A stretch of DNA of 64,000 bases from a virus: the IMG/VR virus record IMGVR_UViG_3300022074_000004, one strand, 5' to 3'. The notes under the pieces were generated by a model that ran no database searches, had not been told where the DNA came from, and saw only the letters and a program-made list of their open reading frames with translations. The translations under genes were made by a program, and so were the position numbers. Positions 1 through 64,000 of this stretch are shown one piece after another. The number at the start of each line of letters is the position of its first letter. The first letter of the stretch is position 1.

Positions 1-2
1 GC

Positions 3-293
3 GGCGGAGGTGGCGGTGGTTCCAATGATGGACAGCCAGGCAATCCTGGACGCCCTGGTGATCATGGTGATGGTGCGAAAAATGGCCAGCCTGGCGGCCC
101 TGGCGCACCTATGCAAGATGCTGGGGATGGTAATTTTGGCACTAAAGGAGAAGATGGTAATACAAATCCTCCCGAAGATGGCAAAGCAGCCACAGTTGGT
201 TTAAGTTATCCAGTTTCAGTTTCTCCATCTACTCAATATCCAATTATTGTCGGACCCGGTGGATCAGTTACTATTTCTTGGAATTCTCAGTGA
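3..293 (+). CDS. 5'-truncated glycine-rich/collagen-like virion fibre protein (C-terminal part)
   Basis: Frame 3 is open from the window edge into track ORF 111..293: GGGGGGSNDGQPGNPGRPGDHGDGAKNGQPGGPGAPMQ...YPIIVGPGGSVTISWNSQ*; contains Gly-X-Y triplets. Confidence 0.8.
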   Translation, partial: GGGGGGSNDGQPGNPGRPGDHGDGAKNGQPGGPGAPMQDAGDGNFGTKGEDGNTNPPEDGKAATVGLSYPVSVSPSTQYPIIVGPGGSVTISWNSQ

Positions 294-299
294 TAAATA
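293..299 (+). promoter_or_regulatory. T4-like late promoter box ATAAATA
   Basis: tgATAAATA overlaps the upstream stop, about 25 nt before ATG 324. Confidence 0.6.
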
Positions 300-323
300 T
301 TCATATACTTAATACTCAAAAAT

Positions 324-827
324 ATGTCAGAAGAAAGATGTGAGACTGTTTCTGAACTCAGAGAAAAGATTGACTTGCTATGCGCAGAGAATGAGTATCT
401 TTCTATGAAGCAGAATCGTAATAGAGCAAGATCAATAACAGTGGGCACTGCATTCGGTGGAATTGTTGAAGTCAGTATGAGATCTGATATTGGTACTGTT
501 TTTGCACAGATGCAGCCAACAGAAGGGGTTGAGTTGATTGAACAACTTGCTGCTGGTCTTGGTATTGAGATTGCAATGAGACCTAAGCAGGATTTTGCAT
601 CATGGAGAGGGTGGGAAGACATTATTGGGCAAAGAGTTCCTCTTGATAGGATTGCATGGAAAGGTGCTGCTGCATGGCAAGTTTTTGAGGGGCCAGAGCT
701 TGAGAGAAAATTTCAAGAAAATCAACTTCCAACTGAAAAAGTTAGAGTTCAACAATTAATGGATTCTTTGGAAGAAAAGGAAAAGTTAGAGAAGGAAACA
801 CCAGAGGGGGATCAAGAAGATGCTTGA
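324..827 (+). CDS. hypothetical phage protein (RARSITVGTAFGG...DFASWRGW motif)
   Basis: 167-aa ORF downstream of a late box; overlaps the next start. Confidence 0.8.
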   Translation: MSEERCETVSELREKIDLLCAENEYLSMKQNRNRARSITVGTAFGGIVEVSMRSDIGTVFAQMQPTEGVELIEQLAAGLGIEIAMRPKQDFASWRGWEDIIGQRVPLDRIAWKGAAAWQVFEGPELERKFQENQLPTEKVRVQQLMDSLEEKEKLEKETPEGDQEDA

Positions 828-1398
828 CTTATATGTCTTAGCTGATATCAGTAAATCAGAAATATTGACACCATTAAATAAGTTGCCAGAAAACTGGTTA
901 AATGTTAGTGGTTTGAATTTTTTTGATGATGAAAAACTTTCAAATCTGTCTTGGGCAGGGCATAAAAATCTTGGATGGTTCCCCAGTAGTAATGAGAATA
1001 TATCGTCTTTTACCACTCCAACTAATTGGATGGATTCAAGTAAAGCTAATATTAAATCATATATTTCTTCAGACAGAAAAGAAAAGGTTGAAGAGACATT
1101 GACATTTAACGGAAATAGGATTAACCTAACAAATAATACTAGAACCTCTTTATCATTAAGAGTTTCATCTTTGACTAACCAAGATGGTGATATTATGACT
1201 GCGTGGAAATTTGTGGATGGGTATGTGGATTTGACCAAAGCAGAAATCATCGATCTCCTTAATTTTGTTTCCAATTATATACAAAGCTGTTTCGATGCAG
1301 AAAATATGGCGTCAAGCTTAGTTGATGATTGCAATACTCTTGATGATATTAATAATCTGACTTTAGATATCGTTTGGCCAGACACTTCAAATTCTTGA
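820..1398 (+). CDS. DUF4376-like tail-fibre-associated protein
   Basis: C-terminal R(K)EK...NG..I...R......WK..DG.V.LT..E......V..Y(I/V)Q.CF..E pattern; tail-fibre context. Confidence 0.7.
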   Translation: MLDLYVLADISKSEILTPLNKLPENWLNVSGLNFFDDEKLSNLSWAGHKNLGWFPSSNENISSFTTPTNWMDSSKANIKSYISSDRKEKVEETLTFNGNRINLTNNTRTSLSLRVSSLTNQDGDIMTAWKFVDGYVDLTKAEIIDLLNFVSNYIQSCFDAENMASSLVDDCNTLDDINNLTLDIVWPDTSNS

Positions 1399-1404
1399 TT
1401 TTGT

Positions 1405-2205
1405 ATGAAAAAATATTATTTTATTGCAGGTCTTCATAGATCTGGTGCGACTTTGTTATCTTCAATTTTAAATCAGAATCCAAGATTTTATTCCGGTCCT
1501 CTAACTCCAGTGCTGGATATTATGAAGAATATTGAAAGTAATATTCCAACTATTGAACATTATAAATCTTCCCCAAAACCAATTAGTGCTCACAAAATAA
1601 TATCATCTGTAATAGGGAACTATTATCATGATATAGATTGTCCTGTAATTTTTGATAAGAATAGAGATTGGCCTGCATACATAAATTATATTGAGGAGTA
1701 TGTTGGACAGAGAGCTAAAATAATATGCCCAGTTAGAGATATATCAGAAATATTAACATCATTTTTGACTTTAATTCATAAGACTTATGATGGAATTAAT
1801 TTTAATGTTATTGATATTGGAGTAATAGAGAAAGAATTTCCTCTGACAGATTATAATAGATGTGATTTTATACTCAATACTTTCCTTGGAAATGCTATGC
1901 GTCATATTCACTTCGCTCTTGAGAATAATTTGTTGGATAGAATTTTATTTGTAGAGTATAAAGATTTGGTTTCGAATCCATATGATACTATGAATTCAAT
2001 TTATAATTTTCTTGGGGAGGATATGTATGATCATAATTTCAATTACATTCAAAATAATAATCAGGTAGAGGATACTAGGTATTATAATCTTCCTGGGCTG
2101 CATGATATCAGATCAAAGATTGAGTATCAATCTAAAGATCCTAAGGAAGTTTTGCCAAAAGAAATACTTGAACGGTGCAGGGGGATGGAATTTTGGAGAG
2201 ATTGA
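1405..2205 (+). CDS. sulfotransferase
   Basis: 5'-PSB-like FIAGLHRSGATLLSSILNQNP, 3'-PB-like CPVRDISEILTS, and VEYKDLVSNP...IYNFLG. Confidence 0.88.
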   Translation: MKKYYFIAGLHRSGATLLSSILNQNPRFYSGPLTPVLDIMKNIESNIPTIEHYKSSPKPISAHKIISSVIGNYYHDIDCPVIFDKNRDWPAYINYIEEYVGQRAKIICPVRDISEILTSFLTLIHKTYDGINFNVIDIGVIEKEFPLTDYNRCDFILNTFLGNAMRHIHFALENNLLDRILFVEYKDLVSNPYDTMNSIYNFLGEDMYDHNFNYIQNNNQVEDTRYYNLPGLHDIRSKIEYQSKDPKEVLPKEILERCRGMEFWRD

Positions 2206-2729
2206 TATTATTTGTACATATTCCCAAAACTGCTGGGCAATCAATATTTTCTGTTGTAAATAGCCAGTGGAATTATGTTGAACATGCTAAACATGATCCT
2301 TTATTTTTATTAGAAAGGAATAATAATATTGCTAATGCATACAAATTTGCTATTGTCAGAAATCCATATAGAAGAACATTTAGTTACTACAAGCACTTCA
2401 ATAAAGTTAATCGTACTGAGTATACATTTGAAAAATTTCTTGATATTATAAAAAGTGGTGCATCTTTTCCTAAAACTAAAATGATACCATATTCTCAATC
2501 TTTTTATTGTCTTAACACTGTTGGAGATATTGGTTTAGATAAAATTTATAAGTTTGAAAATTTAAAAGAGCTGGAGAGTGATTTAAGTGTATCTCTCCCC
2601 CATATCAATAGGGGGTCATATTCTGAGGTTGAATATTTTAATTCATATGGACAAAGGGAAAGGGATTTCGTAAGGGATTATTATGCATCTGATTTTTATA
2701 ATTTCAAATATACTACTGATTTTTTATGA
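2175..2729 (+). CDS. sulfotransferase family 2 (carbohydrate sulfotransferase-like); probable start TTG 2202
   Basis: FVHIPKTAGQS, IVRNPYRRTFSYY, KFENL and VRDYYASDF motifs; TTGA overlap with the upstream stop and GGAGAG at 2195-2200. Confidence 0.85.
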   Translation: MQGDGILERLILFVHIPKTAGQSIFSVVNSQWNYVEHAKHDPLFLLERNNNIANAYKFAIVRNPYRRTFSYYKHFNKVNRTEYTFEKFLDIIKSGASFPKTKMIPYSQSFYCLNTVGDIGLDKIYKFENLKELESDLSVSLPHINRGSYSEVEYFNSYGQRERDFVRDYYASDFYNFKYTTDFL

Positions 2730-3250
2730 ACAAACCAAATCATGTAAAATATCTTGGACTTGTTAATTCTGTGAAATATATTGATTTTATAGAAGAGCAT
2801 GTATCTTTTTCTGAGAATAATAATTACAATCGAGAGAAGTATTTTTCTGGGTGTAAGAATTGGTTTCTTGTGGAGAGGTCAAGGATAAATCATCCACATA
2901 TAATACAGAAATTTTTCGATATTTCTCAAGATATAACTCAAATTTTAAATTCAAATTATGGGAATGGGTCTGTATATAATGTGCAATTTTCTTTGATGCC
3001 TCCAGGTAAGAAGATTGCAAGTCATTATGATACTGGATTGGATTTTAGTTTATCGCATAGAATTCATCTTCCTATAATTACCAATAGTGATGTAAGATTT
3101 TATATCGAAGATCATCTTTTCAAATTTAAACAGGGGCAGTTAGTTGAGATAAACAATAAAAAAATTCATTACGTTGAGAATAATTCAGAAATATCTAGAG
3201 TGCATTTGATAGTTGATTATATTCCCTCAATATTTTTAAGCTATCTCTGA
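2726..3250 (+). CDS. aspartyl/asparaginyl beta-hydroxylase-like 2OG-Fe(II) oxygenase
   Basis: PGKKIASHYD (HxD), RIHLPIITN, GQLVEINNKKIHYVEN...RVHLIVD; ATGA overlap with upstream gene. Confidence 0.85.
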   Translation: MNKPNHVKYLGLVNSVKYIDFIEEHVSFSENNNYNREKYFSGCKNWFLVERSRINHPHIIQKFFDISQDITQILNSNYGNGSVYNVQFSLMPPGKKIASHYDTGLDFSLSHRIHLPIITNSDVRFYIEDHLFKFKQGQLVEINNKKIHYVENNSEISRVHLIVDYIPSIFLSYL

Positions 3251-3253
3251 ACT

Positions 3254-3261
3254 TATAAATA
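3254..3261 (+). promoter_or_regulatory. T4-like late promoter TATAAATA
   Basis: Exact T4 gp55 consensus, 22 nt before GTG 3284. Confidence 0.8.
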
Positions 3262-3283
3262 TAAAAAAGATATCAGTAATAAA

Positions 3284-4525
3284 GTGGCATTAAATTTTCC
3301 AGATTCTCCTGTTAATGGTGAAATATATTTTGATGAAAATTCTCAATTTTATTATTCCTGGAATGAGCAGTATCAAACATGGACGAGTTATTCTCCATCG
3401 TCAGCTAGGGGAATAAAAGTCATTGATGACATAAGTAGTCAGTTTAATGGTGTCGAAACAGTTTTCCCATTGACTGCTGCTGGAGCAACTATTTCACCAA
3501 CTACGACTAAACAACTTTTAGTTTCATTGGATGGCTTGGATCAAGTGCCAGCTGTTGATTACACTGTTGCTGGCACAATAATAATATTCACTGTTGCTCC
3601 TGCGAATGGAGTAGAATTTTCTGCTATCAATATCGGATCCTCTTTTCCTGTACTCAATAGTGAGCTTAGATGTGTAAATAATTCTCATGATAGTCTAGAC
3701 CACTTCCCAATATTTGTTGATCCAGATGGTGCGATTGGTAATCCATCTGAAGCAAGGGTTTCTACTACAAAACTTAAATTTAATCCTACTACTGGTGAGT
3801 TGTTTTCTACAAAGCTTTCTGGAAGTGGAGAGGGTATAACAAATGTAAGTATTTCTGGAATTGATCTATCAGGAGATTCTACTTTTACTAATATAATTGC
3901 TACAGATGTATCTGTCAGTAATAACATAACGAAAAAATCATATACCGTCCCATCAATTACTGTTAATACAACAGCATCTATAAATCCTGTTGAAGGGGAT
4001 TTGTGGGTTGATAATAATACAAATCCAGTAAAATTTAAAATATATGATGGAACTTCGTGGATTGAAATTGGAACATTCTCTTCTATTAATGTTGGCGATT
4101 CACTATCCCCTGGGGACATAACAGTTAATGGTGATATAACAGCGACTGGGATAACTGGTAATATAATTGGTGCCAAAGTACAATCCATTGGTGTTGTTGA
4201 GGATTTTCATGGCCCATTAAGAAGACTTCCTATTGGTAACCATTCTGATGATTATACGCTAGTTTCTACTGATGCAGGAAAACTTATCAGACAAGATACT
4301 AGTTCTAAAACAATTACTATCCCAGCAGATATATTATCTCCTGGAGATATGGTTACGATATTTAATGTTTCTGATGGTAATATTACGATTGATAAATCTA
4401 CAGTTACCCTATACAATACCGTTGATGGAACTGATGCAAATAGGACATTAGCAGCGAAGGGGGTATGTACTATCGCATGTACTGCAGCAAATGAATTTAT
4501 CATTTCTGGATCTGGTTTGTCTTAA
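3284..4525 (+). CDS. tail fibre/adaptor protein
   Basis: N-terminal MALNFPDSPVNG..Y...W; DDISSQFNG...LLVSLDG..Q.P..DYT domain; GDLWVD module; C-terminal YTLVSTDAGK...ISGSGLS domain. Confidence 0.8.
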   Translation: MALNFPDSPVNGEIYFDENSQFYYSWNEQYQTWTSYSPSSARGIKVIDDISSQFNGVETVFPLTAAGATISPTTTKQLLVSLDGLDQVPAVDYTVAGTIIIFTVAPANGVEFSAINIGSSFPVLNSELRCVNNSHDSLDHFPIFVDPDGAIGNPSEARVSTTKLKFNPTTGELFSTKLSGSGEGITNVSISGIDLSGDSTFTNIIATDVSVSNNITKKSYTVPSITVNTTASINPVEGDLWVDNNTNPVKFKIYDGTSWIEIGTFSSINVGDSLSPGDITVNGDITATGITGNIIGAKVQSIGVVEDFHGPLRRLPIGNHSDDYTLVSTDAGKLIRQDTSSKTITIPADILSPGDMVTIFNVSDGNITIDKSTVTLYNTVDGTDANRTLAAKGVCTIACTAANEFIISGSGLS

Positions 4526-4546
4526 TTTATAGAGAGGTAGCAAGAC

Positions 4547-6094
4547 ATGATGCAACAAATGCTTCTGGGTATGGGCGGTATAGTTGAATCTCCACAACTA
4601 AAGGTTTCTCGTTTAAATGGATCGCAAGTAGATGTTAGTGAACTATCTTTACATGATCTTCAAGATGGTGATATAATCGAACCAATACTTGCAGATTATT
4701 CTGTTGTAATTAAGTGTGGTGGGCAAGCCGGAGCTAGTCGGATAGAATCTCACACAGACCTCCCCCAATCTGGACTCGGTGCATGGGTTCAGGGTACAAT
4801 TAACATGAGATATGGTGCAAAATATTGTATTAGAATAAATGATGGTATTGGTGCAATATATTGGGGAGAAAGTAATACAGATAATAATTATTGTATGATG
4901 CTTGGTGCCCAGGGAGGTGATGCTAAACCAGTTTTTGGAGGATTCTTTGATAGGCGTTTTGATTTTTCAAAACACCCAACTGCGAATGGATTGGGCGGAA
5001 ATGCGGGTACTTGTGATTCAGTCGGTAATTCTGCAGGAGACGCAGGACAGGATTCTCCTGGTATAGATGGTCTTGGAGGAAGTATAAATGCTACTGGTGG
5101 AACTGGAGGAACAACTACTGGGTATCTAACGGGTAGTGGTGGAACGAAGGGTACTGCCACAAATCCAAACCCTGGTGGTAGCCTACAGAATAATACTGAT
5201 GGCGGATTTTTTAGCAAAGGTACTGCCGTATTTAGTGGTGGTGATAGTGATGGTGGAAGTGGTGGTATGGGTTATTTTGGTGGTGGCGCTGGAGGTGGTG
5301 TATTCCAGGGGTCTGGCCCAGCCCCCCGTACAGGTGGTGGTGGAGGAGGAGGAGCCTCCTATGGTAGAGGAGTTCCTGACAGTGTATTGCCAAATGAAGA
5401 TCTTGACGATGCTACTGTAACAAATCTCTCTTCTGAATTAAACACTGGTGGCACCATAGATACTGCTTTTGTGACTCTTGTGAGTGCCACAAAAACAGCT
5501 GAAAAAGGAGAACGTTATTGGGAAGGATTTGAATATGGCGGAGCCGTAATCAGTTTTGGTGGAGGAGTACCAGATGATTCTCCATTTGCGCAGAGAAATA
5601 ATAGTGGTCTTAAATATGGTTTCTACACACGAACAGGAACTCCTGCAGTTGAGAGTGGTGACTTCGGTGGAAATAATGGAATTCGGGAGAGAGAAATTGT
5701 GTGGGATGGGGAATTAGTACATAACACCGGCAATGGATCAGGAACTAACGTTGGGGCGACTGCTCCAAATGCAAATGGGTGGATAGTTGTAGATGGTTAT
5801 GCTTATAGTTGGGTAGATATTATACAAAAAGCATTTCCTAATTCTACAGCGCAACTTATCGATGGAATTACCAGTAGTGGTCAGTCGCCAAGCAATCCAA
5901 AGGGAAGTTACTATCCATGGGATGGGGATCAGTGCAATTCCTTTAATGTGATGAGAGTTGAAGAAAGATACGCCGAACTTTATACTGCAGATGAAATGAG
6001 ACCCATTGTTATTGCGGCGAGAGCACAACATATAGTAGGTACTGCACCAAATGATAGTTACCCAGAACATTTTACCAGTAGTGATCCTGTTTAG
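4547..6094 (+). CDS. glycine-rich fibre-tip adhesin-like protein
   Basis: Starts MMQQMLLGMGG; polyglycine segments (GGSGGMGYFGGGAGGG, GGGGGGGASY); RBS GAGAGG. Confidence 0.75.
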   Translation: MMQQMLLGMGGIVESPQLKVSRLNGSQVDVSELSLHDLQDGDIIEPILADYSVVIKCGGQAGASRIESHTDLPQSGLGAWVQGTINMRYGAKYCIRINDGIGAIYWGESNTDNNYCMMLGAQGGDAKPVFGGFFDRRFDFSKHPTANGLGGNAGTCDSVGNSAGDAGQDSPGIDGLGGSINATGGTGGTTTGYLTGSGGTKGTATNPNPGGSLQNNTDGGFFSKGTAVFSGGDSDGGSGGMGYFGGGAGGGVFQGSGPAPRTGGGGGGGASYGRGVPDSVLPNEDLDDATVTNLSSELNTGGTIDTAFVTLVSATKTAEKGERYWEGFEYGGAVISFGGGVPDDSPFAQRNNSGLKYGFYTRTGTPAVESGDFGGNNGIREREIVWDGELVHNTGNGSGTNVGATAPNANGWIVVDGYAYSWVDIIQKAFPNSTAQLIDGITSSGQSPSNPKGSYYPWDGDQCNSFNVMRVEERYAELYTADEMRPIVIAARAQHIVGTAPNDSYPEHFTSSDPV

Positions 6095-6096
6095 CA

Positions 6097-6125
6097 TTGA
6101 CTTGTGGATCTATAAATTGTATAAT
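6097..6125 (+). promoter_or_regulatory. sigma70-type promoter TTGACT-17-TATAAT
   Basis: -35 at 6097-6102, exactly 17-nt spacer, -10 at 6120-6125; 23 nt before ATG 6149. Confidence 0.8.
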
Positions 6126-6148
6126 ATAGTATAAGAAGATCGTTAGGA

Positions 6149-6769
6149 ATGGCTCATCAAACTATTTGGTATTATTCCTCTATGCCTGAGGAAATTGTAG
6201 ATATAATCGAGAAAGATCTTTCTGTAAACTATGATTCTAGTATGAGTGAATCCTATCTTTATGGCGGTGAGGTAAATAAGGAAAGGAGAAATTCTAAAAA
6301 TACATGGGTTCCTAGTGAACACTGGATTGGCGGATTTATGTGGCATTATATTACCAGAGCAAATAGAGAAAATTTTTTATATGATTTGAGATGTATTGAT
6401 GGGGAGTCATTGCAATATACCCAATATGGACCGGGTGAGTTTTATGGTTGGCATAATGATGCTGGTATTGCCAGTGCATATAAACCAGAGTCAGTCGGTA
6501 ATCGTATGGGGGGGAAGTCCGAAGACTTTATAAATGAGAATACCGAACTTGTCCGTAAGTTGTCTTTTGTTTTACAACTTTCTCATCCAGATGATTATGA
6601 AGGTGGGAACTTGCAACTATTGGATGAAACCGGCAAATCCTATTTTGCTCCTAGAAAAAGAGGAACTGTAATTTTATTTGATTCTCGAACACAGCATCGT
6701 GTTCTTCGTGTAAAATCTGGTCTTCGTAAATCTATTGTTGGTTGGACTGTTGGGCCGAGATGGAAATGA
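6149..6769 (+). CDS. 2OG-Fe(II) oxygenase (prolyl-4-hydroxylase/PKHD-like)
   Basis: LQYTQY..GEFYGWHND (HxD), RKLSFVLQL..PDDYEGG, FDS...HRV..VKSGLRKSIVGW. Confidence 0.9.
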   Translation: MAHQTIWYYSSMPEEIVDIIEKDLSVNYDSSMSESYLYGGEVNKERRNSKNTWVPSEHWIGGFMWHYITRANRENFLYDLRCIDGESLQYTQYGPGEFYGWHNDAGIASAYKPESVGNRMGGKSEDFINENTELVRKLSFVLQLSHPDDYEGGNLQLLDETGKSYFAPRKRGTVILFDSRTQHRVLRVKSGLRKSIVGWTVGPRWK

Positions 6770-7455
6770 AAGATATAAAATTTCAAGAATGGGCAAATAG
6801 TGGAACATCTTGGACCCGTCACGAGGAGTTTGATAAGTATGGTTATTTAATAATTCAAAATCTTTGGGATGCAAAAGATTTATTTCGTCCTGTTCCAGAG
6901 GAGCGAGGGATAAAAAGGTATTGGGGAACTGGGCAAAATCAATTTACTTTTGATCCAGCTCCAGAGCAAGTGGGGGGATCTATTGAAACATATGGTCATC
7001 CACAGTACAGAGTTATTCATTCTCAAATCAGATTATTTTTAGAATCTGTTATTGGAAGAAAGTTATATAACACCTATTATTACGATCGATTTTATTTTGC
7101 TGGGCAGAAACTTTCATGTCATGTTGATAGAGATGCCTGTGAAATTTCTGTAAGCGTAAATATAAGTACTAATATTGATCAGTGTTGGCCTATCTGGATA
7201 AAGACTCCTGATACATATGATGATAAGTTAGAGATTATTCGCCAAGGGGACAGTAGTTCAATTTGCTTATCTCCAGGAGATGGTGTTATGTATAAGGGTT
7301 GTGAGCGTCCTCATTGGAGAGATCCTCTTCCATCAAGACATGTTGGAAATTGTTACGCTGAATATCCAGATGATACGTATTATCATCAAGTATTTTTCCA
7401 TTATGTTCTTGCAGATGGGTGTAGATGTCACTGTGCAAATGATATGTCAAATTGA
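6766..7455 (+). CDS. 2OG-Fe(II) oxygenase-like protein
   Basis: TYYYDRFY..GQKL..HVDRDACEISVS, PGDGVMYKGCERPHWR, QVFFHYV; ATGA overlap at 6766. Confidence 0.8.
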   Translation: MKDIKFQEWANSGTSWTRHEEFDKYGYLIIQNLWDAKDLFRPVPEERGIKRYWGTGQNQFTFDPAPEQVGGSIETYGHPQYRVIHSQIRLFLESVIGRKLYNTYYYDRFYFAGQKLSCHVDRDACEISVSVNISTNIDQCWPIWIKTPDTYDDKLEIIRQGDSSSICLSPGDGVMYKGCERPHWRDPLPSRHVGNCYAEYPDDTYYHQVFFHYVLADGCRCHCANDMSN

Positions 7456-7462
7456 ATTCTGG

Positions 7463-7469
7463 ATAAATA
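7463..7469 (+). promoter_or_regulatory. late promoter box ATAAATA
   Basis: Intergenic, 27 nt before ATG 7497. Confidence 0.65.
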
Positions 7470-7496
7470 TTTTTATAACAAGTCTTCAAAAAATAA

Positions 7497-9428
7497 ATGG
7501 CTATAAAAGTACGGGGTCAGGTTATCATCGACGATGACCAAAATGTTAGCTTGTCTGGAAGTATGTTAAAAAAGGGACATTCAGTCCCATCTTCCGTTGT
7601 AACTGCTAATGCTCCACAAACTCCTGAGGTTGGTGATTTTTGGACTGATACCACTGGAGATAGCCCTATTCTTAAAGTTTGGAATGGAACAGAATGGATG
7701 GAATTTTCATCGGGTGGTCCTTCTGGTCCAGTTGGAGCAATTGTAGAGCAGCCACAAATGACTGCATCGAATTTGAATTATGCACCTGCAACTATTACTG
7801 CAACTCCACCTGTAATGGCAAATTCATCACTTTTTAGTAGCAAGTGGTATAAAGATGGAGTAGAGCTTGAAGGTGTAGGTGGTTCTGTATACGCAGCAAC
7901 ACAACCGGGAACTTATAGATATGAGGAAACATGGGGCGACGAAGCTGGAAACATATTGAGACCAGATGTATCCATAATTCTTTTAGATCTTGATATTCAA
8001 AGACCAGTTGTTACGGCACCATCAACTCCACTTAATCCAGCATATGCATCATTTGTTGCATCAGAACCAGCAGTTGATCTAGGAGAAGTTAATACTTGGG
8101 GAAATGCTACTTGGGAAGTCTGCCAAAGCCCTGATTTTGTTGGGGGTAGTGTTCACACAGAGACAGCTCCACTGACTGCTTCTGGGATACAATCAAGTCC
8201 ATATTTTACACAATTAGATGCAGTTACTGGATATTATGTTAGAGTAAAGTATGGATCATCACTTCCAGCTGGTGTAGAGTCTGAGTTTTCTAATCCGGCT
8301 TATTTCACAACCAGCGAAAGTTACAATTCAATTCAAAGTGTTACTGCCCTTAATGAAGGAAATTCTGTAACATTTAGCATTTCTACAGATGGGGTTCCTT
8401 CTGGAACTACATTATACTATACTATAGAAGGAACAGTGAATGCTTTAGACTTTACTGATAATGCTACTCAGGGAAACTTTTCAATTCAGAATGATAGCGC
8501 ATCAGTGACAAAAACATTGCTGGAAGATGGAACGACTGAAGGCATCGAAACTTTTGTATTCAAAATTCATACCGGTAGCTATACTGGTCCCGTAGTTTAT
8601 CAGTCATCAACAGTTACTGTATATGATACGTCTAAAACAGTCTATATTGGAACTTATAAATTCAAATCTCCTAGAGGATACTCAACTACTAATGGAAACT
8701 GGACTGTGCCAGCGAATACCACTTATATTCAAGTAATGGCATGGGGTTCCGGTGGAGAGCCAGATGGATATCCAAACGGATTCCCTGGTGGTAGTGGAGG
8801 CGGTGGCGGATTTGCCCAAGCTGTTATTCCTGTAACTCCGGGTGAAAGTCTTTCGGTAGCAGTTGGTAACTCATCTAACAATGGTAGAGGTAGTAACTCT
8901 TTTGGTGGTAATGGTGGAGGATTTTCTGGTATTTTCAGAGGAAGCAATCCACTAATCATTGCTGGAGGTGGCGGCGGCGGTGCTGTTAATAATACCAATT
9001 ATGGTGGAGCAGGTGGTGGATACAGTGGCGGATCAAGCTCAGATGGTTACGGTGGAGGATCACAATCTGGACCAAGTCACAGGTATTTGCAAGGTATCGC
9101 TGGTGGAGGAGGTGGATATTACGGTGGGGATGGTGGGTCATGGAGCAATGCTGGTGGAGGAGGATCTGGATACATAGGTGCTTCAGGAAATCTCCATACA
9201 ACTATGTCCAATGGAAGTGGAAGAAGTCCTGGTGGAACCGGTCATGCAGATTATGACCAATCTTATGCTAGTTCTGGAAGACAATATGGTTACGGTGGAA
9301 GTGGTAATAATGGTGGTGATGTATCTTATGGTAGTGGTTTGCTTGTTATTCATTGTTTAAATAGCGAGTATAATCCATCAAGCAATCCTGTTCTTCCTCC
9401 TCAAAGAAATATAATAGCAACTTATTGA
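7497..9428 (+). CDS. fibre/adhesin protein with Ig/FN3-like, Calx-beta-like and C-terminal glycine-rich domains
   Basis: MAIKVRGQVIIDD N-terminus, GDFWTD module, YYVRVKY, NEGNSVTF...TEGIETF, WGSGG...GGGGGF...VTPGESLSVAVG Gly-rich domain. Confidence 0.8.
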   Translation: MAIKVRGQVIIDDDQNVSLSGSMLKKGHSVPSSVVTANAPQTPEVGDFWTDTTGDSPILKVWNGTEWMEFSSGGPSGPVGAIVEQPQMTASNLNYAPATITATPPVMANSSLFSSKWYKDGVELEGVGGSVYAATQPGTYRYEETWGDEAGNILRPDVSIILLDLDIQRPVVTAPSTPLNPAYASFVASEPAVDLGEVNTWGNATWEVCQSPDFVGGSVHTETAPLTASGIQSSPYFTQLDAVTGYYVRVKYGSSLPAGVESEFSNPAYFTTSESYNSIQSVTALNEGNSVTFSISTDGVPSGTTLYYTIEGTVNALDFTDNATQGNFSIQNDSASVTKTLLEDGTTEGIETFVFKIHTGSYTGPVVYQSSTVTVYDTSKTVYIGTYKFKSPRGYSTTNGNWTVPANTTYIQVMAWGSGGEPDGYPNGFPGGSGGGGGFAQAVIPVTPGESLSVAVGNSSNNGRGSNSFGGNGGGFSGIFRGSNPLIIAGGGGGGAVNNTNYGGAGGGYSGGSSSDGYGGGSQSGPSHRYLQGIAGGGGGYYGGDGGSWSNAGGGGSGYIGASGNLHTTMSNGSGRSPGGTGHADYDQSYASSGRQYGYGGSGNNGGDVSYGSGLLVIHCLNSEYNPSSNPVLPPQRNIIATY

Positions 9429-9434
9429 TAAATA
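9428..9434 (+). promoter_or_regulatory. late promoter box ATAAATA
   Basis: tgATAAATA overlaps the upstream stop, before GTG 9459. Confidence 0.6.
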
Positions 9435-9458
9435 ATAAAAAGTAGAAATTAAATCACC

Positions 9459-9821
9459 GTGGCAGTACCAGTAATTAATATTACTATTGAACAGGGTTCC
9501 GACTATGCTTCTTCGTTTACAATTACGAATCCAGACGGAACCCCTTTCAATATTAATCAGAACGAGGCATTTGCAGTCTTAAGAAAGACTGCTGATCGGC
9601 AACATGCTATTAGTGGAGTAACGAGTGAATATGTCTTTACAACTGCGATTGATCCTGATGATGGGCAAATTATACTTTCAATGACAAATACATTGACATC
9701 AACTATTCCTTCTGGCAGATACTATTATGATATTGTGATTGTTGATATTAATGATGGATATAGAAGTCGCGTCATTCAAGGAATGGCAATGGTCACTCCT
9801 GGGGTAACTTTGTCAACATAA
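9459..9821 (+). CDS. small virion structural protein, BppU N-terminal-like
   Basis: NITIEQGSD...DGTP.N...G.I.LS.T...T..I..GRYYYD...RV.QG...V.PGVT pattern. Confidence 0.7.
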   Translation: MAVPVINITIEQGSDYASSFTITNPDGTPFNINQNEAFAVLRKTADRQHAISGVTSEYVFTTAIDPDDGQIILSMTNTLTSTIPSGRYYYDIVIVDINDGYRSRVIQGMAMVTPGVTLST

Positions 9822-9824
9822 ATA
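9818..9824 (+). promoter_or_regulatory. late promoter box ATAAATA
   Basis: Contains the TAA stop of the upstream gene; 22 nt before ATG 9847. Confidence 0.6.
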
Positions 9825-9846
9825 TTTAAGAAGCTTCTCATCTACT

Positions 9847-10248
9847 ATGGCAGACTATAAAGTCAAGATGAATTCTTATAATGTTAGATTGAATTCTAAC
9901 CAAACTCATGATGTAGAATCCTCTGCAGGTCAGAATGAGGATAACAATGAGGTTGAATATAAGTCAAAGATGAATTCTTATAATGTGAAGCTGAGTACTA
10001 GTGCTCCACATAAGGCTTCGCAGCAAGTTAATTCACATTCTCTTCTTTCAAATTTGTCTGATGTTGAGACACCTGATTTAGGAGCTCTGGATCCAAATGA
10101 TGAAAATGTTTTGGCATATGATCCAGAAACTAATAGATACAAAGTAGTTTCAATTGATAATATAATAGCAGAATCTATTGAAGACGAAGTTATAGAGATA
10201 GTTCAAAATAATCTTAATATTGATGTAATTGATGCTGGGGAGTTTTAA
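9847..10248 (+). CDS. short fibre connector protein ending IDAGEF
   Basis: LSNLSDV...VLAYD fibre motif; C-terminal DAGEF. Confidence 0.7.
   Translation: MADYKVKMNSYNVRLNSNQTHDVESSAGQNEDNNEVEYKSKMNSYNVKLSTSAPHKASQQVNSHSLLSNLSDVETPDLGALDPNDENVLAYDPETNRYKVVSIDNIIAESIEDEVIEIVQNNLNIDVIDAGEF
9865..9986 (+). repeat. exact 20-bp direct repeat AAGATGAATTCTTATAATGT (9865-9884 and 9967-9986)
   Basis: Seen directly; encodes KMNSYNV twice, 102 bp apart. Confidence 0.9.
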
Positions 10249-10267
10249 ATACTCCAGTAAAAGTTGC

Positions 10268-10274
10268 CTAAATA
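10268..10274 (+). promoter_or_regulatory. late promoter box CTAAATA
   Basis: Intergenic, 25 nt before ATG 10300. Confidence 0.55.
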
Positions 10275-10299
10275 TCAATGAATATTATTTGAGGAATAT

Positions 10300-13011
10300 A
10301 TGACTGCACCAATTATTCTAATCAAGAGGGGTGCTTCTGATCGTCTTCCTGGTCTTCGGGGAGGGGAACCCGGCTTCACAACTGATAAGTATGATTTTTA
10401 TGTTGGATTAAATTCTACAACACAAGACAATCAATTTATTGGATCTGGTAGATATTGGGGGCAAGAAGATGGGACAGAAGCCCTTTCACTTAAATTAGTC
10501 GATAAGGATGGATTAAATAGTATTAATATTAAAAGTCCAGACACCTTAACAGGAATTACAACGTATACTTTCCCTGCTTCTCCAGAACAGGATAAGGTTT
10601 TATCAACCGATGTAGATGGAAATCTATTCTGGAAAGAGGATGGGGGAAGTGGAGAGAAAATTGTTTTAGGAAATCCTTCCGATGGCAGCTACAGTGAAGG
10701 TGCCATTGGTATTAATAGTGAGACAAAGGTTGTTGATAGTATTGACAGCTTAAATGAACTTGCTCTTAATATGCTGAAGGGAACTGCGGTTTCTGCTCTT
10801 GACTTTACCTCAGATAAGACATCTGGCGGATCGCCACTTACGGTGACTTTAACTCCAACTGTTGTTGGAACCGCTGATTCATATCAGGTTGATTGGGGGG
10901 ATGGTACAGTCGATTCCAATTTGACCCACACATATGTGGATCCTACTGGTGGTCAATTTGATGTTTCTATAATTGCCACGAATACGAGTGCTATTGCGAA
11001 CTCTGCTGGAAGCACCTCAGAAGCGACCAAAGAAGATTATATTACTCTATTCACTCCAGATCCAGCAGTAGGTTTTGGTGCATTTTCTGCCGCTTCTGGG
11101 GGATCTGCATTAGATAACTCTCAGCTTTTTGTAATTGAAGGCCAATCAATTTATATTGAGAATACAACAACAAATACCTCAAATGCAGATGTAACTTATA
11201 CGGTAACTTGGGGTGATGGTAACACTGATTCTGTCGCTGATGATGATGCAGCAGGTGGTGTGAATGGGGGTAGACTTGAGCATACTTGGGCAGATGGTAG
11301 CAATACTGGTGCAGGTATGGATACTCTGGAATTTGAATTGACTTCTCATAGCACTTCTGATCCAGATATTCTTCCAGTATCAATTCAGGTTCCAATTAAG
11401 GTTTATGATGATTCTCCAGTTGACCCAGATGGATTGGATTCAAAGACTTTAACAGAAATTCCAAGTGTGGGTGAATCTCCAAAACTTGCTGCTGAGTTCT
11501 CTGATAATACAACTGGAACCACTTTATCTGCTGGAGATAGTGTTAATCGTGTAAGTGGTGGTAATATTGAATCCACTGCGATAGATTCATTTGCATTTAC
11601 TAGTGATGGTGGAACACTTACCGCAAGTGTTAATGGAACCGCTGATGGTTCTGTTAACTTTACAACTGCAGGTGACGAGAGTGGAACTTATGCCAGTTTA
11701 ATTGTCACAGAGGAAAGTGATTATCAATTACTGGATACCGCAGGTAGCCCAACAACATTTGAATCTAGTATTTACTATCCAGGTCTTCATAAAGGATTTA
11801 AGGCAAAGATCTTTAAGCCAGCAGCAGATATTCTGGAAGGTGTAAATGACTTCCAACTTCAACACAGTACAGATGGTAGTACAAATGTTGTTGAATTTGT
11901 TAAAGATGACTTAACCTCTAAGCCATCTAGTGGTGTTGCCTCCGCATCTATTGCAGAAACCACATCCAATTTACGTTATATCTCTGGTATTCCTCATTAC
12001 GATTCCGGCTCTGAATTAACTTTGTCTGGAGTGAAGATTAGTAATTTAGTTGGTCAATGTTATACAGATAGAGGAGATATTGTAGAAGTTCAGAGTGATG
12101 AAGGTGTTGTTGATAACTTAGAATATACTTATCTTGAAATTGATGGTGCAACATCAATGTTGAGTGGTGGATTTCCAAAGGCAGATACTGGAGTTGGTGG
12201 GCCATATTCATTGGGGACATTGACTGTTCCTGTTACTTCTGGTGATGTGCGGAGTGAAGGAACCATTAAAGTTCGTGCAAAAAATGTTAATGGTGTTGGA
12301 AACTTTAGTAATAGTGTTTCTAAAGTTCTCAATGTCCATACTGCAGATCAATCTGGTATTAGCGAGATTGCAATTCCTGTAGCAGATTCTCTTGGTGACG
12401 GAACTTACACTGATGATGGTATTCGGGTATTTGACTTTAGTTTAGAATCTACAGATACTCCTTCATACTCTGTAGTTAACTTCTATACTAATGATGTGTA
12501 TTCAGAAACTTCTGATCCAGGAGTTGAAGGGACTTCAGAATCATCTATTCGTTTTGGACAAATCATTCATGATGTAAATGATTACAGTGATTATCTTCCT
12601 GTTGGGCCTGATAGAAGTTTGGATACTGGAACTCAATATTTCACATTTGCTTTCCGAAGAAAGTCAGTTGCAAATTTTGATATCAACATAACAAGTAGTG
12701 GAATTAGTGGTCTTTGGATTGCTGCTCCTGGAACTAGTATAGATAGTACAAGTGGTTTAAATGGATGGTTAAGTTCAAGTGATAAGTACGAAGGTATTGG
12801 TGTTCCTGGTAGTGGAACAGGTGGTAATGGCAGCGACGGTTGCGCTATTATGGACTCTGATATGATTGTGGCAGATACTTCCTTAAGTGGTGGTTATACG
12901 ATGACCTTGGGTGGAGAAAACACAAGTAACTCTACGGATAATGTTGTTCTTGTTCGTATTGCATTGGCAACAGGACAATCTATTTCATCACTTAGCATCA
13001 CGGAGGATTGA
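10300..13011 (+). CDS. virion structural/fibre protein with PKD-like domains
   Basis: N-terminal IILIKRG..LPGL..GEPGFTTD; two PKD-like WGDG motifs (YQVDWGDGT, YTVTWGDGN); acidic, S/T/G-rich. Confidence 0.8.
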   Translation: MTAPIILIKRGASDRLPGLRGGEPGFTTDKYDFYVGLNSTTQDNQFIGSGRYWGQEDGTEALSLKLVDKDGLNSINIKSPDTLTGITTYTFPASPEQDKVLSTDVDGNLFWKEDGGSGEKIVLGNPSDGSYSEGAIGINSETKVVDSIDSLNELALNMLKGTAVSALDFTSDKTSGGSPLTVTLTPTVVGTADSYQVDWGDGTVDSNLTHTYVDPTGGQFDVSIIATNTSAIANSAGSTSEATKEDYITLFTPDPAVGFGAFSAASGGSALDNSQLFVIEGQSIYIENTTTNTSNADVTYTVTWGDGNTDSVADDDAAGGVNGGRLEHTWADGSNTGAGMDTLEFELTSHSTSDPDILPVSIQVPIKVYDDSPVDPDGLDSKTLTEIPSVGESPKLAAEFSDNTTGTTLSAGDSVNRVSGGNIESTAIDSFAFTSDGGTLTASVNGTADGSVNFTTAGDESGTYASLIVTEESDYQLLDTAGSPTTFESSIYYPGLHKGFKAKIFKPAADILEGVNDFQLQHSTDGSTNVVEFVKDDLTSKPSSGVASASIAETTSNLRYISGIPHYDSGSELTLSGVKISNLVGQCYTDRGDIVEVQSDEGVVDNLEYTYLEIDGATSMLSGGFPKADTGVGGPYSLGTLTVPVTSGDVRSEGTIKVRAKNVNGVGNFSNSVSKVLNVHTADQSGISEIAIPVADSLGDGTYTDDGIRVFDFSLESTDTPSYSVVNFYTNDVYSETSDPGVEGTSESSIRFGQIIHDVNDYSDYLPVGPDRSLDTGTQYFTFAFRRKSVANFDINITSSGISGLWIAAPGTSIDSTSGLNGWLSSSDKYEGIGVPGSGTGGNGSDGCAIMDSDMIVADTSLSGGYTMTLGGENTSNSTDNVVLVRIALATGQSISSLSITED

Positions 13012-13016
13012 AGATA

Positions 13017-14951
13017 ATGGCTATTCTACAAGAGCAAAAGGTTGATTACCTTTGGAAGAAAATTGGTTTTGGCGTCACAAAGTCTGACGTAAATTCTAAA
13101 AAGTTTGCTTTCAACGAATCAATTGCAAGTCCTCTTTTGATGAGAGGTGATAAAATCTGGGCAGAGTCTGATTTAATCCCTGCTACAATTCCAGCATCAA
13201 CACCTGCTGAGGGTGTGGTCACTGTTTATGCCGGTGCGGATGCAGTAGAGTGTGTTAATGATGCTACAGCATCCCCTAATCGAACATGGAAAACAGACAT
13301 CGTTGATTGGATTCCAACTCAAATGGGATCTACTTATCTTGTCAAAGTCTATGTGCATGATGAGAATGATGCCGCGAATGCAGTATCAAATGGAACTAAG
13401 CTGACTGCTGCTGGTTCAGGTAATGATGATGAGTGGTTCTTTGATTATCAATCAGGGGTACTTCATTTTATTGGAGAAAATCTGCCAAACGGTGTCGATT
13501 TCACCAATAAAAGCATTTATATCACGGGTGCAGTTTATAGTGGAAGATTTGGTGCTGGTAGTGCGATCTCACTAGATGCTAATACATCCATTAATACTAC
13601 AGGTGTTATTACTGCGTCATCTTTTAGTGGTGATGGCTCAGGAATTACGGATCTCAATGCATCAAACCTTATTGGGTCTCTCCCCGCAATCAATGGATCA
13701 CTTCTCCTGTCTTTGAATTCTTCTGAGCTGGTTGGTCCTCTTCCTTCTATTGATGGTTCAGCATTGACTGGTATTGTTACATCAATAACTGCAGGAAATA
13801 ATATTCAAATTTTAGAATCTCCATCTGGAAATTTCATTATTTCATCTACAGATGCAGATACCACGACAATTCAAGATGCTACAGATCTTTCTGGAACTCT
13901 ATCTTCTAATGATTTCCTGATGTTTAATGGGTCGGATTTTATCCCCAAACAGCTAGAACCCATTGCTTTTACTGCTGATTATGCTGATTTAACAGGTACT
14001 CCAGTATTAGCAGGAGTTGCAACCTCTGGAGATTATAGTGATTTAACTGGAACTCCTGTCTTGTCTACAGTTGCAACCTCTGGAGATTACAATGATCTTC
14101 TGAATTTACCAACTTTATTTGATGATACAGCAACAGTAAGTTTCACTGATACTACAGATAACACTCTGGGGAATGTCAATACGGGTGCTGTTCAAATTGA
14201 TGGTGGACTTGGTGTTGAGAAAAATGCTACAATTGGTGGTGGTTTAAGAGTTCAGGGACAATCCTATTTTGTTGGTGTTGCAACTTTCTTCGGAGGTATT
14301 GTAAACCTCCAGGGTGATGTTAATCTTGGAGATGATTCATCAGATAATATTCATGTCGGTGGTGATTTTATTTCTGGATTGAAGCCAGATACTTCTGATA
14401 GCTTTGATCTTGGTATGAATTCTCAGAAGTGGAGAAATCTTTTCCTTTCTGGTTACATTACTACAGATGAAATTCGTCATCCAAATGGAACACCTGCCGC
14501 AACTATTGTTGACAATGGCAATGTTGTAATTGAAGAAAGTCTTACTGTTAATGGGGATTTATTAGTCACTGGTACAAGCACACAAGTCAATACATCTCAA
14601 CTTGAAGTTGAAGATAGAACTATTGAACTTGGTATTGTTGATGGTAGTGTTCCCAGTTCAACTACTACTTGGGATCTTGGTGTTCTATTTAATTATCATG
14701 ATGGAACATCTGCTAAGAAATCTGCTGTTGCATGGGAACAATCTAGGGAAAGATTTGTTTTCGCCCATGACGTAGATGATGGTGGCGGTATTGGTGTTGA
14801 TAATCCGCAATTGACTATTAATGATTATGCTTCTATTGAAGTTGGATCTTTGTGGATTGGCGGATGTACAGGTCAACCAGAGGAAGTCATAAGTTGTGAT
14901 AGTGGACAAATTACTATGAATAGTGTTATGATAGATGCAGGATTCTTCTAA
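13017..14951 (+). CDS. virion structural/tail fibre protein ending IDAGFF
   Basis: GGAGG RBS at 13002; QKVDYLWKKIG N-terminus; fibre motifs (FSGDGSGIT, TGAVQIDGGLGV, DLG..SQKWR). Confidence 0.8.
   Translation: MAILQEQKVDYLWKKIGFGVTKSDVNSKKFAFNESIASPLLMRGDKIWAESDLIPATIPASTPAEGVVTVYAGADAVECVNDATASPNRTWKTDIVDWIPTQMGSTYLVKVYVHDENDAANAVSNGTKLTAAGSGNDDEWFFDYQSGVLHFIGENLPNGVDFTNKSIYITGAVYSGRFGAGSAISLDANTSINTTGVITASSFSGDGSGITDLNASNLIGSLPAINGSLLLSLNSSELVGPLPSIDGSALTGIVTSITAGNNIQILESPSGNFIISSTDADTTTIQDATDLSGTLSSNDFLMFNGSDFIPKQLEPIAFTADYADLTGTPVLAGVATSGDYSDLTGTPVLSTVATSGDYNDLLNLPTLFDDTATVSFTDTTDNTLGNVNTGAVQIDGGLGVEKNATIGGGLRVQGQSYFVGVATFFGGIVNLQGDVNLGDDSSDNIHVGGDFISGLKPDTSDSFDLGMNSQKWRNLFLSGYITTDEIRHPNGTPAATIVDNGNVVIEESLTVNGDLLVTGTSTQVNTSQLEVEDRTIELGIVDGSVPSSTTTWDLGVLFNYHDGTSAKKSAVAWEQSRERFVFAHDVDDGGGIGVDNPQLTINDYASIEVGSLWIGGCTGQPEEVISCDSGQITMNSVMIDAGFF
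13977..14110 (+). repeat. 54-bp (18-aa) tandem repeat, about 2.5 copies (DY.DLTGTPVL..VATSG)
   Basis: GATTA units at 13977, 14031 and 14085. Confidence 0.85.
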
Positions 14952-14956
14952 AAAAT

Positions 14957-15142
14957 ATGAACGAAACAGAATACGCCTCAATTATTTCTACATATCAGCA
15001 GAAAGCATTTGAGCTTTTTAATCAGAATATTGTTTATCAAGCTCAAATTGCTTCTTTGCAGAAACAGATTGCAGAATTGACTGCTAAGATACAAGGTATG
15101 AATGAGCATCAAGAACAAAATCACGAACACCACCATGGATGA
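14957..15142 (+). CDS. small coiled-coil protein with His-rich tail
   Basis: 61 aa; heptads IASLQKQIAELTAKI; ends HEHHHG. Confidence 0.7.
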   Translation: MNETEYASIISTYQQKAFELFNQNIVYQAQIASLQKQIAELTAKIQGMNEHQEQNHEHHHG

Positions 15143-15263
15143 CGGAACTTGGTATACTAGATTTGTCTGCCTCGAATCAAAATTAGAGTTGGCAAATAAT
15201 AGGATCAGAGAACTAGAAAAGTTAGTTGATGATTTAAATAAAAAACTTGCTAATTTAGAGTAA
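15135..15263 (+). CDS. small coiled-coil protein (not in ORF track)
   Basis: Manual translation MDDGTWYTRFVCLESKLELANNRIRELEKLVDDLNKKLANLE*; fills the intergenic gap; alternative ATG at 15102. Confidence 0.6.
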   Translation: MDDGTWYTRFVCLESKLELANNRIRELEKLVDDLNKKLANLE

Positions 15264-15293
15264 ATGCCTTAAAATAGGGTATGTTTACGGTGA

Positions 15294-15300
15294 ATAAATA
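15294..15300 (+). promoter_or_regulatory. late promoter box ATAAATA
   Basis: Intergenic, 66 nt before ATG 15367. Confidence 0.65.
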
Positions 15301-15307
15301 AATGAAA

Positions 15308-15348
15308 TCCAATATATATTGGAATTTGAATCTTAAGAGTATATACTC
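15308..15348. promoter_or_regulatory. twin perfect palindromes TCCAATATATATTGGA (15308-15323) and GAGTATATACTC (15337-15348)
   Basis: Both are exact reverse-complement palindromes in the leader of gene 15367; function inferred only. Confidence 0.6.
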
Positions 15349-15366
15349 GTACATGGGGTTTTTTGA

Positions 15367-16986
15367 ATGACAAATCCGGTTATTAAGTTTAAGCGTTCTG
15401 CTGTGCCTGGAAAAAGGCCAACACAGAACCAGCTTCCCACGGGGGAGCTCGCCTTAAATACATTTGATGGCCAATTATTTACCCAAGTAAATACTGGTAA
15501 TACTGGCATTGGATCAACTGTAATATCCCTTACTCCTTGGAAGGAGATGTTTGGGGAAGGTGCTATTTTCTATCAACATAATGTTGGGATTGGATCTAAC
15601 AATCCAACAGAAAAGTTGACTGTCGATGGTAACGCAAGTATCACCCAAGACTTAATTGTTGGTGGGAGTATAATAGGCAGTGGAGCATCTCTTACTGATA
15701 TTGTTAAGGACATTACTCCTGGATTAGGAATTAGTATATCTTCCAACGGCGATGGAAGTTTTACTATCAGTTCTAGTCTTCCAGAGACTTCTTCAATATA
15801 CACGGAATATGATGGGAAAGCAGAGATCCGTGCTAATACTGAAATTAGAGGGGATCTGGAAGTAAAAGATGATACGGAGATTGATGGAAGTTTAGAGGTA
15901 GATGGATTTGCCGACTTCCATAATGATGTTCGTATTCTTGGGAAGTTAGAAATATTAAATGAGGTAGAAGTTGATACCATCATAGGAGATGGGTCTGGCT
16001 TATCGGGAGTTGTTACTGATATTATTGGTGGCAATGGTATTACTATTACTGATACTGATGGTGTTTATACCATTAATGCGACTGGCATTGGAACCGGAAC
16101 AGGTGGTGGCACATTCATTTCAGAAACTGATACCTTAGATACAGTCACCGATAGGGGAAGTAGTACAGATAATACAATCAATCTGGGTGGCCTAAATGTT
16201 TTTGGCACTAGCAATTTTGATGGCAATACTTATTTTCAGGGACCAGTATATGCTGGAGTAACGGGGCAGGGATCTTTTGGAGAAAATAATCAGGTCTTAA
16301 TTTCTACTGGAAATGGTGTTGCTTGGAAAACAATCACTGGATTGACTGCAGAACTCCCTTCATCAGATATTGCTGATGCAAATTTTTTCAGAGAAATTAA
16401 AAAGTTTTCTGCAACTGAGGGACAAAGATATATTTTTACACAATATCATCCAGAATATCTAGATATTTTTGTCAATGGAGTAAAGCTTTGGGATACGGAA
16501 TATATTGCAAATGATGGGTCATCAATTCTTTTTACTGAAAGTTTGTTTGCAGATGATAGAATAGAAATTCATTCACACCATCCAATATCTGACTGGGTGC
16601 AGAGTGTAGAGAATACTGATCTTACTATTTTACGGGATACTTACACATTTCTTGCAACTTCTGGCTTATCGTTGTATAATGTACATCACAGGGTTGGATT
16701 TATTGACATCTTTGTAAACGGTGTAAGATTAAACGGAACAGAATTCAATTCAATTAATGGTGAAACAATTATATTTAATGAACCACTATTTGGTGGAGAG
16801 ATTGTTGATATTCATGTTTATAATCGTTTTTCTTCTTTGATTTCAAGTTCATCCAAGATGATTGATAATCCTCCTGTGACTTCCAGTGACGTTGGAATTC
16901 CTGGTCAGACTGCTTATGATTCTGATTACTTATATGTATGTACGTCGCAAAATAACTGGAAAAGAGTGACTTTAGAAGACTGGTAG
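15367..16986 (+). CDS. tail fibre protein with T4 gp37-like N-terminus
   Basis: VIKFKRSAVPGKRP....L.TGELALNTFDG; two ATEGQ...DIFVNGV(K/R)L domains; C-terminal G.PGQTAYDSDYLYVC...WKRV. Confidence 0.82.
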   Translation: MTNPVIKFKRSAVPGKRPTQNQLPTGELALNTFDGQLFTQVNTGNTGIGSTVISLTPWKEMFGEGAIFYQHNVGIGSNNPTEKLTVDGNASITQDLIVGGSIIGSGASLTDIVKDITPGLGISISSNGDGSFTISSSLPETSSIYTEYDGKAEIRANTEIRGDLEVKDDTEIDGSLEVDGFADFHNDVRILGKLEILNEVEVDTIIGDGSGLSGVVTDIIGGNGITITDTDGVYTINATGIGTGTGGGTFISETDTLDTVTDRGSSTDNTINLGGLNVFGTSNFDGNTYFQGPVYAGVTGQGSFGENNQVLISTGNGVAWKTITGLTAELPSSDIADANFFREIKKFSATEGQRYIFTQYHPEYLDIFVNGVKLWDTEYIANDGSSILFTESLFADDRIEIHSHHPISDWVQSVENTDLTILRDTYTFLATSGLSLYNVHHRVGFIDIFVNGVRLNGTEFNSINGETIIFNEPLFGGEIVDIHVYNRFSSLISSSSKMIDNPPVTSSDVGIPGQTAYDSDYLYVCTSQNNWKRVTLEDW

Positions 16987-16991
16987 ATTTT

Positions 16992-16998
16992 CTAAATA
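16992..16998 (+). promoter_or_regulatory. late promoter box CTAAATA
   Basis: About 100 nt before ATG 17098. Confidence 0.65.
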
Positions 16999-16999
16999 A

Positions 17000-17048
17000 T
17001 AGTGTCGAGTCCTAGTGCCAGATTTGATCCCTGGTGCGAAGACGGCTA
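17000..17048 (+). ncRNA. candidate structured 5' leader RNA
   Basis: GC-rich island in an AT-rich intergenic region; stem GUGCCAG/CUGGUGC with outer GUC/GAC pairing. Confidence 0.35.
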
Positions 17049-17097
17049 ATTCGTTATTTTAAGATCTTAAATTAACTTTAAGGAGAAAATAAAACAA

Positions 17098-20000
17098 ATG
17101 GCATTCAATAGAGAACTTTCGCAATTTGCGAATTATCTTGAGCTCGATGCCGCTGGACAATATATTGGAATTAGTAGTACAAGTGATACCAATGTTGGTA
17201 TTGGTACTGCCACCCCAGAGTCAAAACTGACTGTTGAGGGTGACGCACTTGTCAGTGGAATGGTCACAGCTACTGGTAATTTCAGCGGAGACCTTTATGG
17301 TACTGCTGATTTTGCTATCGATGCTCATGGTTTAACTACAGCAAGAACAATTACTCTTGCTGGTGATATCAATGGTTCCGTTGCATTTGACGGAACTCAA
17401 GACGTTGTTATTAATACAACAATTCAACCTGACAGCCTTGTTCTTGGTGACGACACCGAGGGTAATTTTGTTCAGGACGTTGTTGCTGGTTCAAGCAACA
17501 TCGAAGTTACTGGTTCAGGTTCAGAAAAGGCAGTTGTTACTGTTGATCTTTCTGATACCACAGTAAGTGCTGGTTCATATGGTAGTGTTTCTAATATCCC
17601 TACTTTCACTGTTGACGCAAAAGGTCGCCTCACAGAGGTTATTGAAGTACCTATCTCAACAACACTGAAAGTTACTGCAGATAACAACTTCACCGATGAA
17701 GTTAATCTGATTGCAGATACTCTTGATGTTGAAGGTGGCGCAAACGTAACCACAACTGTTACTGACAATAAAGTTACAGTTGATCTTGATGCAGATATTG
17801 CTCTGACAAGCATTGACCTGTCAGGAACTCTGGATGTTACTGGCGACACAACTCTTCAGACCCTGGATGCACAGACATCTACACTGGATTCTGTTTCTGT
17901 AACTACAACTGCTGCTGTTGGAACTGATTTAACTGTTGGTGGCAACTCAGTTGTTGATGGAACATCACAAGTCAAGTCCGATGCACAGTTCGATTCTAAT
18001 GTTGCTGTAGCTGGCAATACTACTTTAACTGGTACATTAGACGTTACTGCTAAGACAACTGTTGGAGAATTGGATGCTCAAGCATCTACTCTGAATTCAC
18101 TCAGCGTAACTACTAATGCTGCTGTAACAGGAACTCTTGACGTAACCGGAGATACAACTGTTCAGACACTGTCTGCTCAGGCATCTACTCTGGATACTGC
18201 TGTTGTAACTAAGACTGCTGATGTTGGAACAAATCTGACTGTTGGTGGAACTGCAACTGTTGACGGCAACCTCCGCACTAAGTCTGACGCAACCGTTGAT
18301 GTTGATCTGTCTGTTGGTGGAGATACAACTCTTACTGGTGCTCTCGGAGTAACTGGTGATACAACTCTTCAAACACTGACTGCTCAAACAACCGCTCTGG
18401 ATTCCCTTAGCGTAGCTACTGATGCAGTTGTAACTGGAGATGTTAGCGCAGCTAGATTTATCACTGGTGCTGAAGGCCAGTCCATCATTGTTGAAGGTAC
18501 AAGAATTACTGGTCCTTCTACAATTACTCTTGATCCTGCTGGTATTGGTGATGAGACAGGTACTGTCTTCATCCTTGGTGATCTGCAGGTTAGAGGTTCA
18601 CAAACAATCATTGACTCTACAGCAGTTTCTGTTGCAGATCTCAATATTATTGTTGCTAAAGGTGCGGCTAATGATGCTGCAGCTAACGGTGCAGGTCTGA
18701 CTGTTGAGTCAGGTGCTGATGCCGCAAATCATAAGACTTTCCAATACGAAGCTGCTCCTGAGAAGCAGAACTTTGCTTCTTCTGAGAACCTTAATCTTGC
18801 TTCTGGAAAAGTTTACAAGATTGATAACGTTGAAGTCCTGAGTGCAACCACTCTTGGCGGAACTGTTGTCAACTCTTCACTGACATCTGTCGGAACACTT
18901 GTTGATCTGACTGTTGCCGGTGATGTTGCATTTGGTTCTGATCTTTCTGTTGATGGTGCTACAACACTTACAGGTCTTCTGACCGCTGGTGATACCGATC
19001 TTCAGAGAGTTGACGTAACTGATGACGTTACCGTTGGAACAACTCTGACCGTAGCTGGTGCTACCTCACTTTCAACTCTTGGAACATCTGGTCTTGCAAC
19101 CCTCAACTCTGCTAGCGTTACTACTAGCCTTGCAGTTGGTGGAACATCTGTAATGACAGGTGCTGTTACAATGAGTGATACTCTCATTGTTGCTGCTAAT
19201 ACAACACTTTCTAGCGATCTTGAAGTTGGTGGAGATGCCGCATTCAACCAAGCTGTTGATGTAACTGGTGCAACTACACTTTCTACTCTTGCTACTTCTG
19301 GCCTTGCAACACTTGCAGCTGCTCAGATTAATGGAATCATGGCAGTTAGTGGTGCTTCTTCACTGAATGGTCCAGTTGCTACTGGAGATACTCTGGATGT
19401 AACTGGTGCTGCTACACTTGATAGCACTCTGGATGTAACTGGTGCAACTACACTCACTACACTGAATGCGACTGGCGCTGCTGTACTTGATTCTACACTT
19501 CGTGTAAAGTCTGCTGCACAGTTCGATACAACTGTTGATGTAACTGGTGATACTACTGTTGGTGGAATCACAACCCTTCAGTCAACTCTGAATGTTGCTG
19601 GTGCGGCTTCTTTCGACAGCACAATTATTGCAGGTGCAAATGTAACTGCTCCTACATTCACCGGAGACTTGATCGGTAATGCTGATACAGCAACTGCACA
19701 AGAAACTGAGCGTAAGTTCAGCATTGGTCTTGACGGATCTGGCGATGCTAGCGCACCTCAAGTTGCATATGATGCTACAGCTGATGTAGATCTCACAATG
19801 ACATTGAGAGATGTCAATGCAGCTCCTGGAACACATGGTTCTGCGACTGAGATTCCTATCATTACAACTAATGCCAAGGGTCTTGTACTTGATACAACTG
19901 TAACTGCTGTTGGTACTTCACTGAGTGTTGCTGCTGATGCAGGTGCTGATGAAACAATTGAGTTCCTGACAGAGAAACTGACTATCTCTGGTGCAGATCA

Positions 20001-23000
20001 TCTTACTACAACCACTCTTAATAATGAAGTTAGCGTCAGCATTGATGCAACTCCTGCAAACACTGCTTCTACAGTTGTTTCAAGAGATGCAAATGGTGAT
20101 TTTGCTGCTAATGCAATCACTGCACCTAACTTCCACGGTCTTGCAGATCGCGCTACTAAGTTAGAGACTGCTCGTGCAATTGATATCACTGGCGACGGTG
20201 TTGCTGGAGCAATCAGCTTCGATGGCACTGCTGATAAGACACTTAACTTTGTTCTGAATAACGTCAACCCAACTACCACTGGTCAGTTTGGTGACAGAGC
20301 ACACGTCTCTCAGATCACTGTTAACGCTAAGGGTCTCATCACCAACGTAACCAACGTTGCTATTTCTACAAGCATTAGTCTCGGTTCTGACGATGCAGGT
20401 GCTGGTGTAGTTGATCCTCTGACACAGAATCTGTCAGTCTTGGGTAGTGACTATATCGCAACTCAAGTCAGTGGAACTGACTTCACAATCTCCCTGAAGG
20501 GAACTGCTGCTAACGAGGCAGATAAGGCTGTTGTAAGAGATGCTTCTGGCGATTTCGCTGCAAGAAACATCACCGCTACAGGAGAATTCCTTGGCAATGC
20601 AACTACAGCAACCGATGCATTCGGACTTACTGAGTTCAGAAAGCTCGAACTTGATGGAGACGTTAAGGGCGATATCCTGTTTGATGGTACTGCTGATGTA
20701 GTCATCAATACAACCATTCAGCCTAACTCCATTGAACTGGCTACCGACACAGTTGGTAACTACGTTGCAACTCTCGCTGACATGGGTCAGTCTGATATCA
20801 TTGTTAATGCTTCAGGTACAGAAGATGCTGCTGTAACTGTTGGACTTACAACAACCGGAGTTGTTGCTGGTTCATACGGAACAAAGGGTAACTTCCCAGT
20901 TATCGAAGTTGACGACAGAGGTCGTGTTCTCTCCATGGGAACTACTTCAGTATCTACAGTCCTTAACATGACTGCAGACAGCGGAAGCGATGATGTTGAT
21001 CTTCTCGATGATGTTCTGAACATTGAAGGTGGTACAAACGTAACCACAACTGTTAGTGATAACAACATTAAGGTTGACCTTGATCCAGTAGTTGACGTAG
21101 CAACATCTGTTACTGCACCTACATTTATCACAACTGGTGAAGCAAATGCAATTGCTATCACTTCAGATACTATTGCTGGACCAGAGGTATTCTACCTTGA
21201 TCCAAATTCTGATGATGGCCCAACTGGTAAGATTGTTATCAAGGGTGACCTTGAAATTAGAGGTACTACAAACACTGTTAACTCAACTGAGGTTGAAATC
21301 GGTGACCACAACATTATCCTTAATGCTGCTGGTACAACTGATTCTCAGGCAGACGGTGGTGGTATCACCATTAAGGGTGCGGTTGACAAGACTTTCGTCT
21401 TTGATGCTCTCACTTCTTCTTTCAAGTCTTCCGAGAATATCAATACTAAGGTTGGTAAGGTCTACAAGATTGGTGGAACAGAAGTTCTCAGTGCAACCAC
21501 ACTTGGTGCTGGTGTAATCAACTCCTCCCTGGAGACAGTTGCTACAATCAATACTGGTGTTTGGGAAGCAACTCCAATCAATGATCTCTACATTGATACT
21601 ATTGATAATGCAAACAAGGTTCAGATTTCTGCTCTTGATATTGATGCTGGCACAGAAGTTGGCTCTCCAATCGCAGACGATGATCTGATGATCCTTGACT
21701 CTGGTGCAAACGGCACTAACGTCAGCATGAAAGTTGACCGTATGCCTGTTTATACCTTTAGTAAGGTTCATGGCGACATCCTTATTGATGCAGCCGGTCT
21801 TGCTACTGTTCAACCAGATTCTGTTGCTCTTGGAACAGATACAACTGGTGTATTCGTTAAGTCTATCAGTGACAGCGGAAACAACGATATCGTAGTTGTT
21901 GACGGTGCAGCTGAAGATGGTAACGATGTAACTCTGACACTGACAGAAACTGGTGTAGCTCCTGCAATCTATGGTTCTACAACTGAGATTCCTTTCTTCC
22001 AAGTTGATAGCAAGGGTCGTATTGTTTCTGCTGGTTCAACTCAGGTTGATACAACACTGGATGTTTCATCTGATATCGGTTCATTCACTGTCGATCAGCA
22101 AACTGCTGTTCTTTCAATTGAAGGTTTCGACGGAGAACTCAAGGGTGTTGCATCTAACGGTGTAGTTGTTCTTGGACTTGAGCCTACTGGTGTAACTTCT
22201 ACAAGCTATGGTTCTAAGAGCCAAGTTCCTGTACTGGATATCGACTCTAAGGGTCGTATCATGTCTGCTACAACAACTGAAATCTCTGAGAAGCTGACTG
22301 TTACTGGAGACACCGGTTCATCCGATGTTAACCTGCTGACAAGTTCACTCGCTATCGAAGGTGATTCTACATATATCGATTCACTTTCTGATTCAGATAC
22401 TGTAAGTCTGTCTATCCGTGCAACTTCTGCTAATACTGCAGATATGATCGTTGCTCGCGATTCTAATGGAGACTTCTCTGCGCAAAATATCACTGCTAAT
22501 CTTCTCTCTGCTGATGTTGAGTCCGTTGGAATTTCAACATTCAACGAGTTTAGAGTTAACACCAAGATCTATGACTCCACAGGTGCTTCCGGTGGTGAGA
22601 AACAGACCATTGGTATTGACGTAGCAACTGGTAATTTGATCTGGCAGGATCTGACTGATATTCTCCCAGCGACAAGAACAACTGATTCTAGAACTGCAAC
22701 TGAAGGTCAAACTGACTTCGTATTTACATACAATCCAAACTACCTTGACGTATTCGTCAACGGTGTTAAGTTGAGTACTAACGAAGTAACTGCTGCTGAT
22801 GGATTTAATGTTAAGGTTCTTGAGCCTCTGTTCGAAGGAGACATCGTTGAATTCCATTCATATGCAACTGCTGGTGGTGGACTTGGTGTTGTAGATGCTC
22901 TGTCAGATCTTTCTGATGTTGCTCTTGCTGCTTCTGCTGAAGGTCAGGTTCTCGCATTCAACGGCACACAGTATGTCAACGTATCTAGCGTTGATCTGCC

Positions 23001-26000
23001 AGGAAGCGTAACTGCTGCATCTATTATTTCTGATGCTGACATTACTGCAACCGCTGCTGTTAATGCTGCAAGTGCTGTTATCTCTGGAAACCTTTCTGCT
23101 GGTTCTCTGACTCTGAGTGGAGACGCTGCTGTAACTGGAAATATTGTTCCTTCTGCAGATAACGTTTATGACCTTGGTTCTCCTACAGCAATGTGGAAGG
23201 ACGTATACATCGGTCCTGGATCCTTGTATGTTAATGGTCAGAAGATTGTTGAGGCTGACGGTGCTGATAACATCATCCTTTCTGCTTCAGACGATCAAAA
23301 CCTCGTACTTAAGCCAACTGGAACTGGTGACATTGAACTTGCTCCAGGTGGATCAGGTGCTGTTCAACTGAAAGCTCCACTGCAAATCGCTGCTAACACC
23401 AACATCCTGAGTCAGGACGGTGAAGCTGTTGTATTCGCAACAGGTGTTGCTGCTTCTACAGTTTCTGGTAAGGACGGAGACCTCACCCTGAGTGGTAAGG
23501 CTGGTACAACTGGAATCGTTAGAACTTCTGGCGATCTTGCTGTTGCTGGAGATCTGACTGCAACCAGCGTCACTGCAGACATTGATGCATCTAACCTTAG
23601 CGGTACTGTTGCTTCTGCAAGACTGGGTAGTGGAACTGCTGATGCTTCCACATTCCTGAGAGGAGACGGTCAGTGGGCAGTTGTTGATTCAACTTCTCTG
23701 ACAGTTAGTGGTGTTGCTGTTGTTCAGGCTTCTGCCTTCGGTCTTAACATCGATGGCGATACAGTTGCTGATACAATCAAGACATCAACTGGCGGTCTGG
23801 AAATGACCGATGCAACCATCTCTGGTACTGGTGACATTATTGTTGATCCTAATGGTGACAACAGTGTTAGTGGTGCTCTGAGAATTAAGGGTGACCTCGT
23901 TGTTGATGGTAATACTACAACCGTTAACACCAACGAAGTTTCAATCGCTGATTCTGAGATCCATGTTGCTTCAGGTGCTGCAACTGATATCCTCACCCAC
24001 GGTGCAGGTATCAAGTTTGGTAACAATAAGACAATCGCATACAACTATGACTCTAAGTCACTGAAGTCTAGCGAGCATGTCGAACTTGCTTCCGGTAAGA
24101 CCTTCATGATCGATGGATCTGAAGTTCTGACTGCTTCTACCGTTCTCGGTAAGTCAATGCCTACAGGTGTTGTTGTTGGTGCATCAGATGCACAAACTCT
24201 GACATCTAAGACAATTGATGCTTCCGCGAACACAATTAGCAATATCGCTAATTCTTCACTCGTTAACTCCACAGTTTCCTTCGGTGGTGTTGAACTCGCA
24301 CTGGGTGCAACTGATGCAACTCCTGCGTTCAACCTTGCTGATGCGACAAACCTGCCTACAACATCTCTGTCAGGCACAATCACCAACGCACAACTTGCTG
24401 GTTCTATCTCTAACGATAAGCTTGCAAATAACACCATCTCTGGACACGCTCTGGGCAGTGCCCTCAGCACATTGACAATGTCCACAGGTGCATACTTGAC
24501 TGGTGCTGCCACCTATACTGGTGCTACTGGTGCTTCATTTGCAATTTCACTGGAAGCTTCTTCCGATGCAACTGCAGATAAGGTTGTTGTAAGAGATGCA
24601 AGTGGCGACTTCGCTGCTGGAATGATCACCGCTAATTTGACCGGTGACGTAACAGGTAATGCCGATACAGCTACATTGGCTGATGATGCAATCAATGCTG
24701 CAAACGTACAGGTTGATTCTTCTGCTGATGCTGATGCAGTACATTACATGATGATGACCTCTTCTGCATCCGGCAATGTCCGTGCTAAGAGTGACGCTGG
24801 TATAACCTACAACCCATCCACAAATACCCTGACTGCAGGTGCATTTGTTGGACCAATGACAGGTGACGTAACAGGTAATGCTGATACAGCTACATTAGCT
24901 GCAGATTCAACTCTGTTTGCTGGTGAAGTTAAGGCATACTATGCTACTGCATCTGCACTTTCCGATCTGGAAACTACAGTTGGTCTCGTAACCTTCTCTG
25001 GTGCATACGGCGATCTGACTGGTGTTCCTACAAACGTTTCACAGTTTGCAAACGATTCTGCATATCTGGTATCTACAGATACTATTGATAATGCATCTGA
25101 AGCTGCAACTGTTAGCGTTGCTGCTGATAACGTCAGCAATACTGAGAGACTGGTAACATTCGTAGATGCTGCGACTGGCTTCCAAGATCTCAATACTGAT
25201 GTTGAACTGACCTACAACCCAGGTCTCGATAGATTGTCTGCAACTACATTCAAGGGTGCTCTTGAAGGTAATGCAGCAACAGCAAGCAAGCTTGCTTCAC
25301 CAGTAACAATCGCTGGCGTTGCATTCGATGGTTCTGCTGATATTGAACTTCCTGGTGTAACTGCCGCTGGTTCACAAGATACCACTGGTAATGCTGCTAC
25401 TGCATCTGCTCTGGCACATACCGTTACAATCGGTGGTCTTTCAACTGATCTCGCATCTGGAACATCCCTGGATCTTCCTGGTGTAACAAGTGCTGGTAAC
25501 CAGAACACCTCTGGTAATGCCGCTACTGCAACAGTTTCTCTGACTGTTTCTGATGCTGCACAGCCTGCAATCACATCTGTTGGAACTCTGACAGGTCTGA
25601 CTGTATCTGGTGACGCTGAAGTTGGTTCAAACCTGACTGTTGTTGGTGACCTGACTGTTCAGGGCAACACTACAACAATCTCTTCCAGCAACCTGGAAGT
25701 TGTTGACGCTAACATCACCGTTGCTAAGGGTGCTGCTGATGCTACCTCTGCTGATGGCGCTGGATTGACCGTTGATGGTGCTGGTGCAACATTCACCTAT
25801 GCATCTATTAACGATACTTGGGTTGCTAATAAGCCTATCGCTGCAAACATCACTGGCGATCTGACAGGTAACGCTGACACTGCATCTAGTTCTGATGCTT
25901 GTATCGGTAATTCTGCTACAGCAACTGCGCTTGATCATACAGTTTCAATTGGTGGTTTGACCACTGATCTCGCACCTGGTGCTTCTCTCGACCTTCCTGG

Positions 26001-28260
26001 TGTAACCAGTGCTGGTACACAGGATACATCCGGTCGTGCTGCTGTCGCAACATCTGCCGATGCATGTTCAGGTAATTCTGCTTCTGCTACTGTTCTCGCA
26101 ACTGCAAGAACAATTGGAGGAGTAAGCTTCGATGGTTCAGCTTCAATTAACTTGCCAGGCGTAAACGTCCCTGGTAATCAGGATACTTCAGGCAATGCTG
26201 CTACAGCATCTGCTCTGGAGACACCAGTAACAATCGCTGGTGTTGCATTTGATGGTGCTTCCTCAATCAACCTGCCTGGTGTTAACGCTGTTGGTAATCA
26301 AGATACAACCGGTAACGCTGCTACAGCAACCGTTGCTGCTTCTACAAGTGGTAATGCTGCAACTGCAAGCAAGCTGGCATCTTCAGTTACCATTGGTGGT
26401 GTTGCATTTGATGGTTCTTCCTCAATCAACCTGCCTGGTGTTAATGCACTTGGTAGCCAAGATACAACTGGCAATGCAGCTACTGCAACAACTCTTGCAA
26501 CTGCTCGCAACATTGGTGGTGTTTCCTTTAACGGTTCTTCTTCCATCAACCTGCCTGGTGTAAATATCGCTGGTAACCAGAACACCTCTGGTAACGCCGC
26601 TACTGCAACCAAGCTTGCTGCCCCAGTAACAATTGCTGGTGTCGCATTTGATGGTTCTGCTGATATTGAACTGCCTGGTGTAACTGCAACAGGTAGCCAA
26701 GATACAACTGGTAATGCTGCTACAGCAACCGATGCAGCTCAACTTGGTGGTCAACTCCCTGCACACTATCTTGCATGGGGCAACCTCACTGGAGTTCCTG
26801 CTCTGGTTACAAGTCTTGGAAGTGCTACTTTGGCAACTTCAGATATCACTAACGATTCTGACTTCACCACAAGTGCTTCTGTTGACACAAAACTGAGCAC
26901 ACTTGGTGCATCTTCCTTCAGCATCCCAGGTGTTACTGCAACTGGTAATCAGAATACAACTGGTAATGCTTTGACAGCAACAACCGCTGCCACAGCAACC
27001 AATGCTCTCAGCCTTGGTGGTGCTCTTGCATCAACATTTGCTCCTAAGTCTTATGTTGATACAGCAATCTCCAACTTGGTTGGAACTGCCCCAGCCGCCC
27101 TCGATACACTCGAAGAGTTGGCTGCAGCCTTGGATAACGACTCTGACGTTATCACTGATATTCTGACTACAGTCGGAACAAAGGCACCTCTTGATTCACC
27201 AACATTTACTGGAATCGTTACTGCAACTGCATTCCATGGTAATGTAATTGGTGACATTCAGGGTGATCTGACTGGAACCTTCACAGGTCCTGTAACCGGC
27301 GATGTAACTGGTAACGTAATCGGTGATTTAACCGGTAACGTAACTGGTGATCTGGTTGGTGATGTAACTGGTTCTGTAACTGGCGATGTAATTGGTGCAT
27401 CTTCCGTTGCAACTGCAGACCTCTCTGCTTCAACTGCTACACTTGGACCAATTAGCGTTGGTTCTAACCTTGTTTATAACAAGCCAGGTGGTGGAACATC
27501 TAACCACGATGTTATTGTCGATGGCACAATGCGTGTTACCGGCCAGTTGGACATTGGTACTGCAACAATCTCTCTTGATCCAGTATCCGGTCAAATTGAT
27601 CTGGATGGTCTGATCATGGTAGAAGACAAAGCTACCGGAGAAGTTGAATTCAAGGGAAGAAATGGTCTCCGTAAGGGAATCAAGGGTGTTGCTAGAAAGA
27701 TCGGTGGTAGAGACTTTGATGGTACTTCCGACGTTAGCCTGCCTGGTGTTGACACCGTAGGTAACCAGGATACCACTGGTAATGCTGCTTCTGCATCTGG
27801 CATTAAGTTGAACAACAACTCTATTCTTGATGGCGACGATGTTGCTTCTAAGAATTATGTTGCTGCTGCAATCCTTAACAACACACCAGATCTGTCAACC
27901 GTTCTTTCTATTGACGGTTCAAACGCAATGACAGGTAATCTGTCAGGTACAACTGCTTCCTTCTCTGGAACAGTTAATGCACAACACTTCAATGCTACAT
28001 CTGATATTACGCTCAAGCAAGATATCAGCGTCATTGATAATGCGCTTGAAATGATCAATAACCTGAATGGTATTTCCTGGAACTGGAAGAATGATGGCAC
28101 AGCATCTATGGGTGTTTCTGCTCAAGATGTTGAAGCTGTTGCTCCAGAACTGGTTGGTCATGGCGAGTACAAGTCCGTTAACTATAACGGTCTCGTAGGT
28201 GTCCTGATCGAGGCAGTTAAGTCACTGTCTGCTGAAGTAAGAGAACTTAAGAGCAAGTGA
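17098..28260 (+). CDS. giant long tail fibre protein (3720 aa) with C-terminal peptidase S74 intramolecular chaperone
   Basis: RBS AAGGAG; many fibre repeats (L.TARTI.L.GD..GS..FDG, AGSYG....IP..TVDAKGR, VVRDASGDFAA, APAALDTLEEL); C-terminal SDITLK...G.SAQDVE...PELV...VNY.GLV.VLIEAVK. Confidence 0.92.
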   Translation: MAFNRELSQFANYLELDAAGQYIGISSTSDTNVGIGTATPESKLTVEGDALVSGMVTATGNFSGDLYGTADFAIDAHGLTTARTITLAGDINGSVAFDGTQDVVINTTIQPDSLVLGDDTEGNFVQDVVAGSSNIEVTGSGSEKAVVTVDLSDTTVSAGSYGSVSNIPTFTVDAKGRLTEVIEVPISTTLKVTADNNFTDEVNLIADTLDVEGGANVTTTVTDNKVTVDLDADIALTSIDLSGTLDVTGDTTLQTLDAQTSTLDSVSVTTTAAVGTDLTVGGNSVVDGTSQVKSDAQFDSNVAVAGNTTLTGTLDVTAKTTVGELDAQASTLNSLSVTTNAAVTGTLDVTGDTTVQTLSAQASTLDTAVVTKTADVGTNLTVGGTATVDGNLRTKSDATVDVDLSVGGDTTLTGALGVTGDTTLQTLTAQTTALDSLSVATDAVVTGDVSAARFITGAEGQSIIVEGTRITGPSTITLDPAGIGDETGTVFILGDLQVRGSQTIIDSTAVSVADLNIIVAKGAANDAAANGAGLTVESGADAANHKTFQYEAAPEKQNFASSENLNLASGKVYKIDNVEVLSATTLGGTVVNSSLTSVGTLVDLTVAGDVAFGSDLSVDGATTLTGLLTAGDTDLQRVDVTDDVTVGTTLTVAGATSLSTLGTSGLATLNSASVTTSLAVGGTSVMTGAVTMSDTLIVAANTTLSSDLEVGGDAAFNQAVDVTGATTLSTLATSGLATLAAAQINGIMAVSGASSLNGPVATGDTLDVTGAATLDSTLDVTGATTLTTLNATGAAVLDSTLRVKSAAQFDTTVDVTGDTTVGGITTLQSTLNVAGAASFDSTIIAGANVTAPTFTGDLIGNADTATAQETERKFSIGLDGSGDASAPQVAYDATADVDLTMTLRDVNAAPGTHGSATEIPIITTNAKGLVLDTTVTAVGTSLSVAADAGADETIEFLTEKLTISGADHLTTTTLNNEVSVSIDATPANTASTVVSRDANGDFAANAITAPNFHGLADRATKLETARAIDITGDGVAGAISFDGTADKTLNFVLNNVNPTTTGQFGDRAHVSQITVNAKGLITNVTNVAISTSISLGSDDAGAGVVDPLTQNLSVLGSDYIATQVSGTDFTISLKGTAANEADKAVVRDASGDFAARNITATGEFLGNATTATDAFGLTEFRKLELDGDVKGDILFDGTADVVINTTIQPNSIELATDTVGNYVATLADMGQSDIIVNASGTEDAAVTVGLTTTGVVAGSYGTKGNFPVIEVDDRGRVLSMGTTSVSTVLNMTADSGSDDVDLLDDVLNIEGGTNVTTTVSDNNIKVDLDPVVDVATSVTAPTFITTGEANAIAITSDTIAGPEVFYLDPNSDDGPTGKIVIKGDLEIRGTTNTVNSTEVEIGDHNIILNAAGTTDSQADGGGITIKGAVDKTFVFDALTSSFKSSENINTKVGKVYKIGGTEVLSATTLGAGVINSSLETVATINTGVWEATPINDLYIDTIDNANKVQISALDIDAGTEVGSPIADDDLMILDSGANGTNVSMKVDRMPVYTFSKVHGDILIDAAGLATVQPDSVALGTDTTGVFVKSISDSGNNDIVVVDGAAEDGNDVTLTLTETGVAPAIYGSTTEIPFFQVDSKGRIVSAGSTQVDTTLDVSSDIGSFTVDQQTAVLSIEGFDGELKGVASNGVVVLGLEPTGVTSTSYGSKSQVPVLDIDSKGRIMSATTTEISEKLTVTGDTGSSDVNLLTSSLAIEGDSTYIDSLSDSDTVSLSIRATSANTADMIVARDSNGDFSAQNITANLLSADVESVGISTFNEFRVNTKIYDSTGASGGEKQTIGIDVATGNLIWQDLTDILPATRTTDSRTATEGQTDFVFTYNPNYLDVFVNGVKLSTNEVTAADGFNVKVLEPLFEGDIVEFHSYATAGGGLGVVDALSDLSDVALAASAEGQVLAFNGTQYVNVSSVDLPGSVTAASIISDADITATAAVNAASAVISGNLSAGSLTLSGDAAVTGNIVPSADNVYDLGSPTAMWKDVYIGPGSLYVNGQKIVEADGADNIILSASDDQNLVLKPTGTGDIELAPGGSGAVQLKAPLQIAANTNILSQDGEAVVFATGVAASTVSGKDGDLTLSGKAGTTGIVRTSGDLAVAGDLTATSVTADIDASNLSGTVASARLGSGTADASTFLRGDGQWAVVDSTSLTVSGVAVVQASAFGLNIDGDTVADTIKTSTGGLEMTDATISGTGDIIVDPNGDNSVSGALRIKGDLVVDGNTTTVNTNEVSIADSEIHVASGAATDILTHGAGIKFGNNKTIAYNYDSKSLKSSEHVELASGKTFMIDGSEVLTASTVLGKSMPTGVVVGASDAQTLTSKTIDASANTISNIANSSLVNSTVSFGGVELALGATDATPAFNLADATNLPTTSLSGTITNAQLAGSISNDKLANNTISGHALGSALSTLTMSTGAYLTGAATYTGATGASFAISLEASSDATADKVVVRDASGDFAAGMITANLTGDVTGNADTATLADDAINAANVQVDSSADADAVHYMMMTSSASGNVRAKSDAGITYNPSTNTLTAGAFVGPMTGDVTGNADTATLAADSTLFAGEVKAYYATASALSDLETTVGLVTFSGAYGDLTGVPTNVSQFANDSAYLVSTDTIDNASEAATVSVAADNVSNTERLVTFVDAATGFQDLNTDVELTYNPGLDRLSATTFKGALEGNAATASKLASPVTIAGVAFDGSADIELPGVTAAGSQDTTGNAATASALAHTVTIGGLSTDLASGTSLDLPGVTSAGNQNTSGNAATATVSLTVSDAAQPAITSVGTLTGLTVSGDAEVGSNLTVVGDLTVQGNTTTISSSNLEVVDANITVAKGAADATSADGAGLTVDGAGATFTYASINDTWVANKPIAANITGDLTGNADTASSSDACIGNSATATALDHTVSIGGLTTDLAPGASLDLPGVTSAGTQDTSGRAAVATSADACSGNSASATVLATARTIGGVSFDGSASINLPGVNVPGNQDTSGNAATASALETPVTIAGVAFDGASSINLPGVNAVGNQDTTGNAATATVAASTSGNAATASKLASSVTIGGVAFDGSSSINLPGVNALGSQDTTGNAATATTLATARNIGGVSFNGSSSINLPGVNIAGNQNTSGNAATATKLAAPVTIAGVAFDGSADIELPGVTATGSQDTTGNAATATDAAQLGGQLPAHYLAWGNLTGVPALVTSLGSATLATSDITNDSDFTTSASVDTKLSTLGASSFSIPGVTATGNQNTTGNALTATTAATATNALSLGGALASTFAPKSYVDTAISNLVGTAPAALDTLEELAAALDNDSDVITDILTTVGTKAPLDSPTFTGIVTATAFHGNVIGDIQGDLTGTFTGPVTGDVTGNVIGDLTGNVTGDLVGDVTGSVTGDVIGASSVATADLSASTATLGPISVGSNLVYNKPGGGTSNHDVIVDGTMRVTGQLDIGTATISLDPVSGQIDLDGLIMVEDKATGEVEFKGRNGLRKGIKGVARKIGGRDFDGTSDVSLPGVDTVGNQDTTGNAASASGIKLNNNSILDGDDVASKNYVAAAILNNTPDLSTVLSIDGSNAMTGNLSGTTASFSGTVNAQHFNATSDITLKQDISVIDNALEMINNLNGISWNWKNDGTASMGVSAQDVEAVAPELVGHGEYKSVNYNGLVGVLIEAVKSLSAEVRELKSK
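25267..26730 (+). repeat. 120-bp (40-aa) degenerate repeat array GNAATA.KLA...TI.GV.FDGS..I.LPGV...G.QDTT
   Basis: Units start at 25267, 25387, 26071, 26191, 26350, 26470 and 26590; further partial copies near 25906, 26920 and 27690. Confidence 0.9.
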
Positions 28261-28288
28261 TTCTTGAGTTAAATATCTCATAATTTTG

Positions 28289-28314
28289 GAGGGTCTTCGG
28301 ACCCTCTTTTTTTT
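28289..28314 (+). terminator. rho-independent terminator with cUUCGg tetraloop
   Basis: GAGGGTC-TTCG-GACCCTC followed by T8. Confidence 0.95.
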
Positions 28315-28355
28315 ATGTTTTTTTGTCAAAAATCCATCTCAGAGTGTCAATTTTC

Positions 28356-28362
28356 ATAAATA
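28356..28362 (+). promoter_or_regulatory. late promoter box ATAAATA
   Basis: Between the terminator and ATG 28399. Confidence 0.65.
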
Positions 28363-28398
28363 AAAAAGTAATGCCCTTCCGAAAAAAAGAGAAGTCAC

Positions 28399-30708
28399 AT
28401 GTCTATTAAAATAAAAGGTAATCAAATAATTGATGCGTTAGAAAATATAAGTGTAGCAGGTAGTGTAACTGCAGCGACTTTAAGTGCAAATACGATTAGT
28501 GCAACTTCTGTTAATGCAAATGCAAGCACGGCAAGTTTAGCTGCAGATGCCACTAAGCTGAACGGACAGTATGCTGCATATTATCTTGACTATGACAATC
28601 TTGCTAACACCCCAGCAATCCCTTCGACAGTTGCTTCATTGAGCGATTCTGGTGATTATGCAACTACAGCTTATGTGACAAATCTTGTCTCTACTAGTGT
28701 TGGTGGTATCCAAGGATTTTCTGGCAATTACTTAGATCTGACAAATAAGCCATCAATTCCTTCATCCGTTGCTGAATTAAGTGATGCCTCTAGTTATGCT
28801 ACAGTCGCTGCTTTAAATACTGCAATTGCTACAAATGCATCAAGTCATTTCTCTGGATCATATAATGATCTCTCAAATAAGCCAACAATCCCATCAACTG
28901 TTTCTGAATTAACTGATTCTGCTGCATTTGCGACAGTTTCATACGTAGATACTGAGATTTCAGATTTAGTTAACGGTGCAGATGCTGCTCTTGATACCCT
29001 TAAGGAACTTGGAGATGCACTTACATCTCAGGGAAATGCTGCAGCAACACTCACAACTCTTGTTGGTACTAAGTTAGATGCCACCGCATACAACGCATCT
29101 GATGTTCTGTCAAAACTCAAGACCGTTGATGGTGCTGGATCTGGACTTGACGCAGATGTGCTCGATGGTCAAAGTGGTGCTTATTACCTCGACTATGCCA
29201 ACTTTACTAGCACACCAGTCATCCCTTCAACAGTTGCAGAACTTTCTGACAATACAAGTTATGCTTTAAAAACTTATGTTACTGCTGCTATCAATGCTCA
29301 AACGCTGTTCTCAGGAGCATATGCAGACTTAACTGGAAAGCCATCTATCCCCTCTAAGGTATCTGATCTTACAAATGACACTGGTTTCCTTGTTTCTTCT
29401 GATACAATTTCCAATGCAACTAATGCAACTAATGCAACTAATGCTACCAATGCAACTAATGCAACAACAGCAGCGAATGCAAATAAGTTGAATGGACAAT
29501 TCGCATCATACTATAATGATTATGATAACCTTACTAGCGTTCCAACAAATGTAGCGGCTCTTGCAGCAGGTACTCTTCAAACATCAATTCTTGTAAACAA
29601 TTCTGACTTTGCAACTAATGCATCTGTCACTGCAGCTATTGACAACCTGATTGGCACAGCTCCTGCAGTAATGGATACTCTTGGAGAAATTGCTAGTGCA
29701 TTGAATAGTGATTCTTCATTCGCATCAACAATGGCAACTCAGCTTGCTACCAAGATGCCAAAGGCTGGCGGCGCATTTACTGGTGCTGTTACATCATCAT
29801 CTTCAATCAGTGCTACTGGTGGATTTGTTGGTGATATCGAAGGCGATGTAACTGGTAATGTTACTGGTCAAATCACTGCTGGAGCAGATAACACACTTGG
29901 TGCTCTGACAACTGGTGCTCTTGCTGGTACAGAAGATGTAAGAGTTGATGGTACAATGCGTGTCACCGGACAACTTCACGTCGGTAATGCAACCATTACT
30001 CTTGATCCAGAAACAGATTCATTGGATCTTAATGGTATTAAACTTGAGAAAGATACAAATGGAGATATTTCATTCAAGGATAGACAAGGTAATCTGAAGA
30101 AGGCTAAGTTCGCTGAGTTGGAAGTTGGTGGTAGACCACTGTCAAGACAGCACCCAACAAAGGCAGGTAAGAACTTTACAGAAACTGATGTTCAAGGTGA
30201 TGTTGAAGGAGATCTGACCGGTAACGTTACGGCAACAACTGGTACTTCTGCATTTAATGAGATTACTGGTGCAAAAGCAACTGTTACTGAACTTGGCGTA
30301 ACTGGTGGTGCTTCATTCCAGAGTTTACTTAAGGAAGAAATTGAAGTTAAAGAAGCTGCACTTGCTTCTTCAGATATCAATCTTGAAGATGGTATGATGC
30401 ATATGTTTACAACACAAAATTCATCTGCTGGAACACTTAACTTCAGATATAACGCATCAACAACTCTTGATTCTAGAATGTCTGCTGGTGAGACCTGTGC
30501 GGTAACCATTGTTTCTTCTACAGGAGCATCCGGTTTCGTTAGTGCTGTTAATATCGATGGTGCTGCTGCTACAGTTAACTGGTCTGGCGCTGAAGCTCCT
30601 GAGGAAGGCGGAGAAACTGGGTTCGATGTAATTACAATGCAACTTATCAAAACAGCTGATGGATGGACAGTTCTTGCTGCTGTTAACAATTTTGCACCTG
30701 CTGCATAA
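28399..30708 (+). CDS. tail fibre protein (769 aa), paralogous to the distal part of the 3720-aa fibre
   Basis: MSIKIKGNQIID N-terminus; FSG.Y.DL.NKP.IPS repeats; A.AALDTLKEL; DGAGSGLDADVLDG; C-terminal LNFR...IDG....V.W.G..AP..G..G.DV.T...IKT domain. Confidence 0.88.
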   Translation: MSIKIKGNQIIDALENISVAGSVTAATLSANTISATSVNANASTASLAADATKLNGQYAAYYLDYDNLANTPAIPSTVASLSDSGDYATTAYVTNLVSTSVGGIQGFSGNYLDLTNKPSIPSSVAELSDASSYATVAALNTAIATNASSHFSGSYNDLSNKPTIPSTVSELTDSAAFATVSYVDTEISDLVNGADAALDTLKELGDALTSQGNAAATLTTLVGTKLDATAYNASDVLSKLKTVDGAGSGLDADVLDGQSGAYYLDYANFTSTPVIPSTVAELSDNTSYALKTYVTAAINAQTLFSGAYADLTGKPSIPSKVSDLTNDTGFLVSSDTISNATNATNATNATNATNATTAANANKLNGQFASYYNDYDNLTSVPTNVAALAAGTLQTSILVNNSDFATNASVTAAIDNLIGTAPAVMDTLGEIASALNSDSSFASTMATQLATKMPKAGGAFTGAVTSSSSISATGGFVGDIEGDVTGNVTGQITAGADNTLGALTTGALAGTEDVRVDGTMRVTGQLHVGNATITLDPETDSLDLNGIKLEKDTNGDISFKDRQGNLKKAKFAELEVGGRPLSRQHPTKAGKNFTETDVQGDVEGDLTGNVTATTGTSAFNEITGAKATVTELGVTGGASFQSLLKEEIEVKEAALASSDINLEDGMMHMFTTQNSSAGTLNFRYNASTTLDSRMSAGETCAVTIVSSTGASGFVSAVNIDGAAATVNWSGAEAPEEGGETGFDVITMQLIKTADGWTVLAAVNNFAPAA
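29413..29466 (+). repeat. 9-bp tandem repeat (AATGCAACT)x6 encoding (NAT)6
   Basis: Seen directly; two units carry synonymous changes. Confidence 0.92.
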
Positions 30709-30724
30709 TTTGTATTTTAATAAC

Positions 30725-30753
30725 GGAGGTGTATGAACACCTCCTTATATTTT
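30725..30753 (+). terminator. probable intrinsic terminator
   Basis: GGAGGTGT-ATGA-ACACCTCC followed by TTATATTTT. Confidence 0.8.
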
Positions 30754-30755
30754 AT

Positions 30756-30769
30756 TATAAATATAAATA
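30756..30769 (+). promoter_or_regulatory. two overlapping exact late promoters TATAAATA (30756-30763 and 30762-30769)
   Basis: TATAAATATAAATA before ATG 30809. Confidence 0.8.
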
Positions 30770-30808
30770 TTTCTACACGTAATCTAACCAATATTAGGAT
30801 AAAAAGAC

Positions 30809-33800
30809 ATGTCATTACAAGGAATAACTGGTCTTGGAGGAGGAGTATCAAAATCTACTATTCAAGGCGGTGGAACAGAAGAAATCGGACCAATAGCAGT
30901 CAATGGATATTATCCATTGTATGTAACTGAAGACGGTGCTGCTGCTGCAGGTAATGGAACTTTTGAAGAAAAGACCATCAATGGGGAAACATATTATTCA
31001 CCACAAGATGGTTTATTTAAATGGGAAGGTGATTATACCCTTGAATCAGATACTCCTACAGAGATCAATGGATTCTATCCCGTATATAAGAGCTATCTGA
31101 AAGCATATGACATCTCCACTACAGATGCACCATATGTAACAGAAGAAAGTGGTGATGGTGGTTCTTCCGGACCCACATATGCAACCTATACAGCAAATGC
31201 AGCTGTTACAACCAATGATCCTAGCAGGACTGAAGGAGTTCCTAGTAATGCATTTGATGGCGATCTAGAGACTTCTATTAGATTTAGAGGAAAAGCTGGT
31301 GATAGTGCTACTAATCGCCTCTCCTTTACTCCAATTAAAGCTAAGTATTCCATCAAATTCTACGCTATTCTTTATCATCATTACAATTTTATGCTGAATG
31401 TGGATACCAATTCACCATTATCATCTGTGGGTGGTCGATCTACTGGTCACCAGTTCCAATGGGTTGATGTTAGTCCTTGGTTATCATTTCCAGTTACATT
31501 AAGTTCAGCTGGAAACTTAGTTGATAACAGTGGCATGCCAATAGATATCGCTGCCATTGAAATTGATGGAGTTGTTGTTACTGATGGAATTCAAATAGAT
31601 GATGATGGTTTTATCGTACCTCCTGCGCCACCAGCTGGTGCTGAATGGGCTCCATCAGATGAATTTGTTGCAACTATTGAAAGTGATGGAGATAGATATT
31701 ACTTCCCAAGAAAATTTCTTGGACAAAGTTGGGATGGTGATTTTGGTAGTCAACATGTAGAAAGTCTTCGTGCCTCAGAGCAAGCAATTTATTCTAGTGA
31801 TAGACACTTTGGTTGGGAAGGAATTGCCATTGGCGAAAATAATAGTGGTACAATTTATGCAATTGGCGCTCCTACTGCACTTGACAGAGATGGCAATGAA
31901 GTGGGTGTTGATATGGAGACCGCAGATACCACTAATTATTCTACTTATGGATCGCATCCAAATCCTTATCGTACTGCCAATGATTTGACTGGTGTTGAAT
32001 ATGATGATATGCTTCCAAGAGATTATTCTGGTACGGTTCATCTTTATGATGAGAATCAGAATCTCCTGCACTCTTTTGTCGATCCAGATAGAGATGCTGC
32101 TAGAACAGTTGCACATGGTGAAGCCGTTAATTTTGGTGCTGCTGTCGCAATCGGAGAAGGTATAATTGCGATTTCTTCGACAAAACAAGATAGATCTAAA
32201 ATCAAGGATGCCTCTCTGTATAGTATTCCTATCACAACAGATACTGAAGATAAAGCATTTGGCGTAGTCCATGTTTTTGATAGCAATACTTATCAGCACT
32301 TGTATTCTTTGGTGGATAAGTTTACCGAAGGTGATAACCAGTCTTATGTTGATGAAGCTGCACAGAAAAATTATACTTCTCCACATACAGATTTCCATGC
32401 TGGATCTTACGGTAGTGGAATAGCTATCGGTAATGGAAGACTTATAATTGGTGACTGTAATGCACAGGTTCATCCTAACGCAAATTATGATTGGAATCCA
32501 AGTAATCAAGGAGATCTTGGACATAGAGGAATCAACCGTGGTGCTATTCACATCTATGATCTGACAAAGAGTACTCCTGCAGAAATTCAAGATAGTGAAG
32601 TTACTATCGTAAGACCTGCACATACTGAATATCAACCAACTTTTGGTGTTGATCGTTCAATGAAGGTTATTGACGGTAAACTCATTGTTGGTGACTATGC
32701 ATATGGTTCAATGTATTGGAGTTACTCAAATTACCAACCAACTAGTTACAGAACTGGGGGTATATATGAAGGTGATTCTAAGATATTCTTCTACGATTTA
32801 ACAACTGGAGAACTTATAAGAACCATCAGACCATATGATATTGAGGAAGAGTACCTTCAGGAAGGTTACGTTAACTGGACAATAAGCTGGCCTACTTCTT
32901 ATTACCCTTACATAAGAGCGGGTAAAGAGATTATTTCATGTGGAGAATATATTGGTATCTACGCAGATCAAGCTTTTGACCGTGGTGCAAATGTTGGATC
33001 TAATTCTGGTGGTGTTGGCCCTTGGATGTCGAGGCGTCGTATGGGTGCTGTTTACTTATATGATACAGAGGGAAATTATGTAAGAACCATTAGAAGACAG
33101 TGGAGATTCTCTAATAATGATTCTGCCTATGAGGATGAGTATGCTACTAACCCAAGTGGTTTTGCAGAATATGATTATACAGATATAGACCACGGCGAGA
33201 CAATTTATAAAAACGCTCAGGGTGGTGCAATGGACCAAGCATTTGCTTCTACATCAGTTGCATGTTTCGGTAATACACTCTACTTTGGATGTCCATATTT
33301 CCCAGCAATGAAGCAGGGGCACAATTATAATGCAAGCACAAAATCGAGCTGGAGCGTATGGTCAGTAGGTGCTGTTGAAATGTATGATCTTGATACATCT
33401 TTGGAAACTGGTGTTCTGTATGCAAATGTTCCAGAACAAAAAACACAGTATGGAATGACTGTTACTGTTGGAAATGGAAAACTGCTTGTTACAACTAGAG
33501 ATCCAAGTGAACAAAGATATAGTGCAAATAGCACTGGTTTCTTAAATATAAGTTCACTTGGTGCAAGTGTCTTTGCATATGACATTGACAATGATGCTAC
33601 TTCTGAAACTGGTCCATTTGCAGTAAATGGATATTATCCTTTATATAACACCAAGAAATATGCTTCTGCAGCTTCTACTACTAATAAGTGTGCAGAAATA
33701 ACCCTTGGTGGTGTTGTTTATTATAGACCTCACTCTGATGGAATAAATGTAGCTCCTGCATTAGCAAGTGGTCAAGGATGGTTGGGTAGAAATGCTAGCC

Positions 33801-36800
33801 CTACTGGTTGGACATTTAATGGTGATGGAACAGCAACATCTGGTGGAACTTGGGAATTACAAACTCCACGCACAAGTAATGTCGGAATACTCGATCCAAA
33901 CACGGAGTATACAATTACTCTTGTTGTTGATTCAATAGCATCTGGACAATTTATGAGTGCTGCTTTCTCTAGAACTCATTCTCAGACCAACAATATCATA
34001 TGGAATGAAATAGGATCTAAAAACATATTCTCTCCTGGTACTTATACTGCAACAGCTACTCCAGGTGGCAATCTTGATGGATTTGTTCTTGCATCATATC
34101 ATTATGCTTCGGCTCTTAATGCAACAATTTCAAAATTAGAAATTGTTGGGCCACCCCCAGCAAGCCCTAGTGCATGGGATGGTGATTACACAGAGTCTTC
34201 TGAGACCGGTCCTTTTGCAATTACATCTAATGTGACATATCAACCAAATGTTCAGGTCATTGGTTCACTAACTGGAACTCTTCAAGGAACTGAATTATTT
34301 GATGGTGGTAATAATTACTTTAATGCTCAAGATGGCAATTACGAAGTACATGATGGAGCGGGTATTTCATTTACACCTCTCACTATTACTTCAAAGCTAG
34401 AGCTTGGATCAGTACTTGGAGGAGATGAGATTCAGCTGGTTCTTAATGCTGGTCTTCCTTCTGAGGTTTTAATCCCAGGAGATGTAACACCAAGGCAGAT
34501 GCTTGATCTTGATCTGACACAATACATTACATTGCCATATGTCCTTGAGAGTATTTCATGGAAAACATCCTATGGACAACAGTGGCAGGGTGGTGGAGTT
34601 TTAATTGCAAGCATCACAATTGATGATGTTGTAGTTGATCAAAACTATAGTTTTCAAAAGAACTTCTATCCACTTTATCTGACAGAACGTGCTGCATACA
34701 GAGCATCTGTTGCAGTTGATGAAGCAGTTTCTACTATCTATGAAGTAAAGGTTAGATATGATGCTGACCTTGGTGCGAATAAGTTTACTTTCAATCCTGA
34801 TAATATTGTTGATAATGATGAGTCTCTTGACCTTAATAAAAAATACGATCTTCAACTTGTAAGAGGTAAGAGATATAGATTTGATCAACAAGATGGGCAG
34901 GGAGATAATAATCAAAATTCAAATAATAATCATCCACTAAGATTTGCTTTCTCGGAAGATGGTCATGATCATGTTCCATTTGCTACTTATGATACTTATC
35001 GTGATTCAGTACTTGGTAGTGATACTGAAACTCCATATGGAGCACAACTTGCAGAGTTGTACATTCCATTTGATTGTCCAGATGTAATTTATTCCAAGTG
35101 CCATAATCACTCTGGAATGGGCCATGCTATCACTATTGTTGACCCAGAAGTCATCTCTGCTGATAAAAAAGTATTGAATGATGTTGTATATTTTGCTCCT
35201 AAGAATATTAAATATTATGATGATTTTGTAGATGTTCCTACTAGTGAAGTTGGACCAACTGCAGTTAATGGGCACTATCCACTTTATACCACATACGCTG
35301 GCGCTCTTGCAGCATCTTTAAATGATGCAAAACCAGTATTGTTCAATACTCCTGATACTGATGATATTAATTACTATGTTCCTGGAGGAATTGGTGCTTC
35401 AAGACTTTATGGAACCTTTGGATTTAAAGATTTAGATTCCCTTGGAGAAAAAACCTCATACACTTCTGAGACAGCTGTTCAACGGGAGGGTAATTCAGAT
35501 CAACATGTATTTGGTTATGGAAATTACAATGGAACTTCATCTGATAATGTTTATTATAATGGTGAGGATAGGAGTTGGGTATATCCAACCCGCAAGAGAT
35601 TTAACTCTGCAGTAAACTCCAAATATATTGTCTGTGCAGATAGGCAACTTTATAACTATACCGTTGATGCTTATGATGCTTATGGTCAATCTGGTGGGCA
35701 GATTCTTTTCTATGATAAACAAACCCATGAATATTTGGGTCACTTCCATCCATATCAGAATTTTAGAGATTATTTTGGAACTATCGGTGGAAGCAGCACT
35801 TATAAAAGAGAAATTGCATTTGGAATGGGACTTGCAATGAACGAAAAGTGGTTAGCTGTTGGTGGACCTGGTATGCTTGCAGTTGATCTTTCCGCAGGTT
35901 ATGGTAGTGCAAATAACACCATGAGTGGTTCTTATCATAGAGTTGGTGCTGTAGTTGTATATGATATAACAAAACCAACTATTGATGAAATTTATAACTC
36001 TGCAATTTTAATTGTTCCCGATGAAGAAAATGGTTTCTGGGCAGATCAATATGGTGGTAGACCGATTAGATTTGGATTCTCTGTAGATTTAGATGGAGAT
36101 AGATTAATTGTTGGTTCTCCACAGTCTAGTTCTCAAAATTATGATAGCACTGCAACAGGTAGTGGAAACAATAGACTTGAATACTATGGTAGATCTCATC
36201 TTTATACCTTAGATCCAGTATCTAATACTGCAACTTTTGACAAGCACTTAGATGTTCCATTCTATTCAAATAGACATAATGTTGAAATCACTGTCCATGA
36301 TAATTCTGGAGAACTTGCATGGATGAGAGGAAGGGGTTATGAGCCAAACTTCACTAAAAACCAAGCATATGGAACAGAGGTTGCATTTGGAGATAATTAT
36401 ATTGCAGTATCTGGTATTGCATCGGATTACCAGACTGCTTATCGTTATGATAATTCCAAGGTTGCTATTTTTGATAAGCAAGGTAATTACCTGCATACTC
36501 TTACTCCAAGACAGATGATATCACAGGGCACCGAATTCGGTTGCAAAATGATTTGGCATGGAGATATTCTCTTCATTGGTGCTCCAAGGGATAACACTTT
36601 CCATGAGATAAACTACGATGAAATTCTTAATGGTAGAGGAGCTATCTACATCTATGATTATGGTCGTTCTCCAAATCCAATGGGAGATGAAATTATTCTA
36701 AGACCAGGACGCAAGAGTCATAGACCATATATAGCATACAATTACAATAGTAGTGATAATGATCTGTTTGGAGAGTCTTTCGCAGTTAATGATGGTTATT

Positions 36801-39800
36801 TGTATGTAACACAATCCTTTACCTATGAGAGATTTGTGTATGTATTTAAACTGTCAGATATTCTTGGGCATAAAGGAAGATTGTTTGCTGAAAACTTTGC
36901 AACAATACCAGTTAAAGAAAGAGGCGCAACTGGCATAAATAGCGACTTCATAAATAGTAGTTACGAAAGAGCTCCTATCGTATGTGCAGATAATGAATCC
37001 CTGTCGGTCATTACTTATCACTCTCAAATCAGATTGAATATCTGGAATATTGGCATAAGTGCAGAGGATCAAATACTGAACTTGAGTGGATATTATCCTT
37101 TATATGAATTCAAGCATCTGGCAGCAGCTGAATCCTCAGATGGATCAACTACTGCAGTAGATATCGATGGTTCTACATATTATCAACCAGCTAATGCAAA
37201 TTACACAGTATTTTCTGGCGGGTATACTTTGGGTGCAGCATCACCAGTTGCTGTGGATGGACATTATCCACTATTTGAGTCAAAACTTGATGCTGAGTTC
37301 CATGATCCAGCTGGAGAATCTGTAGAATTTGTCAGTTCTACAGGATTCTTGTACTACAAGATGTCAGCACCGACTGTCACTACATGGGAAGGTGATTATG
37401 ATCCAGCGACATCTGAAACTGGTCCTCTTGATATTGGTTGGAACTATCCCCTCTACCTTACTGCAAATGGTGCAATCGCAGCATCAGGAGATAATTCAGC
37501 AACAACTCTAGATGTTGAAGGAACAACATATTACTATCCTGGTGGTGTATTTGGATCAAATGATGGTTCTTATCTCGTAAATGAAAACAACTTTACACAG
37601 AGTAAGTTAGGTCATTTGACACAGTATAGTCATAATTTGGATGGTACTCTGGTCGATGACCCTGAGAATATTTACTATCAGTTTGGTCGTACTATTGCTG
37701 CAACTGACACTTATATCGCTGTTGCTGCGCCTATGAGTCAGAAAAAAATCCATGCTGATGATGGATATAATAGTGCTCCTCGTGGTACAATCCGTGTCTA
37801 CAAGTATAATCCTGATGGTGAAGATACTTTTATCACAAAGATTGTCTCTGACGCTGTAAATACTGCTAATTATTATTGGTCATATACTGGACAAGAGGGT
37901 ATGTATGTATCCGAAGACGGATACCTGTATATCTCTACATATCTTGGAAATAGCTTTACATGGAACGGTGTTAATTATCCAGCTGGAGATGCAATTATTG
38001 AATTTGATCTCAACTCTGAAGATCCTGCAACGATTCAGGCATCAGAGCACATATATCAACCACAGAATACCAATGTGTGGACAGAAGGTACTGATGGTTA
38101 CAGAGAAACATATGCTCATGGATATGGTGGTAGTTTCAGCAATACTCAGCTTCTGCTTGGACGTGCTGCCAGTTATGACGGAGAGTATACAAGAAACATT
38201 GTAGTTAAGGGTAACAGATTATTTGTTGGTGCGCCACAATCAAATAGTTACTATGGTACTGTTTACATTTGGGATCGTACTACTAAAAATGAGATTCAAC
38301 CAATTGCGCATGCGCCACAGGATCCAGGTGGACAATATGGTACACAAAGATACTTTGGTGAATTTCTCTGCATTACAGATACTCACCTGTTAGTACACGC
38401 TACGTCTAATAGTTACAGTCAGAGTGGAGTATTTGCATACAAACTCGATACTTTAGAAGAAGATTATCGTTTAATGCCAAACGATACAATCAGTACTGAT
38501 TTTAGAAATGAGCACTTACTGCCTAAGGGAATTTATTGGGGCGATTATCAATCCATGGTTGGACGTTTCATGCAAGTTGATAATGGATATTTGTACCTCG
38601 CTACTGCAGGACAGGGTTCTAACATGTGGATGGCAAGGTGGAAATTAAGAGATACTACAGAGAATTTCTCTGGAAAAATGCCTGACAAGGTTTATTTCTT
38701 CAGTGATTTGCCTGAAGTACCACTTGATGCTCAGAATACTTCATCTAACATGAGATGGCCAAAGAATACTGTTATCAAGAATGGGCATATGCTCATTGGT
38801 AAGGATTCACATGATTCAGCTGCTGATTGGGAACGTGTATGGTTAGCAAATCTTGAAGATGATGACCTGTCAACTGCAACAATTCTTAAGTCACCACATA
38901 CTTTTGATGGCACTACAAGTTTTGGTAGATATGGTTCACTGGCAATTTCTAATAGAAAGACATACATTGGTGCCCTTGGAGCATATTATAAGAATGATGA
39001 TACTACCACTTATTCCGGTAACGTCTATGTTGCTAATTTATATGATGTTTCACTCATGGCTCTTCCAGTTGAAGATAGTGGATATTATCCATTATATAAG
39101 GGAGAGGAATATGCAACACAATCTGGGTTAGGTACTGGTATTCCAGTCGTTTATGGTGGTAAGAAGTATTATAGACCAAACTTCAATGCAGCTCCTGCAT
39201 TAGAAGACGGTCAAGGATGGTTGGGAAAAAATACAGATCCTACTGATTGGACATTTAATGGTGACGGAACAGCAACCTCTGGTGGAAATTGGTATTTACA
39301 AACTCCACGTACAGATAATGTTGGAATACTTGATCCAAATAAAGAGTATACAATTACTCTTGTTGTTGATTCAATATCAAGCGGTTTTATCAAGGCTGCT
39401 TTCTCTAGAGATCATAGCTTCAGTAACCAAATCAAATGGGACCAGCTTCCCCTTCATGTAAACATAAGCTCTCCTGGTACTTATACTGCAACAGTTACTC
39501 CAGGCAGCAATTTTGACGGATTTGTTATTGGATCACATCATTATTCTACGGCTCTTGATGCAACAATTTCAAAATTAGAAATTGCTGAAGCACCTTCGTA
39601 TACAACATGGGATGGTGACTACACCATTGATCAAGATGCTCCAAGAGCAGTTGATGGGCACTATCCTGTATATCTGACTATCAAAGAAGCTGTATTGAGT
39701 TCACCAAGTTCTGAATATTCTGTATTAAATGGAACTGATGGTGTTACATATTTCAAACCAACAGGAACAGCATCGTTTGATAGTGGTGTAACTAATGAAA

Positions 39801-42800
39801 ATATCTCGACACATGAGACTGGTCCATCTGTTATTGGTAACAGCTATCCAATGTATATCACCCACTTAGCATCCAATAATGAAAGTGCTGCTCGTGGTGG
39901 AAGTGGTCTGTCATTAAGAATAGCTGTTGATGGTGTTATGTACTACATGCCAATAGGCGTTAACTATCAAACCTGGATTGCTGGGGACTTTACTTCTAGT
40001 GAGGCAATTGTTGTTAATACTGATGGTACTGTTGATGCATCTACTGGAACATATCCTTTGTATACTTCTAGATTTGCTGCTGAGAATGTTTCTTGGGGAA
40101 CAGGTCAAGTACAGGAGTTTGAATATGGTGGTGTAGTTTACTTCATGCCATCAGGAACAAATGTTACAACATTCACTGGAAATACTTATAGTGAAGATGC
40201 AACATTTGAAATGCCTGGACTTAATCCTGGTACTCCTGATGTCGTAGTTCCTGAACTCACTCATACATCCATGACCTTGTTGGATGCTGCTTACTATGAA
40301 AAGTGGTCAGACAAACAAAACCTTTACCAACTTGAGGTCACACACCTATCAGATGGATCTCTCCATATAAAGAATACATCTGGAAGAAGTGGTTACATTG
40401 CCACAAAGGTCGTTGGTTCCTTCGACGGGGCATACCTTGAGATAGGAAAAACCTACAGACTTAAATTATCAGCTTCTGCATCATATGCAACTACATTCTT
40501 TATGACTAGGGCTACAAACGCTTATGGACACGAGGTATATGATGGCGGACATTTTGATACTTATGCTGAAGTTGCTATTCCTGCGGACGGACAATCTCAT
40601 GACTTTGAAGTTGACTTTGTAGCTGATTATGAATACGCAAATATCAGGCTCCTGCAACAGAGCGCATTCAAAGAAGTTACTATTCATAATATCGAAATTA
40701 TTGAACCTGGTACACCTGCAGATCCTCCAATCCAGCAGCCATTTACAAAACCAATTAGTGTTAATGGTTACTATCCATTATACTTAACTGAAGCGCATGC
40801 TAAACTTGGTGGAAATGGTAACATCAAAGAAATAAAAACTCTTGATTTTACAAATCCAACTTCTGGAAATGCACAGACTACATTCTTTATTCCTAATGGA
40901 GTTAGAACTTGGGAAGGCGATTATGATCTAGCAACATCTGATATTGAAAAACTTACTATCTCTGGTTATTATCCATTATTCTATACAGAAGCAGGTGCGG
41001 AAGCAGAATCTCCAACAAATAGTGCAATGACGCACGAAGTTGGTGGTCTTACTTACTTTATGCCACATGATACTTTTTATAAGACATATCATGGAGAGTT
41101 GGGATTACTTACAACATCTAAACAAGTTATTAGCACACAAAAACAAATTGAATTCCCAGCAGAAGTATCTGATTTGTCTGGAGATTATCCACAGATCTCA
41201 GTAGGTAAAGATTTCATTGCTTATAGCCAAGAAGATCAGACTAATGAAAAAGTATTCATCTTCTCTATAGATGGAACTTATCAATTCGCTCTTGATAAGA
41301 CTGAACTGAATGATAGTAATTACTCTACTTATACTTCATCTGGAAATCAATACAACTATTGGGGTAATGCGATTACATTCGGTAGAGATGAAAGTGGAAG
41401 TGCTACAAACGAATTGTATGTAGGTGAACCTGGCAATAACAACAGCGGAACCCAAGGTAGAGTTCACAAGTTTGTAATTAGTTCTGATAAACAGACCACA
41501 TATGATAGTGTTGCTACTGCAAATAACGCCACATATACAACCCAGCAGGATTGGAACTTCAAAATGCTTGGCAGCAGAATGACAATCTCTGAGAAAGGAA
41601 ATTACCTCCTCCTTGGTTCATATACTAACTATGCAAAGCATAGGGTTCTTAAGACCAGTGATATGACAGAGTTATATTCCGTTAGTAATGATTGGTCATC
41701 TTCATATCATGAAACACTATACATTAGTGAAGAGCAAGATCTTTTCCTCATTGGTATGCCAAGAAGAAATAATTACCGTGGTCAGATTAATGTTTACAGA
41801 TTATCGGACGGCACCAGACTTGGAACAGTGATGGGAGTAAACAACTGGCGCTACTTTGGTCAGGGCAGTATGTTTGTTAGAGGTAATTATATCATCAATT
41901 TCCATAATAACTACATGTCCTTGTGTAGTTTGGAAACTTTCACAGTAGTTGACACCAAGAGTTATTCCGGTGAAGAAATTTATAGTTCTAGTAGAAATAC
42001 TACATTCTATGTCGAAGATGATGAAGCAAATTCAGGAAATGGAGTATTCCAAGGAACCATGTGGATGGGTAACTACTATGATTATGCACATTTCATTGAT
42101 CCGCCTGAAGCATCTAGTAGTGGTCAGTGGGGTTCTATTCTCAAGTATCAGTGGAAACTTGATACAAACACGTCTAGCTCGTATATGTATAGTCATACCC
42201 CAGTGTGGGTTCATGATGTACATAATGTAGATAGGCATGATGCACTGAAGAAGATTAACGTATTTTCAAAATCTCAAGGAAGTAATAATGGTAGTTTTGG
42301 TAATGGACGTAGTTGGGATTTGAATAGTGCTAAGGATACAGTCATTGCGATGGCTAAGAATAAAGATTTATATCAGTACAAATATCGTGCTGTAAATGAA
42401 CTTCCTATCGCAAAGAATGGTTACTATCCACTCTATGAAATTGAATCTATTGCCAATAAGTACTCTGGTGATGGAACTTCTACTTTAGTTAACGTTGCTG
42501 TACAGCCAGAAATTATTGATTATGAAAATGATTTTACAAGTGATCAAAATAGTTATGGATATGTATCTAATGATTGGGGTAGTTCTTCTGTAAGAGTACA
42601 TGATACCACAGAAGGTTGCTTGAGTATTACTGATTCTTCATCAGGCTCTTCGTATTATTTGACCAACTTACCTCAAGATCAGTTGTACACTCTAGAGGTT
42701 GAAGTTGAGCAAACTGAAGGGGCTGAAGCTCAAGTCCACACTTATCTTCTGAATGAGTCTGGTTCTAGTGGTGGTTCTCATGCTCCTAGAACATTCTATT

Positions 42801-45800
42801 ACTCAGGTGCTGGTCGTAGGAAATTTACACTTGAAGTTAAGACTATTCGCAATGGTAGTTCTATTCAATTTATGCTTAAAAATAATAATGGTAGTGGGGA
42901 TGGAACAGTCAAACTTCATTATATTAAAGTATCTCATTTAGATACTACACAACCTCCCGTCAATGATTATTACTACTATCCAAATAATGTAACATATCAA
43001 ACTTGGACTCCTAAGTGGCATGAAGAATCTGAAAAATGGTGGGTCCCTCTTGCTCCTAGATATGGTAGTCAGATAACAACATATAATCATCCTGTTAGAA
43101 TGCATTATGCTGAAGAGCATGCAGAATCAGGTCCAAACGCAGTTGGTGGAAATTATCCATTATATGATACTATAAATGGTGCTTTTGATGGCAGTAAATC
43201 AGGTTACTTTGGAGCATTCCCCAACTTACAATCTGATGTAGCAGAAGTTGAGATTTCTGGTGTTACATATTTCCAACCAACTGGAGTTTCTACCTGGTCT
43301 GGTGATTACTTCGAATCTGGTTCTTATGACCCATCACCAGAAGTTATTGGATCATTTAATACTAGACCAGAAAATCTATTCAGTAATGGTAACTTTGGTG
43401 GATGGTTGACAGCTCATAAGCAAGGTGCTTCTTTCAGTCCAATTACAATTAACAGTTCATTGGTAATTAATAACTATACGCCACAAGGATCTTCTGGATA
43501 TGGACTTACTTTCAACTACGGACTTAGTTCTGAGGTTGTAATTCCTGGACCAACAGTAAGAGCAAGACAAGACTATGATGTCAGTCAATACCTGACCTTC
43601 CCATTTGTTCTTGAAAATATCGTCTTTACATTTAGAGACGGTGGAAAATCACAAACAATTGGTAATATCACAGTTGATGGTGTTCTTGTTGATGATACTT
43701 ACGGAACCCCTGCTTCAGATGCAGCAATAGCAGCTGCTTTACCACAATTAGTTAATGGTTACTACCCAGTATATTTGGCAGAGAAATTTGCAATCGAAGA
43801 AAGTGAAGTATATAATACTGGATCCGGATCTGCTACACCATATGTTGTCAACAATCTTCTCTACTACATGCCAGATAATGTTCCATATACAACATGGACT
43901 GGTGATTATTCAGACAATACTCCTCTCTCGATCGATGGTTATTATCCATTATATCGTTCGGAATTGGCATCTAATGCGCAGAGTACTGAACTTGGTGGAG
44001 ATGGTACATCAGTAGCCTATACTTTAAGTGATGGCACAATGTACTTTATGCCAGGATTAGTTACATCCACAACATGGACTGGTGATTTTGATGCAGCAAC
44101 TGTTGATGTTCTGCCATCAAACATTAATGGATATTTCCCAATGTATTATACTTCTAATGCTGCAGCTGCTGCAGGTTGGGGTGGAGTTTCCACTGTGAAT
44201 ATTAGTGGAGTTACATATTTCTATCCTACTATGGGACCAGCAACTTGGTTCGGTGATTTTGACCCAGCAACTGCTGATTTAGTCCCTGAAGATATTCAAG
44301 GATATTATCCTCTGTATAAGACTGCTGCTGGAGCAGGATCTGGATATGAAAAACTTGTATTTGAGACTGGTATCAGATATCTGAAAGTTGATGGAAATGA
44401 ATATCGTGGATCTTATAACAGATACACCTGGGATGAGATGCTGGCAACTGAGAAAGTATTTGCAAGATCAACTGATAAGGATGGTCTTCGTATCTACGGA
44501 GCTAACACTATTGCTACAGGTGGTGGAAGAATTCTGGTAAGTTCATATGATAGAAGATGTGAAATGTATGATATGGATGGTCAACTATTATATAATATTA
44601 TATCTCCAATCCAAAATCCTAGTGATTTCGGTTCTGGTGGAACAAATTGTCTCATCTCTGGTGATATGGCAGCAATTGCTGACAAGAGTTTCTCTTATGG
44701 CGGTCAATCTAATTGTGGTGCAGTTTATCTGTTCCCACTATACAGCACTCCAGAGGGATATACTGAAGAAGATAGACCAGGTGGTGGTCGTGGTACTCCT
44801 TCTGGTTATACTCATCCTCATAAGACATATGGTGGATTACCAAGAGAGCATGTAGTATTGAAGAGCCCAGAAGGTCCTATCAATCAGGAACAGTTCGGAC
44901 TGTCGATGGCAGCTGGTCATGGTTTATTAGCGGTCGGATGTTCTCCTAATGCAGCATCTACTGTAGTCAGTGGACAAAGAGGTAGAATTTACTTCTTTGA
45001 TCTTAAGACAGGTGAATATAAATTTACTATTAGAAAGGGTGGTTCTGACGATTATTCATATTTTGGTAGTAATGCCTTTAGTATTGCTATTGGATCTAAT
45101 ATGATTGCTGTCGGACACCAACGTGGTGGTTATTACTATGGTCTTGTATACATCTATGATCTTGAAGGAAATTACATTGCTAAACTTGCACAGCCTCAAA
45201 CTGGAGCTCAGCAGTGGAGTGATTTTGGATTCCATCTTTCACTTACACCAGAATACCTGATGGTTGGTGCAAAAACTTCTACTGTCTCAACTAGCAGTCA
45301 AGGCGTTGTGTACTACTTTAAGATCAGTGATATTTTGAGTGGAGATTATAAGTGTCCAAATGGACCAAGTAATTATTGGACTGGTCGTGGATATGAACCA
45401 ACTCACCCAATTGCCAAAACCGATGCAGTTGACTATCCAGATGATAGGATTGGAAATGCTAGTATGATTACTACTAATGATAAGGGATATAGTGGACTTC
45501 GAAGCAATGATGCTGCTACATGGGTTGTTGGTGCATATGGAAGAATCTTCTTAGGTGCTCACAGTCATGATAGATATCTCAGTCATGATGGTGTTGAAAG
45601 CGCCGGTAATGATTATGGTGCAGTATTCTCAGTTGACCTTGAAGAATTTGATGGTTCTACACTTCCTTCCGCTACAGCTAATTCTGATCACACTAGCAAT
45701 TGGGATAAAATACATGCAGATCGGAGCCAACAAGCTTATTCTTACCTCGGTAATGTATTTGCCCATGATAATATTTTGTTCATTAGTGCTAGTTACGGTC

Positions 45801-48800
45801 AAAACCCCAATTCAACTGATAGGGGTATTGTTAAAATGTATAAATTAGCTCCTGGAGCTGTTGAAGGAAACATTACGGAAGACATATCTGTAAGTGAAGT
45901 TACTTCTAACGCAGATGCTCAGAATGTTTCTAGCATGGGATTAGACCAATATCCACAAGTTGGTGCTTTATTGCATTCGGGTGATTCCGCACCAATCGGA
46001 GTATCTGATACATTAACGACATTAACAGATCCTGCTATAGAAGCTATTGGCGCAGAATGGCAGACAATTTCTACTCAATTCGTTGAGAGAATTGCTGATA
46101 TTGAAAATCTTGGCAATGGAGTTCTCCTTGCTGGTGGTGGCGATTATGGTCAACATCATACTAGTACTACTACTGATCGTAATTGGAATACTCATTCCAG
46201 AAAACTGTTCAGATCCGATGATAACGGAAAAACTTGGACAATTTCTGACCCAGCAAGAGCATTTGAACCATTCTTCTCTGATGAATCAGTTGGAACTTTT
46301 GGATCTACTGGTAACAATTCATATCATCATGAAAGAGAATCCGATACTTATCATTCAATTTGTAACTTGGGTGGTGGTAAGGTTCTTGTTTCTGTTGGTA
46401 CAAATGGACATCATGGGGATCAGTATTTCATTCCATACATTCTCAAGTCAGATGATTATGGATTGACCTGGACCGAGACTCATCCATTTGCTAACCCTAA
46501 TCACCTGCATGAGGATCAAAGTTACTATAATGAACACTATGTCTATCCAGAGAGAATTTTTGGAATTAGTTGCATGACACATATTGGTGGTGGTGTTGTT
46601 CTTGCTGGTGGTGGTGTTGAATTTATGACCAGTGGTTATACTGGTGATCTAAGAGGACAACTCTCTAGATCTACTGATTATGGAGAAACATGGACTAAGG
46701 TTAGATATCTACCTTCGACACCTCAGCTGCAAGGAAATGATATTTTCTTCATTGAAAAACTCAGCAATGGTAACACCTATATTGGTGTGAATTATATTTC
46801 TCATACTAAGTTGTTTAAGTCAAGTGATGATGGTGTAACTTGGGAACGTCTCACCTCATGGCCCGAACCATTCTATATGCCTCAAAACAATGGAAACATG
46901 CAAGTTAGACTTATTACTGGTGTAACTGAACTTTCTAACGGTAGGGTTCTCGTATCAGGCGGATCACCAATTGGAGACACTACAACAAGCTTTGGTGGTA
47001 TATTCTCCTTTATAGATGCTGCTGCCTTTGAATCTTGTGACACGACTGCAACTGTCCAAGTACCTAGTTCTGATTTTATCGTAAAAGATAAAACTAATAT
47101 CACCCACAATAGTGGAACTGCTGGGGCGTATGCACCACCAGGACTTACAGGTGGAATAGATTTCCCTTCTGGACAGGGAAGTTCAAATGATTCTAATGGA
47201 ATATTTGTATCAGCTTCCCATGACATTACAACTTTTGATGGTGATTTCACTGTTGAATTTTGGTTTAATGCAGATAACTTTGGTCCAGATGCTAACGAAT
47301 ATGGACTCAATGCAATGGTATTACTTGATGGCAGACCACATAATGGAAATGGAGCTCAGAATCTTGGTTCAATATATGCTAACGCTAGCGGCAGTGGTCA
47401 AAGTAATTTCACCCTGAGATATCATGCAAATGGTTCTGATGACATTAGCGGAAATATCAGTATGAGTTGTGGTACATGGAATCATGTTGCTCTTGTAAGA
47501 CATAATGGAGTGATAACTCTATATGTTAATGGAACTGCTGATGGCACACATAATGAATCCCAATCAATAGTTACTAATCCTGATAGACCATATATTGGTG
47601 CTTGGGGTTACGTTGAGGGAATCAACACTTTTGCATTTGATGGCAAGATATCAAACGTCAGAATTGGAACTACTGCGGTTTATACTTCTAATTTTACTCC
47701 ACCAACTTCAAATCTTTCTGTAATTGCTGGTACAACGTTCTTAGGACTTCAGTCCACTTCAAGTGCAAATGCATATCAATATGCACAAGGTACTACAGTG
47801 GACGGGTTAGGATTCAGTATATCAATTGTTCATGATTATGATGGCAATACTGAAGATAACAGTCGTTTTGATAGCAACCTTGCAGTTGTTGGTAAAGAAG
47901 CAAGTGATGTCCCAGGACTTGTATTTGCTATAACTAAGACCGACCACTACCCAGATAGTATGAGAAGTGCCGGTGTGTATAAGTCAACAGATTATGGAAT
48001 GAATTGGTATCATATACGTGGAGAAGCGGAAGACTTAACAGTATCAATGTATTCTGTTCCTGAATATATTGGTGGTGGTAGAGTACTTACCGGTACTGCT
48101 GTTAGGAATAGTGGATTTGCAAACGCTCGTAATGCTTTAGGTGGTCAAATCTTAATCTCTGATCCTTTCCTTGATAGTGCAAATGATCCCGCTTCACATG
48201 TTTCCATTGATTCTATGGGTGGCGATAGATCTATCTTGATTGATCTTGGTGCTGATAATGTTGCTGGACCAGGAGATGATGTATTCATCCAATTCAGTGC
48301 TCCTGTTTCAGAGGCATCTGGTATGGAAGGCAAGTTAGGTTTCTATGATAAGGATGGTCTTGAAATTATCTCTGGACCACATGCTGATGGTACAACTGAA
48401 ATTAAGATTGCGAATTCTGTTGGTGGTACTATCACTGATTACCAAGCAACACTTCATCAACCTGGTTCATATGTTTACAATAGCAATACCGTGACCGCTA
48501 GCGCCCAAGCGGGAGCAGTTACTACTGGTCTGAGTGATATTAAGCATATTACTGATGGTAGTATTCAGACCTATTGGGAAACATATGGTTTCTATGGCGC
48601 TTCTTCTGCACAAGAATGGGTTGCTTTTGGAAATCCAATTGATGCTACAAGTGATACAATTTCTCTCTATATTTCCTTCACTTATGCAAATTATGTGAAT
48701 AATCCAAATAGTGTAAATGTATTCCTTGAATTTGATGACGGATCACAAGAGAATAAGCTAATAACTAAGGATGCGACAACTGGTAACTTCGATCAGCAGG

Positions 48801-49105
48801 AGTTTAAGTGGATCCCTGATAAAATTGATATCTCCGTAACTGGAGCAACTGGAAAGAAAATCACTAAGATTGGATTCTGGGGTTCTAATTTCGCCGACAA
48901 TGTCAGGTTATGGGCGATTGAAATGGATGGTGGAATTGTTGGTAATGTATCTGGCGCTGCTCCAGATTCTTCATACGGTCCAGCACTCATTCAAGAGAAA
49001 GTATTGAGGTTGGATATTATGGAGACCACTAGAGGCGTTAGATATATTAAGATGCCAGTGATCAGTGCTCAATCCATTGAAAAGGTTATGAAGCACAAAT
49101 TGTAA
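30809..49105 (+). CDS. giant multidomain virion adhesin (6098 aa): about 20 GYYPLY repeats, FG-GAP-like propellers, CBM/galactose-binding-like, cupredoxin-like, BNR and LamG-like domains
   Basis: Uninterrupted ORF; FG..A.G...I.VGAP repeats; Asp-boxes (S.D.G.TW) x5; LamG-like FTVEFW...WNHVALVR...LYVNG...FDGKISNVRI; CHNHSGMG. Confidence 0.88.
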   Translation: MSLQGITGLGGGVSKSTIQGGGTEEIGPIAVNGYYPLYVTEDGAAAAGNGTFEEKTINGETYYSPQDGLFKWEGDYTLESDTPTEINGFYPVYKSYLKAYDISTTDAPYVTEESGDGGSSGPTYATYTANAAVTTNDPSRTEGVPSNAFDGDLETSIRFRGKAGDSATNRLSFTPIKAKYSIKFYAILYHHYNFMLNVDTNSPLSSVGGRSTGHQFQWVDVSPWLSFPVTLSSAGNLVDNSGMPIDIAAIEIDGVVVTDGIQIDDDGFIVPPAPPAGAEWAPSDEFVATIESDGDRYYFPRKFLGQSWDGDFGSQHVESLRASEQAIYSSDRHFGWEGIAIGENNSGTIYAIGAPTALDRDGNEVGVDMETADTTNYSTYGSHPNPYRTANDLTGVEYDDMLPRDYSGTVHLYDENQNLLHSFVDPDRDAARTVAHGEAVNFGAAVAIGEGIIAISSTKQDRSKIKDASLYSIPITTDTEDKAFGVVHVFDSNTYQHLYSLVDKFTEGDNQSYVDEAAQKNYTSPHTDFHAGSYGSGIAIGNGRLIIGDCNAQVHPNANYDWNPSNQGDLGHRGINRGAIHIYDLTKSTPAEIQDSEVTIVRPAHTEYQPTFGVDRSMKVIDGKLIVGDYAYGSMYWSYSNYQPTSYRTGGIYEGDSKIFFYDLTTGELIRTIRPYDIEEEYLQEGYVNWTISWPTSYYPYIRAGKEIISCGEYIGIYADQAFDRGANVGSNSGGVGPWMSRRRMGAVYLYDTEGNYVRTIRRQWRFSNNDSAYEDEYATNPSGFAEYDYTDIDHGETIYKNAQGGAMDQAFASTSVACFGNTLYFGCPYFPAMKQGHNYNASTKSSWSVWSVGAVEMYDLDTSLETGVLYANVPEQKTQYGMTVTVGNGKLLVTTRDPSEQRYSANSTGFLNISSLGASVFAYDIDNDATSETGPFAVNGYYPLYNTKKYASAASTTNKCAEITLGGVVYYRPHSDGINVAPALASGQGWLGRNASPTGWTFNGDGTATSGGTWELQTPRTSNVGILDPNTEYTITLVVDSIASGQFMSAAFSRTHSQTNNIIWNEIGSKNIFSPGTYTATATPGGNLDGFVLASYHYASALNATISKLEIVGPPPASPSAWDGDYTESSETGPFAITSNVTYQPNVQVIGSLTGTLQGTELFDGGNNYFNAQDGNYEVHDGAGISFTPLTITSKLELGSVLGGDEIQLVLNAGLPSEVLIPGDVTPRQMLDLDLTQYITLPYVLESISWKTSYGQQWQGGGVLIASITIDDVVVDQNYSFQKNFYPLYLTERAAYRASVAVDEAVSTIYEVKVRYDADLGANKFTFNPDNIVDNDESLDLNKKYDLQLVRGKRYRFDQQDGQGDNNQNSNNNHPLRFAFSEDGHDHVPFATYDTYRDSVLGSDTETPYGAQLAELYIPFDCPDVIYSKCHNHSGMGHAITIVDPEVISADKKVLNDVVYFAPKNIKYYDDFVDVPTSEVGPTAVNGHYPLYTTYAGALAASLNDAKPVLFNTPDTDDINYYVPGGIGASRLYGTFGFKDLDSLGEKTSYTSETAVQREGNSDQHVFGYGNYNGTSSDNVYYNGEDRSWVYPTRKRFNSAVNSKYIVCADRQLYNYTVDAYDAYGQSGGQILFYDKQTHEYLGHFHPYQNFRDYFGTIGGSSTYKREIAFGMGLAMNEKWLAVGGPGMLAVDLSAGYGSANNTMSGSYHRVGAVVVYDITKPTIDEIYNSAILIVPDEENGFWADQYGGRPIRFGFSVDLDGDRLIVGSPQSSSQNYDSTATGSGNNRLEYYGRSHLYTLDPVSNTATFDKHLDVPFYSNRHNVEITVHDNSGELAWMRGRGYEPNFTKNQAYGTEVAFGDNYIAVSGIASDYQTAYRYDNSKVAIFDKQGNYLHTLTPRQMISQGTEFGCKMIWHGDILFIGAPRDNTFHEINYDEILNGRGAIYIYDYGRSPNPMGDEIILRPGRKSHRPYIAYNYNSSDNDLFGESFAVNDGYLYVTQSFTYERFVYVFKLSDILGHKGRLFAENFATIPVKERGATGINSDFINSSYERAPIVCADNESLSVITYHSQIRLNIWNIGISAEDQILNLSGYYPLYEFKHLAAAESSDGSTTAVDIDGSTYYQPANANYTVFSGGYTLGAASPVAVDGHYPLFESKLDAEFHDPAGESVEFVSSTGFLYYKMSAPTVTTWEGDYDPATSETGPLDIGWNYPLYLTANGAIAASGDNSATTLDVEGTTYYYPGGVFGSNDGSYLVNENNFTQSKLGHLTQYSHNLDGTLVDDPENIYYQFGRTIAATDTYIAVAAPMSQKKIHADDGYNSAPRGTIRVYKYNPDGEDTFITKIVSDAVNTANYYWSYTGQEGMYVSEDGYLYISTYLGNSFTWNGVNYPAGDAIIEFDLNSEDPATIQASEHIYQPQNTNVWTEGTDGYRETYAHGYGGSFSNTQLLLGRAASYDGEYTRNIVVKGNRLFVGAPQSNSYYGTVYIWDRTTKNEIQPIAHAPQDPGGQYGTQRYFGEFLCITDTHLLVHATSNSYSQSGVFAYKLDTLEEDYRLMPNDTISTDFRNEHLLPKGIYWGDYQSMVGRFMQVDNGYLYLATAGQGSNMWMARWKLRDTTENFSGKMPDKVYFFSDLPEVPLDAQNTSSNMRWPKNTVIKNGHMLIGKDSHDSAADWERVWLANLEDDDLSTATILKSPHTFDGTTSFGRYGSLAISNRKTYIGALGAYYKNDDTTTYSGNVYVANLYDVSLMALPVEDSGYYPLYKGEEYATQSGLGTGIPVVYGGKKYYRPNFNAAPALEDGQGWLGKNTDPTDWTFNGDGTATSGGNWYLQTPRTDNVGILDPNKEYTITLVVDSISSGFIKAAFSRDHSFSNQIKWDQLPLHVNISSPGTYTATVTPGSNFDGFVIGSHHYSTALDATISKLEIAEAPSYTTWDGDYTIDQDAPRAVDGHYPVYLTIKEAVLSSPSSEYSVLNGTDGVTYFKPTGTASFDSGVTNENISTHETGPSVIGNSYPMYITHLASNNESAARGGSGLSLRIAVDGVMYYMPIGVNYQTWIAGDFTSSEAIVVNTDGTVDASTGTYPLYTSRFAAENVSWGTGQVQEFEYGGVVYFMPSGTNVTTFTGNTYSEDATFEMPGLNPGTPDVVVPELTHTSMTLLDAAYYEKWSDKQNLYQLEVTHLSDGSLHIKNTSGRSGYIATKVVGSFDGAYLEIGKTYRLKLSASASYATTFFMTRATNAYGHEVYDGGHFDTYAEVAIPADGQSHDFEVDFVADYEYANIRLLQQSAFKEVTIHNIEIIEPGTPADPPIQQPFTKPISVNGYYPLYLTEAHAKLGGNGNIKEIKTLDFTNPTSGNAQTTFFIPNGVRTWEGDYDLATSDIEKLTISGYYPLFYTEAGAEAESPTNSAMTHEVGGLTYFMPHDTFYKTYHGELGLLTTSKQVISTQKQIEFPAEVSDLSGDYPQISVGKDFIAYSQEDQTNEKVFIFSIDGTYQFALDKTELNDSNYSTYTSSGNQYNYWGNAITFGRDESGSATNELYVGEPGNNNSGTQGRVHKFVISSDKQTTYDSVATANNATYTTQQDWNFKMLGSRMTISEKGNYLLLGSYTNYAKHRVLKTSDMTELYSVSNDWSSSYHETLYISEEQDLFLIGMPRRNNYRGQINVYRLSDGTRLGTVMGVNNWRYFGQGSMFVRGNYIINFHNNYMSLCSLETFTVVDTKSYSGEEIYSSSRNTTFYVEDDEANSGNGVFQGTMWMGNYYDYAHFIDPPEASSSGQWGSILKYQWKLDTNTSSSYMYSHTPVWVHDVHNVDRHDALKKINVFSKSQGSNNGSFGNGRSWDLNSAKDTVIAMAKNKDLYQYKYRAVNELPIAKNGYYPLYEIESIANKYSGDGTSTLVNVAVQPEIIDYENDFTSDQNSYGYVSNDWGSSSVRVHDTTEGCLSITDSSSGSSYYLTNLPQDQLYTLEVEVEQTEGAEAQVHTYLLNESGSSGGSHAPRTFYYSGAGRRKFTLEVKTIRNGSSIQFMLKNNNGSGDGTVKLHYIKVSHLDTTQPPVNDYYYYPNNVTYQTWTPKWHEESEKWWVPLAPRYGSQITTYNHPVRMHYAEEHAESGPNAVGGNYPLYDTINGAFDGSKSGYFGAFPNLQSDVAEVEISGVTYFQPTGVSTWSGDYFESGSYDPSPEVIGSFNTRPENLFSNGNFGGWLTAHKQGASFSPITINSSLVINNYTPQGSSGYGLTFNYGLSSEVVIPGPTVRARQDYDVSQYLTFPFVLENIVFTFRDGGKSQTIGNITVDGVLVDDTYGTPASDAAIAAALPQLVNGYYPVYLAEKFAIEESEVYNTGSGSATPYVVNNLLYYMPDNVPYTTWTGDYSDNTPLSIDGYYPLYRSELASNAQSTELGGDGTSVAYTLSDGTMYFMPGLVTSTTWTGDFDAATVDVLPSNINGYFPMYYTSNAAAAAGWGGVSTVNISGVTYFYPTMGPATWFGDFDPATADLVPEDIQGYYPLYKTAAGAGSGYEKLVFETGIRYLKVDGNEYRGSYNRYTWDEMLATEKVFARSTDKDGLRIYGANTIATGGGRILVSSYDRRCEMYDMDGQLLYNIISPIQNPSDFGSGGTNCLISGDMAAIADKSFSYGGQSNCGAVYLFPLYSTPEGYTEEDRPGGGRGTPSGYTHPHKTYGGLPREHVVLKSPEGPINQEQFGLSMAAGHGLLAVGCSPNAASTVVSGQRGRIYFFDLKTGEYKFTIRKGGSDDYSYFGSNAFSIAIGSNMIAVGHQRGGYYYGLVYIYDLEGNYIAKLAQPQTGAQQWSDFGFHLSLTPEYLMVGAKTSTVSTSSQGVVYYFKISDILSGDYKCPNGPSNYWTGRGYEPTHPIAKTDAVDYPDDRIGNASMITTNDKGYSGLRSNDAATWVVGAYGRIFLGAHSHDRYLSHDGVESAGNDYGAVFSVDLEEFDGSTLPSATANSDHTSNWDKIHADRSQQAYSYLGNVFAHDNILFISASYGQNPNSTDRGIVKMYKLAPGAVEGNITEDISVSEVTSNADAQNVSSMGLDQYPQVGALLHSGDSAPIGVSDTLTTLTDPAIEAIGAEWQTISTQFVERIADIENLGNGVLLAGGGDYGQHHTSTTTDRNWNTHSRKLFRSDDNGKTWTISDPARAFEPFFSDESVGTFGSTGNNSYHHERESDTYHSICNLGGGKVLVSVGTNGHHGDQYFIPYILKSDDYGLTWTETHPFANPNHLHEDQSYYNEHYVYPERIFGISCMTHIGGGVVLAGGGVEFMTSGYTGDLRGQLSRSTDYGETWTKVRYLPSTPQLQGNDIFFIEKLSNGNTYIGVNYISHTKLFKSSDDGVTWERLTSWPEPFYMPQNNGNMQVRLITGVTELSNGRVLVSGGSPIGDTTTSFGGIFSFIDAAAFESCDTTATVQVPSSDFIVKDKTNITHNSGTAGAYAPPGLTGGIDFPSGQGSSNDSNGIFVSASHDITTFDGDFTVEFWFNADNFGPDANEYGLNAMVLLDGRPHNGNGAQNLGSIYANASGSGQSNFTLRYHANGSDDISGNISMSCGTWNHVALVRHNGVITLYVNGTADGTHNESQSIVTNPDRPYIGAWGYVEGINTFAFDGKISNVRIGTTAVYTSNFTPPTSNLSVIAGTTFLGLQSTSSANAYQYAQGTTVDGLGFSISIVHDYDGNTEDNSRFDSNLAVVGKEASDVPGLVFAITKTDHYPDSMRSAGVYKSTDYGMNWYHIRGEAEDLTVSMYSVPEYIGGGRVLTGTAVRNSGFANARNALGGQILISDPFLDSANDPASHVSIDSMGGDRSILIDLGADNVAGPGDDVFIQFSAPVSEASGMEGKLGFYDKDGLEIISGPHADGTTEIKIANSVGGTITDYQATLHQPGSYVYNSNTVTASAQAGAVTTGLSDIKHITDGSIQTYWETYGFYGASSAQEWVAFGNPIDATSDTISLYISFTYANYVNNPNSVNVFLEFDDGSQENKLITKDATTGNFDQQEFKWIPDKIDISVTGATGKKITKIGFWGSNFADNVRLWAIEMDGGIVGNVSGAAPDSSYGPALIQEKVLRLDIMETTRGVRYIKMPVISAQSIEKVMKHKL
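33751..39584 (+). repeat. internal duplication of a 395-bp CBM-like domain (33751-34145 and 39190-39584)
   Basis: APAL..GQGWLG...WTFNGDGTATSGG...ATISKLEI occurs twice, with long exact DNA stretches. Confidence 0.92.
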
Positions 49106-49125
49106 ATCTAATTGATTTTTTCTTC

Positions 49126-49156
49126 TCCCCTCTCCTCTCGGAGGGGGGATTTTTTT
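49126..49156 (+). terminator. rho-independent terminator
   Basis: TCCCCTCTCC-TCTC-GGAGGGGGGA followed by T7. Confidence 0.9.
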
Positions 49157-49179
49157 ATGTTTTGTAGCATCAGATTTAT

Positions 49180-49186
49180 CTAAATA
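49180..49186 (+). promoter_or_regulatory. late promoter box CTAAATA
   Basis: Downstream of the terminator, 32 nt before ATG 49219. Confidence 0.65.
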
Positions 49187-49218
49187 TCTAGGTAATGCCT
49201 AGTAAAAAATTAACGAAA

Positions 49219-49521
49219 ATGGCAATTAAAGTAAAGGGTAATCAGATAATTGATAATAGTGAAAATATCAATATTTCTGGTGTTTGCACGGCTATGGAAT
49301 ATCATGGAGATGGTTCCAATTTGACTGGAATCTCCGCTGGTATTGGTCCAAATGATAATGTTAATACAACGGGAATAATTACTGCATCTTCATTTAGAGG
49401 GGACGGATCACAACTAAACGGTGTTGCAGCTAGTATTCCATATCAAATTCATATTTCCCCAAATGATCCTTCCAATGCTCTTGGTAGTGATAATGATCTT
49501 TGGATTAAATACGAAGCCTGA
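49219..49521 (+). CDS. short fibre adaptor (100 aa)
   Basis: MAIKVKGNQIID N-terminus (shared with 7497 and 28399, supporting this start over 49195); two GDGS.L.G repeats; ends GSDNDLWIKYEA. Confidence 0.8.
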   Translation: MAIKVKGNQIIDNSENINISGVCTAMEYHGDGSNLTGISAGIGPNDNVNTTGIITASSFRGDGSQLNGVAASIPYQIHISPNDPSNALGSDNDLWIKYEA

Positions 49522-49566
49522 TCTTCGTAATATATAAACAAATTTCAAACCAGGAGACTAATAAAA

Positions 49567-52500
49567 ATGACAAGTTCATATGAAAATCTACCACCAACTA
49601 GTGACTTGGTAGATGATTCAGATGTTATGTTTATGCTTGGAACCAGCACACAGACTGCGCTTCCAGATGCATATGGCTCTATGGCAATTGAGAGTGTTGG
49701 TAATGTTTCTGTAGAAACCGATAGTCCATTCTCAAGTGCAGGACGTTATATTGGATCTTTAACTAGACCAGAGGATATTCTGTCTTTTGATTCTGGTTTT
49801 GGTAAAATTGTTTTGGGAACAGATGGTTCTGCCCATATATACAATTCTACACTTTCTCATGAGACTAGTGTAAGTCCTTCTGATTCTACTTCAGGATTTG
49901 GTAAGAAGATTGTAATAGCATATGATAGAATATATGTTGGTGCAGACTCTTCTATTTTCATCTACAATTTGGATGGAACTGGAGAACAAAAAATATCAGA
50001 GACTGGAATTGGTGCCAACTTCGTGGTGCAGTCTGATAGAATTCTTGCTCCAGTAGTAGGAGGAAATGTTTCACACATATATCATATTGATGGGTCTAAT
50101 AAAGTCTCAACTTCTGCTTTTACTAATGCAACCAGTGATTATGGTGCATATGGTCTCGGAGTTTGTGAAGCTTCAAATGGGTCGTATAAATTTGCATATG
50201 TTGGGGATCCTGGTTATAACGGTGACAGAGGTGCTGTTTTAGCAATTAATTTAGAGATATATTCAAGTCCGTATTCAACTTTAATCACGGGAGAGGTCAG
50301 TAATCAGCTGGGTATTAATATTCCTGATATTAGAAATTCAGGTTCTAATTGGAATGGACGTATAGGATCCGCTGGTGGCTATCTCCCGCAGGGTAGTAGA
50401 TTTGGTACTGTTATTGCATGTGAGGACTTTGCTGGAGTTTATGGAAACTCTACTGGATTTGTTGCAATTAGTGCTCCTTTTGCAAACTCCATGTACGATT
50501 ATGATCATGGCGATGATTGGGATTATGATACGCAAATGCCTTGGGGGAAAACTGACGCTACTAGACTTTACAAAGGTTGCGTATTTTATTTCAAAACTGA
50601 AGCTGGCTACACCAATACCAATAGAGATAGAATTGGATTTAAAACCCAATCCAATCAAAGCAATTTTGTTATCTCATCGGTTGGTCATGTAAACAAAGTA
50701 AGTCAGATTTCGTCACATGTTGACTATCATAGCTTTGGTGAGTCCATGGCATATAGAGATGGTAAATTGATAGTTGGTGCTCCTTATGATGGAGAAGCTG
50801 GTGCAAGAGCTGGTGCGGTCTTCGTATTTGATACAGAAGCCGAAACCATGGATGTATCCTCACGACCAGCTACTGAAAGTGAAGAATATCATTTAAAGTA
50901 TAACCCAGTTCGTTTCGTAAATAAATTTGTTGGGGACGAATTTGATAATACCACTGAGAATTATGGACTTTCTGTTGCTGTTGGTGGAGAGTTAATGCTA
51001 TCAAAGGGTAGTGATAATAATGTTTATGTTCATTCAACTGAGGGATTCTTTGCAAAAGATTGGTATGGAAATTATGTACCAAGTGATGAGAAGGTAGTAG
51101 AGGCAGATTCTGGTAGATCTGTAGGGGCTGTAAATGACTCTGAAGCTGGAACTGCTGTATCTGCAACCGATACTAAATTGTTCCTGTCTGTTCCAAAACA
51201 TAATGAAACTGGTGGAGTTCATGTTTTTAATTTTTATAAATCTTTAAATGTATCGGAAGTAATCACTATTCCATATGCTGGAAGTGCATATGATCCAATG
51301 GATATAGATAGTGACAATGATTTAGTGGCAACTGTTGATTCGTCTGGTGCAATAACATTAACTGCATTATCAACAGGAGTGGTACAAACAACCATTAATT
51401 CTGGTGTATCTTCTCCCATAGAAATTTCTATAGGTAGTGGCAGAGTTGCACTTACAAATTCTTCTGGATTAGTAAAGGTATATAATACTAATGGATCTTT
51501 TGTAAAAGATCTTTCCGATGGAAATTCAGGTTCTGATGTAAAGATTTCAATAGATGGATATATTGGTACATCTTCTAAAACTGAAGGAACTGCACATATA
51601 TTTGATTTAGATGGAACAAAATCGACTACTTTTACTAGTGTCGGTGGAGATGATATAAAATTAACTGACAGTCATATTTTCATTGCAGATTCATCTGCAA
51701 ATAGTATTCATCAATATAATAAAGATGGTTCATGGGGACTTGTTAGAACAATTACAAATGCTGAGCAAGATTTTGGTAAAAGCGTTGATGCAAATAGCTC
51801 TTATTTAGTTTCTGTAGCTAATAGCATCCTTTTTGTGTATGCACTTTCTGATGGATCACTTGTAAGCTCAACTACAGTGTCGCCATCATCACAAGTATAT
51901 TCCGATAATGGTGTTTCTCAAGCCGAAGCATTAGCCTCTGATTATACCACTAGTACTCCAGTAACATTAACTGCTTCTGCTGGAAAAATAGAAATCGATA
52001 TATTGAGTGCCCCAGTTGGAGAATTTTCCGGACCAACTGGAGCTAATGTTGACCCAGTTGATATCGGTGCAGGGATTAATGGAATTCCTGATATTTCAGC
52101 AGTTGATTCATCTTACAAAGATAGTAATGGAGATTTACTTCACAATACGCATTCCTTCATTGGATTTGATGAATCGGTAAAAATAAATGCTTCAGATAAT
52201 ATAACTCTTGATGCTTCTACCGGATCAATTGTTTATAGCTCATTAGGTGCCGCATACTTTGATCCAAAGATGGAATTTGGCAAGGTATATAAGGTTACTG
52301 TTGATGTGGAAAGAATGGATTCCACTGTTGAGATGAAAACATGTGACGTTACAGGAGTTACACAGGGAGCATCTTCCAAGCTTGCTATTGGTCCTGCTGG
52401 AAAAACAACTGGTTTAATTACTCCACCGAGTGCTGATCAAACATATTTGGCAATTGACAATATATCTGCATTTGATCCAAATAATGTAACTGCCACTGTT

Positions 52501-55500
52501 AATAATGATATCAATACTGCATATTCAATCAGCTTAAGAAATTCATCACACACCCACATTGGAGGTGGATATGTGTGGGAAGTTACAAATATTAATGCAT
52601 GCGAAAGAACGGTAGATGGCTCAGGTAATTGGATTCCTAAACTGTCTGAGATTGTTAAAAAAGATACAAGTGGAAATGTTTTATTAACTATTCCAAACCC
52701 AACATCAGCACAAGCATTATATACTTTTAATAGTTGGAATAATACCACTTTTAAGACTGAATCTGACTATGGTTTAAGTCTTTTCGGTAATAAAATGAAG
52801 TTCTGGTCTGGTGGATTTATCACCGAATGTCTTAATGATGGCTCATATTTTGATGGTGGTTGTTTAATCGCTTATGATTTTGATGGAAATCAGCTGTGGA
52901 AAAAGAGATATGGTAATGGCACTGCATCAAATGTGATAGACTATGGTAGTAATGTATATCGTCATTTGTGTTCGCACAATATTCATGATATTGATGAAGA
53001 AAATGGCATTGCAGTTGTAAGTTATGCCACGAGTGTATCCCAATCATCGGGGTATGTCTCTGTATATTTCGCTTTCGCTGTCATTGATCTTCAAACTGGT
53101 AATCAATTGGGGAATGCGATAAAATCAAATATTCTATGGTATAGATTCTCCTATAGTAATTATGAAAATTTGGTCAAATTTGCTAAGTGTGCAGATGGCC
53201 ATATTTTAATCAGCCATGGAGTTCGAGGCTATAGTGCTGAACCAGGAACTTTTGAAGTATTTGAGTGGAATAGTGCTACAAATAGTGCGACCACAATACG
53301 GAGAGCTGATAATTCATATGCAAGAAGGGATTTGCTGCCATATGTCTCTACTAGTGCTTCTGCTGAGGAGAAAAATAGACAGGATTATATGGATCCTGAA
53401 ATGACAAACCCACATCATATAAAATATCAGTATGAATATGTTCAACATGCATCGCAATTCTATGGCCAATCAAGAGCAGAATGGGCGATAAGCATGGGTG
53501 GTGGAAGAATTGCAGTTCCTGTTAGAAATGCTTACATTTATGATAATGATCACTCTACACAGACCTCTGTTGATAAAGGTCGTAAGATGCTTTTAATGAC
53601 CTATGATCTAGATCCTGCTAATGATGTATATTTTGAGCATGGCGATACCACCTCAGCATATATTAGGGAACCACTTGGATTTGTTACTAAAGATGGTTTC
53701 TTTGTCAATCCTACTAGTGGAACATCGGACTTCCAGCCTACCAAATATAGCGGTGGGGCCAGGATGAATCACCTGAGTTACATTGAAAATACTAGTGGTT
53801 TCCTATACACCGGTAAAGCCAGTAGCAATACCACATATACTGTATACGACACAGAAACCCTGACAGAACGTGATACTTTTGTATTTAATCCCGCAAATAA
53901 TGATACTCAACTTTCTAGCGGAAGTGTTGATGAGTTCGAGCAATTTTTTGCAAATAGATATATTTTGAAGAGTTATGACCCAACCAATGGTACATGTCTG
54001 TTTACTAACTTAAGTAATGTATATGAGGGCAGAAAAGCAAATCAAGCTGAATTTGTGACTGCTCCAGCCAGTGACACTGGTTACTCGGCTATTACGGGTT
54101 CATATGCAGAACCAAACGTATTGGTTACTATCACTTGCCCACCTCCGGATGATATGGCAAGTACTATTAAGTCAGTGTCCGTTCAAGAATTGCCAGTATC
54201 TACTTCAAGTTCTTACGCTATTGATTTTGCAAATAAGGAATTTTCTCTCGAATTTGATGCAAAAGTTGACGGAGGAATTGATTGGGCAAACTTCGACCCA
54301 AGTATACCCCCACCAACATTAACTCTCAACTGGGGTGTTAGACACTATACAAGATCCTGGTATGCAAACTTCTCAACTGGAGTATCTAAACTTTATTGGG
54401 TTGGTGATGATGGGACTAAAGTCCAAATTAGATCCTATCAGACTAGTTCACAATATCAACCTTGGCAATCTTACAGCGAAGATTTAGGGGCTCTTGGTAT
54501 TTCAGGAACTGGATATTTTGCTATTGGTTTTACTCAACCTCGTAACTACAATTGTGACCCTCAATACGATGGATTCCAGTTGGTAAATGCAGATGGGGAC
54601 ATTGTATACGATTATAAACCACAAAACAGAGGAACGTTTGGAGCAGGTTTGGGATTTAGACAAGCTAATTCTAGTACCAGCAGATATTCTCCTGGCGGCG
54701 GTAATAGTGTAGATGACATTCCAACAAGTTGGAAAACTACTAATCTTGCGCAGGGAAGTAGTTCTGGTACATTTAACTATGATGCTTATGGTACTCCCAC
54801 TTATTACAGCGGACCTTCAGGTAGCCTTATTAGTGGGTCTAATGGATATTATATTTATTTTGAACCTGGATATTATCCACGTTATTCTTCTGGTGGTCAA
54901 TATACATTCTGGTTTAGAACTGAAGGAACTGTTAGCTCGACAGATCCAACTGCAACAAGTTATGTTTTCCCACCAGAACCACATTTCCTTATTGGTGATG
55001 ATAGGGAGAATTCTTCTGATCCTGGATGGGCATTATCTCTTGAGTGGAAAGATAATAGTCAAGATGAAGTTGTAATTTCATATGGATCTTCTGATGAGTT
55101 ACGCATTCCTTTAGGTTTCCATATATTTGACGCAAATCCATCTACTCATACATTTAAGCTTTCACGAGATTCTTATGATGGAGATTTAGTACTTTCTGTT
55201 GATGGATCGCCTGTATATACCGAGCCCTCTCGTGCCAGTGGTGAGAATTCTATTGATTTGCATGCAAGTCGCAATCTGTTCCTTGGTGGATATGATGGTG
55301 AACTGTCAAACTTATCAATCGAATTCCCAGATGGACCTAGAGTAAACAGAACAGCTATTGATCTCGCTGATTCTGCATTCTTGGTTAATGCCGATAATGG
55401 ACCATATATTCATAGAACTAATGATACATCATATTATTATGATATAAATGGAAAGATTAGACATACTTTGATCAGTCAAAGTAAAAACCCATCTTCATAT

Positions 55501-58500
55501 TATGGAATGAGTGAAGGCAATCATACTGTTATGAGAGAAAGCCCAGATGTTGCTTCAGTTTATGAGCCAACAGCAAATACTCCATCACCAGCGTCTACTT
55601 TGGCTGCTAATGGTGATGATATGGGCAAAGTTAGTATTTTAAATGCAGACGGGGAACTTATTAAAGATGTCACTCAACTGTCTTATGCAAGTGAGAGTGG
55701 TGATTATCCATCTACTTATACTTCAAATAGTTTTGGCACATCAGTTTCAGCTACTGATACTACATTAATGGTTGGCGAACCAGTAGGCAAGAATGTATAC
55801 GTATATGATGGTGAAGGTAATCCATTAACAAAATTATCTAGCGATACAGATAATTTTGGCACATCTGTGGCTTCAAATGGAATGGCATATGTTGTTGGAG
55901 CTCCTAAATTCATAGAATATGGAAATACTACTGTTGAAAGTATTGAGGTTAAGAGCTCTACTCCTTCTAGTGCAATTACTGAATTTTCTGAGGATAATGG
56001 ATGGCAGAAATATAGCAATCTTCCAAATCCAAGCTATGATTGGTGTGATATAGCATATGGAAATGGAGTTGTGGTTGCTGTATCTAGATTAGAAGATGCC
56101 AATTATATTCCAAATGTAGGGGACATGGTTTTCTCTACTACTAATTTGGGAGCTCTTCCGGGGGTTGATCAAGGAAACAATAGTTATCTTGTAAAGGAGG
56201 ATATAAATTGGGATATTTCTAATATGATTGGAGGAACATCTGCTAATCTGCCTTACAACTGGGCTCCATCTACAGATGGTAACGGTAACTTTGATGGCAG
56301 AAATAATGGCTGGAAAGATCACTTTGGTTGGACAGGAAATACTGGACACTTGGCATATTCCACTGATGATGGAGCAACTTGGTCAACTATGACCGATCCG
56401 AATAGCCTTGGATATGATTTTGTGTTCAACTGCATTGCCTTCGGAAAAGGTGGTGATATTCCAAATGGTAAATTTGTTGCATTATGTCGTGGTGGCAACA
56501 GAATTTATACCTCTGAGGATGGAATTAATTGGGAATCTAATGACAAACCTCGGGATGGTTCGCCTGAAATGCCATATGTGAACAATTACAATAGGGGCAC
56601 AATCTACGGCACCTATAACGCCTCCGGTGCCTCCCTTTTCAATGTAATGTGGGATGATATTTATTGGTGTCCTGTTAGAGAAGAATTTATTGCTATGGGA
56701 TATGCACCATATCCTTCAATCGATAGAGATAAGTATGATGCGACTGGATTTAATCATTGGTATGAGTATTCATATATATACAGAAAAGTTTCAAAAGATG
56801 GTATTACTTGGTCTCAAATGAATGTTGGAGGTGATGGGACCGTATATTCTGATGGCACTCGTGTCAGTACTGTATTCATGGATGCTAGCCTAAATGGTCA
56901 AAAAGTAATCACTGGTATACCACACTATCAGGGTAGTTCTCCAGATGGATATGTTTTACGCCACAAAAATGGTTCTGCAACTATAAGCAGATGGATGGAT
57001 ACGTCTGCTAGCTACAATCGTAGTATTATAGCAGATACTCTGCAACACACCTCAAACAAAGAATTGTTTGATTTTGCATATAATTATGCATCTGTTGACC
57101 TTGACAAGGTTATGGTTGCAGTTGGTGATGATACAATTTTATATTCTGTTACTGGTAGCAGTTGGATGCATGCAGATTTCCCATTAACACCTTTCTCAAA
57201 TGGTACAGCAAGAAAATCTGGTGTAATTTCTGGAAATGAATCTATTGGAAAATTCCGCACTGTAACATATGCAAATGGATACTGGTATGCCACTTGTGAT
57301 CCTAGCACTGCAAGCAACGGAACTACCACAGTATCAGGAAAAGACGCTTGGTCTCTTGACGGTAAGAATTGGTATTATGTATCGCAAAATACTCATTTAA
57401 ATGACATATTTAGAAATGTATCTTTCAGTGAAGGGAAGTACGTCTCGATTTATGATGGATATAATGGTGATTTTGCAATAACTGAAACACCTCGTACTCC
57501 TATACCTGTAACTACAATTACTCTTCCTGATGACCTTGTTCATAGACAATCTGATAGCACGCTACTCGGTGGATATACTTTCACTGGTTTCTTAAGTATT
57601 AATGATACTATTTCTTCATTAGATTCTAGTGCTAGTGGACAAGTTTTTGATATATCTGGAGATGAAATTGCTGTCTGGAATTACAGTGGTGATTTCTCTG
57701 GCCAGCCACTTAAACTGAGTGAGGCTGTAAGTGTATCTTCCGGTGCTGGTGGTGAGGTTAGTGTTTATAACACAGATGGTACTTTAAGAAGTACAATAGT
57801 TGGTGCTTCATATGAGAATTTCGGAAAATTTGTTGGTCTCTGTCACGATGTTGTTCTTATCACTTCAAAGGATCGTTTATTTGGATATGATCTTGATGGA
57901 AATCAATTGTACAATCTTTATTTTGGAGATTCTAAAGGTAATACCAAAATTAGATCATTTGCTACATCTGAAGATGATACAACTATTGCTATCGGATTAT
58001 ATGGTGATTTATGGCGTCAGGTTGATAGCAGCTCTTCATATTCTAATCATGAATTTGATGATGCAAATAAATTAGAGCAAACAAGTATTGGTTATGTAAA
58101 ACTCTTTAAAACATATGGAAGCGGTATTTCTCCTACAAAAGTCTTAAGGGCCAGATATGCCACTGAGGCTGATTACTTTGGTCATGATATTGCAATCAAT
58201 GATGGCAAGATAGCTGTTCTTTCTCCTGGTCGTGAATATGGCTGGGGTTCTGAAAATGGAGCTCCAAAAGCTAGAATCACTCTCTTTACTATAGACGGTA
58301 GATTCATATCCTCAATTGGAGGAAAAGAATGGACAAAATCATCACCTCTTGCTCTTGACAGTCCATTTGGTCAAGATGACAAACTTGCATTACTTGGAAA
58401 TTCATTGGTTGTTACTCATCCATCTAATGGAAACCGCACAGTTTATGCAGAGAGTGATTATGAATTACCTATTTCAACTGCTGGAGCACCATCTATAGGA

Positions 58501-59754
58501 TTTAATCCTGATTCACAAAACGGTGCTTATATGTCTACAAATAATCCAAAGACATTTAAAGTTACAGTTGGACCTGCCCAATTCGTTAGAGATTATTATG
58601 ACGATGGTATTGCTATTGAAAATAGAAATGTATACTATATTGATGGTGTACCAACTAAGCACAATCGTTATACCAGAACTGACAACAGCTACGAATGGGG
58701 TTATACAAGTGATGCAAATAGAACTACACTTGATCTACAGTTTGGTACTACACATATCTTCGATTTATCAGATCCGTCAAACCTTGGTCACCAATTTGAG
58801 TTACAGGGAATGTATAGTGGATTTGATAGAGATTGGGATAGCACAACATATCCACAACTTCCATACGTATTTCACGGCGATTGGGTTAAATACGGAGTTG
58901 ATGGAACTCCAGGTGCTCGCTTAGAGTATACTGTTCCTACAATAGCTGAAGGTGGAACCCCAGGTCAACCTGGTGCTTGGACTGGGGGCGGATATGTTTA
59001 CTGGAAGTGTGCTCTTCATGATGATGCAATGGGCAGAGGTGATTTTAATTTCACTACAGATGCTCCACAGGTGGAAGGATCGGCATTTGAATTTAGTGAC
59101 GCTGATGATTTCACTATTGAAGCTCAATTTAAACTTGAAAATACTAGCGGATACAAGTATCCCAAGTCAATGTTATTGATTGGTTCAAATAATGAGGGTG
59201 ATAATTATGGATTTGCCGCTATTTTAGAATCTGAATTTGATGAAGACGCAGAACTTCATATTCCTGCTAAGAGATTGAAATTTACAAATAATGGCCCAAG
59301 TGGTCTCGTATCGGATTGTTATGCAACTCTCCCAGATAATGACAATGAGTGGCATCATATTGTAATCATGAGATCAAGTGGCAAATTATCCATTATATAT
59401 GATGGTGTAGAAATTTATAGTAAATCTGATCTCCTTGTATATCCTCAAAGTGGTCCAATTTATATCGGTGGAACGCCTGAAGGATATCTAGATTTTGAAG
59501 GAAATATTATTAACATGAGAATATCCAGAATTCAGAGATATGACTCAACTGAAACATACGTATCACCTAAGAACGTATATGTGAAGATTAATGGAGAATG
59601 GAAAAATGTTGATGATATCTTCGTCAAGGTCAATAATGAATGGAAAAATGTCATCAATGATTCCTTGATTCCAAAAGTTGATGGTGGCTGGAAGAAATAT
59701 GATCCAGATGGATCTATTATTACACCACAAATTGTTGGTGCTGTGAAAATTTAG
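49567..59754 (+). CDS. giant multidomain virion adhesin (3395 aa): propellers, LamG-like, CBM-like, cupredoxin-like domains
   Basis: RBS AGGAG; FG-GAP-like repeats; YSTDDGATW/TSEDGINW/SKDGITW boxes; DFTIE...WHHIVIMR...IYIGG...FEGNI..MRI; C-terminal VKINGEWK repeats. Confidence 0.88.
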   Translation: MTSSYENLPPTSDLVDDSDVMFMLGTSTQTALPDAYGSMAIESVGNVSVETDSPFSSAGRYIGSLTRPEDILSFDSGFGKIVLGTDGSAHIYNSTLSHETSVSPSDSTSGFGKKIVIAYDRIYVGADSSIFIYNLDGTGEQKISETGIGANFVVQSDRILAPVVGGNVSHIYHIDGSNKVSTSAFTNATSDYGAYGLGVCEASNGSYKFAYVGDPGYNGDRGAVLAINLEIYSSPYSTLITGEVSNQLGINIPDIRNSGSNWNGRIGSAGGYLPQGSRFGTVIACEDFAGVYGNSTGFVAISAPFANSMYDYDHGDDWDYDTQMPWGKTDATRLYKGCVFYFKTEAGYTNTNRDRIGFKTQSNQSNFVISSVGHVNKVSQISSHVDYHSFGESMAYRDGKLIVGAPYDGEAGARAGAVFVFDTEAETMDVSSRPATESEEYHLKYNPVRFVNKFVGDEFDNTTENYGLSVAVGGELMLSKGSDNNVYVHSTEGFFAKDWYGNYVPSDEKVVEADSGRSVGAVNDSEAGTAVSATDTKLFLSVPKHNETGGVHVFNFYKSLNVSEVITIPYAGSAYDPMDIDSDNDLVATVDSSGAITLTALSTGVVQTTINSGVSSPIEISIGSGRVALTNSSGLVKVYNTNGSFVKDLSDGNSGSDVKISIDGYIGTSSKTEGTAHIFDLDGTKSTTFTSVGGDDIKLTDSHIFIADSSANSIHQYNKDGSWGLVRTITNAEQDFGKSVDANSSYLVSVANSILFVYALSDGSLVSSTTVSPSSQVYSDNGVSQAEALASDYTTSTPVTLTASAGKIEIDILSAPVGEFSGPTGANVDPVDIGAGINGIPDISAVDSSYKDSNGDLLHNTHSFIGFDESVKINASDNITLDASTGSIVYSSLGAAYFDPKMEFGKVYKVTVDVERMDSTVEMKTCDVTGVTQGASSKLAIGPAGKTTGLITPPSADQTYLAIDNISAFDPNNVTATVNNDINTAYSISLRNSSHTHIGGGYVWEVTNINACERTVDGSGNWIPKLSEIVKKDTSGNVLLTIPNPTSAQALYTFNSWNNTTFKTESDYGLSLFGNKMKFWSGGFITECLNDGSYFDGGCLIAYDFDGNQLWKKRYGNGTASNVIDYGSNVYRHLCSHNIHDIDEENGIAVVSYATSVSQSSGYVSVYFAFAVIDLQTGNQLGNAIKSNILWYRFSYSNYENLVKFAKCADGHILISHGVRGYSAEPGTFEVFEWNSATNSATTIRRADNSYARRDLLPYVSTSASAEEKNRQDYMDPEMTNPHHIKYQYEYVQHASQFYGQSRAEWAISMGGGRIAVPVRNAYIYDNDHSTQTSVDKGRKMLLMTYDLDPANDVYFEHGDTTSAYIREPLGFVTKDGFFVNPTSGTSDFQPTKYSGGARMNHLSYIENTSGFLYTGKASSNTTYTVYDTETLTERDTFVFNPANNDTQLSSGSVDEFEQFFANRYILKSYDPTNGTCLFTNLSNVYEGRKANQAEFVTAPASDTGYSAITGSYAEPNVLVTITCPPPDDMASTIKSVSVQELPVSTSSSYAIDFANKEFSLEFDAKVDGGIDWANFDPSIPPPTLTLNWGVRHYTRSWYANFSTGVSKLYWVGDDGTKVQIRSYQTSSQYQPWQSYSEDLGALGISGTGYFAIGFTQPRNYNCDPQYDGFQLVNADGDIVYDYKPQNRGTFGAGLGFRQANSSTSRYSPGGGNSVDDIPTSWKTTNLAQGSSSGTFNYDAYGTPTYYSGPSGSLISGSNGYYIYFEPGYYPRYSSGGQYTFWFRTEGTVSSTDPTATSYVFPPEPHFLIGDDRENSSDPGWALSLEWKDNSQDEVVISYGSSDELRIPLGFHIFDANPSTHTFKLSRDSYDGDLVLSVDGSPVYTEPSRASGENSIDLHASRNLFLGGYDGELSNLSIEFPDGPRVNRTAIDLADSAFLVNADNGPYIHRTNDTSYYYDINGKIRHTLISQSKNPSSYYGMSEGNHTVMRESPDVASVYEPTANTPSPASTLAANGDDMGKVSILNADGELIKDVTQLSYASESGDYPSTYTSNSFGTSVSATDTTLMVGEPVGKNVYVYDGEGNPLTKLSSDTDNFGTSVASNGMAYVVGAPKFIEYGNTTVESIEVKSSTPSSAITEFSEDNGWQKYSNLPNPSYDWCDIAYGNGVVVAVSRLEDANYIPNVGDMVFSTTNLGALPGVDQGNNSYLVKEDINWDISNMIGGTSANLPYNWAPSTDGNGNFDGRNNGWKDHFGWTGNTGHLAYSTDDGATWSTMTDPNSLGYDFVFNCIAFGKGGDIPNGKFVALCRGGNRIYTSEDGINWESNDKPRDGSPEMPYVNNYNRGTIYGTYNASGASLFNVMWDDIYWCPVREEFIAMGYAPYPSIDRDKYDATGFNHWYEYSYIYRKVSKDGITWSQMNVGGDGTVYSDGTRVSTVFMDASLNGQKVITGIPHYQGSSPDGYVLRHKNGSATISRWMDTSASYNRSIIADTLQHTSNKELFDFAYNYASVDLDKVMVAVGDDTILYSVTGSSWMHADFPLTPFSNGTARKSGVISGNESIGKFRTVTYANGYWYATCDPSTASNGTTTVSGKDAWSLDGKNWYYVSQNTHLNDIFRNVSFSEGKYVSIYDGYNGDFAITETPRTPIPVTTITLPDDLVHRQSDSTLLGGYTFTGFLSINDTISSLDSSASGQVFDISGDEIAVWNYSGDFSGQPLKLSEAVSVSSGAGGEVSVYNTDGTLRSTIVGASYENFGKFVGLCHDVVLITSKDRLFGYDLDGNQLYNLYFGDSKGNTKIRSFATSEDDTTIAIGLYGDLWRQVDSSSSYSNHEFDDANKLEQTSIGYVKLFKTYGSGISPTKVLRARYATEADYFGHDIAINDGKIAVLSPGREYGWGSENGAPKARITLFTIDGRFISSIGGKEWTKSSPLALDSPFGQDDKLALLGNSLVVTHPSNGNRTVYAESDYELPISTAGAPSIGFNPDSQNGAYMSTNNPKTFKVTVGPAQFVRDYYDDGIAIENRNVYYIDGVPTKHNRYTRTDNSYEWGYTSDANRTTLDLQFGTTHIFDLSDPSNLGHQFELQGMYSGFDRDWDSTTYPQLPYVFHGDWVKYGVDGTPGARLEYTVPTIAEGGTPGQPGAWTGGGYVYWKCALHDDAMGRGDFNFTTDAPQVEGSAFEFSDADDFTIEAQFKLENTSGYKYPKSMLLIGSNNEGDNYGFAAILESEFDEDAELHIPAKRLKFTNNGPSGLVSDCYATLPDNDNEWHHIVIMRSSGKLSIIYDGVEIYSKSDLLVYPQSGPIYIGGTPEGYLDFEGNIINMRISRIQRYDSTETYVSPKNVYVKINGEWKNVDDIFVKVNNEWKNVINDSLIPKVDGGWKKYDPDGSIITPQIVGAVKI

Positions 59755-59773
59755 TAATATTCTCAATGGTATA

Positions 59774-59803
59774 GGGCGAGACTAATATCTCGCCCAAACT
59801 TTT
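59774..59803 (+). terminator. hairpin, probable terminator or processing site
   Basis: GGGCGAGA-CTAATA-TCTCGCCC followed by AAACTTTT (weak U-tract). Confidence 0.6.
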
Positions 59804-59821
59804 CACAAATTAAAGCAAAAA

Positions 59822-59828
59822 ATAAATA
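59822..59828 (+). promoter_or_regulatory. late promoter box ATAAATA
   Basis: Intergenic, before ATG 59873. Confidence 0.6.
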
Positions 59829-59872
59829 CTCAAAAGGAAATAAAATAGTACCGATACCAAAGAGGAATAAAA

Positions 59873-62800
59873 ATGACCACTAGTAACATTGATATACTTT
59901 CAACGCCATACCAAACAGCGGGACTTCCACAATCTGAAACTCACATTTCATCTGAGTGGCAAATTTCAAGTAGTCCTGAATTCACTACTACAATAATTAG
60001 TGATGATTCATCAGATGAAGATGAATTGACTTCTTATATTGCAACTCTCCCTGATGGAGATTATTCTGTAAGAGTTAGATATCATTCTACTAATCATATT
60101 TCTGCATATTCGGATCCAATCCAACTTTCTCTTGTGAATGGTGATATAGTTAAGACAAAATCTGTAACTTTTACCACAACTTTCCATCCACAATTTGCAG
60201 CAACAATAATATATAAAAAGATTTCTGGCCTTGGACCAGATCAACTAGTTTTTAACAGAACTATTAGCACCCAGACTGTTGATATTGGTGCTGGAGCTGT
60301 GTATGAGTTTAGTTCCACCAATGATCCCGACTTAACTCAGTCTTATGAAGACAATGGACCTAGATATGATGCTACTCAACAAAATAGATGGTTGAAAATA
60401 GCTACAAGTTTGGGAGGATTTATCACTGCAAATAAATATGAAGCGAATTGGTCTCCAGAGTTTAACTCTGTAGAAGAATTGGCTCCAGAATTATCTGTTG
60501 ATCTTTCCGTAAAATCTCTTACCGTTCTTGCTGGCGAAAATATTCATGTCAGTGCTATAGCGAGTGATACCGCAAATACATTTGGAACTACTATAACATA
60601 TCAATGGCAACGTAAATACATTGACAGCCAGTGGGTAAACATTGAAGATCAAACATCAAAAATTTATAGTGGATTGGTCCCAGCATATACTACAGATAAC
60701 AACTCAAAAGTTAGATGTATCATTACAGCTACAAATGGTAGTGGATCTGATACAAAAACTACGGATGAATGTGATGTAAATGTAAGTGAATTTGTGGCAG
60801 GTGCTCAAAGTCCATACACATATTCAAATCCAGAAACAAGAACTGGACAAGGTGGCTTCACTCAAAGACCATCATGTACTAGTATTTCAAATGGTTGGTA
60901 TACAAGAACTGGTCGTCCAAATTCAGAAACCAATGGTGGCGGAAATCATGACATAAGGCAATTGGAAGTTTTCTGGGATGGTGTGCTAATACAGGGAGAT
61001 TTAAATGAAGATGGCTATCTAATTGCTGGTGAATATGCATATGCTCCCGGAACTTATAGATCTCCCAGTCTTTACGGTTGGAGATATGATGAACAATGTG
61101 GATATGCAGGTCCAGAGGGTCAAGGAACAGGTGATTTTGGTAACGGTTTTGATGTAATCAGATACAGTTATGTACATGACCCCAATGACTATTATTATAA
61201 ACCACATGAAGATGATGTAAATGGGCCAATTACTGCTTGGAATGATTTCCTCAGTCAGCGTTCGGTTGCCCCTACGGTAGAGAGGTCAACTACAAATACT
61301 AGAATAATTAATGCAACAACTCAATTTGAAAATGCAAGTGTTGGTGATGTCATTTGGTTTGATTCTCCAGATTATGATGATGTAAAATTTGATCGAATTG
61401 TCAAGACCTCTGTGTCAACAAATGACTTTATTATGCAAAAATATGTGGCTTCATCATCAGAGTGGTCAGTCACTTTAAGATTTGAAGTCAGAGCTGGTGG
61501 AGATAATGATGGAGTTACTTCTGATTTCAATGGAAAACTGGTTTACAGTCAAGATAAGACCTTCTATAAAGGGGGTATGGATGATAGGGCAAGGCGATGG
61601 GACCTTGGTGACATAACCTGGGATTATCGTGTTTATGGAAAACCTGTCTGGATGATTAGAATTGTTGCACATAGCAACAATGCAGGTCTTCCACTTACAT
61701 TTACCTTTGATAATGATTGCTACGCGGATATTAGTTTCCAACAATTAGATGGTGGGCAATATGATATTGATCTATTTGAACCAGCCAATTACACTCCACA
61801 GTATGGTGTAATTGAAGCAAGACCAGATACGTTGGAATTTAAATTGGAGCTTTTGGACATAAAGGGATATGATCACCCAGAAAGATATAATGATAAGGAA
61901 GTTAGAACTAGTTGGTATAATGTTTCATATACCGGACCTGCATCCATCGATCCATTCACTCTTGGATATAATACAGGTGGATATCATAAAGTAACTGATA
62001 TTTCTGATACAAATGCTCCTGTACGTCTTTTCAACTTAGATTCAAGTAAAAAACACGTATTTAGAATCACTGTTGATGGAAATACATATTTCTGCCCACA
62101 GGGTGTAGATGGTGGGCGACACATTGATATGAGTGATAAAATTGGTAGATATAATGATAGATATTGTTTGGTCAAAGCTGGTTCAACCGGTGGAGCATGG
62201 GGAACTTTTGGTTACGGCTATGACGATTCCCAAGGATTTGATTACTATAGAATAGGTCTTGAAAATCAGGCACACTGGTGGGAGTTGCAATATGCTGAAG
62301 GTTCTGGTGACGCTGATGATCCAGATAACTATAGTTTGCAACGTGCGATCAGAAGAGCTAGAAACGCTTGGAGTCGCACCAATGTTGGATCTCACTACGT
62401 TGATGCTCACATGAAGATCAGTTGCAATAACTATTCTCCATTCTTAAGATATTATGGTGGAATGCAATGGCATTTTAGATCTGGTGGTGGAATCAATTAT
62501 GTAGATATCATTTATGATCCATTGGACCAAAAAGGTGATGCAAATAGAGTAAAGTGGTATACCTATAAAGATTCTCCATTGCCCCTTGTCACAGTATTTG
62601 AAAAAGAATATGGAGTGGGGCCATCTGAAGTTAAATTTGGAGATTCTATTCGTGAAAATTCAAATATTGATGTTACTAAAGCTCAGCTCACCAGAGGAAC
62701 TGTTTATAAATTTGCTAGATATGAGCATACAGATGGGACTACCATAGATGCTTCGGGATTTAATAGAGTTCTGCAAGGTGGTGCAATATTAATTACTGAT

Positions 62801-62914
62801 CTGAGACAGACATCTGTTGAAAGAACAGATGGGGAAGATAATAGTTACCATATTGGTACTAACTATGGAAGATTTGTAGATGCTGATACCTGGGTTGCTA
62901 CAACTCCTTGGTAA
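59873..62914 (+). CDS. virion structural/fibre-associated protein (1013 aa) with FN3-like and Ig-like domains
   Basis: HISSEWQISSSPEF...YSVRVRY...SAYSDP; ITYQWQR...WVNI...VRCIITATN; RBS GAGG. Confidence 0.78.
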   Translation: MTTSNIDILSTPYQTAGLPQSETHISSEWQISSSPEFTTTIISDDSSDEDELTSYIATLPDGDYSVRVRYHSTNHISAYSDPIQLSLVNGDIVKTKSVTFTTTFHPQFAATIIYKKISGLGPDQLVFNRTISTQTVDIGAGAVYEFSSTNDPDLTQSYEDNGPRYDATQQNRWLKIATSLGGFITANKYEANWSPEFNSVEELAPELSVDLSVKSLTVLAGENIHVSAIASDTANTFGTTITYQWQRKYIDSQWVNIEDQTSKIYSGLVPAYTTDNNSKVRCIITATNGSGSDTKTTDECDVNVSEFVAGAQSPYTYSNPETRTGQGGFTQRPSCTSISNGWYTRTGRPNSETNGGGNHDIRQLEVFWDGVLIQGDLNEDGYLIAGEYAYAPGTYRSPSLYGWRYDEQCGYAGPEGQGTGDFGNGFDVIRYSYVHDPNDYYYKPHEDDVNGPITAWNDFLSQRSVAPTVERSTTNTRIINATTQFENASVGDVIWFDSPDYDDVKFDRIVKTSVSTNDFIMQKYVASSSEWSVTLRFEVRAGGDNDGVTSDFNGKLVYSQDKTFYKGGMDDRARRWDLGDITWDYRVYGKPVWMIRIVAHSNNAGLPLTFTFDNDCYADISFQQLDGGQYDIDLFEPANYTPQYGVIEARPDTLEFKLELLDIKGYDHPERYNDKEVRTSWYNVSYTGPASIDPFTLGYNTGGYHKVTDISDTNAPVRLFNLDSSKKHVFRITVDGNTYFCPQGVDGGRHIDMSDKIGRYNDRYCLVKAGSTGGAWGTFGYGYDDSQGFDYYRIGLENQAHWWELQYAEGSGDADDPDNYSLQRAIRRARNAWSRTNVGSHYVDAHMKISCNNYSPFLRYYGGMQWHFRSGGGINYVDIIYDPLDQKGDANRVKWYTYKDSPLPLVTVFEKEYGVGPSEVKFGDSIRENSNIDVTKAQLTRGTVYKFARYEHTDGTTIDASGFNRVLQGGAILITDLRQTSVERTDGEDNSYHIGTNYGRFVDADTWVATTPW

Positions 62915-62934
62915 TTGGATTTAGATTTTGATAT

Positions 62935-62962
62935 ATCCTCCACGAAAGTGGGGGATTTTTTT
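62935..62962 (+). terminator. rho-independent terminator with GAAA tetraloop
   Basis: ATCCTCCAC-GAAA-GTGGGGGAT followed by a T run. Confidence 0.92.
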
Positions 62963-62967
62963 ATGCC

Positions 62968-62996
62968 GTGCAATATTTTCAATTTTATGGTAAAAT
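62968..62996 (+). promoter_or_regulatory. sigma70-like promoter GTGCAA-17-TAAAAT with extended -10 TG
   Basis: 17-nt spacer; TGg-TAAAAT; 24 nt before ATG 63021. Confidence 0.55.
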
Positions 62997-63020
62997 TATA
63001 GTTGTTACCAAAAGGATCTC

Positions 63021-63218
63021 ATGAAAGATCAAAACTCGATCGCAGATAATGAATCTAAACAAGATAAATGGAATCGTGGATTGGATCTCTTTGTAGAATC
63101 TGTTTTAAAGCCCGATCCGGCATTACGTCAATGTGCTCACAATCAATTGTGCTATCATGAACTTATGGATGTTCGTGCTGATGTTCTGGAATATCTTGCC
63201 ACCAAGCGTTGGCACTGA
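63021..63218 (+). CDS. small hypothetical phage protein (KWNRGLDLFVESV..PD..LRQCAHNQ.CY.ELM)
   Basis: 65-aa ORF, RBS AAGGA. Confidence 0.8.
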   Translation: MKDQNSIADNESKQDKWNRGLDLFVESVLKPDPALRQCAHNQLCYHELMDVRADVLEYLATKRWH

Positions 63219-63223
63219 GTTTC

Positions 63224-63421
63224 ATGAAAAATTCAAAAAAATTTCCATATGAAACTTTTCTCTGGAGAATGGTATATAATAATACTGTGTACCATTTTCA
63301 GGATGAGTCTCATATGAGAAAAATAATTGAACGGTACAACATTAAGAAAAAAGATGTAATTATTGAACATAGAGATGGAAAATCCTTTGTCTTTCGTAAA
63401 AAACACAAGAAAAACTTATGA
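63224..63421 (+). CDS. small basic hypothetical phage protein (FPYETF motif)
   Basis: ATG 63224 is just after the upstream stop; in frame with track ORF 63209. Confidence 0.7.
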   Translation: MKNSKKFPYETFLWRMVYNNTVYHFQDESHMRKIIERYNIKKKDVIIEHRDGKSFVFRKKHKKNL

Positions 63422-63539
63422 TAAATTCAATCAAATTGTTGTAACTGAGGTTCAGGTACAATTTGATAAAGAGCCCCCTGCATGGATTCCTTATTCTACA
63501 TTGATGGGTATTCAAAAGTGGTTAAATAAAGTATATTAA
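63375..63539 (+). CDS. small hypothetical phage protein (54 aa, not in ORF track)
   Basis: Manual translation MENPLSFVKNTRKTYDKFNQIVVTEVQVQFDKEPPAWIPYSTLMGIQKWLNKVY*; fills the gap 63421-63550. Confidence 0.7.
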   Translation: MENPLSFVKNTRKTYDKFNQIVVTEVQVQFDKEPPAWIPYSTLMGIQKWLNKVY

Positions 63540-63549
63540 GCAATTTGCC

Positions 63550-63768
63550 ATGATCCAAACTATCAAAAAAATTTTCGAACCTACGATAAAATGGGATGAT
63601 GATAGTCTCATAGATTACATACTAGAGCTTGAAGATCGTATTGAAGTTTTAGAGGAAGAAAATCTAAATTTCAGATCCTCCATTTATGAAATGGAATCTA
63701 GATTAGAGACAAAAATTAATAATATTCATCCCGTTACATATAATATTCAAGGAGCAGATAATGTATGA
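63550..63768 (+). CDS. small coiled-coil hypothetical protein
   Basis: 72 aa; LELEDRIEVLEEEN heptads. Confidence 0.75.
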   Translation: MIQTIKKIFEPTIKWDDDSLIDYILELEDRIEVLEEENLNFRSSIYEMESRLETKINNIHPVTYNIQGADNV

Positions 63769-63955
63769 AGAGCTAAATTGCTTTGAAGAAGCACTTAAAC
63801 ACTTTGGAACTCGTGTTGAAATTATTACTGCCATGGAAATGGCAAGAAAACTTTCTGCTGAGGAAGCTTATCAAATGATCAAAGATGAGCTTAGAGAGGT
63901 AAAAAAGTGTCGTAAAGAGTTCAAGAAAAATGATCCAAATACATTGTTTGGTTGA
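63761..63955 (+). CDS. small hypothetical phage protein (MYEELNCFEEALKHFGTRVE...AYQMIK)
   Basis: 64 aa, RBS AAGGAG. Confidence 0.8.
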   Translation: MYEELNCFEEALKHFGTRVEIITAMEMARKLSAEEAYQMIKDELREVKKCRKEFKKNDPNTLFG

Positions 63956-63972
63956 CCATTGTATGCTATAAT
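63944..63972 (+). promoter_or_regulatory. sigma70-like extended -10 promoter TTGTTT-17-(TGc)TATAAT
   Basis: TGCTATAAT at 63964-63972, then RBS AGGAGAGG and ATG 63991. Confidence 0.6.
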
Positions 63973-63990
63973 AATCAAGGAGAGGAAAAT

Positions 63991-64000
63991 ATGTCGATGC
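63991..64000 (+). CDS. start of a gene truncated by the window end
   Basis: Strong RBS plus ATG only. Confidence 0.45.

Follow-up and report, generated by a model that had tools for sequence, protein, structure and literature searches.

Fibre segments and tips of an uncultured marine phage seem to be exchanged at fixed joints between neighbouring genes

A 64,000-nucleotide stretch of DNA from an uncultured marine phage (IMG/VR record IMGVR_UViG_3300022074_000004; hereafter the window) carries a block of tail-fibre genes, all of those described here on the plus strand, in which one gene often ends and the next often begins with a distinctive motif. Do these motifs mark joints between the encoded proteins, at which parts of the fibres could be exchanged? 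The initial annotation had answered yes, proposing matched terminal connectors of at least five kinds. Every motif string that it quoted is found in the sequence (C-terminal strings are given below up to the stop codon), and 20 kb of the window gave no match to cultured phages with megablast. The proposal of terminal connectors and tip exchange is supported by comparative evidence for ISGSGLS/MQQMLLG (pair 1) and IDAG(E/F)F/IKR (pair 2) and, judged from sequence, less firmly for the junction behind the 769-aa fibre, LQGITGLGGG being its proposed plug (pair 4), but not for ATEGQ/RELSQ (pair 3). The proposed check, adjacency across genomes, follows the same division: the association lies far above background for pairs 1 and 2 and for the pair-4 socket, and fails for pair 3.

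A joint of the gp36-gp37 type

By its sequence, pair 2 is the already known joint between the C-terminal end of T4 gp36 and the N-terminal end of gp37; in T4, the N-terminal region of gp37 is bound by trimeric gp36 (PMC3004832). Both claimed copies are present. In the first, a small 133-aa protein (9847..10248) with the gp36-type tail ..VIDAGEF (nt 10228-10245) precedes a 903-aa fibre segment (10300..13011), whose N-terminal ~50 aa (MTAPIILIKRG..GEPGFTTD) form a divergent gp37-N-like head (type A). In the second, a 647-aa fibre segment (13008..14951) ending in ..MIDAGFF (tail nt 14931-14948) precedes a 539-aa fibre protein (15367..16986), whose N-terminal ~45 aa (MTNPVIKFKRSAVPGKRP..GELALNT) form a gp37-type head (type B; ..IKFKRS). 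However, this second pair does not lie at a single gene boundary as had been stated, but is split by a 61-aa coiled-coil ORF with a His-rich end (14957..15142).

A tblastn search with the N-terminal 52 aa of the 539-aa protein retrieves 957 phage records, mostly N-termini of gp37 or of long tail fibre distal subunits (47.5% identity and E 8e-5 for T4 gp37; 61.5% and E 3e-14 for S-B05), and the protein has an N-terminal domain of the gp37 type (..IQFKRS..G.RP..L.EGELAIN..). The divergent head of the 903-aa protein is also carried by a 630-aa protein of S-B05, and it is a separable module because a 1511-aa relative from another locus (L003) aligns with the 903-aa protein only from residue 51. 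This relative was also considered as a "Rosetta-stone" fusion of the 133-aa and 903-aa proteins, a reading that was rejected, as the head has been swapped for an unrelated shaft. Regarding the tails, the gp36 C-ends of five T4-like genera read DFGYY, DFGEF, DFGTF or DFGYYS, compared with IDAGEF and IDAGFF in the window, and the register D(-5) G(-3) aromatic(-1) is common to the window's tails and to the gp36 of T4, S16, PEi20, JSE and VR7. Divergent T4-like gp36 tails read IIDFGEF, VIDFGTF or QDFGYY, the IIDFGEF of PEi20 being comparable to the VIDAGEF of the window. The bodies bearing the tails show no BLAST homology to gp36 (BLASTP against T4 gp36: E 0.56 for the 133-aa protein and 0.47 for the C-terminal 200 aa of the 647-aa segment).

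The association of tails and heads was counted in 86 related IMG/VR loci, where a gp37-like head follows within 400 nt after 114 of the 130 tail-bearing ORFs, in contrast to 66 of 1572 other ORFs; here, as for the second class of junction below, the loci were chosen by way of one partner in each pair and are related by descent. Two alignments (A1, with the gp37-like heads, and A5) proved too divergent to find loci, and the narrower A2 and A6 worked. The same arrangement is found in S-B05 and in relatives that are only 39% identical. The homologue of the 133-aa protein in G001, a close relative, ends in IDGGLF. Homologues of the 647-aa segment end in IDGGFF, IDGGSF or similar, upstream of gp37-N-like genes; homologues of the 61-aa ORF are present in S-B05 (78 aa), in G001 (59 aa) and in most of the IMG/VR loci, and often end in D(G/A)GxF themselves.

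The idea that the connectors of the window are five orthogonal codes is not borne out. Typical cyanophage cassettes contain up to four tails of this class accompanying two heads, and therefore a simple one-plug-one-socket reading fails; the tails that precede the two head types are also indistinguishable. In S-PRM1, the gp37-type head comes instead after a fibre with an S74-like end, and in G001 the 133-aa homologue lies ~19 kb from the 903-aa homologue. In the second class of junction, the plugs on Gly_rich_2 bodies follow the type of the socket, as described below.

Putative sockets and plugs of the second class

Pair 1 looks, from its distribution among phage sequences, like a widespread conserved junction that is apparently undescribed. 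The 413-aa fibre protein (3284..4525) ends in ISGSGLS, and its last ~110 residues (nt 4193-4522; ..FIISGSGLS) form an all-beta domain, the socket, of predicted XD1/gp9-like structure. The next gene encodes a 515-aa Gly-rich candidate tip protein (4547..6094), with the putative plug, MMQQMLLGMGG (nt 4547-4579), as its N-terminal ~11 residues. Residues 315-424 of the socket's reading frame match an HMM of 56 relatives with E 3e-41. The structure predicted with AF2 (pLDDT 94) retrieves modules of phage fibres and baseplates with Z values of 12.2-8.8, among them CBA120 TSP4 54-183 (Z 10.2, rmsd 4.1, 101 aligned), T4 gp9 66-166 (Z 9.0) and T4 gp10 28-149 (Z 8.8), and the next unrelated matches have Z 3.6 or below; the model thus has the XD1 fold, a gp9-like nine-stranded beta-sandwich. 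No XD2 or XD3 match appeared among the structural matches of the terminal domains, the only parts that were folded, and a PDB sequence search with the socket profile retrieved nothing significant.

More than 436 relatives of this socket are found in IMG/VR. At 79 loci, the next gene begins 0-45 nt after the socket gene, and its product carries the strict plug motif QQ[MIL][LFMW][LV]G in 51 cases (against 0 of 568 background N-termini) and a looser one in 68 (against 2 of 568). The IQQMLLGxG-type plug, a conserved stretch of 6-10 residues, heads about 27 downstream families that are not connected by BLAST and range from 181 to >999 aa, which supports the pairing as originally described. The peptide is written in 34 distinct codon versions, using all the Leu and Gly codons; therefore, DNA identity is not what is conserved, and the plug is under selection at the protein level. 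In the window, the plug of the 515-aa protein scores 26.0 against the corresponding PSSM, above all 1515 background N-termini, whereas the protein as a whole has no Pfam, PHROG or PDB sequence match (PDB at E up to 1) and does not reach the gathering score of Gly_rich_2 (PF21722). The junction is also present in the podovirus S-B28, the siphovirus S-CBS2 and the phiKMV-like phage SnaP-R1. A complex prediction with three copies of the C-terminal 110 residues of the 413-aa protein and three of the N-terminal 45 residues of the candidate tip protein, run with alignments, scored 0.02 and is neutral on binding.

The pair-4 socket, corresponding to the last ~139 residues of the 769-aa fibre (28399..30708; socket nt 30289-30705, ending in ..WTVLAAVNNFAPAA), is a solid family member (HMM E 3.2e-43; phrog_5906) with 261 relatives, and its junction, like that of pair 1, appears to be undescribed. 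It probably has the same fold as the pair-1 socket: its AF2 model (pLDDT 82) retrieves the same list of structural matches, although only at Z 7.5-4.8, while a profile-profile comparison of the two sockets detected no relationship (probability 12%). A peptide of the form MP(I/L)(I/L)G(S/T)FG or PIFSQFSSGG starts 47 of the 56 genes found after pair-4 sockets, compared with 0-1 of 334 background N-termini. This shared N-terminus may partly reflect plain homology, given that 39 of the 56 downstream proteins fall in one broad Gly-rich family. The claimed pairing finds support in the socket and its relatives, and less in the window's own plug: the next gene, encoding a 6098-aa giant protein (30809..49105), begins with MSLQGITGLGGG, a candidate and divergent plug that reaches only the top 2.4% of background with the pair-4 PSSM. 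The first 100 aa of this protein have no relative in cultured phages.

Plug identity and socket identity are correlated (r 0.34, p 2e-4), also where the bodies are unrelated, although the adjacency and covariation statistics of this class are inflated by linkage because the 3' end of the socket and the 5' start of the plug are contiguous DNA. Among bodies with a Gly_rich_2 domain (PF21722; scores of 32.1 for S-CBS2 gp053 and 122.7 for a 588-aa protein of locus L285), those behind pair-1 sockets bear the pair-1 plug and those behind pair-4 sockets the pair-4 plug. Matches between bodies of different plug type numbered only two once low-complexity sequence was masked. P-SSM7 297-aa and S-CBS2 gp053 are not significantly similar overall by BLAST (E 0.98); they share a similar C-terminal WG.GR.FPSTNV stretch. 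As general context, resistance-breaking mutations of P-SSP7 map downstream of its fibre gene, in genes 36-41 (PMC5520035); neither socket type is present in these genes.

Motifs outside the conserved junctions

We consider it probable that pairs 3 and 5, and possibly pair 4 of the window, are coincidences, and that the RELSQ, MAIKVxG and MSLQGITG heads anchor fibres to the baseplate or to sites encoded elsewhere. Regarding pair 3, ATEGQ had been taken as a terminal domain matched to RELSQ, a claim contradicted by its position: it belongs to an internal ~66-aa domain, found at about residue 349 of the 539-aa protein and about residue 1867 of a 3720-aa fibre (17098..28260). The latter protein carries both elements, having itself a RELSQ-type N-terminal head (about 55 aa; MAFNRELSQ), and near its C-terminus a Peptidase_S74 intramolecular chaperone domain (PF13884, residues 3635-3686; 50.5 bits, cut-off 22). 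In other phages, the genes upstream of RELSQ heads are unrelated, some encoding enzymes, and none has ATEGQ: a tail spike in P-SSM2, a sugar epimerase in S-SRM01, a collagen-like fibre in DSL-LC02 and an oxygenase in Bellamy.

Pair 5 had been placed at the boundary between a small adaptor-like protein of 108 aa (49195..49521; two GDGSxLTG repeats and the tail ..DNDLWIKYEA) and a 3395-aa giant protein (49567..59754) with a LamG domain. The VKxNGxWK repeats of the latter are C-terminal, about 3340 residues from its start, and thus away from that boundary. In the 413-aa and 643-aa proteins, DLW and VKxNGxW motifs are also found in cis, separated by 13 residues, from which DNDLWIKY and VKxNGxWK are, as far as their sequences tell, halves of one mini-domain. 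Neither end of the 3395-aa protein has relatives among cultured phages, and scans for the pair retrieved one irrelevant locus in IMG/VR and, in metagenomes, an internal propeller-like region only; such a lack of relatives does not refute the pair.

The MAIKVxG N-terminus was correctly assigned to three proteins: the 643-aa fibre (7497..9428; MAIKVRG.., about 25 aa), the 769-aa fibre (28399-; MSIKIKGNQII) and the 108-aa protein (49195-; MAIKVKGNQII). Sequence comparison indicates a real shared N-terminus that is confined to the lineage of the window, being found in IMG/VR only in G001 besides the window; the 80 IMG/VR loci retrieved had matched through an internal FHGDGSNLTG repeat instead of the head. 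The three genes follow dissimilar neighbours, namely an oxygenase gene, the S74-ending fibre and the 6098-aa gene, as would be expected from heads that bind elsewhere. The G001 counterpart of the 108-aa protein (129 aa) has the same head and a gp36-type tail, EIEGGVFE, and the gene after it starts with ..VRIARGT... For pair 4, the weak plug score of the 6098-aa protein favours coincidence, whereas the confident assignment of the socket, whose relatives are followed by a plug-bearing gene in nearly every case, argues against it.

Fibre assembly and comparison with known systems

On balance, we favour an arrangement of several tail fibres whose segments are encoded by separate genes of the block and connected at standardised junctions of two or more classes. 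In class A, the short tail at the C-terminus of one protein, (I/V)-x-D-x-G-x-(F/Y)-stop, would meet the N-terminal domain of ~45 residues (..I-x-F-K-R-S/G..G-E-L/P..) with which the next protein along the fibre begins. In class B, the distal end of the fibre would be the all-beta C-terminal domain of gp9/XD1 fold, and the product of the next gene would bear a short N-terminal peptide, hydrophobic and then glycine-containing: IQQMLLGxGG behind the 413-aa domain and MPIIGSFGAGS-like behind relatives of the 769-aa domain. This peptide may dock on or beside the distal face of a trimeric socket, with strand addition as a plausible mode. A constant fibre end could thus receive unrelated tip proteins, a good many of which are Gly-rich, and recombination at the gene boundary could swap them. 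What the sequences show is conservation, adjacency, exchange of modules, the fold and selection on the peptide at the protein level; the physical docking, its stoichiometry and the role of the downstream proteins as the virion tips that meet the host are what we infer. A broader generalisation is more doubtful: that in marine phages of all three tail morphologies, address peptides (IQQMLLGxGG, MPIIGSFGAGS, PIFSQFSSGGGG and variants), each matched to a subtype of gp9/XD1-like socket, mount dozens of unrelated tips and, together with the gp36/gp37 joint, provide partly orthogonal connectors for multi-segment or branched fibres.

Alternatively, the class-B downstream genes could encode fibre-assembly chaperones, such as T4 gp38, Tfa of Mu and P2, or Pam3 gp25, the peptide being a transient grip on the last domain of the fibre during folding. 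Fibre genes are typically followed at once by the genes of their chaperones, which bind the distal part, as for Pam3 gp24-gp25, which form a 3:3 complex (PMC9608196); moreover, the XD1-type fold binds glycans in CpaA and StcE (PMC8825819), and the class-B socket might therefore itself be the receptor-binding end. Nevertheless, we regard this explanation as unlikely. The class-B downstream proteins are large, fall into many families and are often Gly-rich, and it is the fibre end that is the conserved partner; the usual chaperone co-varies with a variable tip, the reverse of this pattern. In addition, the 643-aa fibre has a distal Gly_rich_2 domain in cis (residues 399-613; 27.8 bits, cut-off 24.3), suggesting a structural tip. 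Less probable still is that the boundaries are only units of recombination or linkage, with a stop-start junction inherited as a block and ends that do not touch in the virion, since, even though socket and plug are contiguous, covariation and adjacency statistics cannot separate linkage from co-evolution, and a class-A tail gene lies far from its presumed head gene in G001, the plug is kept at the amino-acid level, the gp36-gp37 interaction is physically established in T4 and the motifs lie right at the ends of the proteins, as in docking peptides.

The host range of marine phages is set by fibre tips, which are almost entirely unannotated. If segments and tips are joined as we propose, a constant socket and an address peptide of 6-12 residues would mark the end of the fibre and the start of the exchangeable tip, giving a simple sequence rule by which receptor-binding proteins could be picked out of metagenomes (as products of the gene that follows ..ISG(A/S)GLS or ..TVLA.QTQFA at the stop codon). 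It would also account for the hypervariable islands that follow tail-fibre genes, and supply defined points for splicing when host range is studied with phage-host pairs in the laboratory. Likewise, recognition of the gp36/gp37 joint in cyanophages and beyond allows multi-gene fibres to be ordered from sequence alone, here as 133 aa, 903 aa, 647 aa and 539 aa.

Compared with T4 gp36-gp37, class A shares the homologous gp37 N-terminus, the D-x-G-x-(F/Y)-stop register of the tail and the tail-then-head gene order. In contrast, the tail-bearing bodies are not detectably related to gp36, the joint occurs twice in series (three times in G001), a small coiled-coil ORF comes in between, and cyanophage cassettes have extra small tail-bearing proteins; no homologue of gp35 or gp34 was identified. 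The pair-1 socket shares its XD1/gp9 beta-sandwich with T4 gp9 and gp10 and with the XD domains of CBA120 TSP4, and, as in the branched receptor-binding complexes of Ackermannviridae, G7C and relatives, conserved modules appear to serve for mounting and swapping several receptor-binding proteins. However, docking in the known XD systems is proven for the modules XD2 and XD3, close to the N-terminus of the platform protein, XD1 being a probable spacer (PMC8825819), whereas here the XD1-like domain is at the extreme C-terminus of the fibre and its putative partner is a short N-terminal peptide instead of a folded N-terminal domain.

Pam3 gp24-gp25 and Mu/P2 Tfa resemble class B in gene adjacency and in their dependence on the distal part of the fibre, but here the roles of conserved and variable partner are swapped, and much larger proteins are encoded downstream; Pam3 gp24-gp25, like the chain-like fibres of podophage A1002, was rejected as the same system on account of its different architecture. 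Finally, the gp38 adhesin on the gp37 tip of T2, T6 and S16 is also encoded by a separate, hypervariable and directly downstream gene, is often glycine-rich, and provides a parallel for the N-terminal seating on the distal end of the fibre that we propose. Unlike gp38, to which no sequence relationship was found, the class-B tips would sit on a gp9/XD1-like sandwich rather than on a gp37 tip, attached through a short conserved peptide common to otherwise unrelated families.

Fibre genes of the window and of its relative G001

The window is a structural-gene block, all on one strand, of an uncultured phage. A search of cultured phages found no close relative, and the nearest cultured relatives of single modules are T4-like cyanophages (Kyanoviridae). 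Proteins in common with G001, a complete 207.7-kb IMG/VR contig, are about 60-95% identical. The window fibre genes use at least two standardised joint classes: the known gp36-gp37 joint, in repeated use, and an apparently undescribed one, in which a C-terminal gp9/XD1-like domain (the socket) is followed by an N-terminal address peptide (the plug) on exchangeable tips. The initial annotation had listed at least five pairs of terminal motifs linking successive fibre genes as orthogonal connectors. Every motif was found at the protein end claimed for it, three corrections apart, and the linkage, with its interpretation, stands in part: pairs 1 and 2 are supported and pair 3 is not. Adjacency analysis in phage loci, run for pairs 1, 2 and 4, placed the partner motif far above background.

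The fibre repertoire differs strongly between these otherwise near-identical phages. In G001, the homologues of the 133-aa (9847-10248) and 903-aa (10300-13011) proteins lie about 19 kb apart, separated by other fibre genes (L099-L101; products of 129, 957, 161, 651, 150, 623, 226, 290, 2077 and 662 aa), and the window's 643-aa gene (7497-9428) has no counterpart. Sulfotransferase-like and 2OG-Fe(II) oxygenase-like genes are interleaved with fibre genes at 324-7455 (+ strand); oxygenase, epimerase and glycosyltransferase genes also lie beside RELSQ or fibre genes in Bellamy, S-PRM1, S-MbCM6 and S-SRM01.

Putative sockets and plugs of pairs 1 and 4

Pair 1, ISGSGLS at the end of a 413-aa protein (3284-4525) and MQQMLLG at the start of a 515-aa protein (4547-6094), is a widespread and apparently undescribed junction. 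The last ~106 residues of the former have >436 relatives in IMG/VR, ending in (Y/F/V)ISG(A/S)GL(S/T), and the following gene starts 0-45 nt downstream with M..IQQ(M/I/L)(L/F)LG.G. The strict plug motif was present at 51/79 loci and the loose one at 68/79, against 0/568 and 2/568 background N-termini; the window's own plug outscored 1515/1515 background N-termini in the profile. Past residue 16, the downstream proteins (181 to >999 aa) form ~27 BLAST-unconnected families, including the Gly-rich window protein and, at locus L190, one with a six-fold IDYxTIxxxGDAxDFG repeat. The peptide has 34 distinct 18-nt coding versions, in which every Leu and Gly codon is used, showing selection at the protein level. 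The junction also occurs in S-B28 (podovirus), SnaP-R1 (phiKMV-like) and S-CBS2 (siphovirus), whose fibre starts with a gp37-type head.

The structure model of the pair-1 socket (pLDDT 94) is assigned to the XD1 fold, matching the Pa223 spike and KP1 baseplate protein (both Z 12.2), Solidus tailspike (10.9), CBA120 TSP4 54-183 (10.2), CpaA (9.9), T4 gp9 (9.0) and T4 gp10 (8.8); the next matches are unrelated cupredoxins (Z <=3.6). TSP4, gp9 and gp10 have this fold in common with the socket. XD1 is considered a probable spacer whose fold binds glycans in CpaA and StcE, whereas docking is proven for XD2 and XD3 (PMC8825819). Therefore, the fold assigns the domain to the fibre/baseplate toolkit but does not prove its putative socket role.

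In pair 4, the last ~139 residues (phrog_5906) of a 769-aa protein (28399-30708) precede a 6098-aa protein (30809-49105). This socket has 261 IMG/VR relatives, occurs in S-MbCM6, S-CAM22, P-SSM7 and roseophage CRP-738, and ends in (F/Y)TVLA(A/S)QTQFA or similar. The next gene starts MP(I/L)(I/L)G(S/T)FG.. or ..PIFSQFSSGG.. at 47/56 distinct junctions, against 0-1/334 in the background. Its model (pLDDT 82) retrieved nine PDB entries, with ranges, identical to those of the pair-1 socket (Z 7.5-4.8), past which Z falls to 3.3; the two probably have the same fold, and sequence-profile comparison found no relation between them. Since 39/56 downstream proteins carry the Gly-rich signature YLVVAGGGG, the N-terminal conservation may partly be plain homology. 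Gly_rich_2 bodies are also found behind pair-1 sockets, then bearing pair-1 plugs. Even where the bodies are unrelated, sockets of higher identity go with plugs of higher identity (r 0.34, p 2e-4), for which DNA linkage is an alternative explanation. The window's candidate plug, MSLQGITGLGGG, fits the plug profile only weakly (top 2.4% of background).

In T4-like cyanophages (S-MbCM6, L275, 3208-4423; P-SSM7, L276, 3830-5077) the pair-4 socket protein, annotated as 'sericin 1 precursor-like', is present as two paralogues in tandem, the plug-bearing Gly-rich gene following the second only.

Pairs 3 and 5 and other N-terminal heads

RELSQ, at the start of the 3720-aa protein (17098-28260), marks a genuine N-terminal module of ~55 aa, whose carriers measure 138-3720 aa and include those of P-SSM2, P-SSM5, S-SRM01, DSL-LC02 and Bellamy. 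Its proposed partner ATEGQ is an internal, not a terminal, domain common to more than one protein. Upstream of RELSQ heads in cultured relatives, ATEGQ was not found (the neighbours being a tail spike, an epimerase, a collagen-like fibre and an oxygenase), leaving the pairing unsupported. The G001 contig break falls within the RELSQ giant gene.

In pair 5, DNDLWIKY belongs to a 108-aa protein (49195-49521), and VKxNGxWK, placed at the gene boundary by the initial annotation, is found at the opposite, C-terminal end of the 3395-aa protein (49567-59754), for either end of which cultured-phage, IMG/VR and metagenome searches found no relatives. In the 413-aa and 643-aa proteins, DLW and VKxNGxW are found in cis at a spacing of 13 residues; thus, the motifs are halves of one common mini-domain, and might conceivably complement each other in trans.

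The shared MAIKVxG N-terminus is a genuine ~25-residue head, carried by three proteins of the window and one of G001; searches including IMG/VR found it nowhere else. Since the genes preceding the three window carriers are mutually unrelated, its docking site is probably encoded elsewhere. Metagenome contigs (L360-L372) with relatives of the propeller-like region of the 3395-aa protein (residues ~57-192) encode N-termini MKI(S/Q)GV(K/N)I..GG or MIIQGLTLNGG, which resemble MAIKVKGNQII as well as MSLQGITGLGGG and may form a further head family.

The gp36-gp37 joint

Pair 2, IDAG(E/F)F followed by IKR, is the gp36-gp37 joint and would link the 133-aa to the 903-aa protein and a 647-aa (13008-14951) to a 539-aa protein (15367-16986). 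With its first 52 residues, the 539-aa protein matches 957 phage records, mostly gp37 N-termini, and its N-terminus is 47.5% identical to T4 gp37 (E 8e-5) and 61.5% to S-B05. In T4, the N-terminal region of gp37 is bound by trimeric gp36 (PMC3004832). The window tails, VIDAGEF and MIDAGFF, have D at -5, G at -3 and an aromatic residue at -1, in the register of the gp36 ends of T4 (QDFGYY), S16 (QDFGYYS), PEi20 (IIDFGEF), JSE (VIDFGTF) and VR7 (EDFGYY). An IMG/VR survey using the head as query yielded 462 relatives, from which duplicates were removed; a KR(G/S) head lay <=400 nt after 114/130 ORFs ending in D[GAC]G.[FY] versus 66/1572 other ORFs (Fisher p ~5e-111), figures inflated by ascertainment and kinship among loci. 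The same gene order is found in S-B05 and in phages just 39% identical, S-PRM1 being a counter-example. The gp37-type head behaves as a separable module. Between the G001 homologues of the 133-aa and 903-aa proteins lie a new adaptor (MAIKIQG to EGGVFE) and then a VRIARGT head.

Orthogonality is not borne out for this class. In typical cyanophage cassettes, two heads go with up to four tails, and tails preceding either head type look alike; therefore, the joint is a generic connector class without a visible orthogonal code. Contigs L003-L007 (IMG/VR, <=110 kb) represent a different phage group with this joint outside the cyanomyovirus cassette context, in the order 1511-aa fibre, 454-aa protein ending IDGGSF, and >2800-aa protein starting MSTIRLKRSAEPGK.

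In the second pair both motifs are present, and their direct adjacency is interrupted by a 61-aa coiled-coil ORF (14957-15142, + strand). Its position is conserved in S-B05 (78 aa), G001 (59 aa) and most IMG/VR loci. In most cyanophages the homologue ends, behind a K/T/S-rich linker, in a D(G/A)GxF tail of its own, which a His-rich end replaces in the window lineage (HEQNHEHHHG; G001, EHHHHHHG). The product could be a gp57A-like chaperone, a head placeholder or an additional joint subunit. The 903-aa/647-aa gene overlap (13008-13011, + strand; SLSITED end, next gene starting MAILQEQKVDYLWKK) is a candidate additional joint absent from the initial list; L003-L007, 39% identical, keep a matching boundary (SLNIGQT / MAIADEQKLDFLWKK).

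Tips carrying address peptides would be exchanged on C-terminal gp9/XD1-like fibre ends; physical docking at these joints and its stoichiometry are inferences, as are branching and true orthogonality. Compared with T4 gp36-gp37, the terminal tail pattern and the gp37-type head are alike, whereas the bodies of the window tail proteins have no detectable homology to gp36.

Follow-up and report, generated by a model that had tools for sequence, protein, structure and literature searches.

The question raised by this locus is whether the two ends of one giant phage protein belong to a single LamG domain. The window analyzed here is a whole stretch of 64,000 nucleotides from a virus (IMG/VR record IMGVR_UViG_3300022074_000004), in which P0001 occupies positions 49567-59754 of the plus strand as a single open frame of 3,395 aa with no interruption. 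P0001 is a genuine gene, with a good ribosome-binding site at its start and terminator-like hairpins on both flanks, and it was found in independent marine metagenome assemblies at 96.6-99.9% identity. Because these assemblies show the same architecture (at 96.6% identity), P0001 is not an assembly artefact. Over the entire gene, the most divergent variant (96.6%) differed by 74 synonymous and 113 non-synonymous changes. P0001 would be a giant virion-surface adhesin of the fibre or whisker type, its body built from predicted beta-propellers and beta-sandwich lectin-type domains, and its gene appears to sit among the clustered tail-fibre genes of an uncultured marine jumbo phage. The features along the protein were assigned as follows.

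49567..49740, plus strand, aa 1-58: phage-type LamG module, N part (module HMM)
49741..52089, plus strand, aa 59-841: FG-GAP-like blades (Pfam FG-GAP_2, blade HMM)
52090..54153, plus strand, aa 842-1529: beta-rich region (claimed CBM-like pieces and 546-aa insert)
54154..55341, plus strand, aa 1530-1925: probable second LamG/ConA-like domain (Laminin_G_2, language model)
55342..55944, plus strand, aa 1926-2126: FG-GAP-like blades preceding the Asp-box propeller (FG-GAP_2, blade HMM)
55945..57429, plus strand, aa 2127-2621: Asp-box (Ycf48/BNR-like) beta-propeller with long loops (homologues, AF2, VIA-align)
57430..58491, plus strand, aa 2622-2975: FG-GAP-like blades following the Asp-box propeller (blade HMM)
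58492..58539, plus strand, aa 2976-2991: candidate LamG strand pair after the N part, SIGFN...GAYMST (filler scan)
58540..59082, plus strand, aa 2992-3172: beta-rich block of ~180 aa (His...Cys-x2-His-x3-Met pattern)
59083..59574, plus strand, aa 3173-3336: LamG core, DFTIE ... WHH ... RIS (Pfam Laminin_G_3, AF2, VIA-align)
59575..59751, plus strand, aa 3337-3395: C-terminal tail, containing three short repeats of the GEWK type (phrog_25859)

A LamG core at the C-terminus and an N-part match at the other end

A LamG core running from AFEF/DFTIE through WHH had been claimed in a first-pass annotation of the sequence, and it was found at aa 3173-3336. The core matched Pfam Laminin_G_3 (PF13385) with 38.1 bits (E 2.1e-9; aa 3175-3320, profile positions 13-141 of 151), above the cutoff of 27.6 bits, and scored 89-93 bits against an HMM of the phage-type module. 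In the AF2 model, aa about 3170-3336 reached a pLDDT of 70-90 and superposed on the two-sheet beta-sandwich of CBM40, LamG, and pentraxin folds, aligning over almost the full extent of pentraxin and CBM40 sandwiches (VIA-align with NanB CBM40: Z 15.3, rmsd 2.9 A, 156 residues aligned). When the full protein was scored with the module HMM, the alignment of the core began at model position 66. No N part lay directly upstream of the core, and the sole N-part match was located ~3,100 aa upstream. The pieces from which the annotation had the module resume were thus present, but its coordinates needed correction: SIGFN begins at nt 58492 (aa 2976) and not 58468, and AFEF at nt 59083 (aa 3173) and not 59053. 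Downstream of the core, aa 3337-3378 of the tail matched phrog_25859 (E 3.4e-4), and one residue of the tail (A to V, near the C-terminus) varied among the aligned variants.

The first 58 aa, said to resemble the start of a phage LamG module, contain a PPT linker motif, a first strand (VMFML), and a hairpin ending in SPFS; aa 9-57 (VMFMLG ... SPFS) indeed aligned to positions 13-60 of the module HMM. The match by itself was weak (5.4 bits). With a sub-HMM of the N part, the top match across all 3,395 aa was aa 20-57 (E 0.0012), a score equalled by 5 of 2,000 shuffles. A phmmer search with aa 1-60 alone recovered module N parts (top 13.0 bits, E 9.6e-4), and the best pairwise matches were all in register, PPT linker motif included. 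The score of 13 bits was reached by none of 300 shuffles and by 1 of 142 natural control windows of 60 aa. With hhalign, an alignment of 23 modules gave no alignment to aa 1-68 (probability 0.2).

The two pieces score as one module when joined

Within one module profile, the N piece and the core covered complementary, non-overlapping stretches. Joined in silico, aa 1-58 and the core gave a single-domain match over model positions 13-219 that scored 115-118 bits, a gain of 21 bits over the core alone (93-97 bits). As a control, each of 2,198 windows of 58 aa was spliced to the core; the median was 97.7 bits and the 99th percentile 106.4 bits, and the only windows above 117.6 bits were those of the neighboring gene's own LamG; aa 1-58 outscored ~2,100 of the control windows. 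In a direct-coupling analysis of 478 tandem modules, aimed at the contacts of the N part, gap artefacts and the covariation of equivalent positions in adjacent repeats dominated the signal. The profile scores support, at the sequence level, a LamG module of the sugar-binding type that is split between both ends of P0001, with the opening quarter at the N-terminus and the remainder at the C-terminal end. The ends, ~3,000 residues apart, probably meet as one LamG domain.

The spacing in P0001 was compared with that in 150 tandem-LamG proteins, which gave 663 N-part matches and 638 LamG cores. All 663 N-part matches adjoined a LamG core: 614 lay within 80 aa upstream of one, and the others trailed a core or stood 81-134 aa before one.

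Orthologues with a shorter insert were also sought, as the first-pass annotation had suggested, and none was found. Full-length and C-terminal word searches, scans of IMG/VR and metagenomes, and phage GenBank gave neither a shorter nor a divergent orthologue, and the 90% identity cluster held near-identical copies and fragments only. Comparison of P0001 with itself and with the window's other giant proteins gave no paralogous domains able to reveal split domains.

A candidate strand pair and the block before the core

To be complete, the module still needs the strand pair that follows its N part, and aa 2976-2991 probably supply it. Used as filler between the two pieces, SIGFN...GAYMST added 19.7 bits and ranked 9 of 3,102 windows, within the top 0.3% of windows of 18 aa (median gain 9.1 bits, 99th percentile 17.8 bits). 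A second interruption of the LamG module, as annotated, would follow from this placement; however, a rival candidate that is contiguous with the core, aa 3156-3173, added 17.0 bits and also stood in the top 2%. The last 17 aa of the ~180-aa block make up this rival. In the AF2 model, the strand-pair region had a pLDDT below 50.

The ~180-aa block had been annotated as a cupredoxin-like insert (PF00127), a reading that the searches did not bear out. It carries a His...Cys-x2-His-x3-Met pattern whose Cys, His, and Met residues are conserved across all variants, but it gave no Pfam match, even at E up to 10, nor any sequence match in the PDB. The single weak lead came from a language-model neighbor, one cluster with Copper-bind in 40% of its members (score 0.90; recognition 1988, which is low). 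When aa 2960-3395 were used as a phmmer query, the best 150 of 485 matches were confined to the LamG core, and the block received none of them. In an AF2 model of aa 2958-3336, the aligned part was folded, and the 211 residues without homologues were below pLDDT 50.

The interior carries propellers and a probable second LamG

The propeller blades that had been claimed were found as FG-GAP-like blades. Pfam FG-GAP_2 (PF14312) scored 32.2 bits over the whole protein (cutoff 23), and an HMM built from the protein's own blades matched aa 81-183, 389-526, and 610-770. We counted about 8 blades in aa 75-560 and about 5 more in aa 570-790, and tblastn gave a match to a virion structural protein of cyanophage S-TIM5 over aa 84-252. 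Blades also flank the Asp-box region: on its N-terminal side, the fragment aa 1920-2135 scored 29 bits with FG-GAP_2 and the blade HMM matched aa 2018-2113, and on its C-terminal side, within aa 2622-2975, the blade HMM matched aa 2705-2746 and 2878-2919 together with a weak FG-GAP_2 match.

A BNR-like propeller of 501 aa, splitting a further domain, had been annotated, and aa 2127-2621 proved to be an Asp-box propeller of ~500 aa. The region has 47 homologues with a YGNGKFVAV...SxDGxxW repeat, some of which also contain EPTP or Mtd_N domains, and its own translation contains five SxDGxxW-type motifs; the match to Pfam BNR_2 (E 0.059) was below threshold. In the AF2 model (pTM 0.50), the blades had a pLDDT of 70-90, with low confidence in the long loops. 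The model resembled Ycf48, virginiamycin B (Vgb) lyase, and sialidases with Z 11.9-13.4 over model residues ~8-500; 204 residues were aligned with Ycf48 (Z 13.4), and the alignment with Vgb lyase covered residues 9-295 of its 295 (Z 12.9). As judged from this model, aa 2127-2621 folds as a closed Asp-box propeller. It is the one region of the inserted block modelled as a closed domain, and where no alignment existed, the AF2 pLDDT was <50.

The second LamG-like domain of the first-pass annotation is a lead, with aa 1530-1925 a probable LamG that is over-long by ~200 aa. Laminin_G_2 matched over aa ~1835-1910, but at E 0.038 and 0.086 only, and the nearest language-model clusters were viral Laminin_G_3 families (score 0.94, recognition 2449). 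The module HMM touched aa 1544-1568 with 3 bits, too weak for a complementation scan. A MAM-like block considered within aa 1575-1795 was rejected, having no Pfam support. Upstream, aa 842-1529 gave no Pfam match at E up to 10 and had no paralogue in the window, and no support was found for the CBM-like domain that had been placed there with a 546-aa insert splitting it.

Nesting about four levels deep had been proposed. Deeper nesting is plausible at two places, the Asp-box propeller between its blade-bearing flanks and the over-long second LamG, whereas the CBM-like level was unsupported. Since the blades in aa 75-560 look like a contiguous propeller, part of P0001 may be organized as beads on a string. 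Such a contiguous propeller means that the interior is perhaps not fully nested, and closure of the chain would then not be automatic.

How the two ends may be arranged

The overall best explanation, to which we give an even chance, is an adhesin in which two LamG halves dock around a multi-domain insert. In this model, aa 1-58 would provide the linker, first strand, and hairpin, and aa 3173-3336 the sandwich core, of one LamG. We infer, from the protein sequence, both the docking of the halves and the nesting of the interior; because the halves would still dock, the chain would close on itself, with the binding domains displayed as one very large loop on a LamG base. In its simplest history, a large multi-domain block would have been inserted in-frame, possibly in several rounds, into a small LamG protein at the tight turn after the hairpin. 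A clasp formed by the LamG halves, either as a closed loop within one chain or as strand donation between chains in giant fibres, seems to us rather improbable. In either version, giant phage adhesins would be assembled on a new principle, and in the intra-chain version the entire body of P0001 would be an insert about 13-14 times its host domain.

Complementarity of the pieces is no proof of docking, since a single insertion gives complementary break points automatically. An unlikely reading is that aa 1-58 are a true LamG remnant of one in-frame insertion or recombination, retained for another purpose, for example in attachment to the virion or as the sequence context of the translation start, with no docking and a core that folds alone. 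The low N-part score is in line with this reading. So is the core itself, which may be stable alone because 109 of the 638 cores of relatives have no detectable N part and because its model matches a nearly complete pentraxin or CBM40 sandwich. However, an unused remnant would be expected to decay, yet aa 1-58 remain the protein's best N-part match and, in the 96.6% variant, carry 3 synonymous and 0 non-synonymous differences (a very small sample). In the relatives, moreover, N parts never occur away from a core.

The N part could instead dock in trans on the LamG core of another chain, as in strand donation, and link giant subunits head to tail; the partner would be either an adjacent P0001 copy or the 6,098-aa neighbor, through its LamG at aa ~5396-5652. 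Tandem-LamG relatives have a linker and first strand also after the last core, at the C-terminus, and extra N-part units between modules, so that the element can pack on a non-adjacent core. The LamG of the 6,098-aa neighbor has a poorly matched N part of its own, its alignment starting at model position 36, but it retains its own trailing linker and strand. We regard docking in trans as quite improbable.

Least probable of all is a chance resemblance of an unrelated beta-rich leader to a LamG N part. In its favor, P0001 is rich in beta structure and short windows resembling strands readily gain profile score (up to 22 bits in the filler scan, around a median of 9), one natural control window equals the pairwise score, and hhalign was negative. 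Against it, the match sits precisely at the N-terminus with a score that 5 of 2,000 shuffles attain over the full 3,395 aa, no other non-LamG window among the 2,198 spliced ranks higher, and its best pairwise matches are in register through the PPT motif.

If the ends do form one LamG by docking, repeated in-frame insertion with a single anchoring domain kept intact would explain how such adhesins grow. Terminal domain "fragments" in giant proteins could then be halves of one fold, which calls for caution by annotators. Should the ends stay apart, P0001 is still the record of one clean and large insertion into a phage lectin gene.

Comparison with known systems

The Asp-box region of P0001 resembles the seven-bladed Ycf48/BNR propellers in that it models as a closed propeller with SxDGxxW-type motifs. 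It differs from them in its BNR_2 match of only E 0.059, its long low-confidence loops, and its position inside a giant phage protein.

Tandem LamG (PF13385) arrays of uncultured phages, such as P0005 (19 modules) and P0013 (12 modules), belong to the same module family and share with P0001 both an N part of linker, strand, and hairpin and a core of the form DFTIE...WHH...RIS. In these arrays of many modules, an N part is never >134 aa from a core, whereas P0001 has a single module and no array, with the two parts ~2,900-3,100 residues apart.

Phage virion proteins are known to grow by the placement of binding domains in loops of other domains, as in the "evolved" Dit and Tal proteins of siphophages and in T4 gp18, where a single domain or a small number of domains, of 100-400 aa, has been inserted. 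By contrast, the LamG host proposed for P0001 would close a chain of >3,000 aa, and to our knowledge there is no known case of a LamG host that does so.

Nested domain insertions of the A1-B-A2 and A1-B1-C-B2-A2 types have been catalogued from ECOD and AlphaFold, with nesting of up to six levels in a cyanobacterial RNA polymerase and with inserts consistently smaller than their hosts (PMC13114784). The host domain proposed from the P0001 sequence would likewise be interrupted by other complete domains. Its insert of ~2,900-3,100 aa, however, would exceed the host of ~220-240 aa by a ratio of about 13-14, and with the host pieces at the extreme termini, the whole protein would be insert. P0001 is thus probably an extreme new member of the known domain-inside-domain architecture. 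If its ends form one LamG, domain insertion would be almost without an upper size limit, ~3,000 residues having been accommodated by a host of ~220-240.

Genomic context of P0001

P0001 is the third of four giant same-strand ORFs (3,720, 6,098, 3,395 and 1,013 aa) that lie in a row within the window and are surrounded by tail-fibre-like genes, including several tail-fibre PHROGs.

Giant ORFs discussed in the text
17098-28260: 3,720-aa ORF with a Peptidase_S74 intramolecular chaperone at its C-terminal end (E 2.6e-13)
49567-59754, + strand: P0001, 3,395-aa ORF

As marked by its Peptidase_S74 domain, the 3,720-aa ORF is a predicted self-cleaving trimeric fibre, which would give the cluster a virion-fibre context. 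Also encoded there are a sulfotransferase, a 2OG-Fe(II) oxygenase and a 903-aa protein with relatives in phiCbK-like Caulobacter jumbo phages. An AGGAGA box is located 9 nt 5' of the P0001 ATG, and terminator-like GC-rich hairpins were observed 3' of the preceding giant gene and 3' of P0001. Copies of P0001 were present in NCBI, JGI, ENA and TARA assemblies, four others being full-length with 96.6-99.9% identity and equal length within 3 aa. Because near-identical full-length copies occur in separate assemblies, the architecture does not stem from misassembly. No full-length relative beyond the 90% cluster was found in the protein collection, IMG/VR, metagenome contigs or phage GenBank.

Just upstream of P0001, a 108-aa ORF (49195-49521) shares an N-terminal IK(V/I)KGNQIID..ENI motif with a 769-aa tail-fibre-like protein (28399-30708) and matches the Chlorovirus glycoprotein repeat near threshold (26.2 bits; cutoff 27); it could serve P0001 as a small adaptor. 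The 6,098-aa neighbour has one contiguous LamG module at 47000-47760 (aa about 5396-5652; 108 bits with the module HMM), with an only partly recognisable N part and a BNR-Asp box motif upstream.

LamG core and probable LamG N part at the two ends of P0001

The first-pass annotation had read P0001 as a matryoshka, with a LamG domain split between its two ends and nested inserts within. At the C-terminal side, Pfam Laminin_G_3 matched aa 3175-3320 over threshold (profile positions 13-141 of 151). When aa 2960-3395 were searched exhaustively by phmmer, 485 relatives emerged; the 150 best are LamG proteins with several modules from uncultured phages, and in each the match is confined to the final 170-200 residues of the query. 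With an input alignment of trimmed modules from two relatives' genes (19 and 12 modules), AF2 modelled aa about 3170-3336 with pLDDT 70-90. In VIA-align, this core was placed on CBM40, LamG and pentraxin sandwiches (Z 15.3, rmsd 2.9 Å, 156 residues), matched nearly end to end by pentraxins and CBM40s.

We then built a profile of 241 positions from 200 modules, spanning the whole repeat, and compared P0001 with it. The repeat order is PPT linker, first strand (LLLH type), hairpin ending KFG, FDG/DYL strand pair and DFTIE...WHH...RIS core. The best region after the core was aa 9-57 (positions 13-60). Across the 3,395 residues, a sub-profile of the N part matched best at aa 20-57 (5.4 bits, E 0.0012), a score equalled anywhere in only 5 of 2,000 whole-protein shuffles. 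When aa 1-58 were spliced in silico to the core, one domain spanning positions 13-219 was detected at 115-118 bits, compared with 93-97 bits for the core alone. As controls, 2,198 other 58-aa windows from P0001 and nine other window proteins replaced aa 1-58 (median 97.7 bits, 99th percentile 106.4); higher scores were obtained only with windows from the neighbour's own LamG. By phmmer, aa 1-60 alone matched module N parts in register, including the PPT motif, with a best score of 13 bits (E 9.6e-4) that was reached by none of 300 shuffles and one of 142 natural control windows. No match to the N piece was found by hhalign with a narrower 23-module alignment. Judged from these profiles, the N piece is quite likely, though not certainly, homologous to the LamG N part.

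Candidate strand pair and the block before the core

Candidates for the FDG/DYL strand pair were scanned by setting each of 3,102 18-aa windows between N part and core (median gain 9.1 bits, 99th percentile 17.8).

Candidate strand-pair fillers
aa 2976-2993, piece proposed in the first-pass annotation: gain 19.7 bits, rank 9 of 3,102
aa 3156-3173, contiguous piece: gain 17.0 bits, about top 2%
aa 59-76: gain 12.7 bits, unremarkable

A second interruption of the LamG domain, as proposed, is thus the best-scoring of the three parses, but the simpler single-split parse with the strand pair at aa 3156-3173 is plausible too. The 180 residues between both candidates, earlier labelled a cupredoxin-like insert, gave no Pfam or PDB sequence match, and their AF2 pLDDT was below 50. 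A His...Cys-x2-His-x3-Met pattern is kept in all variants, and one language-model neighbour cluster of low recognition value has Copper-bind in 40% of members. The cupredoxin label is a lead, not a finding.

Alternative readings of the N piece

That the two ends of the chain fold together into one LamG domain is, in our judgement, an even call. A reading of the N piece as a relic that no longer docks is doubtful; in its favour, the modelled core could stand alone, since the N part was undetectable for 109 of 638 cores among the 150 listed relatives and the pentraxin and CBM40 alignments are nearly end to end.

In the same 150 relatives, 614 of 663 N-part matches lay upstream of a core at a distance of 80 aa or less. 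The remaining 49 trail the last core or are extra units that precede the next one by 81-134 aa. Many tandem-LamG proteins end in a PPT linker and first strand past the last module (P0082, P0087, P0049, P0030 and others among about 25 more tandem-LamG matches). Three relatives (P0039, P0061 and P0134) have additional N-part units standing alone between modules. The element always adjoins a LamG sandwich in these relatives, not obligatorily on its N side, and the strand-hairpin thus seems to pack on neighbouring cores at either side. Because N parts occur on either side of cores and some cores lack one, docking of the two P0001 pieces is something we infer, and plugging of the N piece into another chain is a real, if unlikely, rival. 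Chance resemblance, to which the hhalign result and the single natural window at 13 bits would point, is very unlikely in view of the shuffles, the in-register PPT motif and a spliced score above all non-LamG control windows.

Interior domains

FG-GAP-type blades were supported by Pfam and by a profile made from P0001's own blades.

FG-GAP-type blades
aa 75-560: about eight blades, apparently contiguous
aa 570-790, 2018-2113 and 2700-2965: further blades (Pfam or own blade profile)

The proposed BNR-like propeller of about 500 aa was borne out. For aa 2120-2650, 47 homologues with a YGNGKFVAV...SxDGxxW repeat were found, and EPTP repeats or an Mtd N-terminal domain accompany it in some of these proteins. 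In superposition with Ycf48 (Z 13.4), sialidases and virginiamycin B lyase (residues 9-295 of 295 aligned), the partly confident AF2 model of this stretch (pTM 0.50) forms a closed propeller. A predicted closed propeller between blade-bearing flanks is consistent with the look expected of an insertion; the flanks may belong to one propeller.

A second LamG-like domain, claimed to be split by a CBM-like domain with its own 546-aa insert, is a plausible lead. Weak Laminin_G_2 matches were obtained for aa 1530-1925, and among language-model clusters this region lies closest to viral Laminin_G_3 families. At 396 aa, this region exceeds LamG length by about 200 aa, consistent with an insert. Nothing in Pfam searches supports the CBM-like label or its insert, and comparisons within the window revealed no paralogous domains that would clarify the interior. 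On the whole, the matryoshka was confirmed in part as an observation and supported in part as an interpretation: the profile-complementary LamG pieces at both ends and the Asp-box propeller stand, and the CBM-like level is unsupported.

Variation between P0001 copies

P0001 (49567-59751) and its 96.6% variant (L004:301-10494) differ by 74 synonymous and 113 non-synonymous codons.

Codon differences (synonymous, non-synonymous) by region
aa 1-58: 3, 0
aa 59-842: 21, 31
aa 843-1529: 17, 27
aa 1530-1925: 3, 2
aa 2135-2636, Asp-box propeller: 17, 33
aa 3337-3395, C-terminal tail: 0, 0

In this one variant pair, non-synonymous changes cluster in the propellers and in aa 843-1529, a region of unassigned fold, as if the binding surfaces were under diversifying pressure. 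Hardly any change falls in aa 1530-1925, the first 58 aa or the last 59 aa. For the N piece the counts lean towards constraint, although numbers this small are no proof of it. The tail (59575-59751) contains three short (N)GEWK(N)V-type repeats matching phrog_25859. Among the aligned variants it has a single residue change, A to V close to the C-terminus, and it is possibly an attachment or trimerisation element.

Comparison with known architectures

Domain insertion occurs in 20% of multidomain proteins, nesting can be up to six levels deep, and inserts are generally smaller than their hosts (PMC13114784). P0001 would share this kind of insertion and nesting; it would differ from the catalogued cases (PMC13114784) in an insert about 13-14 times, rather than below, the host size, and its special feature would be a host at the two termini. 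P0001 would be an extreme member of a known architecture.
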